From positions 32,001 to 96,000 of IMG/VR virus record IMGVR_UViG_3300046694_000315: a DNA stretch of 64,000 nucleotides. One strand, written 5' to 3'. Under the pieces are notes generated by a model. The model saw only the letters and a list, made by a program, of their open reading frames with translations, was not told the DNA's origin and searched no databases. The position numbers were made by a program, and so were the translations under genes. The DNA comes from a virus. Below, one piece after another: positions 1 to 64,000 of the stretch. The first letter of the stretch is position 1, and the number at the start of each line of letters is the position of its first letter.

Positions 1-407
1 CCTACCCGGACACACGCGTGGATGAGGGTTCGCGTGTGTGATCAGCTCGTACCTGGGTGGCAAAGATCACGGATGGAGGCGTTCGAACTGCCTAACAGGC
101 AGGTCGCGTGGGGACGCTGGCCGTGTGATCGCGGGTCAACCAGTTGTTGAAAGGTAGCACCGGTAACACACAGGAACCAGAGTTCGCACAACTTCGGAAA
201 CGGTGTTGCTTTACTATTCAACGGCGTTTCTTGGGCGTTTCTTTGCCTCTGCTAGTACAACTCATTGTGTTACCGCAGGTTACCTGCACTAAGCACGTAC
301 GGTTCGGTATGTGTGAACGTTCAGTGTGGTGACCTAGATCACAGAGTAATTTCGGCCAAGCGGGAAGACCGTGTCGACATCTTGTCAAGCTACCATCAGG
401 TACGACT

Positions 408-439
408 TGACCCCGCCACGGGATGCCGTAGCGGGGTCA
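408..439 (-). terminator. GC-rich hairpin downstream of PNK gene (probable terminator)
   Basis: TGACCCCGC...GCGGGGTCA inverted repeat just 3' of the stop at 477. Confidence 0.55.
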
Positions 440-476
440 GGAGTCAATACCTCAGATTTCAGATAGTGAACTGCGG

Positions 477-1403
477 TCAGAAGGCTCCAGGAGCCACCTG
501 AAGGCACCGCAGACCGAGCAGGCGCCACATCTCCACGACCTGGTCACGGTCGTCGAGGACGAACCACACGTTGTAGAACGGCTCGATCTTCGCCCGGTAG
601 ATCTCCTCCTTGACGACCGAGTCCTTGCGCATGTCGTCTGGCGCCCGCATGTGCAGGTACGCCTCCCGCGTCCACTTGCCCACGTGCAGTTCCAGCCAGG
701 CCCGCGTCTGGTCGTAGCAGCAGCCGTCACGGCCGGACAGGAACACGATCTCCGCGCCGCTGTCCCGCAGGGTGTTCACCAGGTCGATGACCTCGCTGAT
801 CGGCTCGTCCTCGCCGACCCGGTCCCACTCGAACGGGCTGCGGCCGACCATCCGCGCCAGCGTGCCGTCGATGTCGACCAGGACCATGTTCGGCTTCGCC
901 GGGTCGTACGGGGGCGCCTCGGCAGGCTTCGGGGCCAGGTACTGGTTGTACATGTCCCGGATGACCTTCTCGCCGACGCTCCGATCCCGCTGGAGGTCAC
1001 GCTTGATGCAGGTATGAAGCGGCACGGCCGTGTGGTCGGAGACCTTGAACTCCGCACCGTGGTACGCGGCCAGCCGCCGCAGTTCCTTCTCGTGGTTGGG
1101 GTTGAGGTTGGTGTCGTCCACGATGACGCTCACGCCGTCGCCCAGGAACGCCTCGACGAGGGCGTTGCGGGCCCGCACGACCCGGCGTTCGTTCTTCCCG
1201 TGCCAGACGCTGTCGTGCAGCATCGTGCGCAGGTCGTCCTTGTTGATCCGGACCAGCGTGCCGGGCTGGGCCTTGGCCACGATCCGCTTCGCCTCGGTGC
1301 TCTTGCCGGAGCCGGGCAGTCCCTTGGTCATGGTCAGCGTCAGCATCGTCACGGGCTTCTCCTTGTTCTTCGGGCCGCAGCACCTGCACTTGTAGGTGCT
1401 CAC
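477..1403 (-). CDS. pseT: Polynucleotide 5'-kinase/3'-phosphatase (T4 PseT-like)
   Basis: P-loop GLPGSGKST, RINKDDLR, DDTN; C-terminal HAD DIDGTLA...SGR...DDR; GTG start overlaps upstream TGA. Confidence 0.92.
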   Translation of the reverse strand: MSTYKCRCCGPKNKEKPVTMLTLTMTKGLPGSGKSTEAKRIVAKAQPGTLVRINKDDLRTMLHDSVWHGKNERRVVRARNALVEAFLGDGVSVIVDDTNLNPNHEKELRRLAAYHGAEFKVSDHTAVPLHTCIKRDLQRDRSVGEKVIRDMYNQYLAPKPAEAPPYDPAKPNMVLVDIDGTLARMVGRSPFEWDRVGEDEPISEVIDLVNTLRDSGAEIVFLSGRDGCCYDQTRAWLELHVGKWTREAYLHMRAPDDMRKDSVVKEEIYRAKIEPFYNVWFVLDDRDQVVEMWRLLGLRCLQVAPGAF

Positions 1404-1699
1404 TGGCAGCACCCGTCGCAGCCGTGCAGGCCCTCGTAGGGGTGGTAGTCCTCGCCCTGGATCAGGCGCTTGTAGGCGAGGTCGTCCGGGTCGGGGTGAC
1501 CCACGCCGTGGGGACAGGTCCGCTCCATCAGCGCCCGGTCCATGCGGAAGTGCTGGGGGAAGGCGGCCATGGAGTGGGCGGAGGGGTTGTGAACGCAGCA
1601 GTGGCGGCCGATGCAGTCCTTGCGGGGGTGGGCGAGGATCTCCTCCCCGCCCACCAGCTCGGCCCGCTCGAACCACCCGCCGAAGTCGTCGGGCTCCAT
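1400..1699 (-). CDS. Cys/His-rich hypothetical phage protein
   Basis: MEPDDF...CIGRHCCVHNP...CPHGVGHPDPD...HGCDGCC; coupled to both neighbours. Confidence 0.75.
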   Translation of the reverse strand: MEPDDFGGWFERAELVGGEEILAHPRKDCIGRHCCVHNPSAHSMAAFPQHFRMDRALMERTCPHGVGHPDPDDLAYKRLIQGEDYHPYEGLHGCDGCCQ

Positions 1700-2799
1700 C
1701 AGGCAGCCGCCTCCGGGACCGACGCGAACGGGACCTCGTAGGCGGGCTTGACCCGCTTCCACACCCGCGAGGTGATGTCCTGGCCGCCGTACAGGCCGAA
1801 CAGGATGTCCCTGTAGGGGCTCTCGCAGGCCAGGAGGGCGAACTCCTTGCGGCGCTTCTGCGCGTCGTCCTCCGGCCTCACCAGGCGGCGCAGGATCCAG
1901 TCGAACTCCTCGCGTGCCTCCACCAGGGTGTCGGTGTAGGCCGCCTGCAAGGCGCTGACCTTCGCGCGGACCCAGTCGTAGAACTCGTCCGGGACGCTGT
2001 CGATGATCGCCTCGATCCCGTCGCCCTCGACCAGCGCCTCCCACAGGGTGAGCGTCGAGGTGTTCGTCAGGATGCGGTGCAGCCGCACGTACTCGTCGAA
2101 CTTGAACTTCACCCGCAGGTCGTGGCCGGGGAAGTGGACGACGAAGCCCTCCTGGTTCTCCTCCTGCGGCGCCGCCAGCACCTCGGAGAGGGACTCGAAG
2201 CCGACCGGCTGGTTGACCGGCCCCGGCCAGTCGTAGGGCCCCCACGGCAGCGAGCGACCGGTCTGGGTGTCGACCACCGCGAGCAGGACCAGGTCGTCCA
2301 GGCCCTTGTAGTCGACGACGATCCGGTTGGACGGGAAGACGATCTCGAAGAGGTACGTCAGACCCAGGATCGGCTCGAACGTCGGGTAGCGCGTCTCCAG
2401 GATCTTGTTCGCGTGCTGCGCCTGCGGGCTGGTGAAGGAGCCCCGCGTGGCGATGCGGAACTCCCCGGTATGAAGCAGGTAGCCGACGCCCAAGGAGCCG
2501 TCCCACTTCACGTACGTCTTGACCGGCTCGTTGATCAGTCGCGCCTGCTGGTCGGCGGGGATCTGCGACCAGTTGAAGAACTTCTCGAACGGCCGGGCCA
2601 CGACCTTCTCGGTGGTCGTGTCGATGATCAGACCCCGGGTCTTCTTGGTGACCTCGTTCCACTCGTTGTCGAACTGCGCCTTGTTCGTGTAGTTGAAGAT
2701 GGCCCGGCTGCCGTCGGGGTGGGTCTGGTGGCGGACGTAGCCCTTGGTGATGTTGTCGAGCAGGGCCTTCTCCGGAAGGACGTCGTACAGGTGCACCAT
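1699..2799 (-). CDS. RNA ligase (T4 Rnl1-like)
   Basis: Motif I KWDGSLG, ARPFEKFFN, ATRGSF, FEIV, EGFVV, KFK. Confidence 0.9.
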   Translation of the reverse strand: MVHLYDVLPEKALLDNITKGYVRHQTHPDGSRAIFNYTNKAQFDNEWNEVTKKTRGLIIDTTTEKVVARPFEKFFNWSQIPADQQARLINEPVKTYVKWDGSLGVGYLLHTGEFRIATRGSFTSPQAQHANKILETRYPTFEPILGLTYLFEIVFPSNRIVVDYKGLDDLVLLAVVDTQTGRSLPWGPYDWPGPVNQPVGFESLSEVLAAPQEENQEGFVVHFPGHDLRVKFKFDEYVRLHRILTNTSTLTLWEALVEGDGIEAIIDSVPDEFYDWVRAKVSALQAAYTDTLVEAREEFDWILRRLVRPEDDAQKRRKEFALLACESPYRDILFGLYGGQDITSRVWKRVKPAYEVPFASVPEAAA

Positions 2800-2823
2800 G
2801 TGTGCGCTCCTCGGTGGTGGTGG

Positions 2824-3045
2824 TCAGATGCGCTGGTCGATGGCGGCCACGACGCGCTGGGCGAAGTTCTCGTAGGCGCTGTCCGGCAGGTTCAGTCCGA
2901 ACCACTTCTTCGCCTCAAGGGCGACGATCTCGACGGCGGCCTCGCGCTGCTCTCCCTGGCGCTTGAGCCAGTCCTGGGCGGCGCTCTCGCGGGGGATGAC
3001 GAGGTGGCCGAGGTACATGGTGGGGCGGTCGTCCGTGGCGGTCAT
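2824..3045 (-). CDS. Hypothetical protein
   Basis: ORF with phage-like codon usage in operon. Confidence 0.65.
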   Translation of the reverse strand: MTATDDRPTMYLGHLVIPRESAAQDWLKRQGEQREAAVEIVALEAKKWFGLNLPDSAYENFAQRVVAAIDQRI

Positions 3046-3047
3046 GT

Positions 3048-3458
3048 TCAGCCCTTCTTCGCGGCCTTCTTGGCCTTCTTGTTCTTCTTGTTCTTCTTGG
3101 CCTTGCGGTCCCGCTGGTCGAGGTCGGTCTCGACGTCGCTCAGGGCCTCGTCCAACTTCTCGATGAAGAGGTAGACGGCGCCCTTGAGGCGGTCGGCCTT
3201 CGCGCGGGCGTTCTCCAGGTCCTTGCGGAGCTGGTCGCGGTCTTCCTCGGTGTTCGTCTGGCCGTAGACACCGAAGTCGAGAGTCACGCTGCGGGAGCAG
3301 TCCTGTATCTGGAGCGTGGCGCCGAAGTCCAGGTAGTCGTCGCTGGCGTCGCCGTCGTTGATCTCCGCGAGCACCGCGCCGAGGCCGTGGTGGCCCTGGT
3401 TGTTCAGGAACTCGCGGATGTAGAGGCGGCGCTGCTCGTCGGTGGTGGCGGTGCTCAT
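3048..3458 (-). CDS. Hypothetical protein, Lys-rich C-terminus
   Basis: AGGAG RBS before MSTATT; downstream of promoter 3518-3546. Confidence 0.7.
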   Translation of the reverse strand: MSTATTDEQRRLYIREFLNNQGHHGLGAVLAEINDGDASDDYLDFGATLQIQDCSRSVTLDFGVYGQTNTEEDRDQLRKDLENARAKADRLKGAVYLFIEKLDEALSDVETDLDQRDRKAKKNKKNKKAKKAAKKG

Positions 3459-3517
3459 GTTGCGGCTCCTAGCAGGTGTTGCTCTAGCGCCGGGTGGGGC
3501 GCCTTCCAATAACCAAG

Positions 3518-3546
3518 AACCTATAACGAGGAAGACGTAATCGCAA
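3518..3546 (-). promoter_or_regulatory. sigma70/HrdB-type promoter
   Basis: TTGCGA-N17-TAGGTT on minus strand. Confidence 0.55.
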
Positions 3547-3599
3547 GCGGTTTCGCTCAAGCGATTTACAAGCAACACTATGGCGCGCATCACACAACA

Positions 3600-3640
3600 C
3601 GAAGACCCCCGCCGGGAGGGTGTCCCGAAGGGGGTCTTCG
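3600..3640 (-). terminator. Intrinsic terminator hairpin
   Basis: CGAAGACCCCC...GGGGGTCTTCG after nucleotidyltransferase gene. Confidence 0.65.
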
Positions 3641-3652
3641 CAGGTCAGGCCG

Positions 3653-4306
3653 CTACAGCCGCCGCACGTAGTTGATGAAGTCCTGGAGCCGGTCCGTCCG
3701 AGGCTGCGCTGGAAGGATCCCGACGCGGTCGTTGAAGGTGTCGAAAGCCTTCCAGAACTCCTTCTCGATCTGCTCGGCGGTCATCTCGTCGAACGCCCAG
3801 TAGAACTCCGGGTCCGGCACCTTCACCGTCAGCGTGCCGAAGTCGAGCAACTGCTGGCCCTGCCGCAGCAGACGGAAGCAGTGCCGGGCGTGCTTCGCCA
3901 CACGCTTCTGTCGGCCGTCGTTGGCCAGCTCCTGCTTGATGCGCTTGATCTGACCCATGGCGTACCCGCCGTACGCCGAGCGCACGTAGGGCTCAGAGAG
4001 GAAATCCTCCCGGATGTCGAGGAGCCACTCCCCCTCCCAGGACTGCTGCTCGTACTCCTCCAGGTACATCAGATCAATGACCGTCGGGTTGCACTTCAGC
4101 GCGAGGTTCACGTACTTGCCGACCTCGTGCAGGGTGACGTCCGGAGCCGTGGACACGAGCGAGTCCTGGTGCTTGGCACCAATACGGAAGAACTCCGGAG
4201 TCGGACGGATGAAGATGCCCAGCCGGTCGATGTCCGACCCGGGCCGGGCCAGGCCGAAGGCAGTCGAGCCCACGACCCCGCTCAGCAGAATGTTCGGCGT
4301 CGTCAT
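3653..4306 (-). CDS. Nucleotidyltransferase (Pol beta superfamily)
   Basis: GSTAFGLARPGSDID, KCNPTVIDL, KHARHCFRLL. Confidence 0.85.
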   Translation of the reverse strand: MTTPNILLSGVVGSTAFGLARPGSDIDRLGIFIRPTPEFFRIGAKHQDSLVSTAPDVTLHEVGKYVNLALKCNPTVIDLMYLEEYEQQSWEGEWLLDIREDFLSEPYVRSAYGGYAMGQIKRIKQELANDGRQKRVAKHARHCFRLLRQGQQLLDFGTLTVKVPDPEFYWAFDEMTAEQIEKEFWKAFDTFNDRVGILPAQPRTDRLQDFINYVRRL

Positions 4307-4824
4307 CAGAACCAGTAGTCCTCAGACGGGTCGTCGCGGCCGTCGGTCTCCATGGCCTCGGCGGACTCCTCATACGTCGCCAGCGCCTCCTCCAGCGCCC
4401 TTCCCCACGTCTGTCCCTGGTCCTGCTCGACCTGAGCCACGGTGAGCAAGGCGAGCGTCTCGTTGTCGACCCTGAGATGCCCCTCCTCGACCAGGCTCTG
4501 GACCTCCGTGATGGTGCTGTCCGTGGCCGCCAGGTCCTCGTACGTCACGCCCTTGTAGGACAGCACGTAGCCGACCATGCAGGACGGCGCCTTGTCGGCC
4601 GGGCTGAAGTAGACGCACGGATTGGCGCCCGTCTCCGGGTCCAGGGGAGGCGCGTAGACGTAATCCTCCCCGCGCTCCTTCACTGCGCGGCCCAGCAGTT
4701 CCTTCGCCTCGTCCAGGGAGATCTCGACGGTGGCGGGCTTGGGCTTGGGGGTCTCGGCCTCCGGGGTATGAAGCGCGTCGTCGAGGGAGGGAACGGAGTC
4801 GATGATCTCGGTGAAGTTGAGCAT
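4306..4824 (-). CDS. Hypothetical protein
   Basis: MLNFTEII start; CVY..PSCMVG..QDQGQTWG pattern. Confidence 0.7.
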   Translation of the reverse strand: MLNFTEIIDSVPSLDDALHTPEAETPKPKPATVEISLDEAKELLGRAVKERGEDYVYAPPLDPETGANPCVYFSPADKAPSCMVGYVLSYKGVTYEDLAATDSTITEVQSLVEEGHLRVDNETLALLTVAQVEQDQGQTWGRALEEALATYEESAEAMETDGRDDPSEDYWF

Positions 4825-4850
4825 GGCGTTCTCGTTTCGTGTGGTGTTGG

Positions 4851-4994
4851 TCAGCCGTTGATGAGGTGGGCCGCGATGTAGAGCCCGGCGGCGACGCACA
4901 GGACGCGGAAGATGACGCGCCCGAGGGACTGGAACCACAGGTCGGCCTTCGACGGCCTCGGGCACGGGGCGTGGTTCTGGTCGAGGTTCTTCAC
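4851..4994 (-). CDS. Small membrane protein
   Basis: 47-aa ORF with hydrophobic C-terminus (read manually). Confidence 0.45.
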   Translation of the reverse strand: MKNLDQNHAPCPRPSKADLWFQSLGRVIFRVLCVAAGLYIAAHLING

Positions 4995-5004
4995 GGGATG
5001 CCTT

Positions 5005-5124
5005 TCAGGAGCAGTCGAATTCGGGGGCGTCGGTCTCCGGCTCTTCGTCCAGGGCGACGCCGTTGATGAAGATGACGTCGCCGACGTCGATGCCGACGTG
5101 TTCCAGCAGGGAACGGATGCTCAC
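5005..5124 (-). CDS. Small hypothetical protein
   Basis: AAGGAGG RBS then GTG; MSIRSLLEHVGIDVG... Confidence 0.5.
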   Translation of the reverse strand: MSIRSLLEHVGIDVGDVIFINGVALDEEPETDAPEFDCS

Positions 5125-5176
5125 TGGTCCTCCTTGGGGAGCGGTGGGGCCCGGCGTTCCGAGCCCCACCGAGACG

Positions 5177-5863
5177 TCACAGAGACGCGGGGTTGAACAG
5201 GTTGCGTCCGCTGTCGTCCTTCGAGACAGGGGTGAGTTTGCCCCTGTCGACCCATGTGGTGATCGTGCTCGGACTCACCTCAAGGATCTTGGCCAGCTCC
5301 CTGGCCGTGACCAGGGTGACCTCGCTGCTGTCTCGCCGCTGTCTCAGCACTCCCGCCAGCCGGTGGAAGGTGAGCGCGGCCAGGTGCGTACCGAGCGCGA
5401 TGCAGATGGTCGGGGCGGCCGACGCGAGGATCACGTGCCCCCACGTCGTCGCCGCTGACTGCCCGGTCACCCTGGCGTACGCGGAGCCGTGAGCGACGTT
5501 GAGGACGAGTGAGACAGCGGTGAGACCGACCACCGTGCCGATCGCCCACCGGTATCCCGGGGAGCCGACCAACGCCAGCGAGGCCACCACCCCCAGGCCG
5601 TCGAGACCGTCGATGACCAGAGGGTAGAACTGCCGCACCTCGTGCAGGCCGATCCCATCGGCGGTGTCTCGAAGGGGCACCCAGCTCACCCTCATACCGA
5701 CCAGCGCCACGAACGCCAGCGCCACCAGGATCGTGGTGAACCCGATGACCAGACCGGTCGCGTGCAGGCCCGTGAGCGGGTGAGACGAGGGTGAGACAGC
5801 CCCCGTCTCACGGTTACTCGCACGTCTTGCTCGCCAGCTCTGGATACGATTCGGGAGTCCCAT
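5177..5863 (-). CDS. DUF2637/SpdA-like membrane protein with C-terminal HTH
   Basis: About 4 TM segments with SWVPLRD..YPLVIDG..SLVLNVAH..AAP; C-terminal TARELAKILEVSPSTITTWV HTH. Confidence 0.7.
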   Translation of the reverse strand: MGLPNRIQSWRARRASNRETGAVSPSSHPLTGLHATGLVIGFTTILVALAFVALVGMRVSWVPLRDTADGIGLHEVRQFYPLVIDGLDGLGVVASLALVGSPGYRWAIGTVVGLTAVSLVLNVAHGSAYARVTGQSAATTWGHVILASAAPTICIALGTHLAALTFHRLAGVLRQRRDSSEVTLVTARELAKILEVSPSTITTWVDRGKLTPVSKDDSGRNLFNPASL

Positions 5864-5936
5864 GGAGAGTCGATACCTCTCGTAGGTGGGACAGGTGCCC
5901 AGTGGGATGCACCCCGCTGGGCACCCGCATACCCGA

Positions 5937-6206
5937 CTAGGTATGAAGCCGTTCACGCTCGTCGAGATAGTCCGAGACGCCGTTGTCCCAGAACGGACCG
6001 AACACGTACTGCGCCGTCGCGTCGTACAGCGCGCTGCTGGCGACCGCCCCGCCATGAGGCAGCAGCTCCTCCGCCTGGACCGAGTTCTGCCGACCGGTGA
6101 GCAACGCCACCAACGCGGCCTCGTCAGCCGACAGCCGGAGCGTCACCGCCTCGGGCGACCCGTCGTCTCGGAACTCGATGCTCTTGACCAAGGCCATCTC
6201 GGCCAT
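5937..6206 (-). CDS. Hypothetical protein
   Basis: GAGGAG RBS; ends ERLHT*. Confidence 0.7.
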   Translation of the reverse strand: MAEMALVKSIEFRDDGSPEAVTLRLSADEAALVALLTGRQNSVQAEELLPHGGAVASSALYDATAQYVFGPFWDNGVSDYLDERERLHT

Positions 6207-6299
6207 CTCCTCTTCTTGTGCTCCGTCCGGGACAGCTCCCGGTACCGGTCCAGTACTCGTTGCTCGAACTTGCTCAGGTGTCTCAGCGGCGCTCCCGCC

Positions 6300-6674
6300 T
6301 CATCGGTCGTTCAGGGAGATCTCGATGCTGTTGCCGGACTTCGGGTGGAGAAGCAGGCTGCTGCTGCCGTGGACCGTCAGCCGGTTGTCCTCTTGCAGCG
6401 TCACGTGGAAGTACGACCACCAGTCCGGGTGGCGCTCCGGCTTGTACCGGAACTCGATCGGCGTCCACTGGTCGACCGCGAGGCGGCGCCGGTTCACGCT
6501 GTGCGGGTCGATGACGACGGGGGCGTTCTCCGCGACGTCGTTGTTGAGCAAGGCCCGCACGGAGGCCAGCTCCTGCTCCAGCCGGATGATCCGCTCACCC
6601 CTCGCACGAAGTCGGTCCTTCACCCACTTCGGCAGGCGCTCGAACCTCGGGTCCTCTTCGATCGGCGTGTTCAC
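6300..6674 (-). CDS. Hypothetical protein
   Basis: AAGGAG RBS; N-terminal RLPKW coiled coil. Confidence 0.7.
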   Translation of the reverse strand: MNTPIEEDPRFERLPKWVKDRLRARGERIIRLEQELASVRALLNNDVAENAPVVIDPHSVNRRRLAVDQWTPIEFRYKPERHPDWWSYFHVTLQEDNRLTVHGSSSLLLHPKSGNSIEISLNDR

Positions 6675-6906
6675 GGCTGCTCCTTGTAACGTTGGGCCGG
6701 GCCCCGGTGGCCGCCCGCACTAGACCTGCGGACGGCCACCGGGGTTTCCTGCTAGCTGCGGTCGGCGCACTTCTCGCCGTTGGGGCACTCCTCGCGCGGG
6801 AAGCCATCCCCGCACAGGCTCGGGTCGATACCGATACCGGCGCCCAGCTCACCCAGTTCCAGCGGGCCTTCGTCCTGCACCCACCGGTCGGCGCTGTTCT
6901 CGTACA

Positions 6907-7164
6907 TCAGATGTCCGCCTTCTCCAGTCGCTCCCAGACCGGGCCCCAGCCGTCGCGGGTACCGTCCAGCAGGCCCGAGGCCTTGATGACGTAGTCCCGG
7001 TGCAGGGAGCGGTTCTCCAGGAGGCCATCCTCGGTGAGCACGTCCCCACGCCAGGCGCCGGACGACCCCTGCGTGACCGAGCGGATGATCCCCGGGGCCA
7101 GGGAGTGGTTGTACATGATCGAGACACGGTCGCCGACCCTGTACGGTGCGCGCTGCTGAGCCAT
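6907..7164 (-). CDS. Hypothetical protein
   Basis: AAGGAGG RBS, downstream of promoter. Confidence 0.7.
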   Translation of the reverse strand: MAQQRAPYRVGDRVSIMYNHSLAPGIIRSVTQGSSGAWRGDVLTEDGLLENRSLHRDYVIKASGLLDGTRDGWGPVWERLEKADI

Positions 7165-7205
7165 GGTTCCTCCTTCTGCGTTACTGCTTCCGAAGCAGTA
7201 AGAGG

Positions 7206-7235
7206 AATCTATCCGGCGCCACTACGTCTCGTCAA
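7206..7235 (-). promoter_or_regulatory. HrdB-type promoter
   Basis: TTGACG-N18-TAGATT. Confidence 0.6.
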
Positions 7236-7318
7236 GCCATATCGCCAACTGACTTTCCAAGCATGAAGAAGGCCCCCACCCGGTCTCCCAGGAAGGGGCC
7301 TACGACAGCGCTACGTAG

Positions 7319-7483
7319 CTACTCAGTTCGCGTGATCGTGATCCTTGAGGTGACGTCGTCGCTCAGCAGGGACTCCACGGTCTGCGCCACCTGCTCCGGA
7401 GCCTCGACCTCGATCTGGGACGACTGCGCCCGCTGCTGCCCCGGCTTCAGGGGGTGCTGGTACTTGACTACGTACTTCGACAC
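7319..7483 (-). CDS. Small hypothetical protein
   Basis: AGGAGG RBS; MSKYVVKYQHP... Confidence 0.55.
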   Translation of the reverse strand: MSKYVVKYQHPLKPGQQRAQSSQIEVEAPEQVAQTVESLLSDDVTSRITITRTE

Positions 7484-7484
7484 G

Positions 7485-7916
7485 TCATACCCCTCCTACT
7501 AGTGCCTGCACCACCTTGTTCAGCGCACGCTGCGCCGACCGCTTCCCTGACTCGATGCTGGAGCACGTGAGGAACCGCTCGTCGTCTCCCCCACCGAGGA
7601 ACAGGGAGTAGTTGCACGAGTCCATGGCTGAACTCTCGTATGTGTACCTGAAGACGTCAGCCACCTTCCGGTCGCCGATGTAGCCGACCCACAGTTCCCC
7701 CTTGGGGTGCGCCTCCTGGCGCCACTCGATCGACTGCGCCTTGATGGGGGGCTTCTTCTTGGGCTCCGCTGGATGCCCCCTGCGGACCGCCTCAACCCGA
7801 GTGCATCCCTGATTGTCGATGGCGTGCTGAAGGTCAGCACCAATGCCCCGGTCGTCGTAAACCTCGATCACCGTGGGGCGTGGCTGCTCTGGCTCCCAGT
7901 AACGCAGCTTCCACAT
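7485..7916 (-). CDS. Hypothetical protein
   Basis: ORF in tight operon. Confidence 0.65.
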   Translation of the reverse strand: MWKLRYWEPEQPRPTVIEVYDDRGIGADLQHAIDNQGCTRVEAVRRGHPAEPKKKPPIKAQSIEWRQEAHPKGELWVGYIGDRKVADVFRYTYESSAMDSCNYSLFLGGGDDERFLTCSSIESGKRSAQRALNKVVQALVGGV

Positions 7917-7917
7917 G

Positions 7918-8535
7918 TCAGTTCTCCCTCGTGGCCAGCTCGGCCGCGCGCTTGTCGAGGTCCTTCTCCAGGTTCTCGGCGACCAGCCGAAGGGTCCGCT
8001 CGATGTCCTCGAAGCCCTGCTTAGGCGTGGCCTCCGCCGCCTTGGCCGCCGCAGCGGCGGACTCCCGCAGGCGCTCGATGGCCCACTCGGTGCCGTCCAG
8101 GTTCTCGCGGATCAGCAGCACGTTCAGCGACATGTCGAAGGAGGCCCGCTGCGCGCTACGTCGGACCCTCCGGCTGATCTCTACCGAGGACACCGGCTTC
8201 TCCGCGCCCCCGTTGGCGCGGTCGGTCCACTCCTTGGCGATCTCGCGCACCCACTCCGGCGCCACGCTGTCCGGCCCCAGCGGCTCCATGAAGGTGACGG
8301 TGTAGTCCCGCTTCGTGGCAACCTGTCCGTCCCGGACCTTGGGGCCTACCACACCTACAGACGACACCTCCCACACGCCCGTCTCCGTGTGCGGGAACAG
8401 GCCCACGCCCATAGCAGTCGGGCGCACCGTCCCGAGGCTGGGAACCTCCGGGTTCGACGTGTCCGGCGCTCCCGTCACGTCCAGCGAGATCTGCCAGTTC
8501 GAGTGATCCCGGACGGTGGACTCCACAGCGCTCAT
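7918..8535 (-). CDS. Hypothetical protein
   Basis: ORF in tight operon. Confidence 0.65.
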   Translation of the reverse strand: MSAVESTVRDHSNWQISLDVTGAPDTSNPEVPSLGTVRPTAMGVGLFPHTETGVWEVSSVGVVGPKVRDGQVATKRDYTVTFMEPLGPDSVAPEWVREIAKEWTDRANGGAEKPVSSVEISRRVRRSAQRASFDMSLNVLLIRENLDGTEWAIERLRESAAAAAKAAEATPKQGFEDIERTLRLVAENLEKDLDKRAAELATREN

Positions 8536-8954
8536 CAGTCGTCTTCCTCGTCTTCCTCGTTCATCACGTGCATGTAGTCAATCGCGTCCTGGTCACCGGC
8601 CGCAGCGGCTTTGGCCCACCAGACGCGCGCCACGTCGTCGCCGTGCAGGACCTCCACCAGCTCGGCGATGCGGCGCAACTGACGCGGCTCCGGACCCTCG
8701 ACCGCCAGCAGCTCGGCCAACTCGGGCTCCGTAGTCCGCCCCGGATTTTCAAATGCCTGATATTCGCCGGCGAGTTCCCCCTCGATTCGCCGTCGCGAGT
8801 CCACGATGTCCTGCGGCGTGTAGCCGAAGTTCAGGCGGGCCCGGCTGAGCAGCTCATCGATGGTCGGGGCCGGGCCCGGCCGGGGCCGGGAAGTGTGGGC
8901 GCACTCCCGGCAGCCTTCCTCGGGTTCCGGGTGTTCGTCAGCATGAGAGGTCAC
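8535..8954 (-). CDS. Hypothetical protein
   Basis: GTG start overlapping upstream TGA. Confidence 0.55.
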   Translation of the reverse strand: MTSHADEHPEPEEGCRECAHTSRPRPGPAPTIDELLSRARLNFGYTPQDIVDSRRRIEGELAGEYQAFENPGRTTEPELAELLAVEGPEPRQLRRIAELVEVLHGDDVARVWWAKAAAAGDQDAIDYMHVMNEEDEEDD

Positions 8955-9057
8955 GACCCGGCGCTCCGCGCCTCCGCCGAACCCTTGAAGAAGGACTCGT
9001 AGCTCTCGAACGCGCGCGAGACCCCGGCCTCCTCGTCGCGGTACCACTTCGGGGCGC

Positions 9058-9303
9058 TCATCCCTGCGCCCTCCACTTCCGGATCTGGCGCTGGATCTTA
9101 TGGACAGCCGAGGAGTTCGCGTCCCGCGTCATAACGATGTTTCGATCGCCGTCCACGGTCCGGCGCTCCAGTCGCTGCCAGACCTCCTCCCAGTCGATGG
9201 TTCCTGTGGGGAAGTAGCCCGTAATGATGTCCTGGACGTATTCCATAACTCGGGGGGTGACGTCGCCCGCCTCGACGATCCGGTGATCCTCGGTCTCGTT
9301 CAC
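9058..9303 (-). CDS. Hypothetical protein
   Basis: Coupled ORF. Confidence 0.6.
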   Translation of the reverse strand: MNETEDHRIVEAGDVTPRVMEYVQDIITGYFPTGTIDWEEVWQRLERRTVDGDRNIVMTRDANSSAVHKIQRQIRKWRAQG

Positions 9304-9794
9304 TTCTCCCCCTCGCGCAGGTGCTCCGGCAGTTCCAGGCTCCAGCCCAACACGTCCGGGTGCAGCATGCGGGCCGCCTCCGTGAACACCGCACGGCTGG
9401 TCGTCCCACCCTTGGGGGCCGGGGCCTTCGGCGCACGGTCCGCGTTCTTCTGCATGAGTTCGGCGTCCACCCGGGCCTGGTCCCTGCGGGTGTCCGCGAC
9501 GACCGAGTCCAGCAGCCGGATCATCTCGGCCGCCGTGTCCTCGGGATGCCCCACCCGGATCCGCTGCACCAGCATCTCGTAGTCGTTCATCTTCGTCTCC
9601 CCCTCCAGGAGTGCGCGGACCCGCTCAGCCAGCAGCTTGTCCTGCTCCGCCGCAGGCGCCTTGATGTCGTAGCCCGATCCCGGGCACTCGCCGAATCCCT
9701 CGTACTGGTGCTTGCGCAGCACCGACTTCTTAGGACCAACGAGCAGTGGCCGTTCCTGACACAGGTAGTACGGGCATGGCCAGCGCTCCTTCAC
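9300..9794 (-). CDS. Hypothetical protein with N-terminal Zn-binding-like motif
   Basis: CPYYLC...RKH...CPGSG. Confidence 0.6.
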   Translation of the reverse strand: MKERWPCPYYLCQERPLLVGPKKSVLRKHQYEGFGECPGSGYDIKAPAAEQDKLLAERVRALLEGETKMNDYEMLVQRIRVGHPEDTAAEMIRLLDSVVADTRRDQARVDAELMQKNADRAPKAPAPKGGTTSRAVFTEAARMLHPDVLGWSLELPEHLREGEK

Positions 9795-10174
9795 TTGATC
9801 TCCCCGCGCTCGGCCCGCTCCATCACGTCGAGCAGCGCCTCCAGGACCGCGATCGGCTTCGGCCCGCCGCGCCACACCTCAATACCGTGACGCCGCAGTG
9901 CCTCCTCCAGGGACTCGCGGGACTTCTCGGCCTCGTACGCCTCGCGGGTCATCACCTGGGTGTGGCCGTAGTTGTCGGCGCGCATCCCGTTCTCGATCCG
10001 GTACGTCAGCGTCTTGCCTTCGGGGCTACGCTCGCTCAGCGGGATGTGCAACAGCGTGCGGCCGACCTTCACGACGGTCACCTCCTCGGGCGTCTGCTCC
10101 TTCTCGCGGGCGCCTCCCATCCGCGTCAGCAGCAGCAGCGTGTCCCCGACCTTCACACCCTCAAGACCCGGCAT
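9791..10174 (-). CDS. Hypothetical protein
   Basis: GGGGAG RBS; VTVVKVGRT beta-barrel-like pattern. Confidence 0.7.
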   Translation of the reverse strand: MPGLEGVKVGDTLLLLTRMGGAREKEQTPEEVTVVKVGRTLLHIPLSERSPEGKTLTYRIENGMRADNYGHTQVMTREAYEAEKSRESLEEALRRHGIEVWRGGPKPIAVLEALLDVMERAERGEIK

Positions 10175-10210
10175 CTCAACTCCCCTTCCGTCGTTCTCAA
10201 TTACGGGATA

Positions 10211-10239
10211 AGACTATGCGCTACCCGACCCCATGTCAA
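10211..10239 (-). promoter_or_regulatory. HrdB-type promoter
   Basis: TTGACA-N17-TAGTCT. Confidence 0.7.
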
Positions 10240-10297
10240 GCACTTTCATACACTCGCTTGCGTGGCAGGAACCGCTGGTTCCGCTTACTCTCAAATC

Positions 10298-10510
10298 ATG
10301 CCGAACCTGCGCGACGCCCTGATGTGGCGTACTACCCGAGCCGCTGCGCTCGCCGAAGCCAAGAAGCTGAAGGCCTCCGCCCGCCGCATGGGCTACGACG
10401 TCGTGGTGCGCAGCACCCTCCGCAGGCTGGGTCCGGACTACACCTTCAAGGGCCCGCCCTACGGCCTGTTCCTCGAACCCCACAGCACCCCGGACTCCTC
10501 GGACTCCTGA
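10298..10510 (+). CDS. Small basic protein, possibly leaderless, divergent from the minus-strand operon
   Basis: TACTCT -10-like hexamer 6 nt before ATG; strong GC3 codon bias. Confidence 0.55.
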   Translation: MPNLRDALMWRTTRAAALAEAKKLKASARRMGYDVVVRSTLRRLGPDYTFKGPPYGLFLEPHSTPDSSDS

Positions 10511-10514
10511 TCCG

Positions 10515-10655
10515 TCAATCCCCGGGGGTCTCGACCGTCCGCTCGACCAGCGTCTGCTCGTACTCCGGCGGCAGCTCCCCGTGCTCCTCGTAGTACCTCC
10601 GCAGCTTCTCGATGCTCTCGTCCGTCACGCCGTTCGGACCGTGCTCAATCTCCAT
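10515..10655 (-). CDS. Small hypothetical protein
   Basis: AGGGAGG RBS; MEIEHGPNG... Confidence 0.55.
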   Translation of the reverse strand: MEIEHGPNGVTDESIEKLRRYYEEHGELPPEYEQTLVERTVETPGD

Positions 10656-11291
10656 GCCGACCTCCCTTGAGTCGGTCAATCCTCCCACTCCCCCCGTGCC
10701 CCAATTCCCCAATTCCCCGAATCCCCCGGCCACTGTGACACTGTCCGGTTCCTACATTCGGTGCGCTGCGCGGCTGTCCGGGCCCCCTAGGTCTGGAATT
10801 TATGCGTTTAAGGGTAGGGGGGTGCATATTTATTCATTTGCCAGCACACTTGACAGCCCTTTGTCAACTCGGACACATGGGGCACACCCTAGGCATCGCG
10901 CTTCTGACCAGTATCTGCACCCTTCACCCCTGGAGTGAGGTACGTCACAATGGGGCGCAGCGTGGCCCTATGCACACGGCCGGGCATCTGTCAATAGGCA
11001 GTTTCTATGCATGCCTATTCAGCGTTATTCATGCGCGGCCACTGCCCTATTCACCGAATTGCGCCCCTGTTTATATGTCCCGAGATATGGAGAGCGGGGC
11101 GCGGCTGTAGCAACTCGACAACCAGGGGGCCGGAGAGTTTCACGGCATTGGGTGTGCGGTCGCATGGTGTGAGGTCGCATGGTGTGAGGGGTTGACGTAG
11201 CTGTGTCTCATGTGCAGTAGCCAGCAGTGGGGAGCCTTCCCCCGGCCCCGGATCCCTCGCCTGTTGTCGGCGGCGGGCGCATGCTGGAGGG

Positions 11292-11618
11292 GTGAGCATC
11301 GGCATGTCGTGGGGCGCGCTAGAGCACGGGCAGGCGTGGGGAGAGTTCCCGGACGTTGAACACTGCGCGCGGGCGCTGAACAGCTCTCTACGGCGCACGC
11401 TGGGCAGGATGCCGCCAGGGTGGCGGGGGTGCTACCTCAAACACTCGGTGCACTCCCTGCGCGTCGCCATGTGCACGGAGGGACTGCACGCGGTGGCGCA
11501 CGGGCGTGCGTGGCGGGGGGAGGCTGGCGGGGTCTGGGTGCGCCTGTATCCACGTGGTGGAGGCAAACACGAGAAACCCCCCACCGGCCCGGTATTGGGT
11601 CGGTGGGGGGCTGCGTAG
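11292..11618 (+). CDS. Hypothetical protein
   Basis: GGAGG upstream; ends at hairpin 11577-11610. Confidence 0.4.
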   Translation: MSIGMSWGALEHGQAWGEFPDVEHCARALNSSLRRTLGRMPPGWRGCYLKHSVHSLRVAMCTEGLHAVAHGRAWRGEAGGVWVRLYPRGGGKHEKPPTGPVLGRWGAA

Positions 11619-11636
11619 GGCCCTGGTGGGGTTAGC

Positions 11637-12047
11637 TCAGAAGCCGGAGCCGGGGACGCGCTTACGGGCCAGGTCGACGAACGCGCGCACGGCGTCCCGG
11701 TCGGCCACGTCGGGGGTGTCGACGTCCCACACGAGCGCGTACCGCTTGACCTCCCACGCGAGCGCGGACGTGACGTAGGGGTACGTGGTGCCGGTGGCCT
11801 CCCACTCCTCCAGGAGCGCGGAGCGGGCGGTGTGGGGGTTCATGACGGGGCAGTCCATGACCGTGTGCGAGTCGGTGACGCTCCGCGCGGAGGGGGCGGG
11901 CGTCTCCACCTTGGGGCGGCGGTCGGCGGGCTCACCCTGGGCGACGGGGAAGGCTGCGCCAGCACGGCCGACGGTGACGCGGGCGGGGTCGGCGAACCGG
12001 GCGCGCTGCGTGCGGTAGGCCTTGACGGAGTGGCGGGCGGTGCTCAT
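11637..12047 (-). CDS. Hypothetical early protein
   Basis: Preceded by a variant of the conserved leader plus AGGAGG. Confidence 0.7.
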   Translation of the reverse strand: MSTARHSVKAYRTQRARFADPARVTVGRAGAAFPVAQGEPADRRPKVETPAPSARSVTDSHTVMDCPVMNPHTARSALLEEWEATGTTYPYVTSALAWEVKRYALVWDVDTPDVADRDAVRAFVDLARKRVPGSGF

Positions 12048-12086
12048 TCGGGGTGCCTCCTGATGCGGTGCGGCTGGTGTGGTCGG

Positions 12087-12419
12087 TCAGTGCTGCGGGC
12101 GGCGGATCATGGTTTCCTGTGTGCCGTAGTCGCGGGTGCGGCCCTTGTTGGGCGCGAATCCGAACCGGCCGTAGAAGCGGCGCAGGCGGGCCACGCTGCC
12201 GCCAAAATCGGCGCTGGGCGTAGTGGCCAGGGGCAGGCCGTGCGCGTCGGCGTAGGCGGCCAGCGTGGCCATAACGGCGGAGCCGGTGCCGTCGTTGCGC
12301 TCACCCTTGGGGACGACCAGCCGGGACAGGATCACGAACCCGGCCGCGTTGGTCTCCAGGGAGACGCGGACGCCGGGGAAGGTGTCGGCGATGTGCTGGG
12401 CGAGGGTGTCGACGCTCAC
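12087..12419 (-). CDS. GNAT-family acetyltransferase
   Basis: LVVPKGERNDGTGSAVM (motif A) and RLRRFYGRFGF (motif B). Confidence 0.7.
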   Translation of the reverse strand: MSVDTLAQHIADTFPGVRVSLETNAAGFVILSRLVVPKGERNDGTGSAVMATLAAYADAHGLPLATTPSADFGGSVARLRRFYGRFGFAPNKGRTRDYGTQETMIRRPQH

Positions 12420-12426
12420 GGGGGTT

Positions 12427-12458
12427 GCCTCCTGGTGTGGGGCGGTTGGTGTGTGGTG
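12427..12458 (-). repeat. Conserved leader/RBS element ACACACCAACCGCCCCACACCAGGAGGC (representative copy)
   Basis: Near-identical or variant copies at about 12055, 12427, 13461, 13809, 16695, 17760, 18739, 21462, 23063, 24023, each just before a start codon. Confidence 0.85.
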
Positions 12459-12463
12459 GGGGG

Positions 12464-12637
12464 TTAGGCGGACGGCGGAATGATCAGCTTCGCGTCGGTG
12501 ACGGGGATCAGGCACTCGGGGTAGAACGGCTGGTCGTCGCGGGTGACGTCGAGCAGGCGCAGGAACGGGCCCTCCACCTTGATTTCGGCCGCGTTCAGCC
12601 ATCCCCAGTTGCCGGAATTGATCTTGTAAGCGTTCAT
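12464..12637 (-). CDS. Small hypothetical protein
   Basis: CAGGAGG RBS; MNAYKIN... Confidence 0.65.
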   Translation of the reverse strand: MNAYKINSGNWGWLNAAEIKVEGPFLRLLDVTRDDQPFYPECLIPVTDAKLIIPPSA

Positions 12638-12711
12638 GGTGTTGCCCTCCTGGGCGGTGTGGTGGAGGGGGCCGGAGCGTTCCCCCGGCCCCCGGGGATG
12701 TGGGGCGGGTG

Positions 12712-13455
12712 CTACTCGGCGAGGCCCTGCGCGGCGTGCATGGCGGCGGCCTGCTTGAGCGTGGCGCGGTACTCGGCGAGCGTGGCCGGGCGGACCGCTT
12801 CGAAGTCGCGGGCCCACTTCGGGAGGACTGCAACCTTCTGGTCCTGGAAGACTCCACCGGCCGCGATCATCGCGTGATTCTGGCCGCGCGTCTCCGTGGC
12901 CAGCGCCTTACGGGCGAGGGGGGAGAACATCAGGGAGTGCTTGCGGTAGGCCGCTTCCTCCCCGTGGCGGTCGACGCCGCGACCGGTGCCCGCGTGGCCG
13001 AAGACGTCGTGCACGGCGCGGAACATGTCGTTCACGTCGTCGGAGAAGAAGAAGTGCGAGCCGGTAACGGCGGTGGACAGGACGCGCATTCGACCGGCGG
13101 CGACGTCGTCGAAGAACGCGCGGGTTCCCTGGGCGCTCATGTCGTAGGGGTCGGCGTCCTCGACGCTCACGGAGATGCCCAGACCGCCGCGCGACGCGGG
13201 GGCCGTCATGAACTCGAACTGTCGGGCGACTTCCTGGGCCATGGCACGCCACGCGGCCGGGGCGGTGTTGTCGATGAACGGGAGAGCGTTGTACGCCTCC
13301 GCGACCTTGGCGACGGCCGACGGGGCGACCACAACGCGGGAGTAGTCCCAGTGGTCGCGGGTGGTGAGGCCGTGGCGGGCGTTGAAGCGGCGCGCACCTT
13401 CGGCGACGGCGACGACGGGGCGGAGGGACAGGGCGGGGATGTTGGCGGTGCGCAT
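12712..13455 (-). CDS. Conserved phage protein, putative zincin-like metal-binding domain
   Basis: NDMFRAVHDVFGH...GEEAAY...ETRGQN. Confidence 0.7.
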   Translation of the reverse strand: MRTANIPALSLRPVVAVAEGARRFNARHGLTTRDHWDYSRVVVAPSAVAKVAEAYNALPFIDNTAPAAWRAMAQEVARQFEFMTAPASRGGLGISVSVEDADPYDMSAQGTRAFFDDVAAGRMRVLSTAVTGSHFFFSDDVNDMFRAVHDVFGHAGTGRGVDRHGEEAAYRKHSLMFSPLARKALATETRGQNHAMIAAGGVFQDQKVAVLPKWARDFEAVRPATLAEYRATLKQAAAMHAAQGLAE

Positions 13456-13500
13456 TGGGGGCCTCCTGGTGTGGGGCGGTTGGTGTGTTGTTGTGTGGCC

Positions 13501-13528
13501 AACGTACCCCGGGGTTACGGCTTGTAAA
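13501..13528 (-). promoter_or_regulatory. HrdB-type promoter
   Basis: TTTACA-N16-TACGTT. Confidence 0.5.
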
Positions 13529-13619
13529 GCCAGTTTCCGGGATTGCTGGACAAGTCTTTATAAAGATGTGACCTAGGGCCCTCCCCCGGCCCGCGTGGGC
13601 CGAGGGGGTGCCAGGCGGG

Positions 13620-13802
13620 CTAGAGGGTGCCGAACGACCGCACGGCCAGCACGTCCACGCCACGGGCGGCGTAGGCGGCACGTAGGGCCGTCTCGGCGTC
13701 GGCCAGGGTGGCGGCCCGCACGTTGCGGACGCTGGCCAGCGGGCGGGGTGTGGTGCTGCCCGGCCGGAGGGGGAAGAGCACTTGCAGCGCGTACGTGTGC
13801 AC
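13620..13802 (-). CDS. Small hypothetical protein
   Basis: Conserved leader plus AGGAGG. Confidence 0.6.
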   Translation of the reverse strand: MHTYALQVLFPLRPGSTTPRPLASVRNVRAATLADAETALRAAYAARGVDVLAVRSFGTL

Positions 13803-13834
13803 GGCGCGGCCTCCTGGTGTGGGGCGGGTGCTGG

Positions 13835-14812
13835 CTAGCGGGCGGTGGAGACGTTGCGGAAGTGGGGAACGGCGCGGGCGTCGGCCAGGAAGCAGGCGAC
13901 GCGGGCGGGGTCGCCGTTGGGCACGTGGGCGTAGTTGATGCGCTCCCCGCTCTCCGTGGTCGCCCAGACGGTGACGGGGGCCGGGGCGGCCTCCTGGGGG
14001 GCCTCCTGGGCCTCCTGGGCCTCCTTGGCGAAGCGGCCGACGGCGTGGACGACGGTGTGAACGTCGGTCCAGTTGCGGCCGACCGTGTCGAAGTGCTCCG
14101 GGGTGCGGTCGATGCGGATCACCTCACCGGCCCCGACCGTGTCGACGATGCCCCGGCAGTACTGCTCGGCGGAGCCGTTCGTGCGGCGGAACTCCGCATC
14201 GGCGTACGGGCCCACGACGTGCCCGGCGTGGTTGCGGTAGCTCCAGAGAGTGCGGTACTCGGCGGCCCACACGTACCCGGTCACGTACTGACGCACGAAC
14301 GCGAGAAGGTCGGCGCTGCCTTCAATGCCAGCGGGCATGTCCCCGTCGTAAATCGTCTCGGTGCCAAGGAAGACGTACAGGTCACGCCCGCCGTTCTCCA
14401 CGATGGCGGAGACGCGGCGGCCGTCCCGGTACATCGGGTGCGCCGTGGCCAGCGAGCGTGCGCCTTCCTCGTTCGGGTAGTACGTGGCGTCATCCGGGCG
14501 GGCCTGCTCCTCGGCGGCGAGGGCGTCCTCCTCGGCCGCAGCCGCAACGATGCTCGCGACGGTGTCCAGTCGGGGCAGGTAGTCCGGCAGGTCGGTGATA
14601 GCGCGGACGGTGTACCCGGCGCGGGTGAGCACGTGCTGTCCTTCGATCTCCTCGGCCAGGCCCAGGCGGACCAGGGACGCGACGGTGTTCGTGCGGGCGC
14701 TGATGACCATGTGACCGCGCAGGGCGTCCGTGGGGCGCAGCAGCTCTTCCGGCAGCTCTTCCGCGTTGCGGAGGGCGATGGCCTGCGGGCGGGTGATCGT
14801 CTTGTTGTTCAT
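13835..14812 (-). CDS. Hypothetical protein
   Basis: AAGGAG RBS, own promoter. Confidence 0.75.
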   Translation of the reverse strand: MNNKTITRPQAIALRNAEELPEELLRPTDALRGHMVISARTNTVASLVRLGLAEEIEGQHVLTRAGYTVRAITDLPDYLPRLDTVASIVAAAAEEDALAAEEQARPDDATYYPNEEGARSLATAHPMYRDGRRVSAIVENGGRDLYVFLGTETIYDGDMPAGIEGSADLLAFVRQYVTGYVWAAEYRTLWSYRNHAGHVVGPYADAEFRRTNGSAEQYCRGIVDTVGAGEVIRIDRTPEHFDTVGRNWTDVHTVVHAVGRFAKEAQEAQEAPQEAAPAPVTVWATTESGERINYAHVPNGDPARVACFLADARAVPHFRNVSTAR

Positions 14813-14850
14813 GTCGTGCGCTCCTTCGTGCGGGTGTGTTGGGAGGGCTG

Positions 14851-14879
14851 ATCTTTCCGAAGGGGGGAACCCTTGTCAA
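14851..14879 (-). promoter_or_regulatory. HrdB-type promoter
   Basis: TTGACA-N17-AAAGAT. Confidence 0.5.
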
Positions 14880-14959
14880 GCCCTTTCGGCACAACGATTT
14901 ACAAGACGTTATGAAGCTGTGACCGGCGGCCGGGGCAGGCCGTGTTCCCATGGATGCCG

Positions 14960-15008
14960 AAGGGCCCCCACCGGCCAGCGGTACGCGGTGGGGGCCTTTT
15001 GCATGCCC
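14960..15008. terminator. Terminator hairpin (copy 1 of duplicated element)
   Basis: GGCCCCCACCG...CGGTGGGGGCCTTTTGCATGCCC. Confidence 0.75.
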
Positions 15009-15012
15009 GAGG

Positions 15013-16689
15013 TCAGACGGTGGGCGCGGGGGCGTCACGGCCGACGGCCAGCAGCAGACCGCCCCAACGGGCGGCACCGATGCCGTCGTTGTCCAGCCAG
15101 TCGGCACCCTCGGCGTAGGCCGTGCCGAGCAGGTCGTAGGAGTCGGCCAGGGTCATGCGCTCGACATCGTCACCGAGGCGCACCCACGCGTACTTGGAAT
15201 CCATCACCGCGCGGAACCGGCTTTCCTCCTCGGCGTTCTCCGCCATGAGCCGGACGATTCCGACCGCTCCACCGTCGAAGTACTCCAGCGGATTCCGGCC
15301 GTCGTTGCGGCTGTTGTCCGCCGCAGAATCCGACTCGCTGTTCTGCGGGGCCTCCTCGGCGATTTCCGGGGCAATCTCCTCGACGACGGGCGCGGGGGCC
15401 GGGGTCTCCTCGACGGGGGCCGGGGCGGGCGTCTCCGCCTTCTTGCGGGGGGTGCGCGGCTTCTTGGCCGGGTCGATCTCGTAGGCCTTGGGCTCCGGCA
15501 CGGCGGTCTCAACCAGGGTGCAGCGGGTGAGGACGGTGGCCTTGATGCCCTTGTACTCGTCGTGCTCCTTGACCGTGCCACGGAAGGTGACGCGCACGCC
15601 CGTGTTCTCGCCGAGGGCGTTGTTGGACGCGAACCACTTCACGATGACGCCGGACAGTTCGTCGCGGACCTGGTAGATGGTGGTCGCGCCGTACAGGCCG
15701 TCGGTGTAGCGGATGGACTCGATCATGCCGGTGAAGGTGATCCGGGAGCCCTTGATGCCCTTGGCCTTGTCGGGCACGGTGCCGATCCACTCGGAGGGCT
15801 TCTCGTTGCGCGCCTTACGGATCAGGGTCTGCTCGTTGAAGCGGGCCCAGGCCTGCGGAGCGCTCACGAGGATGCCGAAGTTGCGCGAGGAGACGCGCTT
15901 GCCGCCAGCGATGGCCTTCAGGTTGAGGACGTACTCAGACGTGCCGCTGAAGTCGTCGGAGAGGATGAACGCGCGGATCTCGGCGGCCTTGCCCTTGGCC
16001 TCGGCAGCGAGCGGGCGCATGGCGTCGGCGAACTCCTTGTCGCGGCGGGCCTTGCCGGGGTTGATGGCGTTGCGCACGAGCGTCACGGTGGGGGTGGCGT
16101 GGTAGTCCTGGGAGCGGACGAAGCCGAAGGCCTTGACGCACGCCCAGGCGTAGGCGAGGACGGTCTCGGTGGACACGTCGCGGTCGCCTCCGCCGAAGCC
16201 GAAGAACTCCTTCTCCTCGTCGTCGTCGGCGGGGGTGGAGGGCCACGAGATGCCGGTATCCCAGCCGAGGAAGTCCTTGATGCACTGGCGGCCGATCTGC
16301 TTCTCCTCGCCGGTCTCCTCGTTCTTGACGAGGAAGGTCTCGCGGCGCATGCGCTTCTTCTGGCAGTGGTCGCACCAGCCCTCGCGCAGGCCGTCGCGGT
16401 CGACGGAGTGGACGCCGGGCGCGGTGCGTACGATCAGGCCCGCGTTCTCGTCCCAGTCCAGGGTGGCGAGGAAGGTCCAGCCGTTGTGCTTGGGGGCCTC
16501 GCCCGTGAACTCGACGTCGTACATGATCTCGACGACCTCGAAGCCCATGTCGTCCTTGCTCTTGACCTCGACCTCGGTGACCTTCAGGTCCAGGCGGCCG
16601 GTCAGTCCCTTCTTCGACGCGCGGGCGTTGATCTTCTCGATCTTCTCCAGCGTGTTGGTGAGCTGGAAGTGGTCGATGCGAGCAGTCAC
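15013..16689 (-). CDS. Large hypothetical protein (CxxC/C Zn site, OB-fold-like region)
   Basis: CDHC..RRET..GRQC; GTVKEHDEYKGIKATVLTRC. Confidence 0.8.
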   Translation of the reverse strand: MTARIDHFQLTNTLEKIEKINARASKKGLTGRLDLKVTEVEVKSKDDMGFEVVEIMYDVEFTGEAPKHNGWTFLATLDWDENAGLIVRTAPGVHSVDRDGLREGWCDHCQKKRMRRETFLVKNEETGEEKQIGRQCIKDFLGWDTGISWPSTPADDDEEKEFFGFGGGDRDVSTETVLAYAWACVKAFGFVRSQDYHATPTVTLVRNAINPGKARRDKEFADAMRPLAAEAKGKAAEIRAFILSDDFSGTSEYVLNLKAIAGGKRVSSRNFGILVSAPQAWARFNEQTLIRKARNEKPSEWIGTVPDKAKGIKGSRITFTGMIESIRYTDGLYGATTIYQVRDELSGVIVKWFASNNALGENTGVRVTFRGTVKEHDEYKGIKATVLTRCTLVETAVPEPKAYEIDPAKKPRTPRKKAETPAPAPVEETPAPAPVVEEIAPEIAEEAPQNSESDSAADNSRNDGRNPLEYFDGGAVGIVRLMAENAEEESRFRAVMDSKYAWVRLGDDVERMTLADSYDLLGTAYAEGADWLDNDGIGAARWGGLLLAVGRDAPAPTV

Positions 16690-16728
16690 GGGGGGCCTCC
16701 TGTTGCGGGGCGGTTGTTGACGGGCACG

Positions 16729-16757
16729 ACGTTACGGGTACGCATACCGCTTGTCAA
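16729..16757 (-). promoter_or_regulatory. HrdB-type promoter
   Basis: TTGACA-N17-TAACGT. Confidence 0.75.
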
Positions 16758-16801
16758 CCGCTTCCGCTCAACGGCTTTCCATGCTTCTATTTGCGGACAC
16801 G

Positions 16802-16850
16802 AAAGGCCCCCACCGGCCAGCTCGACACGGTGGGGGCCTTTTGCATGCCC
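16802..16850. terminator. Terminator hairpin (copy 2)
   Basis: Near-identical to 14960-15008. Confidence 0.75.
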
Positions 16851-16855
16851 GGGGA

Positions 16856-17347
16856 CTACTCGACCCGATACAGCGACCCGCTGATGTTGCGGCGCACGAG
16901 GCGTTGCAGGTGACGCCAGCCGGTGATCCTGTCCTGCGGGGCAGGGACGGCGTGGGCGGCCTCCCACACCGTCTGAGTGCGCCGGGCCAGCGCGGACCAC
17001 TGGTTTGCGTCGATCAGCGGAGCGCAGTCCGGGCAGGCGGCCCAGTCATCCTTGTAGGCCTGCATCCGACCGGTCCTCGGGTCGATCCCGGCGAGAAATT
17101 CCGACACGGGCAGGAACCAGATTTCCGTCTCCAGATCCGTGTTGCAGAAGTCGCAGCGGCCCAGCAGTTTTCCGGTTTTCGCGTTGACCGGAACCGCCTT
17201 ATGGCCCACCAGCGAATCCTGCGCGAAGTGCTCCCAGGATTCCGATCCGTCCTTGGCCTTGATGAACGCCAGCGCCCGGTGGCAGATCTTGCAGACCATG
17301 CTCTCGTCGGGCGCGGTGTCCAGCATCCGCCGCTCTTCCTCGGTCAC
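16856..17347 (-). CDS. Zn-finger hypothetical protein
   Basis: CKIC, CDFC, CPDC. Confidence 0.65.
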   Translation of the reverse strand: MTEEERRMLDTAPDESMVCKICHRALAFIKAKDGSESWEHFAQDSLVGHKAVPVNAKTGKLLGRCDFCNTDLETEIWFLPVSEFLAGIDPRTGRMQAYKDDWAACPDCAPLIDANQWSALARRTQTVWEAAHAVPAPQDRITGWRHLQRLVRRNISGSLYRVE

Positions 17348-17751
17348 CGGGTGATCTCCTGGCCCGGCTTGAGGATGCGGAACTGGGTGCCGTCCTCGGC
17401 CATCAGCTCCTCGCCGTTCTCCATGTCGGTGATGTGCGCGGCCAGCTCGCCGTAGCGGAAGTCCCGGCGCTGCATCTCGTTGGTGAGGGCGCCCCAGGCG
17501 GCGTCGTGGCCGCTCTTCTCCGAGGTGCCCACCGTGCGCCATCCGGCGCCCTCGTGGTTGTCCTTGATCTGGGCCCAGTGCACCGGGGCGGTGCTCGGCG
17601 CGTTGTCGAGGTACCAGCTCCTGGCGTCCTGGAACAGCTTGGTCGTGAAGTCGGAGCTGTCCAGCGTCGGGAACTTCTCGCGGTGGCCGTCGATCAGCAG
17701 GGCGGAGACCTGCGCGAGGGTGAGGCTGATGTCGAACGTCGGCTCGCTCAT
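17344..17751 (-). CDS. Hypothetical protein
   Basis: AAGGAG RBS after promoter. Confidence 0.7.
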   Translation of the reverse strand: MSEPTFDISLTLAQVSALLIDGHREKFPTLDSSDFTTKLFQDARSWYLDNAPSTAPVHWAQIKDNHEGAGWRTVGTSEKSGHDAAWGALTNEMQRRDFRYGELAAHITDMENGEELMAEDGTQFRILKPGQEITR

Positions 17752-17793
17752 CGTTCGCTCCTTGTTAGGGCGGGGTGGTTGGTGACGAGGACG

Positions 17794-17822
17794 AACCTAG
17801 TCACTGCAATACGCATTGTCAA
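17794..17822 (-). promoter_or_regulatory. HrdB-type promoter
   Basis: TTGACA-N17-TAGGTT. Confidence 0.75.
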
Positions 17823-17836
17823 GCGATCTCGTAAAA

Positions 17837-18055
17837 CTACTTGTCAGCGGTGTACTTCCGGCGCACGATTCGGACCGGGGGCTTCTGCACGACCATGACG
17901 TCCTGGCCGGGCTTGACGGCGACGGTCTCGACGTCCGTGGCACCGTCGGCCCGGAGCTGGTCGACGCGGTGCTGGGCGCTGGCCTTGTCGTAGCCGCATA
18001 CGGACACATGCCGTACGCCCGTGGTGTCGGTCCACAGGACCTTGATGTTGATCAC
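17837..18055 (-). CDS. Hypothetical protein
   Basis: AGGAG RBS. Confidence 0.6.
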   Translation of the reverse strand: MINIKVLWTDTTGVRHVSVCGYDKASAQHRVDQLRADGATDVETVAVKPGQDVMVVQKPPVRIVRRKYTADK

Positions 18056-18070
18056 GGAGTGCTCTCCTGC

Positions 18071-18475
18071 TCAAGTGGTCTTGGACCAGCGGGTGTTCGA
18101 GTAGCGCTGGTACTCCTCGGGGGTCAGCCGCTCCTCGATGCGGTTGTATCCCTTGGTGCCCACCTGGGTGAAGTCGATGACCCACTCCAGGCCCTCGCGG
18201 ATCAATTTCTCGCGGGTGGACACACCTCTGATGATCAGGCTGTTGGCCGTCCGGTGCCCGAGCGCGTCGTGGCCGAGGAGGTCGTGCAGCTCGGTGCCAG
18301 CGCACGAGGAACAACCGGCGTCGGACACGTACTGCTGCTCGGCCATCTGCTCGCGGATGCGCGGGGCGAGGAAGTCGAACCACATGTGGGCTTGCGCTTT
18401 GGCCTTGGGCCTGCTCCAGCCGTGCGCAACCATGTACGCGCGCAGCTCCTCGACGATCTCAGCGTCGGTGGCCAT
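18071..18475 (-). CDS. Protein with RNA polymerase alpha-CTD-like domain
   Basis: LGHRTANSLIIRGVSTREKL...QVGTKGYNRIEERL resembles the alphaCTD pattern L-x-x-R-x-x-N-x-L...G-x-x-T...G-x-K. Confidence 0.55.
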   Translation of the reverse strand: MATDAEIVEELRAYMVAHGWSRPKAKAQAHMWFDFLAPRIREQMAEQQYVSDAGCSSCAGTELHDLLGHDALGHRTANSLIIRGVSTREKLIREGLEWVIDFTQVGTKGYNRIEERLTPEEYQRYSNTRWSKTT

Positions 18476-18488
18476 GATGTGCTCCTGC

Positions 18489-18731
18489 TCAGACAAGGGT
18501 GGTGGCGTTGGCGACGTGCGGGCAGCCCTGCGCAATGTAGTCCTGCCAACTGACAATGTTGTTCCGCGTGGCCTGGATGCGGGTCATGAACAGCCGCTGC
18601 TTGCGGGCGGTCTTCTCTCCGCGCCAGCGGCGCTCCAGGGCGGCCAGTTCGCATGTGCGCTGGGAGATCAGCTTGTCCGCTGCCTTCTGCCGGTCGGCGA
18701 GGCGGTGGGAACGGAACGGGCTGGTGGCCAT
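18489..18731 (-). CDS. Hypothetical protein
   Basis: Leader plus AGGAGG. Confidence 0.6.
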   Translation of the reverse strand: MATSPFRSHRLADRQKAADKLISQRTCELAALERRWRGEKTARKQRLFMTRIQATRNNIVSWQDYIAQGCPHVANATTLV

Positions 18732-18770
18732 CTGCGGCGCCTCCTGGTGTGGGGTGCTCTTGCAGGAGAA

Positions 18771-18799
18771 ACGCTAAGGGGACCGCTTGAGGTTGTCAA
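18771..18799 (-). promoter_or_regulatory. HrdB-type promoter
   Basis: TTGACA-N17-TAGCGT. Confidence 0.75.
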
Positions 18800-18822
18800 G
18801 CGATCCCCTGATATTGCTTGCG

Positions 18823-19146
18823 TCAGTTGCCGACCAGCCTTGCGCGTGCCTCCAGCGCTCGCTGGAGCAGTGCCTGCTCGCCTTCGTCGACCATCTGCTG
18901 TTCCGCGATGAGTTGCTCAAGGGGCGGAAGCGCCAGCCGGATGCCGTCCGGCAGGCCGTCGGTCAGCTCCTTGAGCGGGGCGCCTTCGAGCGGGATCCGA
19001 ACGTTGAGCCCCACGTCGGCGACGGTGATATCGAAGGACAGCACGTCGGTCAAGTAGACCGAGACGGTGCCCCCTGTGGACAGCAATTCGGTCAGCTCGT
19101 CCGTGGTGAGTTCGACCTGATCGAACTCTTCGTCGTCCGGCATCAC
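18823..19146 (-). CDS. Hypothetical protein
   Basis: Coupled ORF. Confidence 0.6.
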   Translation of the reverse strand: MMPDDEEFDQVELTTDELTELLSTGGTVSVYLTDVLSFDITVADVGLNVRIPLEGAPLKELTDGLPDGIRLALPPLEQLIAEQQMVDEGEQALLQRALEARARLVGN

Positions 19147-19481
19147 TCGCTCATCAGTTGTTCGGTCTCGTCGACCGTCTCGCTGACGGCGTCGAAGGCG
19201 GCCGTCCAGGCGGCGTTGACGGCCTCGTAGGGCAGCGGGTGGTCCGCGAGGTCGACGCCGGGGGGAACGGGGCCGTCAAGGGCGAACGTGCCGTCCAGCG
19301 GGTCCCACTTCAGCCCGGCCGCCGCCAGCTCCGCGTTGAACCGTGCGGAGTGCTGTCGGGCCAGCTCAGCGACCAGGGCGGCCGGAGGGCTGTCGTACCC
19401 CGCCTGGGTCTCCAGGAAGCCCGTCCACTCCTGCTGGAGGGTGGGGAGGTCGAAGCCGGGGAGTTGGTGGTTGATGCTCAT
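19143..19481 (-). CDS. Hypothetical protein
   Basis: Coupled ORF. Confidence 0.6.
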   Translation of the reverse strand: MSINHQLPGFDLPTLQQEWTGFLETQAGYDSPPAALVAELARQHSARFNAELAAAGLKWDPLDGTFALDGPVPPGVDLADHPLPYEAVNAAWTAAFDAVSETVDETEQLMSE

Positions 19482-19483
19482 GG

Positions 19484-19726
19484 TCAGTAGTCCTCATCCC
19501 ATCGCTCCCCCGCGTACGTGGGGTCGAAGCCTGCCGGGGGCACGTCGGAGAAGGGGGCGTACTTGCGTACGATCTCCTCCTGCTTCTTCAGCCGCGCCGT
19601 CCAGTGGGTGGCGCAGCGCGGGAAGGACTGGCCGGTGCCGGACAGCGGGTCGCGGTACTCCACGGGGCCGCTGCACTCGCCCGTGTGGTCCTCCAGGCAC
19701 TTCGGCTCTTCGTGCTGCTCGCTCAC
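19484..19726 (-). CDS. Small Cys-containing phage protein
   Basis: CLED..ECSGPVEYR..FPRC..H..FDPTYAGERWDEDY. Confidence 0.7.
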   Translation of the reverse strand: MSEQHEEPKCLEDHTGECSGPVEYRDPLSGTGQSFPRCATHWTARLKKQEEIVRKYAPFSDVPPAGFDPTYAGERWDEDY

Positions 19727-19965
19727 TTCGGCTCCGTCTCGCGCAGGTGCTGCTCTCCGGCCGCGACGTCGCCCCACTGGGCACCGTTCTCGGCGTGGGC
19801 CAGGATCTCCTCGGCGGGGGCGTAGCCGGTCTGCTCGTCCACGCTCTTGAAGACGCCCGCGTTGTCCAACGTCTCCAGTGCGGTGATGGCGCGCTCGCTG
19901 TTGTCGCCGTCCCAGCCCTTGCGCAGCCAGGCCAGCGCCTCGATGACGTCGTTGCTGTATGTCAT
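19723..19965 (-). CDS. Hypothetical protein
   Basis: GAGGAG RBS. Confidence 0.6.
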   Translation of the reverse strand: MTYSNDVIEALAWLRKGWDGDNSERAITALETLDNAGVFKSVDEQTGYAPAEEILAHAENGAQWGDVAAGEQHLRETEPK

Positions 19966-19967
19966 GG

Positions 19968-20372
19968 TCAGTTCTCCTCGTCGATGATCTCGATGACGTC
20001 CGTGCGGGACAGCATCTTCGTCGCCGCGTTGTGTCGGGCGTTCGCCTGTACCTGCACGATGCCGCCGTTCTCGACGCGGGACGTACGCAGCCAGGAGAAG
20101 GTGTCTCCGCGTACCTTGCGAACGGCCGCGAGGAACGCGTCGAAGCCGACCTGCTCCAGGGTGCCTCCGGCGGCGTCGCGGATCTCCAGGAACGCCACTG
20201 CGGTCGCTTCGGCGTTGGTGACGGCGTCCAGCACGTGCGGGGAGGTCATGCGGCTGCCGATGTTGAGCGGCGCGCGCAGCAGCTCAGCGAAGTCGTTGCG
20301 GGCCTTCTCGGCCTCCTTGACGGCGTCGCTGATGGTCCGCTCGATGTACCCGGCGGTGGCCTTGGCGTCCAT
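19968..20372 (-). CDS. Hypothetical protein
   Basis: AGGAG RBS. Confidence 0.65.
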   Translation of the reverse strand: MDAKATAGYIERTISDAVKEAEKARNDFAELLRAPLNIGSRMTSPHVLDAVTNAEATAVAFLEIRDAAGGTLEQVGFDAFLAAVRKVRGDTFSWLRTSRVENGGIVQVQANARHNAATKMLSRTDVIEIIDEEN

Positions 20373-20375
20373 GGG

Positions 20376-20519
20376 TTACTCCTGGTCTCGTATCGCTGCG
20401 TGCTTGGCAGTCTTGCGGGTGCGCTGCTTGCGGGGGCGGGAATCGTGTCCTCCGGCCGCTCCGCTGCGCCGACGTTCCTGCACGGCGCGGATGTGCTCGG
20501 GGTCCTGCTGGGCGTGCAT
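20376..20519 (-). CDS. Small basic protein
   Basis: AGGAGG RBS; RRRSGAAGGH..RTR. Confidence 0.55.
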   Translation of the reverse strand: MHAQQDPEHIRAVQERRRSGAAGGHDSRPRKQRTRKTAKHAAIRDQE

Positions 20520-20588
20520 GGGTGCCTCCTGGGGCTGGTACGGGAGATACCAGGTTATTGGTCCTCCCGTACCGCTTCCCAACTACGG

Positions 20589-21455
20589 CTACCTGCGGTC
20601 GGCGCGCTTCTTGGCCTCGGCGAGGACGGTCTCGGTGTCCTTGCCCTCCTTGTGGGCGACGGCCTTGGCGACGTCGTCCAGGGACTCCTTGCGGTAGGAG
20701 GGGTGCGCGCCGCCCTTGTTCCAGAAGTAGTAGTCCGTGAGCCAGCCACGGGCCGCGTGCAGGGTCTCCAGGGTGTCGTACGCGTCGTGGGCCGGGTGGA
20801 CCTTGACGACCACGCCGTTGCGGACGACCTGGCGCTCGGGGTAGTGGCCCTTGAAGACCTTCAGCGGGGTGCCGTCGGGGTTGGCGATGGCCTTGGCGGC
20901 CTTCTTCGCCTCGCGCTCGGCCTTCTTGGCTTCGCGCTCCAGGCGGGCAGCCTTCTTGTCGACGGACTCCAGCCGGGTCTTGCGCTTGAGGGTGTCGGTG
21001 GGGGCCCAGGGGAAGCAGCGGGTGCATGCCTTCTCCCCGGCCAGCTCGACGAGGTCCTCGGCCGTCATGCCGGACTGCTCGACCAGCCACGCGTACTGGG
21101 TGGTGGGGAAGCAGGTGTCGCAGTACTGGTCCTTGTGGACGTGGCCGTTGGTGTTGTCGACGAGGTAGTACCGGGTCCAGCGGCGCGAGTGGTACCTGGC
21201 CTCGCGGGGGTAGATCTCGCCCTGGAGGATCTCCTGGATGCGCTCCTGGAGGGTCTCGATCTCGGCGACCAGCTCGGCGCGGCGCTCCGGCGAGCGGCTC
21301 GGCAGGAGGGAGTCGTAGGAGCCGGGCTCGGTGTCGTCGATGATGTTGATGAACTGCTGGGCGCGGTGCTGCTGGGCGGTCAGGTCGGCGGTCTTGACGT
21401 AGGCCGCGTACAGCGCGGTGTCGATCTCGGCCGGGGTGGCGTTGGTGAGGTCCAT
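20589..21455 (-). CDS. Hypothetical protein (H..C..C / CTRC metal site)
   Basis: WTRYYLV..GHVH..CDTC..CTRCFPWAP. Confidence 0.75.
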   Translation of the reverse strand: MDLTNATPAEIDTALYAAYVKTADLTAQQHRAQQFINIIDDTEPGSYDSLLPSRSPERRAELVAEIETLQERIQEILQGEIYPREARYHSRRWTRYYLVDNTNGHVHKDQYCDTCFPTTQYAWLVEQSGMTAEDLVELAGEKACTRCFPWAPTDTLKRKTRLESVDKKAARLEREAKKAEREAKKAAKAIANPDGTPLKVFKGHYPERQVVRNGVVVKVHPAHDAYDTLETLHAARGWLTDYYFWNKGGAHPSYRKESLDDVAKAVAHKEGKDTETVLAEAKKRADRR

Positions 21456-21495
21456 CGTGTTGCCTCCTGGTGTGGAGCGGTTGGTGACAGGTACG

Positions 21496-21524
21496 ACCTT
21501 ACGGGGGCGCCTACTGCTTGTCAA
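21496..21524 (-). promoter_or_regulatory. HrdB-type promoter
   Basis: TTGACA-N17-TAAGGT. Confidence 0.75.
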
Positions 21525-21846
21525 GCGAAATGGGGTTACCGCTTGCGTCGATGTACTGCTCGATGTCGTAGCCCATGTTCAGGCTGTTCAGCCGCTTCGC
21601 GCCGATCGACTTCACGCGCAGTTCCAGGCGCTTGGTCCAGTCGGCGACGTCGGCCGGGGAGACCGGACCGATCTCGCACTGGCGCAGCCAGAGGATGGGG
21701 TCGAAGCGGTCGCTGGTGCCGGTGAGGGCGTCGGCGATGTTGTAGGCGATGTTGCGGCGGGCGTTGAAGTCCTGGTCGTCGGAGTCGGCGATGGCTGCGG
21801 ACAGGGTCTCGTAGTCGCTGCGGCTCATGTTGCGGGGCGCGGGCAT
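21511..21846 (-). CDS. Hypothetical protein
   Basis: AGGAGGAG RBS. Confidence 0.65.
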   Translation of the reverse strand: MPAPRNMSRSDYETLSAAIADSDDQDFNARRNIAYNIADALTGTSDRFDPILWLRQCEIGPVSPADVADWTKRLELRVKSIGAKRLNSLNMGYDIEQYIDASGNPISLDKQ

Positions 21847-21949
21847 GGCGGGCTCCTCCTGGTGCGGGGATTGATGTTCGCGGGAACAGTACGGGCCGCC
21901 CGGCTCAGGTGTCGAGTCGGACGGCCCGTACGCAGGGGGTGCGTATGGA

Positions 21950-22183
21950 TCACGTGGTGGGGCGGGTCAGGTGGTAGAACTTGCTGCCGTGGACGCGGAT
22001 GGTGTACCGGGTCGCGTCGGAGGACTCCACGAGCCGCGCCCTGTCGTAGATGGCGAGGTCCTTCCATGCCTGCTCGGCATCGGCCGGGACCATCTGGGCC
22101 GAGCTGGGGTCGTAGCCCAGGATCTCGGTGAACTCTGCCTTGATCTGGAGCATCTTCTTCGAGCCCCGGGGGATGGTGCGCAT
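21950..22183 (-). CDS. Hypothetical protein
   Basis: AGGAG RBS; MRTIPRG... Confidence 0.6.
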   Translation of the reverse strand: MRTIPRGSKKMLQIKAEFTEILGYDPSSAQMVPADAEQAWKDLAIYDRARLVESSDATRYTIRVHGSKFYHLTRPTT

Positions 22184-22200
22184 GGGTGTCTCCTGTCTGT

Positions 22201-23055
22201 TCAGGCGGCGATGCGGGTGCGGCTGCCACCGATGGCGTGCTGGCTGCTGAGGCGGGCGGACTGCGCGGCGCTGTCTCCGGCGCGGCGGGCGGAGGTGCTG
22301 TAGGTGGTGCTGTTGGCGCCCTTCCAGGAGCCACGGGCCCTGGAGGTCTTCGAGTAGTAGTCGTGGACCTCCTTCTGCTTGTCCGCGAGGACGAGGGCGG
22401 CGGAGACCTCGATCTCGTACTCGACGCCGTTGTCCTTGCCGATGCTGGGGACGGTGTAGGTGTTCTTCTTGGCCTCCTCCAGGGCCTCCTGGCGGGCCGA
22501 CCACAGGCGGGAGGAGATGCGGCGGGTGAAGGCGTCGTAGAAGTTGGCGCGGGCGGTGCGGCCGTCCATGGGCTTGGTGACGGTCTGGTAGTCCCACTCG
22601 CCCCAGTACGCGTCCCAGACCTTCTTCTTGCCGGTCACCTGCTCCTTCTTGTACTCGCCGGTCTTCAGCCAGGCGTTGGCGGACTCGGTCATCTGCACGA
22701 GCAGGGAGGCGTAGAGGGCCTCGACGACCTCGATGTCGCTGGGCATCCCGAAGGCGATGACGTAGGTGGAGTTCATCGCGATGTTCAACTGGACGTCGTT
22801 GTTGTCGGCGACGGCCATGAACAGTTCGACCAGGCGGGCGTTGTTGTTCTTGCGGGGCTGGCCGATGGTGATGCGCTTGTGGGTGGGCTGCTCGCGCTGC
22901 TCCCGCTTGGCGGTGTGCTGGCGGGCTACGGCCAGGTCGATGCTGGTGAGGGTGGCCATGGCCTGCGCCTTGCGCATGTAGGCCTCGGCCTCTTCGGGGG
23001 TGGAGGCGTTCTCGGCCTTGTTGAGGATCTTGGCCAGCTTGTCGAGGGTGCTCAT
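22201..23055 (-). CDS. DUF2786 domain protein (Rv0184-like)
   Basis: LDKLAKILNKAENASTPEEAEAYMRKAQ; ALYASLLVQM; ARANFYDAF. Confidence 0.85.
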   Translation of the reverse strand: MSTLDKLAKILNKAENASTPEEAEAYMRKAQAMATLTSIDLAVARQHTAKREQREQPTHKRITIGQPRKNNNARLVELFMAVADNNDVQLNIAMNSTYVIAFGMPSDIEVVEALYASLLVQMTESANAWLKTGEYKKEQVTGKKKVWDAYWGEWDYQTVTKPMDGRTARANFYDAFTRRISSRLWSARQEALEEAKKNTYTVPSIGKDNGVEYEIEVSAALVLADKQKEVHDYYSKTSRARGSWKGANSTTYSTSARRAGDSAAQSARLSSQHAIGGSRTRIAA

Positions 23056-23095
23056 GTGGTGCTCCTCCTGGTGTGAGGCGGTTGGTGTGTGGTGA

Positions 23096-23124
23096 ACGCT
23101 ACGGGCTCGGGGAACCCTTGTCAA
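23096..23124 (-). promoter_or_regulatory. HrdB-type promoter
   Basis: TTGACA-N17-TAGCGT. Confidence 0.75.
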
Positions 23125-23143
23125 GCGATTCCCCGAAGTCGTT

Positions 23144-23659
23144 TTACACGCTGGCGAGGCTGCCGAAGCGGACGCCGTGCTGGGCGTACGAGTCGGTGAG
23201 CAGGAGGCCGACCTCGGGGCCCATGACCTCGCGCACCATGTGCAGGAAGGTGCTGGCGAACGCGGGGCCGTGGGCCTCGCCGTGGTTGGCCAGGTGGTGG
23301 CTCAGTTCGTGCAGGATGACGATCTCCCGCAGGGCCCAGCCGCTGCTGTTCGTGCGGTCGGGGATGGCCAGGGTGCGGGTCAGGGGCTCGTAGTGGGCGA
23401 AGCGCCGTCCCGCCCGGCGTCGCACGTGGACCGGCAGGACGGTGCGCTCGGGCCACATGTCCTTGACCCAGTTGAGGCCGAGGACGGCGTCGATGTAGCG
23501 CTGGATGGACTCCAGGTCGCCGAACTTGCGCTCCAGGGGCACCAGCAGGCTGGAGCCGTAGAAGTCGAAGGTGGGCACGTCGGCCTTGGCGAGGGATTCG
23601 AGGATGTCGCGGACGAAGTACTCGGCGTCGTAGACGCGCTGGCGCTGGTTGTCTCGCAT
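23144..23659 (-). CDS. TIGR04338-family HExxH metallohydrolase (Rv0185-like)
   Basis: RDNQRQRVYDAE...WALREIVILHELSHH...HGPAF...VMGPEVG. Confidence 0.85.
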   Translation of the reverse strand: MRDNQRQRVYDAEYFVRDILESLAKADVPTFDFYGSSLLVPLERKFGDLESIQRYIDAVLGLNWVKDMWPERTVLPVHVRRRAGRRFAHYEPLTRTLAIPDRTNSSGWALREIVILHELSHHLANHGEAHGPAFASTFLHMVREVMGPEVGLLLTDSYAQHGVRFGSLASV

Positions 23660-23661
23660 GG

Positions 23662-24015
23662 TCAGACCTCCTTGCCGGTGAGGGCGGCGAGGACCCGGCG
23701 CTTGGCCTCGGCGAGGCCGTGCTGGAATCCCTCGGCGCGGATCACGGCACCGATGCGCGCGGCTTCGCGGCGGGCGCTGCGCTCGGGCATGCCTCCGTCC
23801 TCCAGCCGGACGGCGAGGTCGTTGATCTCCAACTGGGCGGTGCGGCCGTTGAGGCCGACGACGGGGCGGCCCTTGTCGCGGCCCGCGTTGTAGACGTCGT
23901 CGAGGGCGCGGCGCAGGTCGTCCATGTTGAGGTCGTCGCCCTGGCCCACGAGGTTGAAGACCTCGGTGTACTTGGCTTCGAGGGCGAGGTAGTCGCGGAC
24001 GCTGCTGTCGGCCAT
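23662..24015 (-). CDS. Hypothetical protein
   Basis: Leader plus AGGAGGAG. Confidence 0.7.
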   Translation of the reverse strand: MADSSVRDYLALEAKYTEVFNLVGQGDDLNMDDLRRALDDVYNAGRDKGRPVVGLNGRTAQLEINDLAVRLEDGGMPERSARREAARIGAVIRAEGFQHGLAEAKRRVLAALTGKEV

Positions 24016-24060
24016 GTCGTGCTCCTCCTGTTGGGGGCGGTTGGTGTTTCGACATGGGAA

Positions 24061-24088
24061 ACAATACTCAGGAAGCGATACTCGTCAA
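24061..24088 (-). promoter_or_regulatory. HrdB-type promoter
   Basis: TTGACG-N16-TATTGT. Confidence 0.55.
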
Positions 24089-24165
24089 GCCGTATCCGGG
24101 AAGCAGTAAGCCGTGAGCTGCGTCACACGCGGCCCACGGCTTAACCTGGTTGACTTGCTCTGGAA

Positions 24166-24564
24166 TTACTTGCTAGATGTTGGCGTTTCCGTGACCGTTT
24201 CCTTCGGGCACGGAATCTTGACCTGCACGGAATGCGTGTGCGCCAGCCCGTATACGGGGGCGTACGGCGTGGCCGAGGACGTAGGTGCGGGCACTGCGGG
24301 CGAAGGCCCGACCACGAGCGATACCTTGCACGTGCCCGGGGATTCCGGCTTCGTTGCTTCCGGTGTCGGCTCGGGCAGATACCTGGTCACCGTTGACACG
24401 GGCTGCGGCGAGGAATCCCCTTCGTATTCCGGAGAATCCGACTGGGAATTCTCGGTATGAAGCCCGGGGAAATCCGACTGGGCAACCGCTGAGATCCCGA
24501 ATGCCGGTACGGCGAGAATTCCGATTGCCGCAAGGGCGACTTTGATGCGCTGGATTCCGTTCAT
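24166..24564 (-). CDS. Secreted/membrane-anchored Pro/Ser/Thr-rich protein
   Basis: N-terminal signal-like hydrophobic segment. Confidence 0.6.
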   Translation of the reverse strand: MNGIQRIKVALAAIGILAVPAFGISAVAQSDFPGLHTENSQSDSPEYEGDSSPQPVSTVTRYLPEPTPEATKPESPGTCKVSLVVGPSPAVPAPTSSATPYAPVYGLAHTHSVQVKIPCPKETVTETPTSSK

Positions 24565-24722
24565 ACCAGCACCGTACCGAAGCCCTCGCAGTGGACACAG
24601 TCGGCGCCGTCGCGGTCTTCACCGGACCCGTAGCACCTCTTGCAGTCGATCTCCTCTGCCGCGCCCTCGCCGGTTTCGGCGGGAGACACTGCATGCACGT
24701 GTGCGCTCATGAGAAGTACTAA

Positions 24723-26261
24723 CTAACCTTCCTGGTTGATGTAAGTTGGTACGTCGACGATTTCGGCGTCGATGAAACCGGTAGAGGCTTCGATCATCCG
24801 GTCCGCCGAGAGAGGCCTGTCGAGCGCTGTCATCTGTTCCCCGGCGTCCCGGCCGAAGATACGGCTGATCATACCGGCCCCGCCGCCATTCCCCTTAGCC
24901 TCCAGTTTCACGGAGAAGGAGTCCTGCTCCAGTTCCGTCTTCACCTTCACGAGTTTCTGGAGCCGGTCGATCTCGCCGGAGAGGTTCGGATCCGCGTAGC
25001 CACCGGTCATATCCTCGACCATCTTCATGAAGAGGACCCGCTGCGCCTGCATCTCGATGAGCGAGTTCTGGAGCGACTGCATCTGCTGCTTGCTCTTCAC
25101 TTCGACCGGGATGTCGTACGCGCAGTTGGCATTCTGGTCGAAGGCCGGGCACTTCGAGGACAGGAAGCAGGACGAGCAGGCGCGCATGGACTGGCTGCGC
25201 ACGGTCAGGAGGGGGATGTCCCGCTCCTTGTTCACGCCGTCCTCGGGGTCGGTGTAGACCTCCTTCTCCTGCACCAGGCCGATGACCGGCAAGTTGGTAC
25301 GCGGGCGGTCTCTGCGGACGGCCGGAGTTGTCACCGGGTTGAGCGTTTTTCCGTCCTCCGTACCAACTTCGGTGCCCTGCATTTGAGAGAAACTCGAAAG
25401 TACCCCTCCGGCAGAAGTAGTAACTGCTTGGGCTTCCTGCGGCCGGTGCTGGTCGATCGAGGCCGCCAACTGCTGCCACGACCAGATGGTGAACCGCAGG
25501 ACCTCGTCGTTCTCTCCGGCCTCGATACGGTCGGCGTCGAAGCCCGCTTCGGTGAACAGAGTGCGGTGCCTTTTCCGCGCCTGGTCCTTGTACTTCTTCG
25601 GGTAGCGCTTCAATTCCCGGCCGGTCCACACAATGGTGTCACCGTACTGGGAAGGGGAAAGCCAGGACGTCGAGGCGACGCTGTCCCAGTTCACGGCAGC
25701 CATTTCCGCAGGCTTAGTCATGGCCACTCCGTGGAGTAGCGTGCCGTATTTCCGGGTGATCTCGTTGAGAACCGGGGTGAGATTCCGGCCGTCGAGATCC
25801 GTCTGCGTCACACCGACCCGCTTATACCTCTGGGCGAGTTTATCGAGTTCGTCGACTCCCCATTCCGAATGCCATATCGGAAGGAACTTGTCTTCCGGCA
25901 GGTCCTCGTAGAAGTCCTCTCGCCGGGCCTCGATCCATTCCCGTCCGAGAACGACAGCGTCGAACTCGGACACCATATGAAGGGAATCGATATTCTGCTG
26001 GACGAACGCTTCGTAATGCGCGGCGATGTCCTTCAGTTCGCCGATCGAGTACTTGTCGTCGTCGGCCTTGTTGACCGTGTAGGCGCCGGAGTCCAGGAAC
26101 ACCTTCTGGTTTTCGAGGTAGTTGTCCTCGATCAGCCAGGGGCGGGTGAACTTGGTCCGGCGCCGCAGGCCCATGTACGAGAGGGAGACGGTTTCGACGC
26201 CTTCCTCGGCCAGCATCTTGCGCCAGCCGGGAATCTCGGATCCGCCGAGGAAGAGGTGCAC
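24723..26261 (-). CDS. Queuine tRNA-ribosyltransferase (TGT)/DpdA-like protein with C-terminal Cys cluster
   Basis: VFLDSGAYT, LPIWH, LHGVAMT, DSVASTSW..YG; CSSC..C..C. Confidence 0.65.
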   Translation of the reverse strand: MHLFLGGSEIPGWRKMLAEEGVETVSLSYMGLRRRTKFTRPWLIEDNYLENQKVFLDSGAYTVNKADDDKYSIGELKDIAAHYEAFVQQNIDSLHMVSEFDAVVLGREWIEARREDFYEDLPEDKFLPIWHSEWGVDELDKLAQRYKRVGVTQTDLDGRNLTPVLNEITRKYGTLLHGVAMTKPAEMAAVNWDSVASTSWLSPSQYGDTIVWTGRELKRYPKKYKDQARKRHRTLFTEAGFDADRIEAGENDEVLRFTIWSWQQLAASIDQHRPQEAQAVTTSAGGVLSSFSQMQGTEVGTEDGKTLNPVTTPAVRRDRPRTNLPVIGLVQEKEVYTDPEDGVNKERDIPLLTVRSQSMRACSSCFLSSKCPAFDQNANCAYDIPVEVKSKQQMQSLQNSLIEMQAQRVLFMKMVEDMTGGYADPNLSGEIDRLQKLVKVKTELEQDSFSVKLEAKGNGGGAGMISRIFGRDAGEQMTALDRPLSADRMIEASTGFIDAEIVDVPTYINQEG

Positions 26262-26287
26262 GGTTTGGTTCTCCGAATCTGCTTGGG

Positions 26288-26971
26288 TTACTTCGGGGGC
26301 TGGACGGCGCTCTTGGGGAAGAGGCCGGGCTGGGTGACGCGGGGCTTCTTGGCGGCCGGAGCGCCTGCGGCGGGCTTCTGCCGGGGGCCCGGCGACGCGG
26401 CCATCCCGAACTGCTGCGGGGAGCGGACCTGGCTCGGGCCGAACAGTCCGGCCTGGACCACGCGCTGCGGCTTGGCGGCCGGTGGCGGCGTCTGCGGGGC
26501 CGACTGGACGGGGGTGCCAGAGGTGCTGGCGTGGGTGCCGAACGCGGAGTGGAAGTCGTCCCAGGCCCCGCCGGAGGGCTTGCTCTGCGCCTGGATGCCG
26601 TTCATCCGGGCGTTGAAGGTATGAAGGAGGTCGGAGGCCGCGCCGGAGTGCTGGGCATGCCAGGCGTCGAGGCTGGAGGAGTGGTCCTCGCGCACCCGCT
26701 GGATGTCGGCCTGGTTCTTGATGCCGTTGGCGATTCCCTCGCGGCTCATCACGCGAGCGTGCATGCTGCTGTCCTGGGCCGGGGCGCTCTGCTGGCCCTG
26801 TCCCTTGACGCGGATCTTGATGCGGGAGTTGGCGGGCTGCTGGCCGTTCTTGGCGTTCTCCAGGTCGCTGACGCGCTGCTCGACGCTGCGGCGCGAGCCG
26901 GGGAACTGGAGGGGCTGGAGGTAGCGGTCGCGGATCTGGGTCGCGATGGAATGGAAGACGGAGCCACTCAT
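26288..26971 (-). CDS. Low-complexity hypothetical protein
   Basis: MSGSVFH start overlapping upstream stop; QAGLF/QPGLF motifs. Confidence 0.65.
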   Translation of the reverse strand: MSGSVFHSIATQIRDRYLQPLQFPGSRRSVEQRVSDLENAKNGQQPANSRIKIRVKGQGQQSAPAQDSSMHARVMSREGIANGIKNQADIQRVREDHSSSLDAWHAQHSGAASDLLHTFNARMNGIQAQSKPSGGAWDDFHSAFGTHASTSGTPVQSAPQTPPPAAKPQRVVQAGLFGPSQVRSPQQFGMAASPGPRQKPAAGAPAAKKPRVTQPGLFPKSAVQPPK

Positions 26972-27267
26972 GGCCGTATGTCCCTTCTCAGGAAGTAGAG
27001 GTAGCGGTGTCCGGCCACGAAGGAGGCCAGGAAGCCGACGCTGATCAGCGACCGCGCGGACGTGCTCGACGCCAGGAACACGGCGGTGAAGACGGTCACG
27101 TTGGTGCTGTAGACGAAGAGGGTGGCGGCGAGCCATCGCTCTGCGGCGCCGAGCTGGCGCCAGGCGGGGATCGTCGCGCGCAGAAGCAGGGCCGCGAACG
27201 CTGCTCCGGTGAGGACGGAGAGGATGCGGGCGATGCCGATGAACAGGACATAGCCGTTGCTGGTCAC
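26968..27267 (-). CDS. Small membrane protein (about 3 TM)
   Basis: Hydrophobic segments. Confidence 0.65.
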   Translation of the reverse strand: MTSNGYVLFIGIARILSVLTGAAFAALLLRATIPAWRQLGAAERWLAATLFVYSTNVTVFTAVFLASSTSARSLISVGFLASFVAGHRYLYFLRRDIRP

Positions 27268-27758
27268 AGGATCTCCATGTGTGGGCGCTGATCTTCTTCG
27301 CGTAGTGCTCGCTGCCTCTCCACTTCGTCCACCAGGGCCGACCAGGGGGTGACGCTCTCCTGGTAGTCGGGGCGGAAGCGTGGGGAGGAGTAGTTGGGGT
27401 GTAGGTAGTTGAGGACCCCGACCCCGTGGGCCATGACGTGGGCGGCGATCTCCGGGTCGGGCTCGATCAGCAGCTCGACGTGGCATCCGGCCTGCCGTAG
27501 CCGGGAGATCTGGCGCATCCTTCGTTCGGCCGGGTCCTCGGGATCCCGCAGGTGCGCGGGGATGAGGTAGGGGTGCTTGTTGAAGCCGTTGACGCGCAGC
27601 CAGTGCTTGACCGGCTCGACGTCGGTGTTGTCGGTGATGAGGGCGACCCGGTAGGTCTCCATCAGGCCCCAGTACAGGCGCTGGCCCTGGTGGATGACGG
27701 CTTCGCCGACCTCCTTGGACAGCACGCCCTCAACGACGATGGCGACGGTTGCAGTCAT
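27264..27758 (-). CDS. HAD-fold-like protein (degenerate motif I)
   Basis: AIVVEGVL...VALIT...WLRVNGF...LIEPDP. Confidence 0.55.
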   Translation of the reverse strand: MTATVAIVVEGVLSKEVGEAVIHQGQRLYWGLMETYRVALITDNTDVEPVKHWLRVNGFNKHPYLIPAHLRDPEDPAERRMRQISRLRQAGCHVELLIEPDPEIAAHVMAHGVGVLNYLHPNYSSPRFRPDYQESVTPWSALVDEVERQRALREEDQRPHMEIL

Positions 27759-27764
27759 CGTCGA

Positions 27765-28628
27765 TCACCCGTGCCGGTGTTCGATCAGGCCCTCACGGTG
27801 GGCCTTCTCATGGGCGCGGACGGCCTTGCGCTGGTCGTGCTCCAGGAAGCGGGGACTCATCCCGTGGGCCTGGATCAGGTGCTCGTGCACGGCGTCGAGG
27901 TTGGTGTGGGTCTTGATCTTGGGTTCGACGGGGGCGGTCTTCTCGAACTGGTCGAGGTTGAGGACGTGGGCCCCGACATGGGTGTCTCCCCGGCCGCGCG
28001 CTTCGGCGAGCCGGTGGTGCGCGTCGGCGACGTACGGTGTGCCGCCCTGGATGACCACCTTCACGTGCGGGTGGTCGGGGGCCAGCGGGCCGGTGATGTA
28101 GGAGTGTGAGCCGGTCTCGTACGAGGTCTGGCCGGTGTGCAGGACGGCGCTGGTGCTGATGCTCTGGAACTTGGCGTGCTTGTTCCAGAAGGCCTCGTTG
28201 CCGTGGCTCATCTGCGGGCCGTGCTTCTCGTACCACTTGTCGTCGATCTTGGTGTCGACGACGTTGCCGTGCCCGTCGAGGTGCCCGAACTGCTGCGGGG
28301 AGTGCGGCGGGCCCATGACCATCTGCCCCTCGGACTGGGGGTAGTTGGTGCGCTCCTCGTCATGGATGAGCGTCTCGTCACGGGCGGCGCCGAGCGAGGT
28401 GACCTTGGTGAACATCCCGCCGCTGTGAGGCGTGGGATGCCCGATATGAAGTGCGCCGGGCTTGGCCTGGAGATGCAGCGGCGTGTCCTTGGTCAGGTGG
28501 TAGGCCGCGCGGAGCGCGGTCTGCTTCTGGCCTTGGGCGGAGACCCTGCTGCCCAGGGGGACCGGGAGGGCGGTCTGCTCGAACTGTGGACCGGCGGTGT
28601 CCGGCTTACTGCGGGAAGGTGCCATCAC
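27765..28628 (-). CDS. Protein with ParB/Srx-like domain
   Basis: VVIQGGTPYVADAHHRLAEARGRG. Confidence 0.6.
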   Translation of the reverse strand: MMAPSRSKPDTAGPQFEQTALPVPLGSRVSAQGQKQTALRAAYHLTKDTPLHLQAKPGALHIGHPTPHSGGMFTKVTSLGAARDETLIHDEERTNYPQSEGQMVMGPPHSPQQFGHLDGHGNVVDTKIDDKWYEKHGPQMSHGNEAFWNKHAKFQSISTSAVLHTGQTSYETGSHSYITGPLAPDHPHVKVVIQGGTPYVADAHHRLAEARGRGDTHVGAHVLNLDQFEKTAPVEPKIKTHTNLDAVHEHLIQAHGMSPRFLEHDQRKAVRAHEKAHREGLIEHRHG

Positions 28629-29617
28629 GCTCTCCTGTAGGGGGTGTTCCAGAGGGCCGCCTTGGCCAGGGCCACGGCAGCGTCATCGAGGGGAGCCCCG
28701 TACAGATCCGTTTCTTGTGCTTTGCGGGCCTCGGTCTCCGCCGTGGCGAGGGCGCTCAGGGCCTGGACGGTCCCGGCTTCCTTGTGTGCCTGCCAGCGGA
28801 AGTTGTAGTAGTCGCCGTAGCCCTCGCCGGTCCCGGAGAAGGCCATGCGGCGGCTGAGGTGGATGTCGTCGAAGAGGGCCTTGGCCTGCTCGGTGACGAT
28901 GCGCTGGGAGTCCATGGCGTTCTTCCAGGCCGGGCTGTTCTCCACGGACTGGGCGGCCTGGGAGCGCAGCAGGCCGTAGCGCTTGACGAGCAGCTCGGCC
29001 TGCTTCTGCTCGGCTTCGACGGCGGTCTTCCACTCGGCCGGGTAGAGGCTGCGCGGGTCGTCCGGCAGCTCGGGCGGGGTGATGTCCCAGCGGTCGGCGG
29101 TGAGGTTGTAGGCCGCGTAGGGGTGAATTGCGGCGATGCTGTGCGAGGTCGTACCCGGGTTCAGGTAGTAGGTGACCTCGTACGTCTGGCCGTGGAAGTT
29201 CGTGTTCGCGGTGGACGGCCACAGGTTCCGCTTGAGGTCTGTGTTCAGGAGGTCCGCGAATTCCGTTTCGCTGATTCCCTGGAAGGTGGGATTGGCCTCG
29301 TAGAACTTCGGGAAGTCGACGCCGAAGAGGACGTCGAGGTCGCCGTTTCCTCGGTCTCCGGCCCACTGGTAGGAGATGCCGGAGCCTGCGAGCCAGGCCG
29401 CTGACCAGGTGCGGGCGCCCTTGTAGCGGGCGTCGAGGAAGTTGTTCAGGATGCCGAGGATGTGGTCGCGAACGTCGGGCTTGATGTGCTTGCCGTCGAA
29501 GATGTGCGGGTCCAGTCCGCGCTGCGGCGTGCTGAAATAGCCGGATGCCCCCGCGTGAATGTCGGGCTGTGCTCCCTGGCTTACTGCTCGATTGAGGTAG
29601 AACTCGTATCCGGCCAT
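28625..29617 (-). CDS. Nucleotidyltransferase-fold protein
   Basis: LAGSGISYQW...GDLDVL; YEVTYY; AAYNLTADRW. Confidence 0.7.
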   Translation of the reverse strand: MAGYEFYLNRAVSQGAQPDIHAGASGYFSTPQRGLDPHIFDGKHIKPDVRDHILGILNNFLDARYKGARTWSAAWLAGSGISYQWAGDRGNGDLDVLFGVDFPKFYEANPTFQGISETEFADLLNTDLKRNLWPSTANTNFHGQTYEVTYYLNPGTTSHSIAAIHPYAAYNLTADRWDITPPELPDDPRSLYPAEWKTAVEAEQKQAELLVKRYGLLRSQAAQSVENSPAWKNAMDSQRIVTEQAKALFDDIHLSRRMAFSGTGEGYGDYYNFRWQAHKEAGTVQALSALATAETEARKAQETDLYGAPLDDAAVALAKAALWNTPYRRA

Positions 29618-29642
29618 GGTTTCGATTCTAGCTGGAATAGGG

Positions 29643-29677
29643 AAAGCCCCCGATTCTGCAATTGAATCGGGGGCTTT
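29643..29677. terminator. Terminator hairpin
   Basis: AAAGCCCCCGATTC...GAATCGGGGGCTTT. Confidence 0.8.
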
Positions 29678-29694
29678 AGTAGTTGCTATTTCTC

Positions 29695-30084
29695 TCAGAG
29701 TTTGAGAGAAGCGCGGAGTTGGGCCTCCTGGGCCTGCCGCTGCATCGCCTGTCCGACCATCATCATCTGCTGCTGGGTGCGCTGGGCCGTCTCCATGACG
29801 GTGAGGTCCTTCTGGACCACGGCGACGGCGCCGTAGATGTCGTCGGGGGTGGCTCCTCGCCGGGGGACGAACTTCTGGGTCAGGTCGCTGGTGGCGACGA
29901 CTGCGCCGTCCAGGCCGACCGCGACGAGGAACGCCGTGGTGACCGGGGTGCCGATCTCGTCTTCGGCGGGCGGGTGCTCGTCCGCCATCTTGGCCAGGGC
30001 CTCACGCTGCTCGGGCGTGAGGTCGTCAGTATGAAGCGCGCTGCTGTCGCTGCTGGGGGTCTGGCCGAGGATCGGGATGCTCAT
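29695..30084 (-). CDS. Hypothetical protein
   Basis: GGAG RBS, codon bias. Confidence 0.7.
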   Translation of the reverse strand: MSIPILGQTPSSDSSALHTDDLTPEQREALAKMADEHPPAEDEIGTPVTTAFLVAVGLDGAVVATSDLTQKFVPRRGATPDDIYGAVAVVQKDLTVMETAQRTQQQMMMVGQAMQRQAQEAQLRASLKL

Positions 30085-30112
30085 GTGTGCTCCAGGTATG
30101 TGTCGGGTGGGG

Positions 30113-30598
30113 TTACTTGTAGAGTCCGGCCTTCTCGCGGGCGCTCTGCACGACGAGGGAGTGGACCGGGCAGAACTCGCAGAGGTAGCGGTCCTGGGCG
30201 GACTTGTACTTCGGCAGGCCTGCCGCCTTGCGCTCGGCTGCGGTGTCCGGCGTGAGGCGCTTGGAGCCGGTCTTGTAGTCGCCGCAGCCGGGGTTGCGGG
30301 CGTGGGCCTTCCAGCAGGCGTGGGCGTCTTCCTGGAAGGTGTTCTTCGCCTCGTAGAAGGTGGTGTCGAAGCCGGTGTGGCCGGTCTTGTCCCTGATCTG
30401 GGCGATGATCGCGTCGCGGGTGCTGGGGCTGTCCCAGTGCTTCTTCTCCACGCGAAGCATCGGGTGCGCGACGTGGTTGGGGTGCTTCTGCACGAGTGCT
30501 TCCAGGAGGAAGTCGGCGCGGGGGTCGCCCTCGTAGTCGGGCAGTTCCTCCATCGTGCCGCAGGTCTTGCAGAGAAGAAGCCGTATGTGCTCGGCCAT
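30113..30598 (-). CDS. Cys-rich hypothetical protein
   Basis: CKTC...CEFCPVH. Confidence 0.7.
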   Translation of the reverse strand: MAEHIRLLLCKTCGTMEELPDYEGDPRADFLLEALVQKHPNHVAHPMLRVEKKHWDSPSTRDAIIAQIRDKTGHTGFDTTFYEAKNTFQEDAHACWKAHARNPGCGDYKTGSKRLTPDTAAERKAAGLPKYKSAQDRYLCEFCPVHSLVVQSAREKAGLYK

Positions 30599-30612
30599 GG
30601 TGTCCCTTCGAA

Positions 30613-31230
30613 TCAGTACCAGTTAGTGGCCTGGGAGTGTGCCCAGGCGGTGCAGGGTGTCCCGTATACCGCCTCGATGTATCCGAGTCCCCATCGTATC
30701 TGGGTTATTGCATTGGTTTGCCAATCCGAACCGGCGGAAGCCATCTTCGAGGCCGGTAGTGCCTGGGGTATTCCGTAGGCGCCGGAGGAGGGGTTGGTGG
30801 CGGTGACGCGCCAGTTGGACTCCTTCTCCCACAGCAGGTCCAGGCAGGCGAACTGGGTGGCTCCGACCTTGGCGAGGGCGTAGGCCTTCGGGGAGGTCGT
30901 GGCGACGACGGTGTGCGTCGGCGTTGGGGACGCGCGGGGCGTCTTCGTCGGTTTTGGCTGGTGGGAGTGGGTGGCGCTGGCGGTCGGCTTGGGGGTCTTG
31001 GTGACCTTGGGGGTGGGCGCCGGAGCCGCCGAGGTATGAAGCGAGGGACGCGTCAGGGACCGGTTGGCGGTGTCCGGAGCTGCTCGGGTGACGGTCGGCG
31101 CTGCGGCGATGCCGCTGTAGTCGACGGGCTGGCCCTGGCCGGTGATGGAGATGGCCGATACGACGGAAGCCGTAACGAGGATGGCGGACGCTGCTGCTGC
31201 TGCGACGCGGTAGCGCATGCGGTGCCTCAC
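30613..31230 (-). CDS. Secreted lytic transglycosylase (SLT-like)
   Basis: Signal peptide, PT-rich linker, LWEKESNW..NPSSGAYGIPQALP..QIRWGLGYI..YGTPC. Confidence 0.88.
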   Translation of the reverse strand: MRHRMRYRVAAAAASAILVTASVVSAISITGQGQPVDYSGIAAAPTVTRAAPDTANRSLTRPSLHTSAAPAPTPKVTKTPKPTASATHSHQPKPTKTPRASPTPTHTVVATTSPKAYALAKVGATQFACLDLLWEKESNWRVTATNPSSGAYGIPQALPASKMASAGSDWQTNAITQIRWGLGYIEAVYGTPCTAWAHSQATNWY

Positions 31231-31310
31231 TTTCGGGGACGTTCTTGCTCTTAGAACGTAACATCCCCACTACGGCATTGGAAGCCGTAATGGGGATGAC
31301 GTTGTTCAGA

Positions 31311-32177
31311 TCACGCCTTGACGGTGAACAGACCGCTGGCCTTGGCCAACTTCGTCAGCGATGCCAGGCCCGGAGCACCCTTGGCGTCGTCGCCCGTGTA
31401 GCCGCTCTTCCGGCGGAAGAGGTCGTAGCCGTCCTGCGTCTTGGTGCCCCAGGAGCCGTCCACCCACCGCGCGTCGAGGTAGCCCAGCGCCGACAGCGCC
31501 TTCTCGACGAGCAGCACGTCCGCCTTGTGGGTCGTGTGGCCGGTGGCCGCCGGGAGGTCCGCCTTGCGGGCCGCGACGACGTTGGAGACGTCCACGACCG
31601 GCTTCGCAGCGGGCTTCGGAGCCGGAGCCGGGGCGGCCGGAGCCGCCGGGGTATGAAGCGAAGGGTTCTGCGACTTCCACGCCGGGTCGGCCGACTCGAT
31701 GCCGTCCGGGTATTCCGGGTAGCCATATCCGTAGACATGCGCGTCGGTCCGGACGTGGGTCTTGGCGTAAACGCCATCCCCCTCTGCCGAACCGTTTATG
31801 TTCGTATTGCCTTCTACGCTGAAGACGTGAGTCGCGTCGAATCCGATAACGACCCCGGTGTGCTCACCTCCGCCCGGCCCGTAGAAGATTTGACTGCCGA
31901 TCGCGGGGTACGCACTGAATCGCTTCCGGGCCTTGTACCAGGAAACGCCGGTCGCGCACGAGGCGGTAACCGGGTAGGAGCCCTTCGGCAGGCCCGCCGT
32001 CTGGAAGGCCCACGCAGCGAATACCGCGCACCAGGCGCCTTCCGCGTCGTCGACCCACTCCAGGCCCGGGACCTTGTCGGCGTACTTCTCGTGGTTGTTC
32101 CAGTGGCCGTTGGAATAGCCCTCGTGGTATCCCACCTCGGCATTTACGACCTTGGTGAGATTGTCGGTCAGAGACAT
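31311..32177 (-). CDS. Endolysin (CHAP domain plus C-terminal cell-wall-binding region)
   Basis: AWCAVF, EHTGVV, VEGNT; DGSWGTKT. Confidence 0.85.
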   Translation of the reverse strand: MSLTDNLTKVVNAEVGYHEGYSNGHWNNHEKYADKVPGLEWVDDAEGAWCAVFAAWAFQTAGLPKGSYPVTASCATGVSWYKARKRFSAYPAIGSQIFYGPGGGEHTGVVIGFDATHVFSVEGNTNINGSAEGDGVYAKTHVRTDAHVYGYGYPEYPDGIESADPAWKSQNPSLHTPAAPAAPAPAPKPAAKPVVDVSNVVAARKADLPAATGHTTHKADVLLVEKALSALGYLDARWVDGSWGTKTQDGYDLFRRKSGYTGDDAKGAPGLASLTKLAKASGLFTVKA

Positions 32178-32179
32178 AT

Positions 32180-32428
32180 TCAGAATCCTGCCTGCGATGG
32201 TGGGGTCTGCACGTAGTTCGGGGTGTGGACCGGCTGGCCGTCGGGACGGATCTTGACCTCGTCCTCGTGGCGGCCGTACCACACGTCGCTGAGGTCCAGG
32301 CGGGCCCGCGTCGTTGCGGACGTCGTCACGCCGATACCGCCACGGTCGACGATGATCTTCTTGTACTTGCCGTCGGTCGCGCCCTCGTTGAGTTCTGCGT
32401 TCATGGACCGGGACTGGGCGTAAGCCAT
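32180..32428 (-). CDS. Hypothetical protein
   Basis: Coupled ORF. Confidence 0.65.
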   Translation of the reverse strand: MAYAQSRSMNAELNEGATDGKYKKIIVDRGGIGVTTSATTRARLDLSDVWYGRHEDEVKIRPDGQPVHTPNYVQTPPSQAGF

Positions 32429-32592
32429 TACTTCGCTCGCTTTCCGTTACCGTTCGCGCCCCGGCGATCGTTGAAGATGGCCAGTGGCTTAGCGGCACCG
32501 GTCGAACCCTCTTGTACCGTGCGCTTGCTGTTGTCAGACATTCCAGGGCGCCGCTTGTCGTCTGCGCGGTGCGGCTTTCTGTGCTTGGCCAT
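32428..32592 (-). CDS. Small basic protein
   Basis: MAKHRKPH..., coupled on both sides. Confidence 0.5.
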   Translation of the reverse strand: MAKHRKPHRADDKRRPGMSDNSKRTVQEGSTGAAKPLAIFNDRRGANGNGKRAK

Positions 32593-32882
32593 CAAAAGCC
32601 CCCAAGGGTCGGCCTTGAACTTCCAGAATAGCCACCTATACTGCCCACTCCGTTAGTCGGAGCTGCGAAGAGGCTATTCACGTCGAGCACGTCCTCAATT
32701 CCGAGGGCCGTGGTCCGGTATCCGTACTTCGGAGGAAACAAAGGACGGACGACAGGGGCGGGTGCTGCCTGCATGGCGAGCACGTCACCCGGGATATCGG
32801 CGACGCCGAGCGCGTCCGTGAGAATCCGCTCAGGAAGAGAGGCCCACGGACGCGTACGGTCGTATATGGAATCCGCTTGCAT
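32592..32882 (-). CDS. Hypothetical protein
   Basis: MQADSIYD start overlapping upstream stop. Confidence 0.6.
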   Translation of the reverse strand: MQADSIYDRTRPWASLPERILTDALGVADIPGDVLAMQAAPAPVVRPLFPPKYGYRTTALGIEDVLDVNSLFAAPTNGVGSIGGYSGSSRPTLGGF

Positions 32883-34141
32883 CAGAACAACTTCTGCTGG
32901 CCCGGGTGGACCTCGGTATGAAGTCCGTTGCCCTTGCCGTAGGTGTTCAGCGAGGAGTCGTGGTTGTCGCCTCGGCGGCGCTTCTCCTCCGACCACTGCG
33001 CGGACTGCATGTTGGTCAGGGAGTTGAGGCCACGCTCCTGCATCACGTTGCGGGCGACGTGGTCGTGGAAGGCGTGGATGCCCTTGATGCCCATGTAGGC
33101 CTGCTGGCTGCCGGAACCCTTCTTGTCCTCCAGGTGCGGGGCGAACGCGCCGCCACCGGAGTGGGTGTCGGACACCCAGAACTGCGAGGAGCCGTGGGGG
33201 TCGACCCACGAGTTGTGGTAGGCGCCGACCTTCTCACCGGCCGTCGGCTTCCACGCGTTCGACAACTGCTTGCCGTTGAGGACCTGGTTCGTCACGTCGA
33301 TGGCGAGGGCGTGGTTACGCGGGTAGCCGTTGACCGGGTAGGCGCGGGTGTCGCCTTCCTTCTTCACCAGTTGCGTGAACTGCTTGCCCGACTTCGAGGT
33401 GACGGTCTTCTCGACCTTGTCCTCGCGCGGGACGTAGTAGTCCGGGTGGTAGTGGTAGTCGGCGCCGGTCTTCCCGGACTTCGCCCACTTGATCGCGTGG
33501 CTGGCCGCCTCGTCGTTGGGGTAGACCGCCTTGCCCGTCTCCTTGTCCGGCCGCACGAAGACGTTCTGCGGGGACGTGATGGCGTTCGCAGCGGCCTGGA
33601 CGCCGAAGGGCACCCCGTTCTCCTTCGCGGACGTCTTCAGGCGCGCACGAGGGGACAGGGAGCCGTCACGGGTGTGGTCCTGGGCCGGGCTGTAGAACGA
33701 GTCGTGGTGCCCACCCTCGTGGGCGTAGGCACGGTCGACCTGCGCGGCCAGCGCGCGGTGCGCGGACTCGGGGGTGACACCGAACTTGGCGGCCGACCGC
33801 AGCACGCGGGACTGCTCGGCGGGCGTGTGGTCCTCCCACCGACGGTTGACCGGCATCATGTCCTTGACCGGGTTCATGGTGTGCTGGCCGTGCCAGACAT
33901 CAGATCCCTCCGGGCCCGCCAACTCCATCTGGCCGTGGAGGTTCGGAGCCTTGTCGGTGTTGCCCATCAGCCGGTACGACTGGCGGGGACTGGCACCGGC
34001 ACCGGGCTTGTCCTGGATGGTCTGGAACCGCTCGGGGTTGGCGGCCTCGTAGGACTGCCGCTTGGCCGACGCGTCCTTGACGGTCTTGTTGTAGGTGCGG
34101 GTATCCGCAGCCTTCTGTGCGGGGGTCTTGCTCGCAGCCAT
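32882..34141 (-). CDS. Hypothetical protein, distant HhH-GPD glycosylase-like (DUF7178-like)
   Basis: AITSPQ...GEKVGAY..N...SDTHS...MQSAQW pattern. Confidence 0.5.
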   Translation of the reverse strand: MAASKTPAQKAADTRTYNKTVKDASAKRQSYEAANPERFQTIQDKPGAGASPRQSYRLMGNTDKAPNLHGQMELAGPEGSDVWHGQHTMNPVKDMMPVNRRWEDHTPAEQSRVLRSAAKFGVTPESAHRALAAQVDRAYAHEGGHHDSFYSPAQDHTRDGSLSPRARLKTSAKENGVPFGVQAAANAITSPQNVFVRPDKETGKAVYPNDEAASHAIKWAKSGKTGADYHYHPDYYVPREDKVEKTVTSKSGKQFTQLVKKEGDTRAYPVNGYPRNHALAIDVTNQVLNGKQLSNAWKPTAGEKVGAYHNSWVDPHGSSQFWVSDTHSGGGAFAPHLEDKKGSGSQQAYMGIKGIHAFHDHVARNVMQERGLNSLTNMQSAQWSEEKRRRGDNHDSSLNTYGKGNGLHTEVHPGQQKLF

Positions 34142-34145
34142 CGGG

Positions 34146-34700
34146 CTACCTCCACTGGTCTGGGGAGTTGTGGGGGGACGCCGACGGCAGCAACTTCCGC
34201 AGCCGTTCGGAGCGCACAGGGTCGATGTCGGCCATGACCTCGGCGACGCCGTACTTCTGCTGGAGAGCGGCCATCTCTGCCGGGGACAGGGCGTTGACCT
34301 TGCCGCCGTGGGCGAGGCGCTCGGTGATGTCGCCCTTCTGCGTCCACTTCAGGCCCCGGGCCTGGTAGACCAGACCGGCCTGCGGGTTGACGGATCCGAC
34401 GTCGGGCCACACGTAGTCGCCGGGGTCGATCTTGTCGCCCTTGTGCACGCCCCTTTGATAGGAGCGGTCGGTGAGGCGCTTCTGGACGCCCTGGAGCACT
34501 CTGTCCTGGCGCCGGTCGTTGATGGTGCCGAGATATCCGTCGGGATACTCGGCGGAAGGGACGCGGGCACCCATGGCAGCACGCCGGGCGTCCAGCGGAT
34601 CGCGGAAGGAAAGAGCATCTGTACCTGCTCCGCCATTCGCACGAACCGGGGCGCCCGGCTGACCTATGCCCATAGGTGGCAGGTATTGCCAGTTAGACAT
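34146..34700 (-). CDS. Hypothetical protein
   Basis: PSAEYPDGYLGTI..SYQRGVHKG. Confidence 0.7.
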   Translation of the reverse strand: MSNWQYLPPMGIGQPGAPVRANGGAGTDALSFRDPLDARRAAMGARVPSAEYPDGYLGTINDRRQDRVLQGVQKRLTDRSYQRGVHKGDKIDPGDYVWPDVGSVNPQAGLVYQARGLKWTQKGDITERLAHGGKVNALSPAEMAALQQKYGVAEVMADIDPVRSERLRKLLPSASPHNSPDQWR

Positions 34701-34713
34701 GGCTGCCTACGAC

Positions 34714-35055
34714 TCACATTCCCTGTCGGTACTGACGCCGGAGGTAGAAGTCGCGGTTACCGATGGCGGAAGGGACCGTCACGGTGTTGCGCTGGACGAG
34801 GCCAGCCTCGGCGGCATTCGCCTGGTAAAGGACAGCGGTCGGCCGCAGGGAGGCGCCGTTCCGCTCCAGGATGTTGGGGCGGTGGGAAGCGGTAGCCGCC
34901 TCCAGGAATCCACCCTTGGACTGGTTCTTCTTCGGGACGGACCGGCCCTTGATGGGCTTGGCCACATTCCCGACCCGGGACGCTGCGGTACCCATGGTCG
35001 GACGCAACGACGGGTCATTCGTCGTCACGAGGTTGTCGCTCTTCTTCTTCGCCAC
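34714..35055 (-). CDS. Basic hypothetical protein
   Basis: AAGGAG RBS before GTG; MAKKKSDN. Confidence 0.6.
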   Translation of the reverse strand: MAKKKSDNLVTTNDPSLRPTMGTAASRVGNVAKPIKGRSVPKKNQSKGGFLEAATASHRPNILERNGASLRPTAVLYQANAAEAGLVQRNTVTVPSAIGNRDFYLRRQYRQGM

Positions 35056-35065
35056 TTCTGGCTCC

Positions 35066-35344
35066 TTAGCCGCCGAGGGTTCGGTACGGGTTCTTGTCGA
35101 TCCACAGCCGCTTGTCGTACGTCTGGGAGGACGCGCCATTTGCAGACGGCGCGAATCCTCCGCCGATACGCTTTCGGTCGTAGTCCTGGGAGCCCAGACC
35201 GTTGGCGGAACCGCGTACCTGGGTCTCGTCGAAGACTGAGGTCGGCGTGAATCGCTGGGTATGGACCGGCTGGGCCGACGGGTACTTCGTTTCCATGGCA
35301 CCGGTCGAAAAGGACCCATTTCGTCCGTCCGATACACCATTCAT
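35066..35344 (-). CDS. Hypothetical protein
   Basis: GGAGG RBS. Confidence 0.6.
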   Translation of the reverse strand: MNGVSDGRNGSFSTGAMETKYPSAQPVHTQRFTPTSVFDETQVRGSANGLGSQDYDRKRIGGGFAPSANGASSQTYDKRLWIDKNPYRTLGG

Positions 35345-35402
35345 TTCGCCTCCGTGGGATCCTTCCCAGTGTAAAGACGGAATGGCGGCGGTTTAGAACT
35401 CG

Positions 35403-35705
35403 TCAGTGGACGAGGATCCGCAGGAGGATCGCGCTGATTTCTCCGGCATCGGGGGTGTTCACCGTGGTGAATCCGGGTCGGGTATCGAGGACGATTCCCC
35501 GGGGGGCGACGAAACTGTTGGCGATGGCGATTGCCTTGACGCCCTGGTTCACTGCTCCGGCTCCGATGGCCCGCAGGGTGACGCGCTTGCCGTCGTAGAC
35601 GGCGTGAGAGATGGCGCTGGCCACGCTGGCGGCGGACGACGAACTCTTGACCCGGAGGATGACCTCGTTACCGGCCCCCTCGTCGGCGTCGAACTGAACT
35701 CCCAT
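35403..35705 (-). CDS. spoVS: SpoVS-family (Alba-like) protein
   Basis: SVASAI..AIGAGAVNQGVKAIAIA..FVAPRG..PGF matches the SpoVS signature. Confidence 0.88.
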   Translation of the reverse strand: MGVQFDADEGAGNEVILRVKSSSSAASVASAISHAVYDGKRVTLRAIGAGAVNQGVKAIAIANSFVAPRGIVLDTRPGFTTVNTPDAGEISAILLRILVH

Positions 35706-35776
35706 TTGTTTCTCCTGTTGCTCCGATTTGCATCACATTTTGAGAATACGGAGCGGCGGGAATCTTGTGTTAATGA

Positions 35777-35816
35777 CAACAGGCCCCGGGGCGTCGTCTC
35801 CACCCGGGGCCTGTTG
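35777..35816. terminator. Terminator hairpin
   Basis: CAACAGGCCCCGGG...CCCGGGGCCTGTTG. Confidence 0.75.
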
Positions 35817-35828
35817 CGAATCGAGTTG

Positions 35829-36236
35829 CTACTTCTCTGCGTACCAGGAACCTATTGCCTGTGCGGGTGGGGTTTCGAGGTACGACTTGGCCCGCTCGAA
35901 GAATGCGGGATCATCGCGGGCGTGGCCTAGGAGGTTGTTGCAGGGGCGGCATAGCAGTCCCCGGACAAGCAGGGTTTTGTGGTCGTGGTCGACCGAAAGG
36001 CGCCGGGTGGCTCCGGTGGCCCGTCGGCAGATCGCGCACTTCCCGCCCTGCGCCGCGTAAAGGGTGTCGTAGGTCCCGTCTCCGAGTCCGTACGTGGCCT
36101 GTACGCGCTTCTGGTGGGCGGCCGTGCTGCGGCGCTGCTTCTCTTCGCGCCAGTGCGTGGCGCACCGTGGGCCGGGGTTGGGCGCTGGGCGCTTGCTCCC
36201 CGGCTCGCAGTCCTTGCAGACCTTGGGGGTGGTCAC
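35829..36236 (-). CDS. Endonuclease VII-like protein
   Basis: QGGKCAIC..VDHDH..VRGLLCRPCN. Confidence 0.88.
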   Translation of the reverse strand: MTTPKVCKDCEPGSKRPAPNPGPRCATHWREEKQRRSTAAHQKRVQATYGLGDGTYDTLYAAQGGKCAICRRATGATRRLSVDHDHKTLLVRGLLCRPCNNLLGHARDDPAFFERAKSYLETPPAQAIGSWYAEK

Positions 36237-36835
36237 GCGAAGGCCAGGATGTCCCTGACCTTGGTATGAAGGTCTTCGAGGGTGCCGTCGTTGATCAGGC
36301 GGACGTCGAACCACTTGTCGGGCAGGGGCTTCTCGGACTTGTGGTCGTTGACCGCACCGACGCCGGGCCGCTCGATCTTGACGAGCATGCCGAGGCGGGA
36401 GTCGATGGCGTGGTGCTCGTTCTCGAACCGCAGGTCGGTGAAGACGTACTTCTTGTCCTTGTCCAGGCCCTTGAAGGCGGCGTCGACCCACACGTTCTGG
36501 TCGATCATCTCGCGGCCGACTTCGGTGCCGATGACCTGGAGCATCCGGCGGATCTCGGGGTAGGCGCGCTTGGCCTCGTCCCACCCGATGGTGTCCACGA
36601 TGTCCTTCACGCGGATGTCCTGGCCGTCGGTGCCGAAGAGCACGACGGGGTTGAGGACGTACAGGGCCTCGCGGAGTTTGTCGGCGAAGGCGACGCGGGT
36701 GTAGCCGTAGTCGGCGAGGATCTTGGCGACGGCGTCCTTGCCCGCGCCGGGGAAGCCGTGGAGGCCGATGAACTGCGGGAGCCAGGACTCGACGATGTCG
36801 TGGCCGTCGGTGGTGTTGGTGGTGGCGGTGCTCAC
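36233..36835 (-). CDS. Deoxynucleoside monophosphate kinase
   Basis: GFPGAGKD, FADKLR, LQVIGTE, DLRFENE, HKSE. Confidence 0.88.
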   Translation of the reverse strand: MSTATTNTTDGHDIVESWLPQFIGLHGFPGAGKDAVAKILADYGYTRVAFADKLREALYVLNPVVLFGTDGQDIRVKDIVDTIGWDEAKRAYPEIRRMLQVIGTEVGREMIDQNVWVDAAFKGLDKDKKYVFTDLRFENEHHAIDSRLGMLVKIERPGVGAVNDHKSEKPLPDKWFDVRLINDGTLEDLHTKVRDILAFA

Positions 36836-37203
36836 TGGTTTTCTCCGTTGTTCGTGCGGGGGTCGGTGATGCTGCGCTCGATGTGGTCGCGGACGATGGG
36901 GATCTCCCAGATCGCCCGGCGGGCGGTGTCGACCTTGGCGTTGCGCTTGTTCTCCAGGTGGACGAGGGTGCTGAACTGGCCCTGCCAGCGGCCGGTCATC
37001 CAGTCGGTCTTCTCGATCAGCGGGGTGACCTTGTCGACGAGGGCGAGGGCCTGCTCCTCGGTCTCTTTGAGGCGCCTGCGCTGCATGACCAGTTCGTCTA
37101 GGCGCTTGTCGAGTTCGGCCCGCGTGGTGACCAGGCCCCAGGCGGCGACCAGGACGACCGCGCTGTAGACAGTGACGACGAAGACGAGCACGTAGTTGTT
37201 CAT
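36832..37203 (-). CDS. Membrane-anchored coiled-coil protein
   Basis: N-terminal TM segment. Confidence 0.6.
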   Translation of the reverse strand: MNNYVLVFVVTVYSAVVLVAAWGLVTTRAELDKRLDELVMQRRRLKETEEQALALVDKVTPLIEKTDWMTGRWQGQFSTLVHLENKRNAKVDTARRAIWEIPIVRDHIERSITDPRTNNGENQ

Positions 37204-37361
37204 CGGTGCATCACGCACCGGGCGGGCACGTCCTTGACGGAAAAGGGCCCGAACCACGAGCACGGGGCCGAGGCGTGGAACCAGATGCTTCCCAGGACGA
37301 AGACGGCGAGGACGGTCCCTACGAGGATCCCGCTCAGGGCGTCGTCGGATCTCCTGCTCAC
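37200..37361 (-). CDS. Small membrane protein
   Basis: TM segment plus PCSW..VPARC. Confidence 0.55.
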   Translation of the reverse strand: MSRRSDDALSGILVGTVLAVFVLGSIWFHASAPCSWFGPFSVKDVPARCVMHR

Positions 37362-38062
37362 GGGCAGACCCTTCCGTTGTTGGTGTACGCGATGTAGGTG
37401 AGGGGGAAGTGCTCGGCGAACGCCTCCTCCATGTCCTGCGCGACCTTCTCGATCTCCTGCTGGGGGAAGGAGGGGAAGGTGGCGGAGGGGACGCGCGTCC
37501 GCAGGCTGAGGAAGTGCATCAGGCTGCGGGGGTTGCAGGTGGCGTAGAAGGAGGTGAACAGGCCGACCGGGAGGACGTCGCGGGCGATCTCCTTGGCGAC
37601 TCCGGCCTTGAGCATCCGCTGGTACGCGGACCATGCGGTGCGGTAGGCCTGCTCGTGCTCCCAGCGGGTGATGCCGTACTGCTCGTAGGTGCCGTCCACG
37701 AAGGTGTAGGCGCCGGGCTTGCCCTCCTGCACGAGCGGGCGCTTGCGGTCGGGGATGTAGAAGACCGGCGCCAACTCCCTGTATCTGCCTGAAGTTTCGT
37801 TGTAACTCCAACCAGCGCGGTGACGCATGAACTCGCGGGCCACGAAGATCGGGGCCTCGACGAGGAAGGACAGTTGTCCGTGCTCGAAGGGGCTGCCGTG
37901 CCGGTCCCGCATCAGGTAGTTGATCAGGCCGGAGGCCTCCCCCGACTCCGCCGCAGCAGAGCCGAGGGTGGACACGCGGGCCGCCTGGCAGATCTTCGCG
38001 TCGGACCCGGCCAGGTTGTCCAGGTCGAGCGTCGCGGTGATCTCGGAGCGCTGGGCGATCAC
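37358..38062 (-). CDS. thyX: FAD-dependent thymidylate synthase
   Basis: AARVS, HGSPFEH, RHR..SYNETSGRY, ARDVLP. Confidence 0.95.
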   Translation of the reverse strand: MIAQRSEITATLDLDNLAGSDAKICQAARVSTLGSAAAESGEASGLINYLMRDRHGSPFEHGQLSFLVEAPIFVAREFMRHRAGWSYNETSGRYRELAPVFYIPDRKRPLVQEGKPGAYTFVDGTYEQYGITRWEHEQAYRTAWSAYQRMLKAGVAKEIARDVLPVGLFTSFYATCNPRSLMHFLSLRTRVPSATFPSFPQQEIEKVAQDMEEAFAEHFPLTYIAYTNNGRVCP

Positions 38063-38742
38063 TTGGCGGACACCTTGCTCTTGGGCGCTTCGTCGTTCTT
38101 GATCGTGGCCTTGAAGAAGGCTCCGGCTGCGTCGTGCCATACGACGACACCCTCGGGGTCCTTGAAGCCGGGAGCGATGAAGGAGCCGTCCGACTCCAAG
38201 GTATGAAGCGCGATGTTCACGGCGTAGTTCAGGTCGTTGCCGTTGGCGACCAGGATGACCGGTACGACGGTGACCTCCGGCGGGGCGGGGACGGCCTTGG
38301 GGAAGGTCTCCAGGTACTTGTCGGTGACCTCGGCGTCGCGGATGTCGTACCAGCGGTTGACGTTGAAGAGGGCGAAGCGCCTGTCGTCGAGGCCGTAGCC
38401 GGACTGGATGCCCTTGCCGAACCACTCGCCGTAGTGCTTGCCCTCGCCGAGCGCGGTGAGTGCGTCGGCGTTGTCGTAGACCCACTTGGCGAAGCCGAAG
38501 TTGTCGGCTTCCAGGGTCAGCCAGCGGTTCCGGCTTCCGGCCCGGACGAGGTAGGTGTTGCCGTCGCTGCCTCCGGCGAGGATGCCGGTGGGGTCGGTGG
38601 CCTGGAACAGGTCGGGCTCGTCGACCTTGGTGACCTCGATCAGGCCGTTGGTGCCGTTGATCTTCTCAGTGAGCACGACCTTGCGGTGCAGTCGCGGGAT
38701 GGGCCGGAACTTCGGGTAGTCGCTGGACTTGAGGATGGTCAT
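38059..38742 (-). CDS. RNA ligase (Rnl2-like adenylation domain)
   Basis: TEKINGTN, GSRNRW, DNFGFA, YGEWFG, PEGVVV. Confidence 0.8.
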   Translation of the reverse strand: MTILKSSDYPKFRPIPRLHRKVVLTEKINGTNGLIEVTKVDEPDLFQATDPTGILAGGSDGNTYLVRAGSRNRWLTLEADNFGFAKWVYDNADALTALGEGKHYGEWFGKGIQSGYGLDDRRFALFNVNRWYDIRDAEVTDKYLETFPKAVPAPPEVTVVPVILVANGNDLNYAVNIALHTLESDGSFIAPGFKDPEGVVVWHDAAGAFFKATIKNDEAPKSKVSAK

Positions 38743-38749
38743 GTGGTGG

Positions 38750-39175
38750 TCAGTCCCCTTCGTGGGCCGTGTAGAGGTCGAGAGGTACTCCGAAGCGGGG
38801 GCCTTCCGGGGTGTCGATCTCCCGTCCGGCGCTTACCGCTTCCTTCTTACGGATACGAAACACTACTTCCCGACGGTTGTCAACGTACTCGATCCAATCG
38901 ATTGACGAGCGGATCATCGGGAGTTCCACGTCCAGGTCGTACAGCACGTAGCCCTCCCACAGGACGGACGAGTCGGTGATGCCGACGTGCTGGTACAGCC
39001 GCAGCAGCCAGTCCTGCTGACCGACCTTGTAGACGTGCCCGCCGTAGCGGAGGTGGACCGGGTCGCGGTGGCTGGACAGGCAGGTACGCGGCGCTCCCGT
39101 ACGGAACTGGGGGCGCCACGTCCACGGCGGCCGGGGCTGCTCGATCCGGCTGATGGTCCTCTGCACGCGCCTCAT
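38750..39175 (-). CDS. Hypothetical protein
   Basis: Coupled ORF. Confidence 0.55.
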   Translation of the reverse strand: MRRVQRTISRIEQPRPPWTWRPQFRTGAPRTCLSSHRDPVHLRYGGHVYKVGQQDWLLRLYQHVGITDSSVLWEGYVLYDLDVELPMIRSSIDWIEYVDNRREVVFRIRKKEAVSAGREIDTPEGPRFGVPLDLYTAHEGD

Positions 39176-39681
39176 GCGTTCATCCGCCCGGCGCGGTTCT
39201 CCCGGTCGCCACGGCCGACCCGGCGGGTCAGTTCACGGCTCAGGAGGGTGTTCTTGCGGTCGGCGCTGTCGTAGACGGCCTGGAGCATCTTCCGGTACGC
39301 GTAGGCGGCCGTCTTGGCGTCCTGGGCGGCCACGTACTCCGGGTCCTCGTAGGCCATGGCCTTGGCGGCCGTCACTGTCTTCTGGTTGGAGTTGCGGACG
39401 GCGGATAGGGCCTTATGTGCTTCGAGTGTGTCGACGGACGACTTTTCGTCCACCTCCGCCGCTGCCAGCCGTGCTCCCGTGTACTCCACCCACGCGGTCG
39501 TCCTGGTGAACAGGCTCATCAGTTCGCTGTCGCTTAGTGCGGTGGGATCCTCCGGCAGTTCGGGCGCGTCGCCGTCCGGCTTCGGGGGCAGGTACAGGTC
39601 CTCGCGCTCCAGTTTCCTGGTCGCCTTCTGGCTGGGCGACTGCACCGCTTCCCAGCCCTTCCTCGCTACCGCTCGTGTCAT
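39172..39681 (-). CDS. Hypothetical coiled-coil protein (possibly a recombination mediator)
   Basis: Codon bias; GGGAG RBS; LLSRELTRR. Confidence 0.65.
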   Translation of the reverse strand: MTRAVARKGWEAVQSPSQKATRKLEREDLYLPPKPDGDAPELPEDPTALSDSELMSLFTRTTAWVEYTGARLAAAEVDEKSSVDTLEAHKALSAVRNSNQKTVTAAKAMAYEDPEYVAAQDAKTAAYAYRKMLQAVYDSADRKNTLLSRELTRRVGRGDRENRAGRMNA

Positions 39682-40630
39682 CGGTGGTGGTCTCCCAGCA
39701 GGTGTTGAAGAACGGACAGTCCTTGCAGACCTTGGTGTCCTGGCCGGTGAACTCCGGCCGTGGTGGTGGCTTGCCCTTCTTCAGGGCGTATTTGATGTCC
39801 AGGGCCGTCTCGAACAGAGGCTCTGCGATCTCCGGGTTGTACTTGACGACGAATTCCTTGTGGGCCTGCGTCGCCTTGTACTCGTAGAGGAAGATCACCT
39901 TGTCGAACGGCAGGCCCATCTCCTTGCACAGCCGGAGATAGATCTGCGTCTGGCGTATGTGGCTGCCGAAGGGGCGCCGGAGCGCCTTCCACAGGCCGTC
40001 CGTGTCGATGACGGTCTTGCCGTCCTCGGTCTTCACGGTGAACTGCCGCAGCAGCTCGGGATTGTCGAACCGGACGGTGCCGTTACCGATGGACTTGACC
40101 TCCACGAGGGCGTTCAGGTCCTCGATGGCCCCGTCCTCGTGCCCGGCGATCAGGAACTCGCTCTCCGCCTGAAGCGGCACCTCGCGGTACTCCAGGAAGA
40201 CCGGGAGGGTCGCGAGGTCGGTGCGGTCGCGGCAGGACGGGCAGGCGATGCGTCCGGCGGTGCCCATCTCCCAGTAGTCGCAGACGGGGCACTTCCACTT
40301 CCCCCACAGGCGGCCCATCTGCTGGAGCCACGTCTGCCACTTCGCGTGGATGGCGTGGCCCTCCATGAAGACCGTCTCCAGTTGCGCGGAGAAGTTCCGG
40401 CTCTTCTCGGGGGAAGCCCCCGCCAGCCTGTAATAGGTCTGACGGGGGCACCAGTCGCTCTTCGCCATCTCGGAGGGGTGGATGATGTCCTGCCGCCGGT
40501 CGGTCGGCTTGTCGTGCTCCTCCAGGAGGTGCTTGTGGATGTCGCCGAGGAGGACGGAATTACTCTTCTTCGTCTCCGCCAGCGACGCGATCCGGCCAGA
40601 TGGCTTCAAGGGTTTCCTTGCTCGGGGCAC
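39413..40630 (-). CDS. Cas4-like PD-(D/E)XK exonuclease
   Basis: HPSE..WCPR; GHAIH; GHEDG..EVKS; QIY; CKDCPFFNTC. Confidence 0.85.
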   Translation of the reverse strand: MPRARKPLKPSGRIASLAETKKSNSVLLGDIHKHLLEEHDKPTDRRQDIIHPSEMAKSDWCPRQTYYRLAGASPEKSRNFSAQLETVFMEGHAIHAKWQTWLQQMGRLWGKWKCPVCDYWEMGTAGRIACPSCRDRTDLATLPVFLEYREVPLQAESEFLIAGHEDGAIEDLNALVEVKSIGNGTVRFDNPELLRQFTVKTEDGKTVIDTDGLWKALRRPFGSHIRQTQIYLRLCKEMGLPFDKVIFLYEYKATQAHKEFVVKYNPEIAEPLFETALDIKYALKKGKPPPRPEFTGQDTKVCKDCPFFNTCWETTTDDTSGSEEGLGSGAVAQPEGDQETGARGPVPAPEAGRRRARTAGGSHRTKRQRTDEPVHQDDRVGGVHGSTAGSGGGGRKVVRRHTRST

Positions 40631-40940
40631 GGTCGAAACTCCACTCGTTCTTGGGCACGAACCTCCTGATGTAGGCCCGCTCCAGGACGGTGAGGCCGCC
40701 CCAGATTCCGTAGTGCTCGTTGTTGACGAGCGCGAATTCCAGACACTGTTCCCGGAGGGGGCAGACCCTTTCGGTATAGGTGCCGTTGCAGATGTGCTTG
40801 GCCTGGGTCTCGCTCCCGTTACCGTCCCCGAAGAAGTCGTCGTGCTCCCGCGTCGGCCGGAACTTGCGGCACGAGGCTTCCTTTTCAGGATTACCCCCAC
40901 CATCCCACTCAGGGGCATTCAGTCGGAGGTGCATTACCAC
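40560..40940 (-). CDS. whiB: WhiB-family transcription factor
   Basis: C..FF..AKHIC..CPLREQCLEFAL..GIWGG. Confidence 0.9.
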   Translation of the reverse strand: MVMHLRLNAPEWDGGGNPEKEASCRKFRPTREHDDFFGDGNGSETQAKHICNGTYTERVCPLREQCLEFALVNNEHYGIWGGLTVLERAYIRRFVPKNEWSFDRAPSKETLEAIWPDRVAGGDEEE

Positions 40941-41278
40941 GGCAGTATCTCCTCGGCGTCCATTTCCGGATGCGCCAAGGTATGAAGCGCCAGGAAAGTC
41001 TCTTCGGACATCGTGATCCAGTTTCTTCCACCGGACATCTGAGTCCCGAAGAGCATTTCCCTGCCGTCGACCAGGGCTTGCTTCTCTGCGGTGATCAGTT
41101 CCTTTTCCTTGAGCGAGTACGATCCCTTACTGGTGACCTTGTACTCGATCGAATAATCCGGGGTGCGGACGTCGTTCTTTCGCACCCAGCCGTTGCCGCT
41201 ACCTGCGTTCACCGTCCCGCCGAGGAGTTGCGCTCCCCGCCGCTCCTGCCTCTGGCTCTTCTTCAACATGTCCGCCAT
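40934..41278 (-). CDS. Putative Holliday junction resolvase (PD-(D/E)XK)
   Basis: QE..A..LGG..GSG..KNDV..IEYK. Confidence 0.65.
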   Translation of the reverse strand: MADMLKKSQRQERRGAQLLGGTVNAGSGNGWVRKNDVRTPDYSIEYKVTSKGSYSLKEKELITAEKQALVDGREMLFGTQMSGGRNWITMSEETFLALHTLAHPEMDAEEILPW

Positions 41279-41411
41279 AAGAGGCCTCCAGGAGTGTGGC
41301 GAGAAGCGTGAACTTCTCGTGGGACCGGTCCTGGCGCCGGGAGTACCGGACGCCGAGGACCAGGATGTAAACGGCTGCTACGACCAGCAGCGAGGAGAGC
41401 ACGGCCACCAT
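41199..41411 (-). CDS. Small membrane protein
   Basis: N-terminal TM segment; coupled to recA stop. Confidence 0.45.
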   Translation of the reverse strand: MVAVLSSLLVVAAVYILVLGVRYSRRQDRSHEKFTLLATLLEASYGGHVEEEPEAGAAGSATPRRDGERR

Positions 41412-42595
41412 CAGGCGGCCTGGGTATGAAGCCCGTCGGCCTCTTCCGGCTTCGGCCGTCGGCTGACCTTCTTGGTCCCGGAATTCTCGGCGGCCTCCAG
41501 GTCCTCCTCGGAAATGGAGCGCTCGTCGGCGTGGAGAGAAGCGGCGAGCACCTTCTCGTACAGGAATTCCTGGAGGTCCAGGTCCTCGCGAATGGCGGCG
41601 AGGGTGTTTTCCTTGCTGTGCCAGCGAAGGACGGGCTTTCCCTTGTCGTCGTATTCGCCGTTGTCGATCTCGTAGTAAGCGCCCTTGCGCTTGATGACGT
41701 CGAAGAGGATCCCCATGATCATGATTTCCTTCGTGGTGTCGAAGTCACCACGGACGAAATTCAGGTACGGGGCGGAACGGAAGTAGGCGTCGATCGTGGC
41801 GATCTGCTGGGGGGCCGCCGACTTGTTCTTGATGGTCTTTACCTTGATGACCTGGCCGACGTTGACCTTGCCCTTTCCGGGCCGGGCTTCCTGAATCCAT
41901 TCGTCGCGCCGGACTTCCACCCGGGTGTAGAACGCGTAGTTCTTGGCGTTTCCGCCGGGGGTCGTGGTCGGCGTGCCGTGCGGGGAGAACTTGCCGATGG
42001 CGTCGCGGTACTGGTTGATGACGATGCCGAGCAGCGGGCGGTCGTCGGGGTCGGTCATGCTGCGCTTCGTCGCCGCGCCGGACTTGCGGAAGAACTTGCC
42101 GGTGAGGCGTGCGCCGAGGGCCATGGTGGCCTCGTCCATGTCCTTCTCGGACTCCTCGTCCGGGATGAGCGCCGGGTAGGAGTCGAGGACGATCATGTCG
42201 ACGGAGCGGGACGTCGCGAAGTCGAGCATGGTCTGGTAGGCGAACTCCATGGCCTGGGTGGGGACGACGATCACGCGGTCGTTGTCGACGCCGAGGGCCT
42301 CGGCCTGGTCGGTGTCGTAGTGCTCGGCGGCGATCCACAGGCAGGTGAAGTTGGGGTCCTTCTTCTGGTTGGCGGCCAGCGTCTTGTAGACGATGAAGGT
42401 CTTGCCGTGGGACTCGCGGCCGATGACCTCGACCCACTGGTTGCCCGGCCAGCCTCCGCCGAGGGCGATGTCCAGGGAGAGGGAGCCGGAGGTGAAGCGC
42501 TTGGCGACGCGCATCTCGGAGGCGAAGCAGACGGCGCCCGGGTGGGTCTTGTTGATCTTTGCGAGGAGGGCGAGGGCTTCCTTGTTCACGCTCAA
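41411..42595 (-). CDS. recA: RecA-like recombinase
   Basis: SGSLSLDIALGGG, GRESHGKT, IVLDS, INQYR, TPGG.A. Confidence 0.93.
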   Translation of the reverse strand: MSVNKEALALLAKINKTHPGAVCFASEMRVAKRFTSGSLSLDIALGGGWPGNQWVEVIGRESHGKTFIVYKTLAANQKKDPNFTCLWIAAEHYDTDQAEALGVDNDRVIVVPTQAMEFAYQTMLDFATSRSVDMIVLDSYPALIPDEESEKDMDEATMALGARLTGKFFRKSGAATKRSMTDPDDRPLLGIVINQYRDAIGKFSPHGTPTTTPGGNAKNYAFYTRVEVRRDEWIQEARPGKGKVNVGQVIKVKTIKNKSAAPQQIATIDAYFRSAPYLNFVRGDFDTTKEIMIMGILFDVIKRKGAYYEIDNGEYDDKGKPVLRWHSKENTLAAIREDLDLQEFLYEKVLAASLHADERSISEEDLEAAENSGTKKVSRRPKPEEADGLHTQAA

Positions 42596-42668
42596 CAGGG
42601 GCCCCCGTAGGTATGAAGTCGCATGTGGTGTTACTCCTGATCCGATAACCGCGAAGCGGTAACGAAGA

Positions 42669-42709
42669 ACCGGTAGTTCCAATACCATATCGGTGAAGGA
42701 ACTACCGGT
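42669..42709. terminator. Hairpin between nuclease and recA
   Basis: ACCGGTAGTTCC...GGAACTACCGGT. Confidence 0.55.
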
Positions 42710-42742
42710 CCACTCATGTATCAACTAGTCAGACGAAGATCT

Positions 42743-43126
42743 TCAGGGAATTTGCCGAGGCCACGGCGGCAGAGGCTTCGGCCCGTTGCCGTCCCACGGA
42801 GCCAGCCACTGCTGCTCGATGAGGTGGGAGACCGCGTCCCGACCGTCCCGCAGGGTGATGGTCGCGAGGTACCGGCCGCCGAACTTGTCCGGGTCGACGT
42901 CACGGCCCACCTTGTGCGAGCGGACAACCACCTGACTGCCCACCGGCAGGAGAGCGGACAGGTTCGCCCGCGCCTCCTTGCCTCCCGGCTCCTTCAACTC
43001 CCGGGCGTTGCCGCCGTGCAGCCGTATGTGGAAGTCGTGCTTCCAGGTATCGACGCCGAGGTCCAGGTTCACCGTCACCGTGTCGCCGTCGTGCACGTCG
43101 GTGACGACCGCGTTGTACTCGTACAT
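42743..43126 (-). CDS. Thermonuclease (SNase-like)
   Basis: VHDGDT, IRL.G.NARE, DKFGGRYLA. Confidence 0.85.
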   Translation of the reverse strand: MYEYNAVVTDVHDGDTVTVNLDLGVDTWKHDFHIRLHGGNARELKEPGGKEARANLSALLPVGSQVVVRSHKVGRDVDPDKFGGRYLATITLRDGRDAVSHLIEQQWLAPWDGNGPKPLPPWPRQIP

Positions 43127-45090
43127 CAGTTACTCACCAGGTCGACGACCTCACAGCCACCGGCCGCCGAGCACGCCAGTTCCTGGGAGCCCACGGTCTG
43201 GTCGTAGGTCTCGTAGAAGGCCAGGTCCGACCACTCGACGCGGTACTCCTGGGCGGCCAGCGCCTCGTACTCCTCCTGCGTGATCTCCTCGTACGGAGCC
43301 TGCACGTAGGTGTGGTCGCTGAAGGGGAGGAAGGAGACGCCGGAGATCTCGTCCAGGTGCTTCCAGACCCACTCGCCGACCTCGTCCCACTCATGCTCGC
43401 GCACCGAGATCGTCACCGACGGCTTGTGCTCGCACCAGTACCGCTGGTACGCCAGCCAGATCTCCAGGTGCTCGATCGCCGAGACGTCCTCACGCACCAG
43501 AGCGTCTTCCCCGGCCCGCTGGACGAAGGTGAACACCCACGCGGCGCTGTTGTAGGCGTCCTCCTCGTGCGGGATCCCGGCGTCGATCAGGACGAACGCG
43601 ATGGGGTCCTTCTTGTCCACCCGCACGCGCCGCTTGTAGAAGCGGGCGTGCTTGGTATGAAGCCCGCTCTCACAGTCGACCAACTGCGAGACGGTGCCGG
43701 AGGGCTTCACACAGGTGATCGCGTCCGAGGACGGGATGCCGATGCGCCGGGCCTCCTTCTCGTTGGCGATGCGGGCCGTCAGGCGCAGGTCGGTCAGCGC
43801 GAGCGCGGTGAGCCCATCGCCCTTGCTGCCGTTGGTGAACTGGTTGCCGAAGACGCCGGTGAGGGAGACGCCCAGCAGCCGCTCCTCCTCTGCGTTCTTG
43901 CGCCACTCATCGCGCAGGTACGGGTAGTCCGTGAGCGTGCTCTGCCAGGTGCCCAGGATGGCCGCGAGAGCGACCTTGCGCTCCAGGTCCTCCACGGTGT
44001 CCTGCGGCCGTACGACGACCTCGGAGAGGTTGCAGAAGGAGAATGGCCGGAGAATGATCTCCGAGCACGGGTTGGTCCCGTAGTCGGTGTCGGCCGAGCG
44101 GTGCCCGTACTTCGCGGCCTGCCGCTGGGCTGCACCACGGTGGAAGATGCCGCGCTCGCCGGAGCCGGACGCCACCAGCGACGCCCACTCCTTGTTGAAG
44201 TCCTCGTAGCGCAGGCCGTCGTCGTAGACGGCGGAGTTGTTGGCGAGGGCGCGGTAGCCGTGGTCCTTCCACCACTCGCCCGACTTGGCCTGCGCCATCT
44301 CCTGGTCGTCCAGGTCGGACAGGGAGATCATCGCGGACCGGCGGACGCCGCCGACCACCACGACGGAGGCTATCTTGCAGGCGATGTCGTGGACCTCGAT
44401 CGGGCGGAACTGTCGGCCCTTGGCGCCCTCGAACATGTCGACGGTGAACTGGAAGAGGTCCTCCAGCGGACCCGGGCCGGAGGCTCGCCCTCCGAAGGTA
44501 TGAAGTCGGGCCCCGGCCGGGCGCACCTTGGACAGGTCCCAGGCGACGCGCTTGCCGCTCCAGAGGTTGGTCAGCAGCGCCCGGAAGGCCAGCGCCCAGC
44601 CCTCCTTGGAGTCCTCGACGGGGATGTACTCGCGCTCCTCGAACTCGATGACGTCGGGGACGGCGGGCAGTTGGTCGGTGTAGCGGCGCTCGACGGAGTA
44701 ACCCACGCCCGTGCCGTTCATGAGGATGTAGAGGAGTTCGTCCAGGGCGCGCGGGTCCTGGAGCGGGAGGTAGGAACAGTTGAAGCCCGCGATGTTCGAG
44801 CGGTCCAGGGCGGCACCGGCCGTCATCACCGCGCGCATGGACGGCATGACCTCGTGGTCGAGGACGGCCTGGCGGACGGCTTCGACGACCCCCTGCTCGG
44901 GGGTGTAGTCGTGCTTGTTCTTCAACTGTCCGAGCATGAAGCCGAAGTAGCGGTCGACGGTCTCGGTCCAGGTCTCGCGGCGGTTGCGCTCCTCGTCCCA
45001 GCGGGCGTACCGGGACTTGGCGATGAAGGAGCGGTAGGGGTCGGCGATGTCGCCGGTCGGAGTGAGCAGGGAGGTCACCAGGAAGTCCAT
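43126..45090 (-). CDS. nrdJ: Class II (B12-dependent) ribonucleotide reductase
   Basis: MPSMR, FNC, GTGVG, GGVRRSA, TNPCSE, TCVKPSGT, EHKPS, C-terminal CxxxxC. Confidence 0.93.
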   Translation of the reverse strand: MDFLVTSLLTPTGDIADPYRSFIAKSRYARWDEERNRRETWTETVDRYFGFMLGQLKNKHDYTPEQGVVEAVRQAVLDHEVMPSMRAVMTAGAALDRSNIAGFNCSYLPLQDPRALDELLYILMNGTGVGYSVERRYTDQLPAVPDVIEFEEREYIPVEDSKEGWALAFRALLTNLWSGKRVAWDLSKVRPAGARLHTFGGRASGPGPLEDLFQFTVDMFEGAKGRQFRPIEVHDIACKIASVVVVGGVRRSAMISLSDLDDQEMAQAKSGEWWKDHGYRALANNSAVYDDGLRYEDFNKEWASLVASGSGERGIFHRGAAQRQAAKYGHRSADTDYGTNPCSEIILRPFSFCNLSEVVVRPQDTVEDLERKVALAAILGTWQSTLTDYPYLRDEWRKNAEEERLLGVSLTGVFGNQFTNGSKGDGLTALALTDLRLTARIANEKEARRIGIPSSDAITCVKPSGTVSQLVDCESGLHTKHARFYKRRVRVDKKDPIAFVLIDAGIPHEEDAYNSAAWVFTFVQRAGEDALVREDVSAIEHLEIWLAYQRYWCEHKPSVTISVREHEWDEVGEWVWKHLDEISGVSFLPFSDHTYVQAPYEEITQEEYEALAAQEYRVEWSDLAFYETYDQTVGSQELACSAAGGCEVVDLVSN

Positions 45091-45110
45091 TCAGTAGGTA
45101 AGGGGGGCGC

Positions 45111-45572
45111 TCAGACGGATCCGTCAGCCCGGATGAACGCGCCAGGGTTGTAGTTGCTCTGTCCGCCTCGGCCGCCAGCGGCGGTCTGCTTGGCGGGGGT
45201 GGCCGGGCCGTCTCCGGTGCTGCCGGACGGAAGGCCTGCGGTGCTCTGGGTGAAGCGCGGGTTGTAGCCGCACGTGTAGCACTGGGCCATGGCGTTGGGC
45301 TGGCCGATGGGCTTGAAGTACTCGCCGCCCTGGCAGTCGGGGCAGCGGGTGTCCTGCTTGGTGACCATCGCTCGGGCCGGAGCCTTGCCCTGGGGCTGCT
45401 CTGGCACTGTCTGCGGGGCTTGTGCCGGGGTGGGGTAGGGCTGCTGTCCAGAGGCCCACCAGGGGGCGCCAGACGGCTGCTGTGGTTGCTGCTGCGGCAC
45501 CGGGGCCGGGGCCGGGGCCGGGGCGGCCGGTCGAGCAGCCGCCCCCAACTTGTTAGCCCAGAAGTTGCTCAC
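45111..45572 (-). CDS. Zn-ribbon protein with Pro/Gln-rich N-terminus
   Basis: CPDC..CYTCGY. Confidence 0.7.
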   Translation of the reverse strand: MSNFWANKLGAAARPAAPAPAPAPVPQQQPQQPSGAPWWASGQQPYPTPAQAPQTVPEQPQGKAPARAMVTKQDTRCPDCQGGEYFKPIGQPNAMAQCYTCGYNPRFTQSTAGLPSGSTGDGPATPAKQTAAGGRGGQSNYNPGAFIRADGSV

Positions 45573-46017
45573 CGAACTGCACTCCTTCTGCGTACGTGAT
45601 GATTCCCATGTCGAAGAGGTTGGCGAGAATTGCCACCACCCCGGCGCGCAGAACAGAGGAGTGATGCCGCTGGAGAGCGACGGCCGTTTCCTCGTCCGCT
45701 GAAATACCGGAGTTAACCAGCATAGCCGAGGCAGTAATGCCGGAAACCAATGGGACGAGGAGGTCCAGCATTTCCTTGACCGGCCGGACCTCGTTGAGCC
45801 TTTCGTGACTGGCCCGGTGCTCCATTTCGGAGACGTCGGGACTGTCCGGGGTCAGTTTCATGAGGGGGATCATGCCCGGGACGTCGGGGCACGGGACGAT
45901 GTCCCAGAGCAGACGCTTGACGAGCATCTGCGGGGTGAAGATGTCGACCTGGGGCTCCTCCTCCTCCCCGAATTCACCCTCGTCGTCCTTGCCCTTGTTT
46001 CGGTTGAAGAATCCCAT
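45553..46017 (-). CDS. Hypothetical protein
   Basis: Coupled to polymerase stop. Confidence 0.65.
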   Translation of the reverse strand: MGFFNRNKGKDDEGEFGEEEEPQVDIFTPQMLVKRLLWDIVPCPDVPGMIPLMKLTPDSPDVSEMEHRASHERLNEVRPVKEMLDLLVPLVSGITASAMLVNSGISADEETAVALQRHHSSVLRAGVVAILANLFDMGIITYAEGVQFGEQLLG

Positions 46018-47997
46018 TTACTTTGCCTCCGACCAGCGGTCCACGATCTTCACGTCGGAAGACAGCGGCACCTTGAGCAGTTTCTGGATGTCCTCGCCGA
46101 GCATGGCTTCCTTCACCAGAGCGGCGGCTTCCTCGGCGCGGTCCTCCGGAGCGAGCACCACGAGTTCGTCGTGCACGGAGAGGATCAGCCGGATCTCGTC
46201 CGGCAGGATGTTGTTCAGCCGGATCATGGCCAACTTGATCAGGTCGGCCGCACTGCCCTGGATCAGCGAGTTCACTGCCTGGCGCTCGGCTCCCATTCGC
46301 AGGCCGTTGTTCTGCGAGAGGATGAGCGGAAGGCGGCGCTTGCGGCCGAGCAGCGTGCGGATGTACGGAGGGCGCCGCGACCGGCAGACCCGTACGACTT
46401 CCTCCTTGAAGCGGTAGATCTCGGGGAACAACTTCCGGTGCATCTCCATGAAGCGCTTGGCGTCCTTGAGGGAGATCTTCGCCATGCTGGCGACCTTGTC
46501 CGGACCGGCGCCGTAGACGACAGCGAAGTTGATTCCCTTGGCGACCTGACGGAAGTCGATGCACTCCCGGTCGCCTGCCTTCACCCGCCGGACGAATTCC
46601 TGCGGGTCGATTCCCATCAGCGCGGCAGCGGTGGCCGAGTGAGGGTCGACGCCGTTGTGGAATCCCTTGTACAGATCGCCTCGGCCGATGAAGTGCGCGA
46701 GCACCACGAGTTCGATCTGTCCGTAGTCCGCGACGACCAGTTTGTATCCGGCCGGTGCCACGAACAGTCCACGGATTCGCTTACCGAGTTCCGTGTCCGG
46801 ACGGGGGATGTTCTGGAGGTTGGGTTCCCGGCAGGAGAATCGGCCCGTCACCGTTCCGTACTGGACGAAGTCGGCGTGGATCCGGCCGTCGAATATCCGG
46901 CACGGCTTCTTCGGGTCGTCCTCGATACCGAGGTAGGACAGCGGGTAGTCGAGCAGCTTGCTGACTTCGGCGTACTCCAGCAGCTTCTTGACGACCGCGT
47001 TGTTCTCGTGCTTTTCCAGGCTGTCGGCGTCGGTGGAGTAGTCCTTCCACTCCAGCTCCTGCCCGGCGTCCCGCTTCTTCTTGCCGCCGTCGGTCGGCTT
47101 GGTGGGGCGCAGGCCCTGGCCGCCGTCCTTCTTGGGCGCGTACAGCACCTCGGCCTTCTGGGCCGGGGCGTTGAGGTTGAACTGCTTGCCCGCTGCGCGG
47201 TAGATGTCCGCTTCGATGTCCACCAGGCGCTCGGACATGTCGCGGACCAGCTCGCGCATGGCCTGCTCGTCGACCGGTGCTCCGGTGATGCCCATGTCGA
47301 GCAGCACGCCGAGGACGTCCTCTTCCAGGCGCCGGACGTTGACCAGGGACTGGTCGTTGATCCGCTTCTGGAACTTCTTCCACAGCAGGTAGGTGTACTT
47401 CGCGTCCATGTACGCGTAGTGGGCGACCTTGGAGAAGGGGTGGGCCTCGACGCACTTGCCGACGTTCTCGGTGTCGTAGTCGACCTTGTAGTAGCGCTTG
47501 ACGAGTTCCTTGAGGCCCTTCTGTTTCATATTTTCGTCCAACAACCACTGCAAAACGATGGTGTCGGAGTACTTCGGGGGTGCGATCTCGCCCCAGTACT
47601 TCGCCGTGGAGATGAGGTCGAAGGTCGCGTTGTGCGCGATCTTGATCTTGTCCTCGGCGAAGAACAGCGGCTTGAGGATGGAGAACACCTCGGAGGGGAG
47701 CATCTGCTCCGGCGGGGCGTCGTAGACGGCCGGGATGGCGTCGAACTTCCCGGTGATCTTGTTCTTCTTCTTCGTGGCCTTGCTCAGCAGGACGTCGCCG
47801 TTGGGGTGGCCGAACGGGATGGCGTAGGCCTCGCCGTCGGTGGCCAGGCTCAGCCAGTTGGCGACGTTCTGGGTCGGGACACCTCGGTTGGCGCCGAAGG
47901 TCTCGATGTCGAAGGAGAAGGCCGACGCGCTCATGAAGCGGTCGACCACGGTATGAAGTCGGTCGGGGGTGAGGATGACGCTGTTGCGGATGGCCAC
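46018..47997 (-). CDS. polA: DNA polymerase, family A (3'-5' exonuclease plus polymerase)
   Basis: FDIET, HNATFD, PNLQNIP, ADYGQIEL, R..AKGINFAVVYG, IQGSAAD, VHDE. Confidence 0.96.
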   Translation of the reverse strand: MAIRNSVILTPDRLHTVVDRFMSASAFSFDIETFGANRGVPTQNVANWLSLATDGEAYAIPFGHPNGDVLLSKATKKKNKITGKFDAIPAVYDAPPEQMLPSEVFSILKPLFFAEDKIKIAHNATFDLISTAKYWGEIAPPKYSDTIVLQWLLDENMKQKGLKELVKRYYKVDYDTENVGKCVEAHPFSKVAHYAYMDAKYTYLLWKKFQKRINDQSLVNVRRLEEDVLGVLLDMGITGAPVDEQAMRELVRDMSERLVDIEADIYRAAGKQFNLNAPAQKAEVLYAPKKDGGQGLRPTKPTDGGKKKRDAGQELEWKDYSTDADSLEKHENNAVVKKLLEYAEVSKLLDYPLSYLGIEDDPKKPCRIFDGRIHADFVQYGTVTGRFSCREPNLQNIPRPDTELGKRIRGLFVAPAGYKLVVADYGQIELVVLAHFIGRGDLYKGFHNGVDPHSATAAALMGIDPQEFVRRVKAGDRECIDFRQVAKGINFAVVYGAGPDKVASMAKISLKDAKRFMEMHRKLFPEIYRFKEEVVRVCRSRRPPYIRTLLGRKRRLPLILSQNNGLRMGAERQAVNSLIQGSAADLIKLAMIRLNNILPDEIRLILSVHDELVVLAPEDRAEEAAALVKEAMLGEDIQKLLKVPLSSDVKIVDRWSEAK

Positions 47998-48077
47998 GGG
48001 CGGTACCTCCTGGCGGTGTGGTGGGGAAGCTGAGGGGGAGGCCCCGGCGTGGTGCCAGAACCTCCCCCGGAGGCCGA

Positions 48078-48890
48078 TCAGTCGTTCAGGATCTCGCGGG
48101 CGATCGTCTTGAGTTCGTTGCGCGTGTTCACCTGGAGGACGTCCTCGTCGTAGGCCTTGTCGTCGAACTCCTCCAGGTCGTCCTCGGTGAGGGGCTCGAT
48201 GTCCCAGTCGTCGGCGAGGTCGCGCTCCTTCACGGGGGTGATGTAGTAGGTGGTCTTGTTGTTCTTGCTCTGCTTGGAGACGGAGAAGTAGAGGTCGTCC
48301 CGGTTGATCGGGGCGGTCTTCTTGTCCTTGGAGTAGTTCTTGAGGATGTCCGCGACCATCGGGCCGAACTGCCAGATCTTGATCTGCGGGTCGTCGGGGT
48401 CGGTGAAGTCCACGACGTTGAAGCAGACCTGCTGGGAGGGCTTGTCACCCGCGTCGTCGCACAGCGGGCAGCGGGACTCCAGGCACGTCCAGGACCGCTT
48501 GCCCTTGCGCTCGATCCAGTGCTGGAGGAAGACCAGGAACGGCTCCTCGTCAAGGATCTTCACGACCACGGCCTCGCCGGTCACCTTGAAGTTCTCGGGG
48601 AAGGAGGACGTGGCGCTCTTGGTCTTCTCGTACGAGCCCCAGCCCTTGCCGCCGACCTTCGGGGCGGGCTCGTCGTCCTCGTCGTCGTCCTCCTCCTGGG
48701 AGCGGCGCGAGCGGCGGGAGGCGGGGGCCTCCTCGGTATGAAGCGAGTCGCGGCGCGAGCCCCGGCGGGAGCCGCGACGCGGCTGGTCGTCCTCGTCGTC
48801 GTCCGGGAGGTTGCTGTCCTCCGGCTCGTCGGCGGGGGTGTACGCCTCGGTGGACGCAGCGGTGCGGCGGCGGGTGAGGGTGCGGGGCAT
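48078..48890 (-). CDS. Single-stranded DNA-binding protein (gp32-like)
   Basis: QHW..C...CPLC Zn site, acidic C-terminus, next to Pol. Confidence 0.65.
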   Translation of the reverse strand: MPRTLTRRRTAASTEAYTPADEPEDSNLPDDDEDDQPRRGSRRGSRRDSLHTEEAPASRRSRRSQEEDDDEDDEPAPKVGGKGWGSYEKTKSATSSFPENFKVTGEAVVVKILDEEPFLVFLQHWIERKGKRSWTCLESRCPLCDDAGDKPSQQVCFNVVDFTDPDDPQIKIWQFGPMVADILKNYSKDKKTAPINRDDLYFSVSKQSKNNKTTYYITPVKERDLADDWDIEPLTEDDLEEFDDKAYDEDVLQVNTRNELKTIAREILND

Positions 48891-49129
48891 CAGGTGTTCT
48901 CCTGCTGGTAGAGATGGATGTACGACTTGTCCTCGGCTGTGTTCAGCCGGGCCTCTTCGACGTCGGCGGCCAGCGCGGTGGCCAGGTACTCGGAGGCGAA
49001 GTTTTCGAGGGTGTCGGCGCTCTGCGGTCCGGGGAGGTCATCGGAGTCGACCTCGATCTCGGCGCCGAACTCGACCCACTCGAAGTTGCCCATGCTGACG
49101 TGGTGCTTGGCGCTGCGGGTGATCTTCAC
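48890..49129 (-). CDS. Hypothetical protein
   Basis: MKITRSAKH..MGNFE. Confidence 0.6.
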   Translation of the reverse strand: MKITRSAKHHVSMGNFEWVEFGAEIEVDSDDLPGPQSADTLENFASEYLATALAADVEEARLNTAEDKSYIHLYQQENT

Positions 49130-49587
49130 TGCTCGGCCAGCCTCTTGAAGAGGTCGATGACGCGGGCGGTGAAGTTGGTGCCCTTGATCGGCTTCTGGTG
49201 GGAGACCAGGACGCCTTCCTCGTGCGCGATGCGGACGATGCCCTCGACCTGTTCGCGGGTGTAGAGGCGGCGACGGCCGCGCACGTCGTCGTCCCGTCCG
49301 GGTGACTGGAAGGTGGACTTGGGGATGATCCCCTCGCGCTCCCACTTGCGGATGGTCACCGGCTGGCGGCCCAGGGCCCGGCCGAGTTGGCCGACGGTGA
49401 AGAACTCGGTCTCGACGCCGCCCACGTTGTACCTGCGGGGCTTGGCGTCCCAGTCGGCCGCCGACGGGGCGGCCTTGGTATGAAGTCCGTTGCGGTTCTG
49501 GTGGCGGACGATCGGCTTGGTGGAGCCGGGGTAGAACTGCTCCCCGATCTCGGCGAAGTCCTGCTCGATGCTGGCGAGGCTGCTCAT
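49126..49587 (-). CDS. MerR-like HTH DNA-binding protein
   Basis: FTVGQLGRALGRQPVTIRKWEREGIIP...RRLYT. Confidence 0.8.
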   Translation of the reverse strand: MSSLASIEQDFAEIGEQFYPGSTKPIVRHQNRNGLHTKAAPSAADWDAKPRRYNVGGVETEFFTVGQLGRALGRQPVTIRKWEREGIIPKSTFQSPGRDDDVRGRRRLYTREQVEGIVRIAHEEGVLVSHQKPIKGTNFTARVIDLFKRLAEQ

Positions 49588-49600
49588 GTGGTGGTTCTCC

Positions 49601-50077
49601 TCAGCCCTGGAGCGGCTTGAAGGCGTACGAGACGTTCTCGGTGAACAGGGCGTCGAGTTCCTCGTCGGAGATGACGCCCTCCTGGTTGAGGACGTACAAC
49701 TCGTCCTGGTCCAGGACCGTGGTGGTGACTTCCTTGTAGACGCGGTCGCGGATGCCCTTCTCGTTGACCAGGGTCTCGACGGCGTCCTCGTCCAGGCCGA
49801 CGGAGGTGCGCTTCTCGCGCTTGACCTCGGTGAAGCGCTGGCCGTTGACCTCGATGGGCGCCGGGAGTTTCCAGAACTTGGAGCCCTTCTCGTCGGTCTC
49901 CCCGGTGGCGTCCACGAAGGCGCTGATCTCGTCGCGCAGGTGGTTCTTGCGGGTGACGACCTGGGTCTCCTGGAACTTCAGGACCAGGAACTGCCGGACC
50001 TTCTCGATGGGGTTCTCGGGGTCGAGGTTGATGGGCTTCTCGACTCGGCGGGTGGTACGTCTCTGGACGGTAGCCAT
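49601..50077 (-). CDS. Hypothetical protein
   Basis: Strong codon bias. Confidence 0.7.
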   Translation of the reverse strand: MATVQRRTTRRVEKPINLDPENPIEKVRQFLVLKFQETQVVTRKNHLRDEISAFVDATGETDEKGSKFWKLPAPIEVNGQRFTEVKREKRTSVGLDEDAVETLVNEKGIRDRVYKEVTTTVLDQDELYVLNQEGVISDEELDALFTENVSYAFKPLQG

Positions 50078-50171
50078 AGAGCGGGTGCTCTCTTTCTTCC
50101 GGAGTAGTTGGTCGATCGAGTAGTGACTCTACACTACGGAATCACTGTTGTCGATTCATGATTACGGCTTC

Positions 50172-50549
50172 TTAGTACGTAACCTCGTCGACTCGCGAGG
50201 GGACCGACTGGCCCAACCGGGTGGTGCGGCGGTCGGCGTACCGGCGGGCGTCGGCGTCCGTCTGGTCGCGGCGCACGTCCGTCTCTGCAACGTCCTGGTA
50301 GACGGTGACGACGCGCTTCTCGGCCGGGTCCACGATGGCCACGAGGTCCCCCCGAACGTGCCGAACCTGTCCAGGAACGCGGCCCGAGGGGTAGGTATGA
50401 AGCGGCTCGTTGGCCGCGAGAAGAACGTCCGCGCTGGTCCAGCCCTTGGCTGCGGCCTGCTGCTGCGCGTGGTGGGTCAGCCGGTAGGTCGGCGCGTCGG
50501 TGACTGGCGCGGACCAGGTGATGCCGAGGCATTCTGCGATGGTGGCCAT
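50172..50549 (-). CDS. DUF4258-like (BECR/RelE-fold) protein
   Basis: YRLTHHAQQQ..ADV..P..VVTVY; own promoter. Confidence 0.55.
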   Translation of the reverse strand: MATIAECLGITWSAPVTDAPTYRLTHHAQQQAAAKGWTSADVLLAANEPLHTYPSGRVPGQVRHVRGDLVAIVDPAEKRVVTVYQDVAETDVRRDQTDADARRYADRRTTRLGQSVPSRVDEVTY

Positions 50550-50594
50550 CTCGGTCTCCTCTGTTCGATTTGCTGTTCGAACCTTGTGAGGAAG

Positions 50595-50623
50595 ACACTA
50601 CGTAGCACTCCGGCATATGTCAA
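50595..50623 (-). promoter_or_regulatory. HrdB-type promoter
   Basis: TTGACA-N17-TAGTGT. Confidence 0.7.
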
Positions 50624-50850
50624 CGACTTTGCGTCATCCATTTGACAAGTTCACCAGAGGTCGGCGACAGCACCACGCCGAGCCAGGCGGACGGGGGTCA
50701 GATCCCAGTCCTCCTGCTCCTCGGGAGGGCGTATGACATCCTCCAGCCCCTCACGGAGCAGGACGTCGAGCGGTTCTTCTCGCATAGCTTGATATTGACA
50801 TGCCGCTACGGCTTTAGAACCACTCGACGTCCGCCATGAGATCCTGAAAG

Positions 50851-52494
50851 TTACGCCGCTTCCAGGCACTGCGTCAGGGTCACCAGGTCGTTCTCGATGC
50901 GCCCCTTGTCGTCCGCACCACGACCGTCGGTAATGGCCGAACCCACCCGCCTCTTGTGCGCGAGCATGGCGTACTTCCTGGGCTCCGTGGTGCCCTGCGT
51001 GATCGCGTTCAGCACGTAGATGTTCTTGAACAGGCTGCTGGCGCGGTCGTGCCTCTTGTTGATCTGGTCCTGCTTGCCGGACGACCAGGCCAGGTCGTAG
51101 TTGATCAGGTAGTTCGCCATCCACAGGTCGGTGCCGAAGGCTCCGGCGTGGCTGGAGAGGAACACCCGGCAGCCCTCCTCCGTCTCGAACCGGCTCGCCG
51201 CGTAGGCCTTGGCCCCGGCGCTCATCCGGCCCGTGTACGTGACGGCCACACCCTCCGGCAGACGCTCGGCGATCAGGTCGAGCATGTCCGGGTTGACCGA
51301 GAAGACGATCACCTTGTTCTTCGGCGTGGCCAGGATGTCCGTCACTGTCTCTACCACCGCGTCCAGTTTGGGGGTAGCGGTGACATCGTCGAGCACGCCG
51401 TCCTGCCACACCTCATAGGCGTACTTCGAGCCGGGCCAGGTCTTCTTCACGGCACCGCCCTGCCTCGCCTGCTCGCTCTCCTCGTACCGTTGCCCGGACA
51501 TCACGATGAGGTCCGGGTGGTTCAGCAGCATGTCGAGCGCCTGCATGCGGGACATGATCTTGCCCTGCTGGCTGTTCTCGTTCGGGGTGTCCCCGCCGTG
51601 GTAGTGGGCGAACAGGTCGAAGTCCGTCGTGTTGGGTCCGAGCGCGTGCAGCTCGGCCAGCAGGTCGGCGGAGATCCGCTTGTAGGCCTTCTTCGTCTTG
51701 GGGTCCAGCGTCACCGGGATGGTGCTCTCCTGGACCTGCGGAAGGTACGGCTTGACGTCGTCGTCCATGCGGGTCTTGCGCACCATAGCGTCGGCCAGTT
51801 TGGCGTGCAGGACGGGCAGATTCTTGTAGTGCTGCACGCCTCCGAACTTGTTGCGGACGATGTAGGTCTTGTCGTACAGGTCGAACCGGCCCAGCACGGT
51901 GTCGTCGACCCACTGCATGATGCTGAACAACTCCTCCGGCCGCCCGTTCTCCACCGGGGTGCCGGTGAGCGCGTAGCGGTACGGCGCGGTGAGCCGCTTG
52001 ATCTTCCGTGTGCGCTGGGCCTTGAACGTCTTGATGGCAGTCGCCTCGTCCAGCACGATGCACTCGGGCTTGATCCGGCGGACGTAGTTCCAGTCGTTGA
52101 CGACGTTCTCGTAGCCCATGATCACGAAGTCCGGCCGGTACGTCTTCACCTTGACGTACTGACCGGCCCGCTTCTTGGTGTCGCCGTCGATGAGGATGCA
52201 GTAGTCCTCCGTCGGCACGGTGATCTCCTGGGTCTGGCCGTCCTCGCGCACCTTGATGACCCGGGTGGGAACGTCGGTGAGTTTGGCGATCTGCTTGGCC
52301 CACTGGTACTTCAGCGAGGCCGGGACCACGATGACGGCGGTCTCGACCTCGCCCTCGGCCAGCAGCTCCTCGATGGCGGCCAGGGCGATGGGCGTCTTGC
52401 CCAGGCCCATCTCGTAGGCGATGAGGAGCGACCCGCGCTCGACGGCGCGGGCCACAGCATCCTCCTGGTACGGGTGCAGGTCGATGTTCAGCAC
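50851..52494 (-). CDS. SNF2-family helicase
   Basis: LHPYQ, EMGLGKT, LDEA, LTGTP.EN, C-terminal helicase domain. Confidence 0.92.
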   Translation of the reverse strand: MLNIDLHPYQEDAVARAVERGSLLIAYEMGLGKTPIALAAIEELLAEGEVETAVIVVPASLKYQWAKQIAKLTDVPTRVIKVREDGQTQEITVPTEDYCILIDGDTKKRAGQYVKVKTYRPDFVIMGYENVVNDWNYVRRIKPECIVLDEATAIKTFKAQRTRKIKRLTAPYRYALTGTPVENGRPEELFSIMQWVDDTVLGRFDLYDKTYIVRNKFGGVQHYKNLPVLHAKLADAMVRKTRMDDDVKPYLPQVQESTIPVTLDPKTKKAYKRISADLLAELHALGPNTTDFDLFAHYHGGDTPNENSQQGKIMSRMQALDMLLNHPDLIVMSGQRYEESEQARQGGAVKKTWPGSKYAYEVWQDGVLDDVTATPKLDAVVETVTDILATPKNKVIVFSVNPDMLDLIAERLPEGVAVTYTGRMSAGAKAYAASRFETEEGCRVFLSSHAGAFGTDLWMANYLINYDLAWSSGKQDQINKRHDRASSLFKNIYVLNAITQGTTEPRKYAMLAHKRRVGSAITDGRGADDKGRIENDLVTLTQCLEAA

Positions 52495-52781
52495 TGGGAG
52501 TACTGCCGATCGAACTGCCCCCGTGTGCGCGGTCGGCGGGCGAAGGGGACGCCCGGGGTGTAGTGCCCCTCCTGGATGTGGTCGGGGTTGGCGCACATCC
52601 GCCGGGTACACGCGCGGTGCTTCTGCCCGGCGCCTCCGGTGATGAACGACAGCAGGCTCTGGCCCCGGTAGGTAGGCCGCGTCGCGGTCGACTGGAAGAT
52701 CAGGCATGCGGAGTCCGGGTCGGGCTCGACGCGGTCCCAGAAGGCCTGTCCCAGGTGCTCGTAGCCTTCAGGCGCCAGCAT
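52488..52781 (-). CDS. Degenerate HNH-like protein
   Basis: FWDRV..ACLIF..HRAC..CANPDH. Confidence 0.5.
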   Translation of the reverse strand: MLAPEGYEHLGQAFWDRVEPDPDSACLIFQSTATRPTYRGQSLLSFITGGAGQKHRACTRRMCANPDHIQEGHYTPGVPFARRPRTRGQFDRQYSQC

Positions 52782-52965
52782 TCGCGGCCTCCTGGTGGGT
52801 CATGTGGAAGCCACGGCACCTGGGGCACTCGTAGACGCGCACCGGCAGGAACTCGCGGGTGCTGTCCTTCTTGCGCTGGATCCGCTGCATGTCGAGCAGC
52901 GCGGAGACGCGGTCGGGGAAGCGGCGCTTGCCGCAGGTATGAAGTCGGCGCTTGTTGTAGGGCAT
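52768..52965 (-). CDS. Small Zn-ribbon protein
   Basis: CGKRRF..RVYECPRCRGFHMT. Confidence 0.7.
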   Translation of the reverse strand: MPYNKRRLHTCGKRRFPDRVSALLDMQRIQRKKDSTREFLPVRVYECPRCRGFHMTHQEAANAGA

Positions 52966-52975
52966 GACGGGCTCC

Positions 52976-53932
52976 TTAGAACCGTGCGAGGACGGATGAG
53001 TAGGCGTTGTCGACGGCGTAGGTGATCTCGCTGTCGGTCATGTCTCCGGGGTCCTTGGCGGACGTGTGGGAGTAGTCGAGGAAGCGCAGGGTCAGGCCTC
53101 GTCCGACCCACTCCTTGCGCAGCCGGGCGCAGGCCTCGACTCCGGCCTTGTCGTTGTCCAGGGCGATGACGACGGTGTCGAAGTGGTCGCGGATCAGGGA
53201 CATCTGGGCGTCGGAGACTCCGGCGCCGAAGGCGGCCAGCCCGGCCTTGTATCCCGCCGCGCGCAGCCGGGCCACGTCGAGGGGCGACTCGACCAGGATG
53301 GCCAGGTCGTCCTCGTAGGTATGAAGCCCGAAGAGGGTCTTGGACTTCGTCATGGAGTTGGGCCGGTTGCGGAAGTAGCGGGAGTTCTTCTCCTGCCAGC
53401 CCCAGAGCATGCCGGTGTCGGGGCAGCGCACCGGGACGATCCACATGTCGCGCTTGGGATCCCAGAGCACTCCGGCGGCCTCGGCGTCCTGGGGGAAGAA
53501 CATGCGCTCTGCGCAAGCGGCCAGCGGCGGGGTCACGTACAGGGCCAGCGAGGCCTCATTGATGTGCTTGGTCGTGTCGACCTGGCTCGGCTGCTTCTTC
53601 GCCAGGAACTTCTTCACCCGCTCGATGCCGCCGCGCCCGCGCACCCACACCGCCGCGTCGCTGTACGGGATGTCGAGCACGTCCTTGACCAGGACGACGA
53701 ACGGGCCCCGGTAGCCGCAGGAGAAGCAGTTGAAATAGCCAGCGTCGGAGTTGATAGAGAAGGATGGGTGCTTGTCTTTCTTTCCCGTCCGCGCCTCGTG
53801 CATGGGGCACGGCATATGAATCTCGTCGCCGTTCACCTTGTAGTCGAGACCGATCTCGTCCAAGCAGGCGGTGACGTTTCCCGGAATGGGGGTGCCTACT
53901 GCGTCCCAGCCCTTGGCTTTCGCTCGGACCAT
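52976..53932 (-). CDS. dnaG: DNA primase (CHC2 Zn finger plus Toprim)
   Basis: CPMH..PSFS..CFSC; VESPLD; LDND.AG. Confidence 0.92.
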   Translation of the reverse strand: MVRAKAKGWDAVGTPIPGNVTACLDEIGLDYKVNGDEIHMPCPMHEARTGKKDKHPSFSINSDAGYFNCFSCGYRGPFVVLVKDVLDIPYSDAAVWVRGRGGIERVKKFLAKKQPSQVDTTKHINEASLALYVTPPLAACAERMFFPQDAEAAGVLWDPKRDMWIVPVRCPDTGMLWGWQEKNSRYFRNRPNSMTKSKTLFGLHTYEDDLAILVESPLDVARLRAAGYKAGLAAFGAGVSDAQMSLIRDHFDTVVIALDNDKAGVEACARLRKEWVGRGLTLRFLDYSHTSAKDPGDMTDSEITYAVDNAYSSVLARF

Positions 53933-54180
53933 TACTGATACCTCTTTTCCACATGCTTCAGGTAGTCGTACATTTCCCACGCCTGCGGCCCCCGGTCAGC
54001 CCAGGTTCCGTAGGTGAGGACCCTGATATGCCCGAGGCCCCTGATCCGGTGCATTTCGCTGGCGTATATCAGATTCTGGTCACGGGGATTACGGTTGTTC
54101 TCCCGGCACCAGAACAGGAACTCCCGGTAGTTCCCGGCGAGGACCACCAGGCGGGGCTCAGAAGGCGCCGACGTATCCAT
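53932..54180 (-). CDS. Hypothetical protein
   Basis: LVVLAGNYREF..RIRGL. Confidence 0.55.
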   Translation of the reverse strand: MDTSAPSEPRLVVLAGNYREFLFWCRENNRNPRDQNLIYASEMHRIRGLGHIRVLTYGTWADRGPQAWEMYDYLKHVEKRYQ

Positions 54181-55423
54181 CGGTGTTCTCCTCGTCCATG
54201 GCGAAGGGGTCCTCGTTGAGTTCCTCGAACTTGCCGGTCTCCCAGTCCCACTGGCAGTAGGTCTCCAGGGGCGGGCAGTTACGGGCCAGGACGACCTTGA
54301 TCTTGTTGATGTTCGCGTCCTCCGTGGACTCGACACCGAGGATCACGTCGGAGTCCTGGGCGAAGGAGGACGAATATCCGATGGAGTCAGACGTGATGCC
54401 CTTCTTCTTGTTCATCTTCCATTCCAGGACCTGCGTGGAAATGACGATCGGGAGTTGCAGGTTCTTCGCCATGCGCTTGAATCCTCGGGTGAGGTTGGTA
54501 AGCGCCTGGCTGGATCCCTGAGCCTCGCCGAGTTCGTCCTGCATCATGTAGATGCCGTCCACGAATACGATCGTCGGCTTGATGTGGTCGATCTTCGACT
54601 GCACACCGGTAAGCGTCGTCGCATTCATGGAGTCCGAGGAAAGGAAGAACGAAGGCATAGCCTCCAGTTCCCGCAAGGCCCTTTCGAGTTTGTCCCACTC
54701 GGCCTTCTTGAGCGTTCCATTCCTCAGCCGGGCGTGGGAAATCCCCGCGCGAATGGCGTCGAAGCGTTCCTCCTGCTCCTCGTTGCTCATCTCGAAGCCG
54801 ATGAACAGCGGGCGCTCGCCGTGCAGGTGGGCGGCCATGGCGGCCAGCAGGAGCAGCGTCGACTTACCGGCCTTCGGCGGGCCGACGAAGGTGACCAACT
54901 GCTCCTTCTGGAGGCCCTGGGTGGCCCTGTCGATCGTCGTAAAGCCGGTGGGGATCCCCCGGAGCCCGTCGGGCAGGTCCTTGAGCGTGAGGTACCGCGC
55001 GAGGCGCTGCTGGCCGGTCTCCGTCAGGTCAGTGTCGCGGGCGTTGGGTACGGCCGAGGCGATGTCCGCCAGGGTCTTGTGCAGGGCCGCCATCGCGGCC
55101 AGCGCGTCGCCCTCTTCGTGTGCGTCGACCGAGTCGGCCAGGCCCTGCTCCAGCAGGGCCAAAGTATGAAGTTCCCGCAGCCGGTCGGTCAGCACGTTCA
55201 TGCTGTCCTCGACCTTGACGAACTTGTAGGTGGGGAAGTCCGTCTTGATCGTGGCCAGGGACGGCACCTCACCGTAGGTGCCCTTGTGCCGCAGGATCGC
55301 CTTGAAGACGGCCCGGTTGTCCGGGTCGCCGAAGAAGTCGGGGGTGATGCCCGCGTCCGCGACGTCAGTCAGGTCCTTGTCCTGGATGACGCGGGAGACG
55401 AGCAGCCGCTCGAAGTCCGCCAC
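54158..55423 (-). CDS. dnaB: DnaB-like replicative helicase
   Basis: GIPTGF, GPPKAGKS, FEMS, VDG, QDSD. Confidence 0.92.
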   Translation of the reverse strand: MADFERLLVSRVIQDKDLTDVADAGITPDFFGDPDNRAVFKAILRHKGTYGEVPSLATIKTDFPTYKFVKVEDSMNVLTDRLRELHTLALLEQGLADSVDAHEEGDALAAMAALHKTLADIASAVPNARDTDLTETGQQRLARYLTLKDLPDGLRGIPTGFTTIDRATQGLQKEQLVTFVGPPKAGKSTLLLLAAMAAHLHGERPLFIGFEMSNEEQEERFDAIRAGISHARLRNGTLKKAEWDKLERALRELEAMPSFFLSSDSMNATTLTGVQSKIDHIKPTIVFVDGIYMMQDELGEAQGSSQALTNLTRGFKRMAKNLQLPIVISTQVLEWKMNKKKGITSDSIGYSSSFAQDSDVILGVESTEDANINKIKVVLARNCPPLETYCQWDWETGKFEELNEDPFAMDEENTDGYVGAF

Positions 55424-55866
55424 TACATGGCTCCGATCAGGGTGGTGGGTACGGCCGGGAGCATGCGCCCCTTGCTGCCGTAGATCAGGTGGTGTTCGTT
55501 GTCGAAGATCGCTGCGACGTCCGGCATGTGTGCCAGGCGGCGGGCCAGCTTCTTCGGCTCGTCGGCCCAGATGCGGCCGATGGGCAGGCCCTCGATGTCC
55601 AGGCGCCATTCCAGGGCCTCGGCGAACTCGTCGCCCAGGTAGGTGATGACGTCGACCGAGTACCGGTGGCGCCAGACCGTGTCCCAGATGACGTGGGCCA
55701 GCGGCTCGTTGATCTCGTAGGCCTTCACCGCGCGCTTCCACTGGTGAGCGCGGCGGGCCACGGCTTCGCCAGCTCGGGTACGTGCGGTGGGCAGGTTGCC
55801 CAGGAGGCCTTCGAAGACGACGACCAGGCGCGGGGAGACCTCGTTGCTTATGTCCCCGCCCTGCAT
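55423..55866 (-). CDS. Hypothetical protein (HAD-fold-like)
   Basis: MQGGDISNE..VVFEGLL. Confidence 0.65.
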   Translation of the reverse strand: MQGGDISNEVSPRLVVVFEGLLGNLPTARTRAGEAVARRAHQWKRAVKAYEINEPLAHVIWDTVWRHRYSVDVITYLGDEFAEALEWRLDIEGLPIGRIWADEPKKLARRLAHMPDVAAIFDNEHHLIYGSKGRMLPAVPTTLIGAM

Positions 55867-56111
55867 CAGGTTCGCTCCGCGTCCGCGCGGAGCCAGATAT
55901 GAAGCCGGTTGCCCCGGACCTCGCGCCGGTCGCTGTAGCGGAAGGGCCGGAAGCCGAGACTCTTGGCGCGGGCCCAGGCCAGGCGCTTCAGCATGCTGAC
56001 GGTGTGCTGCTGCTCGGGGAACCTGCCGGTGATCGTCGACAGGATCTCGTCTTTGTAGACAACTGACAAAATCTCGTCCTCGAAGGGGAGGACCATCTGC
56101 TCATGCTGCAC
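55866..56111 (-). CDS. Hypothetical protein
   Basis: Coupled ORF; N-terminal QMVLPF. Confidence 0.55.
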   Translation of the reverse strand: MQHEQMVLPFEDEILSVVYKDEILSTITGRFPEQQHTVSMLKRLAWARAKSLGFRPFRYSDRREVRGNRLHIWLRADAERT

Positions 56112-56760
56112 GGCGGTCTCCTCCGACGATCGTGAGGTGGGTGAAGGCCTCCTGGATGAAGGAGCCCATCGTGGGGTTGTAGACGGCGCCCCACTCCCGG
56201 GGCGGGAGGTTCGAGGTGACCAGGGTGGGCAGGGCCTCGCGGTGACGCTGGCGCAGGAGGGTGTCGAGCAGGCCTTCGGCGTAGCCGGTCTTGGTGCGGT
56301 GCTCCTTGCCGACGTCGTCCAGGAGGAGGACGGGGGCCTTCTCGGCCGCCACGATCTTGTCCTGGATCTCCCACCAGCGGGCGACGGCTTCGGGCTCGTG
56401 CCGGTCCTGGAGGCCCATCTTCTCGATGGAGTCCTTCACGAAGTCGGCGTAGGCCAGCCAGTGGACCGGCAGGCGCTTCTCGAAGTAGACCTCCAGCAGG
56501 GTGGCCGTGGCCAGGGAGGTCTTGCCGGTGCCGGGAGGGCCGACGAACAGCAGGCCCTTGCCGATCTGGGACCAGTCCTCGGGGTACTGGTCGAGCGGGC
56601 GCTTGTCGGTGACGTAGTGGTCGCGCAGGTTGTCGAGCCAGGTCTGGCAGGCGGCGCGCGGCGCGGCGTCCGCCACGGTATGAAGCCGCAGGTGGCGGTA
56701 GTGCGCCGGGATGCCGTACTCCTTCAGGCGCAGGGCGTGGACCCGGGGGTCTGTCGCCAT
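56101..56760 (-). CDS. DnaC/IstB-like AAA+ helicase loader
   Basis: GPPGTGKT, LLLDDVGKE, R..PTLVTSN. Confidence 0.88.
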   Translation of the reverse strand: MATDPRVHALRLKEYGIPAHYRHLRLHTVADAAPRAACQTWLDNLRDHYVTDKRPLDQYPEDWSQIGKGLLFVGPPGTGKTSLATATLLEVYFEKRLPVHWLAYADFVKDSIEKMGLQDRHEPEAVARWWEIQDKIVAAEKAPVLLLDDVGKEHRTKTGYAEGLLDTLLRQRHREALPTLVTSNLPPREWGAVYNPTMGSFIQEAFTHLTIVGGDRRAA

Positions 56761-56882
56761 GGTCGGTACCTCCTGTGGTGGTGGGTCAACGCTCAGCAGG
56801 CTACCACAGTTATTGCTTCTCGGATACGCCTTTGGAATGCGTAAGGGGCGGACCGCCGCAGCAGCCCGCCCCTTCGGGTCGG

Positions 56883-57866
56883 TCAGGACCAGTAGTCCTC
56901 GTTGAACCGGTTGTCCTCCATCGCACTGACGGCCTTGCCCAGTCGCTGGGTCAGCAGCCCACGGGCGGCCAGGAAGTCCTTCCAGGCGACCACGTTGTCC
57001 GAGCGCTGCCAGGACGACGACCAGTAGGTGATGATCATCTGGCGGATCTCGTCCCGCTCCGTGCCCTGTGCCATCCACCGGCCGAAGTTGCCGGTGAGGG
57101 CGGAGAGGTTGGTCGTGCCGGGTACCGGGTGGCCCACCTCCTGGGCCCTCTTGTCGAAGAACAGGGCCAGTTCCTCTGACGGCCGCGTGGAGCGCTTCCT
57201 GGGAGGTCGCTGGACCGGAGGGGCCGGGATGTCCTGCGAGGCCGGGAGATCGCCGTAGAGACTGAACGACGGGGCGCTCTCCTCCAGGGACTGGGAGACC
57301 ACGAACGCCGGGTCGAGTTCCCTCTCCGCCTGAGCCTGCTCTTCGGCCACCTGCTTCCGGGACTTCTTCCGGCCGCCACGCTTGGGTGCCGCGACGGCCC
57401 CCCAGCCCTTGGCTCCTGGCCTGGTCACAGGTTCGTCTTGCAGGGCGTCGCCCTGGAGATACGAAGTATCTCTATTACTTCTAGTAGGGATATTGGGGTT
57501 GGGTGAAAACTTCGACACAGGGGGTGCAGATTCTGCACTGCTCAGGGGTGCAGAATCTGCACTCGGGGAGGTCACCGACCACTCCGCCACCGGCTTGATA
57601 CGCCGGACCACGGACTTGTAGCGCAGGGCTTCCACGGGCACCTCGTCGTCCGGCACGTGCTCGACGACCCCCTGCTCCTCCAGGGTCGCCAGCGAGGCGT
57701 ACGCCTGCCGCTTGGAGACGCGCGCCTTGCCCGCGATGGTGTCGGCGGACTCCCAGCACATGCGGTGGGTGTCGTTGGCGGCGTCGGCCAGCGCGAGCAG
57801 CACCAGGCGGGTGGCCAGGCGCGTGTCGGAGTACGAGAACACCTCGGACATGATCAGGATGCTCAC
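56883..57866 (-). CDS. Replication initiator with N-terminal winged HTH
   Basis: RLVLLALADAAN..CWES..IA...S.RQ; directly upstream of loader. Confidence 0.75.
   Translation of the reverse strand: MSILIMSEVFSYSDTRLATRLVLLALADAANDTHRMCWESADTIAGKARVSKRQAYASLATLEEQGVVEHVPDDEVPVEALRYKSVVRRIKPVAEWSVTSPSADSAPLSSAESAPPVSKFSPNPNIPTRSNRDTSYLQGDALQDEPVTRPGAKGWGAVAAPKRGGRKKSRKQVAEEQAQAERELDPAFVVSQSLEESAPSFSLYGDLPASQDIPAPPVQRPPRKRSTRPSEELALFFDKRAQEVGHPVPGTTNLSALTGNFGRWMAQGTERDEIRQMIITYWSSSWQRSDNVVAWKDFLAARGLLTQRLGKAVSAMEDNRFNEDYWS
57521..57563. repeat. Two palindromic direct repeats inside initiator gene (iteron-like)
   Basis: GGGGTGCAGATTCTGCACT (57521-57539) and GGGGTGCAGAATCTGCACT (57545-57563) next to an AT-rich tract. 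Confidence 0.7.
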
Positions 57867-57961
57867 TCGGCGACTCCGAGGAAGCGATAAGTATGAAGCG
57901 ATATCCCCATGCTAGGGTCTCTCTCATCTCGGGGTTTGTGGTGGGCCTCGGGGTGTGGTGG

Positions 57962-58021
57962 GCAAAGGCCCCCGGCAGTGGCTTGTAGGTCTTGAACCTC
58001 GCCAGCGCCGGGGGCCTTTGC
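57962..58021. terminator. Terminator hairpin
   Basis: GCAAAGGCCCCCGGC...GCCGGGGGCCTTTGC. Confidence 0.7.
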
Positions 58022-58026
58022 GTTAC

Positions 58027-59265
58027 TCACTCCGAGTCGAAGTCGAGGCCCTTCTCCTCGATCTCCGCCCGCGTCAACTGGACGACCTTCTGTCCGGCCG
58101 GGATCCGGCCACGGCCGCGACGGCTGTAGTTGCCCTCGTCGTCGACCAGGTAGGCGAACGTCTTGGTCTCGTCACGCGGACGGCCACGGCGACGGCGCGG
58201 GGTCGACTCCTCTTCCTCCTGCTCCTCGGCGGCCGGAGCCTCCGAGGCCTTCTCCTGCTGGGCGGCGTCGCCCAGGGTATGAAGCGCCTTTCGGAGCAGT
58301 TCGGTCAGCGGGCGCTCGCGCACGTCGGCCTGGTTGATGACCGCGTTGCGCTCGTCCTCCAGTCGGAAGGCGTTGTAGGCACCCTCCAAAGCGGCGCGCA
58401 CGAGGAGCAGGTCGATCTCCGTGTCCGGGACCGCCTTGGCGGCCTCCTGCTGCGCCTTGTGCTGCGCTCGGGCGACCTCCTGCTCCAGGCTCTCCTGGTT
58501 CTGGATGTCCTCCTCGACCGGGTCTGCCTCCGGCTCGGGCTCCGGCTGGGCCTTGCGGCGACCGCGACGCTTCGGCGCCTCCGGCTCGGGCTCCGGCTGC
58601 GGCTCCGGCTGCGCTTCCGGCTCGTCCTCCGTCAGCGGCTCCTCTTCCACCTCGACCGGCTCCGGCTCGGCACGGCGACCGCGACGGCGGCCACGCTTCG
58701 GCGCCTCCGGCTCGGGCTCCGGCTCGGGCTCGGGAGCGGCCTCGGCCTCGGGCTCGGGCTCGGGCTCGGGCTCGCTGGCGAAGGAGATGTCGTCGAGTCC
58801 GGCCGTGAGGTCCTTCGCCTTGATCCCGGCGGCCTCGGCCGCGTCCAGAAGGAGTTCGGCTTCCTCGCTGCCCTCGTCGCCCCACAGGAGGATGACGTGG
58901 GCGTCGCCGACGCTGTCGGCCTTCTTCAGCAGGTCGACGATCCCGGCGGTGACGTTGGCCGTGCGCACGACCTCCTCGGCGTCCTTGAGGATGGAGTCCA
59001 CGGCCCGGCTCTTCTCGCCGTCGGTGACCGCGATGAACGGGATGTCCGCGTACTCCGACCACTCCAGCACGGCCTCCAGGCCGTCGGACAGGTGCTTCTT
59101 GGTGATCGGCAGGATGAGGGTGACTTCCCGCTCGGTGGGCTCGGGGAAGCCGTCGGCGTCGTCCTCGCCCAGGCCGACGAAGTCGTTCAGCAGAGCCTTG
59201 ACGTTGTCGATGTCGGTGTCGGCGGAGCCAGCGAAGGCGAGGGCGATGGGGTCGGTGCTGCTCAA
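58027..59265 (-). CDS. Acidic protein with EP repeats and AT-hook/Lsr2-like motifs
   Basis: [25 protein letters not shown]; (EP)n tracts. Confidence 0.75.
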
Positions 59266-59386
59266 GTCTGCTCCAGGTGTGGTGTGTTTGCCGCCTTGAT
59301 CGGCGACGAGGAAGACGTTACCGGTTACGGCTTCTAAAAGCAAGAAATCCCCGCTTGTCTAGCGGAGATTTCAAGTGGCTTGACAA

Positions 59387-59671
59387 TCAGGGCAGGTCGG
59401 GGACCCTCCGGCCGGTGGACGGATGCCTGCGGGGAAGTCTCAGCGGCGGTGCCTCCGTCCCCCCGCGCACCTGGAGATGCAGCAGCGCCACCGCGCCCGC
59501 AGCCGCCACGGCGGCCAGCCACGGGACAGGCAGCCGCTGGGCCTCATAGGCCAGGCCGACCACAGCGAGCGGCTGGAGCCCGGCCGGAAGGGAGAAGGGC
59601 AGGACGACGAGCAGCCACTCCCACGCCGTGAACGTGGCGAGGGCGATCAGCGCGAAACGCAACCAGTCCAT
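59387..59671 (-). CDS. Small membrane protein
   Basis: Hydrophobic segments. Confidence 0.6.
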   Translation of the reverse strand: MDWLRFALIALATFTAWEWLLVVLPFSLPAGLQPLAVVGLAYEAQRLPVPWLAAVAAAGAVALLHLQVRGGTEAPPLRLPRRHPSTGRRVPDLP

Positions 59672-59674
59672 GGC

Positions 59675-60202
59675 TCAGACCGCCGACGCGGTGAGGTCGA
59701 TGGACTTCGACAAGGCGGCAGCCGGGCCCGGGACCTCGGCCACGTCCGCGACTGCCTGTGGCAGGGTGCGCCGCAGGACGGACTCCAGGGCCGTGACGAT
59801 CTGCTGGACGGCCTCTGCGCTCAAGGCGTTGCTGCTGGCCGGGACGACGGCGCTCTCCTCGACGTACTCCTCGACGGTCCCGGACGGGATATGAAGCCGG
59901 ATCTCCGCCTCCGCGATCAGCGTGTTCTGGAGCCGGGCGAACCAGGAGTACTTCTTCAGCAGCGAGTGGTAGAAGGTCGTGCCGGACACCCACGCCAGGA
60001 ACGCGGCGACGACGGCGGGCGCCCAGTAGAAGTGCTGGGGGTGCGCCTGGTAGACGGCCCAGAATCCGGTGGCAACCGCTAGGACGGCATGCGCCGCTCC
60101 CTTGACTGTGCTGTTGGTGGACGGCTTGGAGAACAGAGCGACCACGGCCGGTAGGCCCAGGCCGACGACGAGGGAGGACACGTCGGCGTAGTTGGTGAAC
60201 AT
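59675..60202 (-). CDS. Holin-like membrane protein
   Basis: About 3 N-terminal TM segments; after tail genes. Confidence 0.55.
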   Translation of the reverse strand: MFTNYADVSSLVVGLGLPAVVALFSKPSTNSTVKGAAHAVLAVATGFWAVYQAHPQHFYWAPAVVAAFLAWVSGTTFYHSLLKKYSWFARLQNTLIAEAEIRLHIPSGTVEEYVEESAVVPASSNALSAEAVQQIVTALESVLRRTLPQAVADVAEVPGPAAALSKSIDLTASAV

Positions 60203-60225
60203 GCTTGTCCTTTACGGGTTGGTGG

Positions 60226-61446
60226 TTACTGGGTGGGGAGTACGGCATATTGCGGAATCGCGGCACTGATTCCCAAAGGCGTATTCTCGTCGAGCAGTGT
60301 GCGGATGAGGTAACTCCGCTCGACCCGGTTCTCGTAGTAGTAGGAGCGGGTCAGGTTCGTCGTACCGCCGGTCTCCCACAGATAGTCCGCGCCCATGGAG
60401 CCGTCGAAGTAGTCCCGTACGGCCGCGCCCTCTTCGATCAGCACACCGTCGACCCAGAAGATGCTCGCCAGGCCCGGCGTCATCGTGCCGTGCAGAACGT
60501 TCATACCGAGGTACAGCGTGGACGTAGTCGGGGTGAAGGTGACCATCATCGTGCGCCAGCGCTTGTTGCCCGGGTCGATGGCGTTGGCTGCCTGCGCCCA
60601 CGTCTTGGAGGCGTGCTGAGTCGACCCGGCTCCTGCCCACGGTGCGATGGCCCCGCAGCCCTGCGCGATGGCCACCTTCGCCGAGAACGTGTACGTGCGG
60701 CCCGGGATCAGTCCGGACACCGGGAAGGCGATCCCCGAGTCAGCAGGAGCCCCCGCTGGGACCGTCACCTTGAGGGCCTGCGTGCCCTTCCAGCAGAAGG
60801 CGTCCGCCGCGAGGGTCGCCGTCCCGGTGGACCCGTACCCAGTGATGCCGGACTCGAAGTTGGGGTTGCTCGCGTAGTTGAGCCGGGTCGGCTTGATGAC
60901 GACCTGGATCGTGCGGGCGTTCTGGTAAGCGCTCGGACCGGTCGCGCCCAGGGGAAGCGGCTCGAACTGCACCGCGTCGAGGATCTGGTGCTTGTTCGCC
61001 GACATGCTGGTGAACTTGAACCCGACGGCCGCGTACGCCGCCCTCTTCCAGGCGTAGCCGCCACCGGATACGGGGTAGTCGGCCGGGCCGGTGAATGCGG
61101 CGTACTGGCGCGTGTAGGAGCCCGCAGCACCCGAGGTGAGTGCACCGCTGGTGATGCCGACGCGTGCCATGGCCGGGTCGACGCCGAGGTAGGGGTAGTG
61201 GGCGAAGTCCTTGAACGCTGCGGCCGGTGACTTGACGCCCGCCTTGAGATGACCCTGCACCACCACCTGCCCGGCCATCGGCCTGAGCGGCTTGGGGCGC
61301 GGGATCTTGATGGCGAGGCGGCCGTCGATCTTGACGTCGCCGTCCAGCCGGGGACCGTACGTCTTGAACTGCTTGATGACGATGCCACCGGAGACCCCGA
61401 AGACCGGCGCGAAGTCGTCGTCGTTGACGAAGGTGATGTTCGGCAT
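60226..61446 (-). CDS. Minor tail protein with carbohydrate-binding-like domain
   Basis: NYASNPNFES..GRTYTFSA..DGVLIEEG..YFDG. Confidence 0.7.
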   Translation of the reverse strand: MPNITFVNDDDFAPVFGVSGGIVIKQFKTYGPRLDGDVKIDGRLAIKIPRPKPLRPMAGQVVVQGHLKAGVKSPAAAFKDFAHYPYLGVDPAMARVGITSGALTSGAAGSYTRQYAAFTGPADYPVSGGGYAWKRAAYAAVGFKFTSMSANKHQILDAVQFEPLPLGATGPSAYQNARTIQVVIKPTRLNYASNPNFESGITGYGSTGTATLAADAFCWKGTQALKVTVPAGAPADSGIAFPVSGLIPGRTYTFSAKVAIAQGCGAIAPWAGAGSTQHASKTWAQAANAIDPGNKRWRTMMVTFTPTTSTLYLGMNVLHGTMTPGLASIFWVDGVLIEEGAAVRDYFDGSMGADYLWETGGTTNLTRSYYYENRVERSYLIRTLLDENTPLGISAAIPQYAVLPTQ

Positions 61447-63428
61447 CAGGTGACCGCCATTCCGACCTTGGTGGCAGTACTGAGAGTCGCGTCAGTGATC
61501 GAGAGCACCTGTGTTCCGTTCCTTTTCACGATGATGTTCGAGCCGGAGTAGGAGACCGTGACGCGGTCGCCGTCGGTGAAGGTCTGCGAGTACGGGAAGG
61601 TGGCTGCGACCGCACCGGAGGCGATGCGATACAGGGCGGTGCGCCCGGCTCGCCAGTAGTTGGTTGCGTCCTGGAGCCGGAAGACGACGCCCTGCTTGAG
61701 GGTGTTGCCGGGGTTGGTCAGGAACGTCGCCGACACCGTGCCGTCCGCGTGGCCGGGGATCGTGGCGATCGAGGCCGTGGCGCCGACCGGGTAGGCCGAG
61801 CCGCCCCCGTACCCACCGGAGGTCCACTGGCCCAGCGTCTCGGTCCAGGAGGCCGCACCGAGGTCCGTGGTGCGTGCGGTCCAGTCGGCCCAGCCCTGGG
61901 TGAAGGAGTCGAAGACGTTGTAGGCCGGGACCGCATCGGAGTACAGCGCGGTGATCAGGGCACCGTGGTCGTCGTAGTACTCGACGAACGGGTACACCGC
62001 GACCCGCTCGCCGGAGTAGGCCTGCGTGTAGCCGGACAGGCACATCTGGACACGCTCGTCGTACCCGAGCGGCTGCCACTGCGCGTTCGCGGTCGGGGTG
62101 TCCGGCGGGGTGACGTTGATGCTCGCCGTGAGGGCCTGGTACACGCGGCCGTGGAACACCACGAGGTCGCCGGGCTGGTAGTAGACGTCGTTGTCCCAGT
62201 CCTGGGAGGCGTACGGCAGCGGAATGCCGAACAGCACCGGCTGCTGCGGGTCCATCGTGGACTGCCCGGAGATGCGGCCTACCGAGCGCACGCCCATCGT
62301 GGCGACCGCGCTGCCGGAGTTGGTGTTGCGCACCCACAGGGCGTTCCCAGCGTTGTCGTCGGGGTTGGTCGGGTTCTGCACACCGATGCCCACCAGGACG
62401 CCGTTGGTTCCCGGGGTGACGCCTGCGGTGAAGGAGATCTCCTCCCACCCCGCCACGTGCCCGTTGCTGTCCACCAGCGTGGTGTCGGTGCCGTAGGTGA
62501 CCGAGTTCCAGTAGGTGTTGTTCGCGGCCGTGCCGGAGGGCTTCTGCGCCGTGCCATAGGCGCCGCTGCTGTTGGCCTTGTAGAGGTAGGTGCCGAACGC
62601 GACGATCTCCCCCGAGGCGTAGTTCACCCCGGAGTCCCACTGCGGGAAGGTGGGGTGGTCGAAGTCGGCCTGGTCGTCGGAGAGCATGAGGTTGCCGCCC
62701 AGACGCAGGTCGGCGTCGTAGCCGGTGGTCTCGGAGATGATCGAGCGGATCTGCTCCAGGGTGCCCTTCTGCCGCCCGAGGGTGGCTGCGTCCCGCACGC
62801 GCTGGCGGAAGAGGTAGGCCGGGGTGGACGCCTCGTACTGGATCCCGAACTGCTCGGCGATCTGCGCGACGCTCTCGTAGCGCGTGCGCATGGCGTCGTT
62901 GGTGTACCGGTTGGAGTCGTAGTAGCTCTTCACCATGTCGAAGCCGAAGCCGAAGATGGCGAGGAACGGGGCCAGGTAGGGGTTGAGCGTGTTGGAGTCG
63001 TCGGTGACGTTGTTGCCGGGGGCGACGTCGACCTTGTAGTAGTCCGGGACCAGCGAGTACAGCAGGTCGGCGTAGCCGTTGTCCTTCGGCATGAGGGTCG
63101 AGACGGTACCTGCGCGGCTCCACCGGCCGGAGGCCTTGATGAAGACGGTGTAGTACAGCCAGTGTCCACCGACAACTCCCTTGTCGATGAAGGAAGTTGC
63201 GGTGTGCGTCTGGTCGAGGAGGATCTCGCCGTCGTTCTCGTTGACCGCCCAGCCGTAGCGGTTGCGGATCAGCCGCAGGGTGTCCCACGTTCCGGCCGGG
63301 GCCTTCCAGTCCAGGAGCACGGTGGAGTAGTCCACGGGCGTGGCTGTGAACGGGCTGACGTCGAACTCGGGATGGATGTCCGTCCCGTACTTCGAGAGCC
63401 CGTAGAAGGAGATGCCGTAGGTTCCCAC
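61446..63428 (-). CDS. Tail/baseplate protein with two CBM5/12-like repeats
   Basis: KGTLEQIR..TG (P2 gpI-like); WDSGVNYASGEIV..YKA and WDNDVYYQPGDLV..YQA. Confidence 0.7.
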   Translation of the reverse strand: MGTYGISFYGLSKYGTDIHPEFDVSPFTATPVDYSTVLLDWKAPAGTWDTLRLIRNRYGWAVNENDGEILLDQTHTATSFIDKGVVGGHWLYYTVFIKASGRWSRAGTVSTLMPKDNGYADLLYSLVPDYYKVDVAPGNNVTDDSNTLNPYLAPFLAIFGFGFDMVKSYYDSNRYTNDAMRTRYESVAQIAEQFGIQYEASTPAYLFRQRVRDAATLGRQKGTLEQIRSIISETTGYDADLRLGGNLMLSDDQADFDHPTFPQWDSGVNYASGEIVAFGTYLYKANSSGAYGTAQKPSGTAANNTYWNSVTYGTDTTLVDSNGHVAGWEEISFTAGVTPGTNGVLVGIGVQNPTNPDDNAGNALWVRNTNSGSAVATMGVRSVGRISGQSTMDPQQPVLFGIPLPYASQDWDNDVYYQPGDLVVFHGRVYQALTASINVTPPDTPTANAQWQPLGYDERVQMCLSGYTQAYSGERVAVYPFVEYYDDHGALITALYSDAVPAYNVFDSFTQGWADWTARTTDLGAASWTETLGQWTSGGYGGGSAYPVGATASIATIPGHADGTVSATFLTNPGNTLKQGVVFRLQDATNYWRAGRTALYRIASGAVAATFPYSQTFTDGDRVTVSYSGSNIIVKRNGTQVLSITDATLSTATKVGMAVT

Positions 63429-63431
63429 TGC

Positions 63432-64000
63432 TTACGCCTCCCGCAGCATCGCGGCGCTCAGTTGCAGGCTCTGAAGCGACAGCGTCTTGCCCGTGAGGGG
63501 GTGGTAGACGGACAGGTCGATGGCCTTGCCTGCGGTGACCCAGCCCTGCCAGCCGATGTGCATGTGGCTGTTGCCGTCGGAGATCGGCGGGAGGTCCTGA
63601 GACATGACCGTCGAGCCGCCGACGGCGATGTTGATCTGCCGGTCGGCGCCGGTCGCGAGGGAGCCCTTGGCGTTGTACCAGAGCACGCGGCCGAAGACGA
63701 TCCACCAGCCGGAGCGGTTGGCGGTGATCGAGTGCCCGTTGAACAGTCCCTCCGGGTCGAAGGACGCGGCTGGTCTGGCGAAGGAGATCACCTTGGTGGC
63801 GTCGCCCTTGACGGTGTCGGCGGACTTGGAGAGGTAACAGGCCGGTATGCCCTTGCCACGCTGCACCGCGTCGAGGCGGGTGGCGACGGAGGCCCAGGTG
63901 TTGGTCTTCATCTTCAGCGCGGTGTCCTGGTGCGGGTTGATGCCCAGGGTCTGCTGAATCGCCACGACCTCGTCCTGGAGGTTGTTCACGTGGCTGGCGT
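63432..64000 (-). CDS. Tail-associated protein (5' end outside window)
   Basis: ASHVNNLQDEVVAIQ..LG..P; open at window edge. Confidence 0.65.
   Translation of the reverse strand, partial: ASHVNNLQDEVVAIQQTLGINPHQDTALKMKTNTWASVATRLDAVQRGKGIPACYLSKSADTVKGDATKVISFARPAASFDPEGLFNGHSITANRSGWWIVFGRVLWYNAKGSLATGADRQINIAVGGSTVMSQDLPPISDGNSHMHIGWQGWVTAGKAIDLSVYHPLTGKTLSLQSLQLSAAMLREA

Follow-up and report, generated by a model that had tools for sequence, protein, structure and literature searches.

A nine-letter word recurs in about 45 copies in a temperate Streptomyces phage and its relatives, which raises the question of whether it is read in DNA, in RNA or in the course of translation. In the window, by which we mean the whole 64,000-nt stretch analyzed here, GGTATGAAG occurs 24 times on the + strand and never on the − strand (0.2 expected), and TATGAAG 32 times and never (1.4 expected), in agreement with the counts and coordinates of an earlier note on this DNA. 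The complete phage record (106,046 bp) gives 31:0 and 43:1 (+:−), respectively; its GC content is 65.5%, not about 68% as had been estimated. This enrichment survives comparison with codon-preserving shuffles: called genes contain 38 sense copies, versus 2.3 after a synonymous-codon shuffle and 0.7 after a codon-order shuffle. Since the genes all lie on the − strand, the element reads R-CTT-CAT-AYC on the sense strand. An ordinary CTG-CAC-ACC is also present, at 28134-28142, where it had been reported. The word forms an A/U-rich island within G/C-rich messages, is enriched in non-structural genes and is frequent at ORF 5' ends and in leaders. Within the replication module, copies are spaced more evenly than random (CV 0.62, P=0.006) and no gap between them is below 382 bp (P=0.0003).

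Word polarity tracks gene direction and translation, not the DNA strand. In each of four genomes, a single full-consensus copy lies on the opposite strand, inside a small, divergently transcribed ORF next to the integrase, where it takes the sense direction and frame 0 of that ORF; the ORFs concerned fall into two unrelated protein families. Because the opposite-strand copies adopt the sense and frame of their ORFs, and no member copy is found in untranslated DNA of this genome or of five related ones, we conclude that the word follows translation. The orientation of Chi and KOPS is set by the replichore or the DNA strand, and both tolerate several frames. Like them, the phage word is a strongly over-represented asymmetric oligomer with a strand bias; unlike them, it flips with gene direction and is missing from an 18-kb same-strand block. 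Polarity by gene direction thus argues against the Chi- or KOPS-like, packaging or ejection roles suggested earlier, and against nicks of the T5/tf type: such sites in T5, tf and phiKMV keep to one strand, and here every one of the four genomes has a consensus copy on the other.

All true copies share one reading frame and are read, in rare codons, as Leu-His-Thr, Leu-His-Ile or Leu-His-Met. Crude gene calls place 35 of 37 genic copies in frame 0; the remaining two, together with copies described as intergenic, turn out to lie in frame-0 ORFs with start codons, and frame 0 also holds for every copy in five related genomes. Codon-position base composition would favor frame 1 for this word, and 29 CTTCAT words in the xxC-TTC-ATx frame stand a single synonymous change from the core, none of which is used. 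The flanks favor rare codons (GGG, CGA or GGA before, TTG after): nucleotide-level selection acts on them through these codons, and ordinary tRNAs cannot explain such preferences. Judging by orthologues, in which Q-H-T, I-Q-I and L-Q-V correspond to L-H-T/I where the word sits, proteins have been altered to accommodate it, in agreement with the earlier note. The NrdJ example given there, with ARLKTFGG taken as the usual segment, is not supported: the His of both LHT sites aligns with a His of the Lactobacillus leichmannii enzyme. Phages with the other allele do carry Asn at 44497.

This other allele is found in close relatives, which have the same sites; in a whole group of them, CTTAATACC (Leu-Asn-Thr) stands at the orthologous positions. 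The switch between CTTCATACC and CTTAATACC is concerted (13 C-type and 23 A-type loci, where C-type denotes the His form, CAU, and A-type the Asn form, AAU). Between genomes G000 and G006, 30 of 34 alignable sites are kept, with flanking synonymous sites 75% identical. Lineage-specific gains are in frame 0 as well. C-type phages have made them at codons that natively specify His, A-type phages at those for Asn, and amino-acid changes frequently accompany them; some ten C-type-specific sites are all in frame 0. C-type genomes hold relic A-type copies, which suggests that the A allele is ancestral. In this allele neither of the remaining frames could be used in any case (TAA stop; TTA-ATA); the C allele is stop-free in every frame. 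Because the A allele is limited to frame 0 and is perhaps ancestral, part of the frame lock could be inherited from coding constraint on a DNA site. The lock by itself does not prove translation-level action. The phage is temperate: integrases are present, and a prophage copy resides in the cultured strain Streptomyces sp. NPDC002088. The copies in the window, with the block that lacks them, are as follows.

1011..1019, − strand: CTT-CAT-ACC (LHT), codon 220 of the polynucleotide kinase/phosphatase gene 477-1676
2467..2475, − strand: LHT, codon 109 of the T4 RnlA-type RNA ligase gene 1699-2799
4765..4773, − strand: LHT in ORF 4306-4965; the homologous gene of A-type relatives begins M-T-L-N-T
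5940..5948, − strand: last three codons (…ERLHT, then stop) of frame-0 ORF 5940-6206
6000..24400, no strand assigned: member-free block of ~18 kb, small genes on the same strand; ~7 copies expected at genome mean density
24454..24462, − strand: in-frame copy, ORF 24166-24564
25974..25982, − strand: variant CTT-CAT-ATG (LHM) in the PHROG-887 'queuine tRNA-ribosyltransferase'-like gene 24723-26261; LNM in A-type phages
26618..26626, − strand: copy in gene 26288-27136; plain CTG-CAC-ACC in A-type phages
28443..28451, − strand: variant CTT-CAT-ATC (LHI), gene 27765-28628
30028..30036, − strand: CTT-CAT-ACT, codon 17 of gene 29695-30084
31033..31041, − strand: in-frame copy, ORF 30613-31230
31650..31658, − strand: copy in gene 31311-32498
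32915..32923, − strand: C-terminal tail, gene 32882-34141; a tandem pair of copies in A-type G004
36263..36271, − strand: C-terminal tail of gene 36233-36835
38200..38208, − strand: copy in gene 38059-38742
40979..40987, − strand: resolvase-like gene 40934-41278 (PHROG 2002)
41423..41431, − strand: RecA C-terminal tail (…DGLHTQAA, then stop)
43654..43662, − strand: NrdJ codon 477, conserved His; A-type phages keep CTG-CAC, without the motif
44497..44505, − strand: NrdJ codon 196 (ARLHTFGG); ARLNTFGG in A-type phages
47950..47958, − strand: codon 14 of the DNA polymerase I gene 46018-47997
48735..48743, − strand: copy in gene 48078-48890
49477..49485, − strand: MerR-HTH gene 49126-49587
50394..50402, − strand: gene 50172-50549; CAG-CAC-ACC in A-type phages
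53318..53326, − strand: DnaG-type primase gene 52976-53980; CTG-CAC-ACC in A-type phages
55163..55171, − strand: CTT-CAT-ACT, DnaB-like helicase gene 54158-55741; CAG-CAC-ACC in A-type phages
55896..55904, − strand: LHI in gene 55866-56111
56677..56685, − strand: in-frame copy, ORF 56104-57078
58276..58284, − strand: copy in gene 58027-59343
59888..59896, − strand: LHI in gene 59675-60202

Three copies had been described as intergenic and taken as a sign of a purely nucleotide-level DNA signal. That at 14908..14916 (− strand), GTTATGAAG or CTTCATAAC, is not a member: it has no in-frame start, and A-type genomes show the same CTTCATAAC. The other two, at 42610 and 57890, lie in frame in leader ORFs of 10 and 15 codons with a Shine-Dalgarno sequence (SD) and an ATG, so that these copies too are translated and share the frame of all other members. 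A third ORF resembles these leaders through its A-type equivalent.

42592..42624, − strand: recA leader ORF, 10 codons, member copy 42610-42618
52768..52965, − strand: 65-codon ORF, member copy at codons 8-10 (52936-52944)
57863..57910, − strand: replication-initiator leader ORF, 15 codons, member copy 57890-57898

The recA leader follows an AGGAG and reads ATG CGA CTT CAT ACC TAC GGG GGC CCC TGT TGA (MRLHTYGGPC); its stop overlaps the recA start (TTGA; TTG at 42595 or GTG at 42589). Relatives of the C type likewise have 10 codons and an NTGA overlap (TTGA or GTGA in eight distinct C-type sequences), and in A-type phages the leader is fused in frame to RecA (M-[APS]-L-N-T…). The initiator leader, ATG GGG ATA TCG CTT CAT ACT … GAG TGA (MGISLHTYRFLGVAE), ends over the initiator GTG (GTGA, 57866). 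It is kept in A-type phages as MSSRLNI…, GTGA or ATGA overlaps are found in both alleles, and in L028 leader and ATGA overlap are retained before a non-homologous replacement initiator gene. The 65-codon ORF overlaps with its end the ATG (52781) of the next ORF; its counterpart in A-type phages is a leader of 14 codons (MTRLNTCPRQGDHR; L065:12946-12990) whose stop overlaps a start as ATGA. Leaders composed of SD, ATG, word and NTGA overlap are thus kept in lineages C1, C2 and A even though their sequences have changed, as expected of leader ORFs with translational coupling. The his/thr/leu attenuators and erm leaders exert leader-peptide control with translational coupling; they resemble the phage leaders in being short ORFs, with their own SD and special codons, whose ends touch or overlap the start codon that follows. 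Unlike them, the phage word also occurs some 40 times in ordinary genes, and is defined at the nucleotide level, not by repeated codons for a single amino acid or by an arrest peptide.

Our search for a reader yielded no factor. Among the relatives compared, no DNA-binding protein, nor any protein of another kind, covaries cleanly with the allele. Of the candidate readers proposed earlier, SpoVS and MerR-HTH are confirmed as families, the DUF4258-like (gene 50172-50549; no Pfam or PHROG match) and ParB-like (27765; no match) assignments are not, and none is linked to the motif. Six C-type contigs (G000, L056-L060) carry a class II tRNA(GUG) that is missing from four A-type tRNA clusters (L061-L064), with tRNA-Asn found in both allele types; however, we reject this phage tRNA-His as the reader, as it is absent from the complete C-type genome G006. 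The same absence separates the system from the bldA/TTA regulon of Streptomyces, in which one codon depends on one tRNA. The likeness lies in the host genus, in rare A/T-ending codons within a defined gene set, and in gene translation made dependent on a trans-acting translation component; the phage unit is instead a fixed three-codon word with flanking bases and two alleles, for which the tested phage tRNA is dispensable. To our knowledge, word and flanks together (~11 nt) exceed anything read by a known ribosome-dependent factor. Late genes show no depletion of NAU codons, which counts against a further specific translational model.

We may hypothesize, tentatively and at slightly less than an even chance, that this is a translated checkpoint word, read by a putative allele-specific factor and gating replication and recombination genes. 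The element would be a codon-phased sense-strand word, R-CUU-(C or A)AU-AYC, read on the mRNA during translation. Selection would have placed one copy per ~1.4 kb in replication, recombination, nucleotide-metabolism and RNA-repair ORFs; for key genes requiring a 5' copy (recA, the replication initiator and one more ORF) it would have placed the word in a short leader whose stop overlaps the gene. The control point would be a ribosome with the word in its decoding sites, where the putative trans-acting factor may stall or abort translation, or cut the message, so that the whole non-structural regulon is gated post-transcriptionally. Such gating might keep leaky lytic genes silent in a lysogen, or silence an incoming phage with the same allele during superinfection; alternatively, it might serve late shut-off of word-bearing genes. 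On this view the His-type CAU and Asn-type AAU alleles would define specificities, much as stoperator types do between heteroimmune phages. A bolder version is possible but doubtful: phage-wide translational operators at which the putative factor arrests or aborts ribosomes on the three-codon word, silencing about 45 ORFs and the three leader-gated genes post-transcriptionally, with His- and Asn-type words as immunity-like specificity groups. Among the roles listed in the earlier note, an mRNA tag, read during translation, fits best.

The main rival is another of those roles. Stoperators of Cluster A mycobacteriophages (sites of L5 gp71-type repressors) are 13-mers that occupy promoters and the short gaps between genes, where a known repressor binds them as duplex DNA (PMC9283540, PMC6550527). 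A phage repressor might likewise bind an asymmetric duplex word of ~11 bp, block RNA polymerase elongation in one orientation and silence prophage lytic genes, with alleles as immunity types and the single frame as a by-product of coding constraint. We regard this as unlikely, if far from negligible. The phage is temperate; its word, like Cluster A stoperators, comes in dozens of short asymmetric copies whose orientation tracks transcription (43:1, with some 40 co-oriented sites and opposite copies in divergent genes), and the two also resemble each other in how many sites there are, how these are spaced and how the allele switches between close relatives (PMC9283540). A protein footprint would also suit the flank preferences, and the frame could be explained if the A allele, in which only frame 0 avoids TAA and TTA-ATA, is ancestral. 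However, stoperators occupy short intergenic spaces (PMC9283540), and here no member is found in untranslated DNA, where its cost would be nil: the phage word always lies inside translated ORFs, in one frame, even at the price of protein changes. The ten or so C-type-specific sites are all in frame 0 although the C allele is stop-free and many other-frame sites are one step away, conserved and coupled leader ORFs are dedicated to carrying the word, and no cleanly covarying DNA-binding protein takes the place of the known repressor.

T4 RegB acts on early and middle messages at GGAG, and a sequence-specific endoribonuclease or RNA-binding protein could similarly inactivate early and middle phage messages without a ribosome. 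The constant sense orientation, the A/U-rich character of the word, its frequency at ORF 5' ends and in leaders (positions at which cleavage would disable the message), the bias to non-structural genes and the presence of RNA repair genes (PNK, RNA ligase) are in line with this. We nevertheless find it improbable: such a reader would ignore frame and work equally in untranslated leaders, neither of which fits the data, and no small RNA complementary to the word was found. A target of DNA chemistry, whether for programmed nicking of one strand (as in T5, tf and phiKMV) or for base modification, for instance by the PHROG-887 transglycosylase-like protein, is very improbable. The motif is asymmetric and dispersed, that gene is present and the host has no Pfam TGT; however, neither Pfam TGT models nor solved TGT or DpdA sequences match the gene, divergent-gene copies lie on the other strand, the variable position on the G-bearing strand reads G or T depending on the allele, and frame lock and leader ORFs are left unexplained. 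Equally hard to credit is a programmed ribosomal frameshift or hop. CUU-N heptamers are classic +1 shifty sites (prfB CUU-UGA-C, Ty1 CUU-AGG-C), and the core heptamer CUU-NAU-A has CUU in the shifty-codon position, a C or A at position 4, the base with which position 34 of a slipped tRNA-Leu would pair, and an AUA conserved in the +1 frame. Yet in all genes frame 0 reads through into conserved protein sequence, no alternative product is conserved, and +1/−1 stop distances are no shorter than at control positions.

The word is thus a real, selected and polar cis-element system, as the earlier note had proposed, and apparently an undescribed one. We infer tentatively that it acts at translation, by stalling or cleavage, and for a regulatory purpose. 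If the bolder reading as translational operators holds true, the word system would be the translational counterpart of stoperators.

On recounting the 64-kb window, we obtained the copy numbers and one-strand bias reported in the earlier note: the + strand has 24 copies of GGTATGAAG (0.2 expected) and 32 of its core TATGAAG (1.4 expected), the − strand none of either. Over the whole phage record (G000), a complete IMG/VR entry of 106,046 bp and 65.5% GC in which the window spans bases 32001-96000, the strand counts are 43:1 for the core and 31:0 for the 9-mer. In a GC3-based gene call, practically all genes fall on the − strand; in gene sense, the word is therefore CTTCATA(CC). A codon-preserving shuffle, as suggested in the earlier note, leaves a clear excess: called genes contain 38 sense copies, versus 2.3 after synonymous codons are shuffled within genes and 0.7 after codon order is shuffled.

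Thirty-five of the 37 copies within called genes share one frame, CTT-CAT-ACC/ACT/ATC/ATG, encoding Leu-His-Thr/Ile/Met, and every copy in five further full genomes is in this frame 0. CTT and CAT are both rare codons in the phage, and the pair CTT-CAT is seen 37 times where codon frequencies predict 0.5. Convenience of coding cannot account for this frame. Judged by codon position, base composition would favour another; of the 29 CTTCAT words that lie in the xxC-TTC-ATx frame, each a single synonymous step away from the core, none is used (0/29); and the codons required by alternative frames (ATA 34, TCA 42) are rarer by a factor of only about two than the CTT and CAT codons that lie outside the word. 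Recoding of CAT is ruled out: both word sites in NrdJ align with a His of the L. leichmannii enzyme, hence CAT is read as His.

A search with the PolA gene yielded 39 related viral loci. In thirteen of them, CTTCATAYC is present at about 0.7 per kb, always on the sense strand. Another 23 lack this word and have CTTAATAYC instead, with equal density and polarity. We refer to these as C-type (His, CAT) and A-type (Asn, AAT); the five further genomes include two of the former (G005, G006) and three of the latter (G003, G004, G008). No such word is present in two loci at 67% PolA identity (L041, L044) or in cultured BRock-like Streptomyces phages (52% PolA identity). Site-by-site comparison shows that most positions are orthologous between types and differ by one base, His versus Asn. 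Where a site is private to one type, the other type encodes the native amino acid by ordinary codons: A-type counterparts of C-private sites have, for example, CTG-CAC-ACC or CAG-CAC-ACC, and C-type counterparts of A-private ones have CTG-AAC-NNN; some private sites arise through amino-acid change (Q-H-T, T-H-T, I-Q-I and L-Q-V to L-H-T/I). The word is kept at 30 of the 34 sites that can be aligned between G000 and G006, a more distant C-type genome, and flanking synonymous sites are only 75% identical. The word extends to about 11 nt, with a weak but clear preference for a preceding purine and a following T. These flank preferences are satisfied by rare codons (GGG, CGA, GGA and TTG, for example), and selection therefore acts on nucleotides. 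Relic A-type copies in C-type genomes hint that A is the older allele.

The earlier note had placed three copies between genes; on closer annotation, two of them lie in leader ORFs. In our own gene call, two copies appeared off-frame and six 'intergenic' because the calling was crude: all but one belong to ORFs that have a start codon and are read there in frame 0. The exception, CTTCATAAC at 14908-14916, was rejected as a family member: it has no in-frame start and is unchanged in relatives of the other allele. This sequence, the same in C-type and A-type genomes, occupies an apparently untranslated spot upstream of gene 13835-14812.

Several copies reside in short leader ORFs, including the following:

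Window 42592-42624, − strand: recA leader ORF of 10 codons with its own SD, ATG CGA CTT CAT ACC TAC GGG GGC CCC TGT TGA

In eight distinct C-type sequences, among them members of the divergent clade C2, the leader stays ten codons long and its stop overlaps the recA start as NTGA, while the leader sequence itself varies; in A-type phages the leader is joined in frame to RecA (M-[APS]-L-N-T…). The replication initiator is preceded by an ORF of 15 codons, and the stop of this ORF overlaps the start of the initiator gene (GTGA). This leader is conserved in both alleles and is retained, with an ATGA overlap, even before a non-homologous initiator gene. A third leader, ahead of ORF 52488-52781, is 65 codons long in G000; its A-type version has only 14, with an ATGA overlap. 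Ribosomes must therefore translate the word before, or en route to, these genes. Under automatic gene calls, enrichment near ORF ends is not significant (3 and 4 versus 1.8 expected); when starts are assigned by hand, about 8 of 44 copies are at most 10 codons from a start codon, versus about 2 expected.

The neighborhood of the recA leader has other features. Just upstream lies a perfect 12-bp inverted repeat, ACCGGTAGTTCC … GGAACTACCGGT, with a 17-nt spacer (window 42669-42709); a second, overlapping inverted-repeat pair is found at 54117-54134. Between nrdJ and recA, a 127-aa endonuclease-like gene (PHROG 452; 42743-43126, − strand) has no counterpart in five related genomes compared and is for this reason probably a mobile homing-type insert. 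At G005 sense 103679-103930, an unrelated gene has gained an N-terminal extension, M-A-L-H-T-Y-G-G, nearly the same cassette as the M-R-L-H-T-Y-G-G-P-C of the recA leader. Judging from this resemblance, we suggest that a start region carrying the word can move between genes.

Does orientation follow transcription or the DNA strand? Four genomes each contain exactly one full-consensus copy on the opposite strand. Each time, the copy belongs to a small ORF divergent from the integrase gene, in the ORF's own sense, in frame 0 and a few codons past the start, and the ORFs belong to two unrelated protein families. As these copies follow the sense of the divergent ORF, gene direction is separated from DNA strand, and polarity tracks genes. 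This opposes the Chi/KOPS-like, packaging or ejection, and one-strand nick roles entertained in the earlier note.

The word is dense in the modules for replication, recombination, nucleotide metabolism and RNA repair, with few copies in structural genes; its spacing in the replication module is more even than random. An 18-kb block of small same-strand genes of unknown function (window 6000-24400) has no copies and a higher GC3 (0.90), and may represent a differently regulated gene class. The phage is temperate. A C-type relative (L090, 93% PolA identity) is an apparently complete prophage of Streptomyces sp. NPDC002088 (NZ_JBEOXO010000018.1, about 78-183 kb), within a 203-kb contig; it holds 39 copies in about 104 kb, versus 33 in the remaining 10.6 Mb. 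This prophage thus indicates the host genus, Streptomyces, and supplies an experimental system. A SpoVS-family protein (window 35403-35705, − strand; Pfam E 2e-21) shows 87-95% conservation among phages of either allele, and a 'sporulation protein' is also encoded by BRock in this module.

We looked for a factor that could read the word. One candidate was an odd class II tRNA:

G000 28973-29058, − strand, 2.9 kb before the window; also L006:2253-2337: class II tRNA(GUG), Rfam tRNA 48 bits

This 86-nt tRNA combines a Leu-like long variable arm with a His anticodon (GTG) and G-1:C73, the bacterial His identity pair, and resembles the neighboring phage tRNA-Leu(CAA). It first appeared to track the C allele, six C-type contigs matching or carrying its sequence (G000, L056-L060) and four A-type tRNA clusters lacking it, but the complete C-type genome G006 does not have it, which rules it out as the reader; among these phages it is limited to clade C1. 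The tRNA-Asn is intact in both types. A complementary small RNA was likewise rejected: outside genes, with G:U pairs allowed, there is no conserved anti-word and none that switches with the allele. Queuosine control of NAU codons does not fit, NAU not being depleted in structural (late) genes. A 512-aa protein (window 24723-26261, − strand) matches PHROG 887, 'queuine tRNA-ribosyltransferase' (E 2e-75), and has no Pfam TGT, NCBIfam or PDB sequence match; the Streptomyces host genome has no Pfam TGT. As a possible link to queuosine, this protein, which may act on DNA or on tRNA, is a loose lead. Several small proteins group C1 and C2 against A, and the genomes are mosaic; none makes a compelling reader by covariation with the allele. 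Gene 4306-4965, considered as C-specific, is also present in A-type genomes, its apparent absence being a gene-calling artefact.

What the data establish is an element in sense orientation, phased to the codons and conserved in position, which has two concerted alleles and coupled leaders dedicated to it. We lean, at somewhat short of even confidence, towards a word read on the mRNA during translation, as a checkpoint. An allele-specific factor would stall or abort ribosomes at the word, or cut the message, thereby gating a non-structural regulon, as a translational analogue of stoperators. A stoperator-like DNA site is the main rival, in our judgment a less likely one; the word is dispersed, oriented and allele-switching as stoperators are. 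In the A allele, TAA and TTA-ATA close the other frames; with A possibly ancestral, the frame lock could thus be inherited in part. However, some ten C-type-specific gains are all in frame 0, and the leader ORFs are conserved. The word also avoids untranslated DNA, where we find no member copy and where placement would be cost-free for a DNA site; intergenic placement is a defining feature of stoperators, those of mycobacteriophages sitting in untranslated intergenic DNA (PMC9283540).

We consider it less likely that the word is a ribosome-independent RNA site, a target for DNA modification or nicks, or a frameshift site. A frameshift product finds no support in the +1 and -1 frames, which are not shorter after the word than at control positions, and the TAA in the A-type -1 frame is not common to the C type. 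In its working the word comes closest, besides stoperators, to rare-codon and leader-peptide control, but it has no dedicated tRNA, unlike the former, and no repeated codons or arrest peptide, unlike the latter. A literature search with four 9-mers returned unrelated papers only, and we came across no account of a comparable multi-codon word, dispersed and in frame.

Reading in translation would add a level of control not seen before in phages: an operator that is dispersed and phased to codons, with specificities that can be exchanged, acting over the replication and recombination genes of a temperate Streptomyces phage. It would further demonstrate that selection is able to rewrite dozens of proteins, including conserved ribonucleotide reductase positions, to carry a regulatory word. 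If it is a DNA site instead, the stoperator principle extends to another group of phages in an unusual guise, with all sites inside genes and in a single frame. The two alleles amount to a natural swap experiment, and the prophage of the cultured strain NPDC002088 makes the question directly testable. A short, portable translation-gating word could become a tool for Streptomyces engineering.

Follow-up and report, generated by a model that had tools for sequence, protein, structure and literature searches.

The question raised by the phage DNA analysed here (the window, 64,000 nucleotides, positions 32,001 to 96,000 of IMG/VR record IMGVR_UViG_3300046694_000315) is why a short word, CTTCATAY, recurs throughout its genes and what might read it. 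The window contains 31 copies, all on the minus (gene) strand, versus at most 4 (mean 0.61) after shuffling, and the whole genome (106,046 bp) contains 42 copies on the minus strand and one on the plus strand. A literature search found no paper describing the motif. As far as sequence comparison can tell, CTT-CAT-ACC and an accompanying hairpin, present in about 40 copies in genes and leader mini-genes, point to an undescribed signal for the translating ribosome.

Gene calls were based on third-position G+C, and the frames were designated A (CTT-CAT-AYN), B (TTC-ATA) and C (the third). The original prediction held that all 29 intragenic copies share one frame, and our count returned the same 29 of 31 within ORFs, every one of them in frame A; the other two (42610-42618 and 57890-57898) lie in the same frame in mini-ORFs of 10 and 15 codons, which are led by ribosome sites. 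Over this genome, frame A accounts for 34-36 of about 38 genic copies, and the two seemingly out-of-frame copies, which came from a crude gene set, are overlap and leader cases. When the frame split was computed from codon usage outside the motif, only 15-23% was expected for frame A, with 60-75% for B and 10-17% for C, and near-matches (Hamming distance 2-3) are in frame A in 23-28% of cases. In nine related genomes, 265 of 270 copies occupy frame A of called genes and five occupy other frames, so copies in other frames are not seen at the rate predicted by codon usage. Of these five, four trace back to the leader and overlap cases already named, and the remaining one is an isolated off-type CTTCATATT in genome G005, which belongs to the AAT type described below; a further 79 copies lie in short or uncalled ORFs. 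Both codons had been noted as otherwise rare; among the 139 CTT and 104 CAT codons tabulated in called genes, about 34 of each kind lie inside the motif, and Leu-His pairs are written CTTCAT 36 times, CTGCAC 25 times and CTCCAC 8 times. Moreover, six to seven peptides in each of frames B and C could become the motif by synonymous changes alone, and none has been converted. The frame lock persists under every null model that we built (codon usage, near-matches and synonymous-convertible peptides).

Sister phages carry CTT-AAT-ACC at sites orthologous to CTT-CAT-ACC, a single-base switch (A/C) at about 40 sites, and in PolA the only column separating the two phage types is the motif His/Asn position. 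The type is nearly pure within each genome, the single exception found being one CTTAATACC in the CAT-type prophage G011. Because the type is near-uniform per genome while His and Asn are swapped at orthologous sites, the nucleotides, not the amino acid, are conserved. In the AAT variant, frame B is barred by TTA-ATA and frame C by a TAA stop, so the frame lock would be partly inherited if AAT were ancestral. A tRNA-Asn(GUU) gene occurs in every phage genome with a tRNA region (the partial contig G004 lacks this region and G008 was left out), a hint that the AAT type came first.

These features could suit an mRNA binding or cleavage site for a sequence-specific phage protein, such as a translational repressor or an endoribonuclease, which would recognize a single-stranded word beside a hairpin without translation, the single frame being a by-product of coding constraints and AAT inheritance. 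Typical of RNA-binding proteins are 9-11 specified bases beside a structure, a near-uniform type with a one-base switch at about 40 sites fits a one-base-specific protein, the AAT type closes frames B and C, and the flanking preferences are estimated to suit frame A about 3-4 times better than the others. However, at least 10 sites gained independently in CAT-type lineages all use frame A though B and C are allowed there, one-step synonymous paths into frame B (ATC to ATA) were left unused, untranslated spacers carry no copies, and cleavage within essential ORFs would bring no evident benefit. Sites outside long ORFs, which are mostly start-led, also speak against recognition without translation, and we regard such a protein site as rather unlikely.

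Among 38 sites outside long ORFs in seven genomes, an in-frame ATG or GTG stands 2-9 codons upstream in 31, while the same test gave 5 for frame B and 0 for frame C. Many of these mini-ORFs are led by AGGAG-type ribosome sites and end in a stop overlapping the start that follows (TTGA, GTGA, TAATG, ATGA, TGATG), and indels between start codon and motif among relatives are multiples of three; judging from these signatures, motif sites outside long ORFs are evidently translated. The RecA leader mini-ORF (42592-42624, minus strand; element 42571-42624), with motif 42610-42618 and a hairpin extending to the RecA start, specifies Met-Arg-Leu-His-Thr-Tyr-Gly-Gly-Pro-Cys. It has AGGAG 9 nt before its ATG and a TGA stop overlapping the TTG/GTG start of recA, and its ATG and frame are kept not only in both types but also in a relative whose PolA is 67% identical. 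The 15-codon leader mini-ORF 57863-57910 (minus strand; element 57861-57910; motif 57890-57898) lies upstream of a replication-initiator-like gene (56883-57866, assigned from PHROG). Its in-frame ATG, 4 codons before the motif, stays in frame in relatives despite 3-nt indels, and its stop overlaps an in-frame GTG (GTGA), five codons before the called ATG start at 57866.

Five genomes each have a single copy on the opposite strand, and in every case it lies in frame A inside a small ORF of that strand and encodes Leu-His-Thr or Leu-Asn-Thr, matching the genome type; therefore, the polarity of the motif follows the gene and not the chromosome. This copy contradicts a polar signal on the chromosome strand, such as a Chi-like, KOPS-like, primase, nicking or packaging site, which was considered since all copies but one share a DNA strand and are fairly evenly spaced in the dense zone (mean 1.36 kb, coefficient of variation 0.62). 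Such a signal, which we find scarcely credible, would also leave the frame lock, the mini-ORFs and the RNA hairpin unexplained, and against it stand an 18-kb zone of the genome without the motif and a host chromosome that holds the word at chance level only, on both strands. The host is taken to be Streptomyces because a relative of the phage is a prophage in Streptomyces sp. NPDC002088.

The full cassette consists of (G/A)-CUU-CAU-ACC, two free bases and a G+C-rich hairpin with its first pair at motif position 12. Folding energy over positions +10 to +39 is -11.1 kcal/mol versus -6.3 in controls (z = -10), and in 37% of sites the first helix begins at position 12 (6% of controls), with 67% beginning at positions 10-14 (26% of controls). 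Orthologous sites keep the hairpin, and 12 compensatory pairs were counted over 14 sites, while orthologues without the motif are also without the hairpin (-7.1 vs. -9.7); the loops are not conserved. The hairpin, the A/C type switch and the leader mini-ORFs all go beyond the original prediction.

Going down the window, the remaining cassettes (all on the minus strand, with the span of the element first in brackets) begin with motif 59888-59896 (CTTCATATC) and its downstream fold (59878-59896; codon 103 of 175, ORF 59675-60202, frame A), followed by motif 58276-58284 with hairpin 58258-58275 (58258-58284; codon 354 of 438, ORF 58027-59343) and motif 56677-56685 with hairpin 56650-56674 (56650-56685; frame A, ORF ending 56101; helix from position 12). 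The ATC variant 55896-55904 (55874-55904; codon 70 of 81, ORF 55866-56111) is joined to hairpin 55874-55893, which is conserved in 18 orthologues. The DnaB-like helicase gene carries motif 55163-55171 and an 8-bp hairpin, 55141-55160 (55141-55171; codon 191 of 527), a site confined to CAT-type genomes, with CAG-CAC-ACC in AAT-type orthologues. The primase gene carries motif 53318-53326 and a hairpin with compensatory changes in three pairs (53278-53326; codon 219 of 334), and its AAT-type orthologues have CTG-CAC-ACC, which encodes the same Leu-His-Thr. Motif 52936-52944 with hairpin 52921-52934 (52921-52944; codon 8 of 65, ORF 52768-52965) has its counterpart in relatives in a mini-ORF of 14-16 codons with a stop overlapping the start that follows. 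Further sites are 50394-50402, which is CAT-type-only and has a weak or late helix (50360-50402; codon 50 of 125, ORF 50172-50549), 49477-49485 with hairpin 49456-49474 (49456-49485; codon 35 of 153; helix from position 12), 48735-48743 with hairpin 48717-48732 (48717-48743; codon 50 of 270) and, in the DNA polymerase A gene, 47950-47958 with hairpin 47920-47947 (47920-47958; codon 14 of 659).

The ribonucleotide reductase gene possesses two cassettes, namely motif 44497-44505 with a hairpin intact in 29 orthologues (44477-44505; codon 196 of 654) and motif 43654-43662 with its hairpin (43623-43662; codon 477 of 654), the latter gained in this lineage, as G003, G004 and G005 have CTC-CAC-CCG or CTG-CAC-CAG. 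At the RecA C-terminus, motif 41423-41431 with hairpin 41403-41420 (41403-41431; codon 432 of 437) is four codons before a TGATG stop/start overlap. Each with a hairpin, motifs are also present in a resolvase-like ORF (40979-40987; element 40951-40987; codon 98 of 114), an RNA-ligase-like ORF (38200-38208; element 38160-38208; codon 179 of 227), a dNMP-kinase-like ORF (36263-36271; element 36240-36271; codon 189 of 200) and the endolysin gene (31650-31658; element 31632-31658; codon 281 of 395), as well as at 32915-32923 (32899-32923; codon 407 of 419), 31033-31041 (31016-31041; frame A, ORF ending 30613), 30028-30036 (ACT variant; 30000-30036; codon 17 of 129), 28443-28451 (ATC variant; 28410-28451; codon 60 of 287) and 26618-26626 (26588-26626; codon 171 of 282), the last a CAT-type-only site with CTG-CAC-ACC in AAT-type orthologues. 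The TGT-like gene (ORF 24723-26261) carries CTT-CAT-ATG at 25974-25982 with a hairpin (25942-25982; codon 94 of 512), and the ORF of a probable secreted or membrane protein (24166-24564) carries motif 24454-24462 with a hairpin (24413-24462; frame A), a site conserved in all genomes compared. Motif 5940-5948 (5898-5948) forms the last three sense codons of an 89-codon ORF, 5937-6206, directly followed by the stop TAG; this ORF overlaps the next gene, and in relative G001 the site is in an 8-codon mini-ORF with its own ribosome-binding site. The motif at 4765-4773 (codon 65 of 219, ORF 4306-4965) stands alone, no helix having been found there, while the Rnl1-type RNA ligase gene carries motif 2467-2475 with a 12-bp hairpin (2435-2475; codon 109 of 366) and the polynucleotide kinase-phosphatase gene carries motif 1011-1019 with a late helix (974-1019; codon 220 of 399).

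In these cassettes, 5 nt separate the presumed A-site codon from the hairpin. Known frameshift stimulators have spacers of 5-9 nt, and CUU is the P-site codon at the prfB and Ty1 +1 shift sites. By analogy, the distance from word to hairpin would be that usual in signals for ribosomal pausing or frameshifting, CUU occupying the P site and CAU or AAU the A site. With somewhat less than even confidence, we favour reading the motif as the sequence-specific part of a bipartite mRNA cassette for translational pausing or recoding. When the P site holds CUU and the A site CAU (AAU in sisters), the base of the hairpin would lie at the presumed mRNA entrance; the codon before CUU, which ends in a purine, is non-optimal here, and the next two codons end in U and would be read by G-U wobble. 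We infer that the ribosome would be held there in a programmed pause, from which a +1 slip on CUU might branch off, and it would be released via a type-specific factor, either a sequence-specific RNA reader or the supply of tRNA-His/tRNA-Asn. Translation of about 40 phage ORFs might thereby be throttled or timed, and recA and the replication-initiator gene might be governed by the leader mini-ORFs whose stop overlaps the start that follows. A search of the +1 and -1 frames for designed stops or conserved ORFs found neither; productive frameshifting is therefore unsupported. The exact 9-11-nt word and the near-uniform type, which are needless for a slow-codon pause, argue for a sequence-specific reader, and a search for one identified none. 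The conservation of ACC (positions 7-9), where only a spacer would be needed, is an observation against a pause cassette.

That the element acts during translation, as first proposed, is thus favoured by the frame lock, the mini-ORFs, the flipped copy and the hairpin, but the associated link to queuosine and the TGT-like gene proved weak. CAU and AAU are both read by G34-U35 tRNAs, and the suggested dependence on tRNA supply is compatible with phage tRNA-Asn and tRNA-His, which fall short of proof. The phages have no dedicated tRNA for CUU, and an unusual long-arm tRNA-His(GUG) was found only in CAT-type genomes or contigs; G003, which is CAT-type, is without the tRNA-His gene, a further point against the pause cassette. 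If CAU/AAU decoding needed a 7-deazaguanine (queuosine-like) G34 in tRNA-His/tRNA-Asn, made by the TGT-like enzyme, efficient translation of genes with a cassette would have to await tRNA modification. This idea draws on the shared G34-U35 decoding of both variant codons, on tRNA-Asn being phage-encoded with tRNA-His additionally in CAT-type phages, and on a TGT-superfamily fold, which is plausible for ORF 24723-26261. However, the fold of this ORF bears only a remote likeness to TGT (TM 0.3-0.48), its only match is PHROG 887, with neither a Pfam TGT match nor a PDB sequence match, a QueC gene was looked for in vain, and the ORF, which bears a cassette itself, is conserved to the same degree in both phage types. 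Phage enzymes of the TGT-like family act on DNA, and the fixed CUU, ACC and preceding purine as well as His-only and Asn-only genomes would be left unexplained, making this a very improbable explanation.

The phage is temperate, given the prophage relative in Streptomyces sp. NPDC002088 and the provirus classification of G010, and a stoperator-like DNA site might be imagined, in which an immunity repressor on about 40 asymmetric sites would block RNA polymerase in the prophage and CAT and AAT would be two immunity specificities. Besides temperateness, the sites are oriented with transcription, the flipped copy included, and are syntenic with a type-specific variant in almost uniform genomes; syntenic sites with a lineage-specific consensus have likewise been described for stoperators (PMC6550527). 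Yet a reading frame, a start codon and an RNA hairpin, all present here, would be needless there, a hairpin downstream of the word would be useless to a DNA roadblock, and the motif was not found to be enriched immediately before gene starts. Another repeated, near-palindromic word with TTGACA marks at least six repeated upstream modules in the zone without the motif (5900-24600) and is the likelier operator. We hold the stoperator explanation to be improbable.

Compared with known systems, the cassette resembles those of prfB (CUU-UGA-C), Ty1 (CUU-AGG-C) and the dnaX heptamer in that a spacer separates a short in-frame word from a stem-loop whose distance is fixed, and it would share with programmed frameshift and pause cassettes CUU as the P-site codon and a rare A-site codon, with a 5-nt spacer within the range of 5-9 nt. 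Unlike them, it is repeated about 40 times in each genome, across leader mini-ORFs and genes unrelated to one another, the main ORF always runs on in the zero frame, the shifted frames are without a conserved product or designed stop, ACC is fixed after the A-site codon, and an A/C type switch is genome-wide. With the stoperators of cluster A mycobacteriophages (L5, Bxb1; PMC6550527) it shares dozens of asymmetric sites oriented with transcription in a temperate actinophage, in syntenic places and with a lineage-specific consensus. Stoperators are double-stranded DNA repressor sites, whereas promoters here are marked by another operator-like word. To our knowledge, a reading-frame rule, a start-codon requirement and an adjacent RNA hairpin are not features of stoperators. 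Like the bldA/TTA-codon regulon of Streptomyces, the cassette would be a rare in-frame codon signal over many high-G+C actinobacterial genes that is read during translation only, but it comprises three codons together with flanks and a hairpin instead of a single codon, and is served by no dedicated CUU tRNA, with phage tRNA-His in part of the clade only. Bacterial SECIS elements (UGA plus a hairpin in coding sequence) likewise join an in-frame codon to a fixed-distance coding hairpin, and the unusual long-arm tRNA matches the variable codon in one subclade; in contrast to SECIS, loops here are not conserved, that tRNA is absent in G003 and all AAT-type phages, and no SelB-like factor is among the Pfam families listed for the ORFs of the window. 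Finally, as in the RegB/RegA control of early mRNAs in T4, a short RNA word may tag one group of phage mRNAs as targets of a factor from the phage, although the T4 sites lie in initiation regions and are frame-independent.

A total of 31 copies of the word CTTCATAY are present in the window, where 0.6 would be expected, and all of them (31/31) lie on the minus strand, which is the gene strand; the whole genome holds 42 minus-strand copies and one plus-strand copy. With the coding frame assigned by third-position G+C, 29 window copies are located in ORFs and every one of them reads CTT-CAT-AYN (hereafter frame A; frame B reads TTC-ATA and frame C is the remaining one), which bears out the single frame claimed for the intragenic copies in the original prediction, and the remaining two are found in mini-ORFs in the same frame. 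According to codon usage outside the motif, chance would place 15-23% of copies in frame A, against all 29 ORF copies observed, and 60-75% in frame B, and the frame A share of near-matches convertible by mutation is 23-28%. The word lies within 34 of the 39 Leu-His-(Thr/Ile/Met) tripeptides, and 6-7 peptides in each of frames B and C could hold it by synonymous change alone, but none does. As well, the word contains about one quarter of all CTT codons and about one third of all CAT codons, and CAT makes up 12% of His codons outside the motif. Copies in other frames do not occur at the rate predicted by codon usage elsewhere either, as nine related genomes carry 265 copies in frame A and five in other frames. 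Four of these five could be traced and prove to be leader or overlap situations; the one left over is a single off-type copy in G005, a relative of the second type described below.

The information in the word spans positions -3 to +13 (in order: not-A, C/G, G>A, CTTCATAC, C, T>G, N, G>C, G). The codons that precede it are Arg CGG/CGA, Gly GGG/GGA, Ala GCG, and Ser TCG, the C-ending codons, which are the commonest in the genome, being almost absent there, and the purine at -1 is a preference at the nucleotide level. Among 36 close relatives collected via PolA, 13 carry CTTCATAC (CAT type), and 23 have none of it and instead carry CTTAATACC, reading Leu-Asn-Thr, at matching positions with no change of frame (AAT type). 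Since the second type has a Leu-Asn-Thr word at the same sites, it is the nucleotides that matter and not the peptide. Type-private sites fall on the native residue of the protein: CAT-only sites correspond to CTG-CAC-ACC or CAG-CAC-ACC in the AAT type, and AAT-only sites to CTG-AAC-ACC and similar sequences in the CAT type. Genomes are nearly pure in type, and the exceptions seen are single off-type copies only. For instance, the CAT-type prophage in G011 (contig C18) has one CTTAATACC at 136147, 21 nt before CTTCATACC at 136168, and AAT-type phages have two adjacent sites at the matching place; the lone copy may be a remnant of exchange between types. Variants with G or T were sought through the RecA leader, which returned A and C types only, the T-variant matches coming from an unrelated low-G+C phage gene. 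The two types are not distinguished by PolA, in which the sole discriminating column is the motif His/Asn itself. Neither the word nor an analogous word is enriched in the distant relatives, namely BRock, whose PolA is 52% identical, and those at 67% PolA identity.

In the AAT type, frame A is forced, since the word would amount to TTA-ATA in frame B and to a TAA stop in frame C. This constraint cannot account for the CAT type. It is possible that the word is a site for an RNA-binding protein or an RNase, acting with no need for translation, if the frame lock was mostly inherited from the AAT type. However, CAT-type lineages have made at least 10 independent gains of the word, every one in frame A, and the one-step synonymous route in frame B was never taken. 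These frame A gains argue against such a site, and so do the mini-ORFs that surround the copies outside long ORFs.

Across seven genomes, 38 sites were located outside long ORFs, and for 31 of them an ATG or GTG lies in frame, 2-9 codons upstream, with no stop between, whereas the same test on frames B and C returned 5 and 0, respectively. One such mini-ORF precedes recA, where AGGAG is followed by 10 codons (Met-Arg-Leu-His-Thr-Tyr-Gly-Gly-Pro-Cys) and a stop that shares bases with the TTG/GTG recA start codon. Both types conserve the ATG, the frame, and this overlap, with the second codon free to vary, and a relative with 67% PolA identity has one additional codon there. The replication-initiator gene and several others are preceded by a mini-ORF of the same plan, with TAATG, ATGA, or TGATG overlaps. 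In addition, no copy of the word was found in untranslated spacers. Judged from these start codons and frames, the copies beyond long ORFs are probably translated as well.

A hairpin follows the word. Folding the 30 nt on its 3' side gave -11.1 kcal/mol compared with -6.3 at control codon positions (z = -10). Among 123 sites in three genomes, the first helix begins at motif position 12 in 37% (controls, 6%) and within positions 10-14 in 67% (controls, 26%). The full cassette consists of the word, two free bases, and the hairpin. Hairpins persist at orthologous sites, where few pairs are broken and 14 sites show 12 compensatory pairs, and orthologues that have no word fold near background (-7.1, versus -9.7 in the word-bearing partners). 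Because stem sequences and loops vary among sites, the hairpin appears to act as a structure and not as a second word. Testing fixed flank columns for covariation gave nothing and missed the hairpin, because the stems vary in length; the hairpin was revealed by folding the downstream stretch. No Rfam family matched in the window.

With CUU in the P site and CAU or AAU in the A site, five bases (ACC plus two) separate the A-site codon from the helix. In -1 and +1 frameshift signals, the stimulatory structure lies 5-9 nt past the A-site codon, and prfB and Ty1 both use CUU as their slippery codon in the P site. Since this spacing and the CUU fit known frameshift signals, the anatomy points to a ribosomal pause or recoding cassette, which would provide a direct cause for the frame lock. 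A +1 frameshift site is expected to have a shift-prone P-site codon before a slow A-site codon, a stimulatory structure at fixed spacing, and a product dependent on the shifted frame or else a stop designed into it. The first two are present here, as CUU precedes CAU/AAU and the helix has its fixed spacing, but the third is not: the distance to a stop in the +1 and -1 frames is no shorter than it is at control positions, conserved shifted ORFs are absent, and the ORFs go on in the zero frame. A shift-to-stop design was therefore rejected, and productive frameshifting is unsupported. The frame lock, the mini-ORF sites, and the hairpin geometry thus favor the earlier proposal that the element acts during translation, while the pause itself, its reader, and its purpose are inferences.

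Exactly one opposite-strand copy per genome was found in five genomes. In all of them (5/5) a small ORF on that strand, 48-60 codons long, contains the copy at codon 11-16 and in frame A, and the copy reads Leu-His-Thr or Leu-Asn-Thr in agreement with the genome type. In the virus itself, this plus-strand copy (genome 16843-16850, outside the window) belongs to a small divergent plus-strand ORF beside recombinase genes (locus L004, genome 16813-16959), which is the sole plus-strand cassette gene. A TAGTAC/TAGTAT box stands a few bases 5' of the ATG of this ORF, and its start looks, by sequence, like a leaderless one or one with a very short leader. Polarity goes with the gene, not with the chromosome strand. 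Chi-like, KOPS-like, primase, nicking, and packaging models were removed because the opposite-strand ORF bears the word on its own strand. The host chromosome has about 25 copies in 10.6 Mb, on both strands and at chance level, and the prophage about 45; a polar motif of the Chi/KOPS type would show both strand-tied polarity and host over-representation, neither of which was seen.

Cassettes are closely packed in the replication module (mean spacing 1.36 kb, coefficient of variation 0.62) and sparser in the structural genes. Intragenic copies are enriched close to ORF starts and ends. A promoter role was rejected because the motif is not enriched upstream of gene starts, and a scan for consensus promoters and terminators was uninformative. 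An antisense target was rejected as well, as the complementary word GTATGAAG is present on the sense strand once per CAT-type genome, in unrelated contexts. The cassette is missing from window 5949-24453, a zone in which short units have repeated promoter-like modules of their own and the genes lack an assigned function. At least six copies of a TTGACA module, with a near-palindromic word and a conserved leader ending in a CCAGGAGG-type ribosome-binding site, were found on the gene strand of window 5900-24600, and they look like promoter/operator units of short operons.

An asymmetric, transcription-oriented word with a lineage-specific consensus at syntenic places is also what a stoperator, a DNA roadblock site for a phage repressor, would display. 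Stoperators are read as DNA and, to our knowledge, require neither a frame nor a start codon nor an RNA hairpin, whereas the word is locked in frame, follows start codons, and has a co-evolving RNA hairpin. Moreover, it is not enriched directly upstream of gene starts, and the likelier operator is the other word, which contains TTGACA and marks the upstream modules repeated across the 18 kb that lack the motif. We therefore regard a stoperator as quite improbable and prefer an element that acts during translation.

The virus record is 106,046 bp long with terminal repeats, and the window, which covers bases 32001-96000 of it, has 65% G+C and nearly all of its genes on the minus strand. A replication and nucleotide module in the window comprises DNA polymerase A, a DnaB-like helicase, primase, RecA, an SNF2 helicase, ribonucleotide reductase, and a replication-initiator-like protein, and an endolysin is also encoded. 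The closest isolates are Streptomyces phages of the BRock group, with a PolA identity of only 52%, the prophage in Streptomyces sp. NPDC002088 is much nearer (93%), and another relative is a provirus by classification. Because of this prophage and provirus, the host genus is taken to be Streptomyces and the phage to be temperate. An RNA repair module on the minus strand (window 480-4306), consisting of a polynucleotide kinase-phosphatase (480-1676), an Rnl1-type RNA ligase (1702-2799), and RlaP (3656-4306), adjoins the tRNA cluster, which suggests protection from an anticodon nuclease of the host.

Pro, Phe, Leu(CAA), and Asn tRNAs are encoded by the phages, some of which have a His tRNA as well. 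tRNA-Asn(GUU) is present in every scanned genome that includes the tRNA region (the scan covered all genomes but G008, and all of these but the partial contig G004 include the region). tRNA-His(GUG) is encoded on the minus strand at genome 28973-29058, about 2.9 kb left of the window start; it is 86 nt long with a long variable arm, an encoded G-1, and C73, and reads as a histidine identity set on a type-II body. It was found solely in CAT-type phages of the window's subclade, that is, in four genomes (this one, G001, G002, and the NPDC002088 prophage) and three further contigs (loci L113, L116, and L117). It is missing from the AAT-type G010 and G005, the AAT genomes whose tRNA region was seen, and also from the CAT-type G003, for which reason tRNA genes were rejected as the determinant of type. 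A c-di-AMP riboswitch (RF00379, 62.7 bits) is placed between tRNA-Phe and tRNA-Leu inside the tRNA cluster of G003 (locus L058, 1130-1269).

A TGT-like gene had been named in the original prediction as one possible link, through queuosine. Its ORF (window 24723-26261) matches PHROG 887 (E = 2e-75) and has a remote TGT fold resemblance, with no Pfam TGT match and no PDB sequence match. The N-terminal 270 residues form a confident barrel in the model that is only remotely like archaeosine/queuine transglycosylases, and the C-terminal half has four invariant cysteines (C362, C365, C371, and C380). The protein has more than 600 homologues, all nameless and without Pfam domains. A QueC gene was looked for and not found, and conservation of the ORF does not track the CAT/AAT type. 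Accordingly, the queuosine version is weakly supported.

That the word is exact, its ACC fixed, and the type almost uniform within each genome argues for a sequence-specific reader rather than just slow codons. The tRNA genes described above offer a hint in this respect. The reader was sought among type-separating proteins and not found, as these are few and linkage-like. The best candidates, a resolvase-like protein of 114 residues and a few small ORFs, were set aside as most likely reflecting linkage only. The primase, which has 27 type-separating columns, was also set aside, because the CAT2 primase of G003 is as distant from that of the window as the AAT ones are.

A literature search for the words found no paper describing them, the matches being primer sequences only. 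We tentatively propose, with considerable doubt, that the cassette could represent a new class of genome-wide translational operator, in which ribosomes would be locked at the in-frame word, against the hairpin, by a reader that is encoded by the phage or controlled by the prophage and that distinguishes a single base. It would serve as a switchable elongation brake on about 40 ORFs, and CAT and AAT would be mutually blind specificities, like immunity groups that act on ribosomes and not on RNA polymerase. If the cassette does hold ribosomes, the virus would regulate dozens of genes at the elongation step, and a compact, portable, and orthogonal translational control pair would be available for Streptomyces. 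The question can be tested directly, given the natural CAT/AAT pairs and a lysogen that can be cultivated, Streptomyces sp. NPDC002088.

Compared with known systems, the bldA regulon depends on one rare codon and one dedicated, regulated tRNA, whereas the cassette is a three-codon word with flanks and a hairpin. SECIS has a conserved loop bound by a dedicated elongation factor, but cassette loops and sequences differ from site to site, and no elongation-factor family is among the best 25 Pfam families listed for window ORFs. The stoperators of cluster A mycobacteriophages are numerous, transcription-oriented, and syntenic, with a lineage-specific consensus (PMC6550527). The cassette is like them in site number, orientation, synteny, and lineage-specific consensus, and differs in its frame, start codon, and RNA hairpin. 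The recoding and pause signals that we know of are single, gene-specific devices, and the genome-wide phage signals known to us (stoperators, Chi sites, and packaging sites, for example) are recognized at the DNA level. The element described here has the anatomy of a ribosomal signal but is spread like the mark of a regulon, and it has two natural specificities, one base apart at the same sites.
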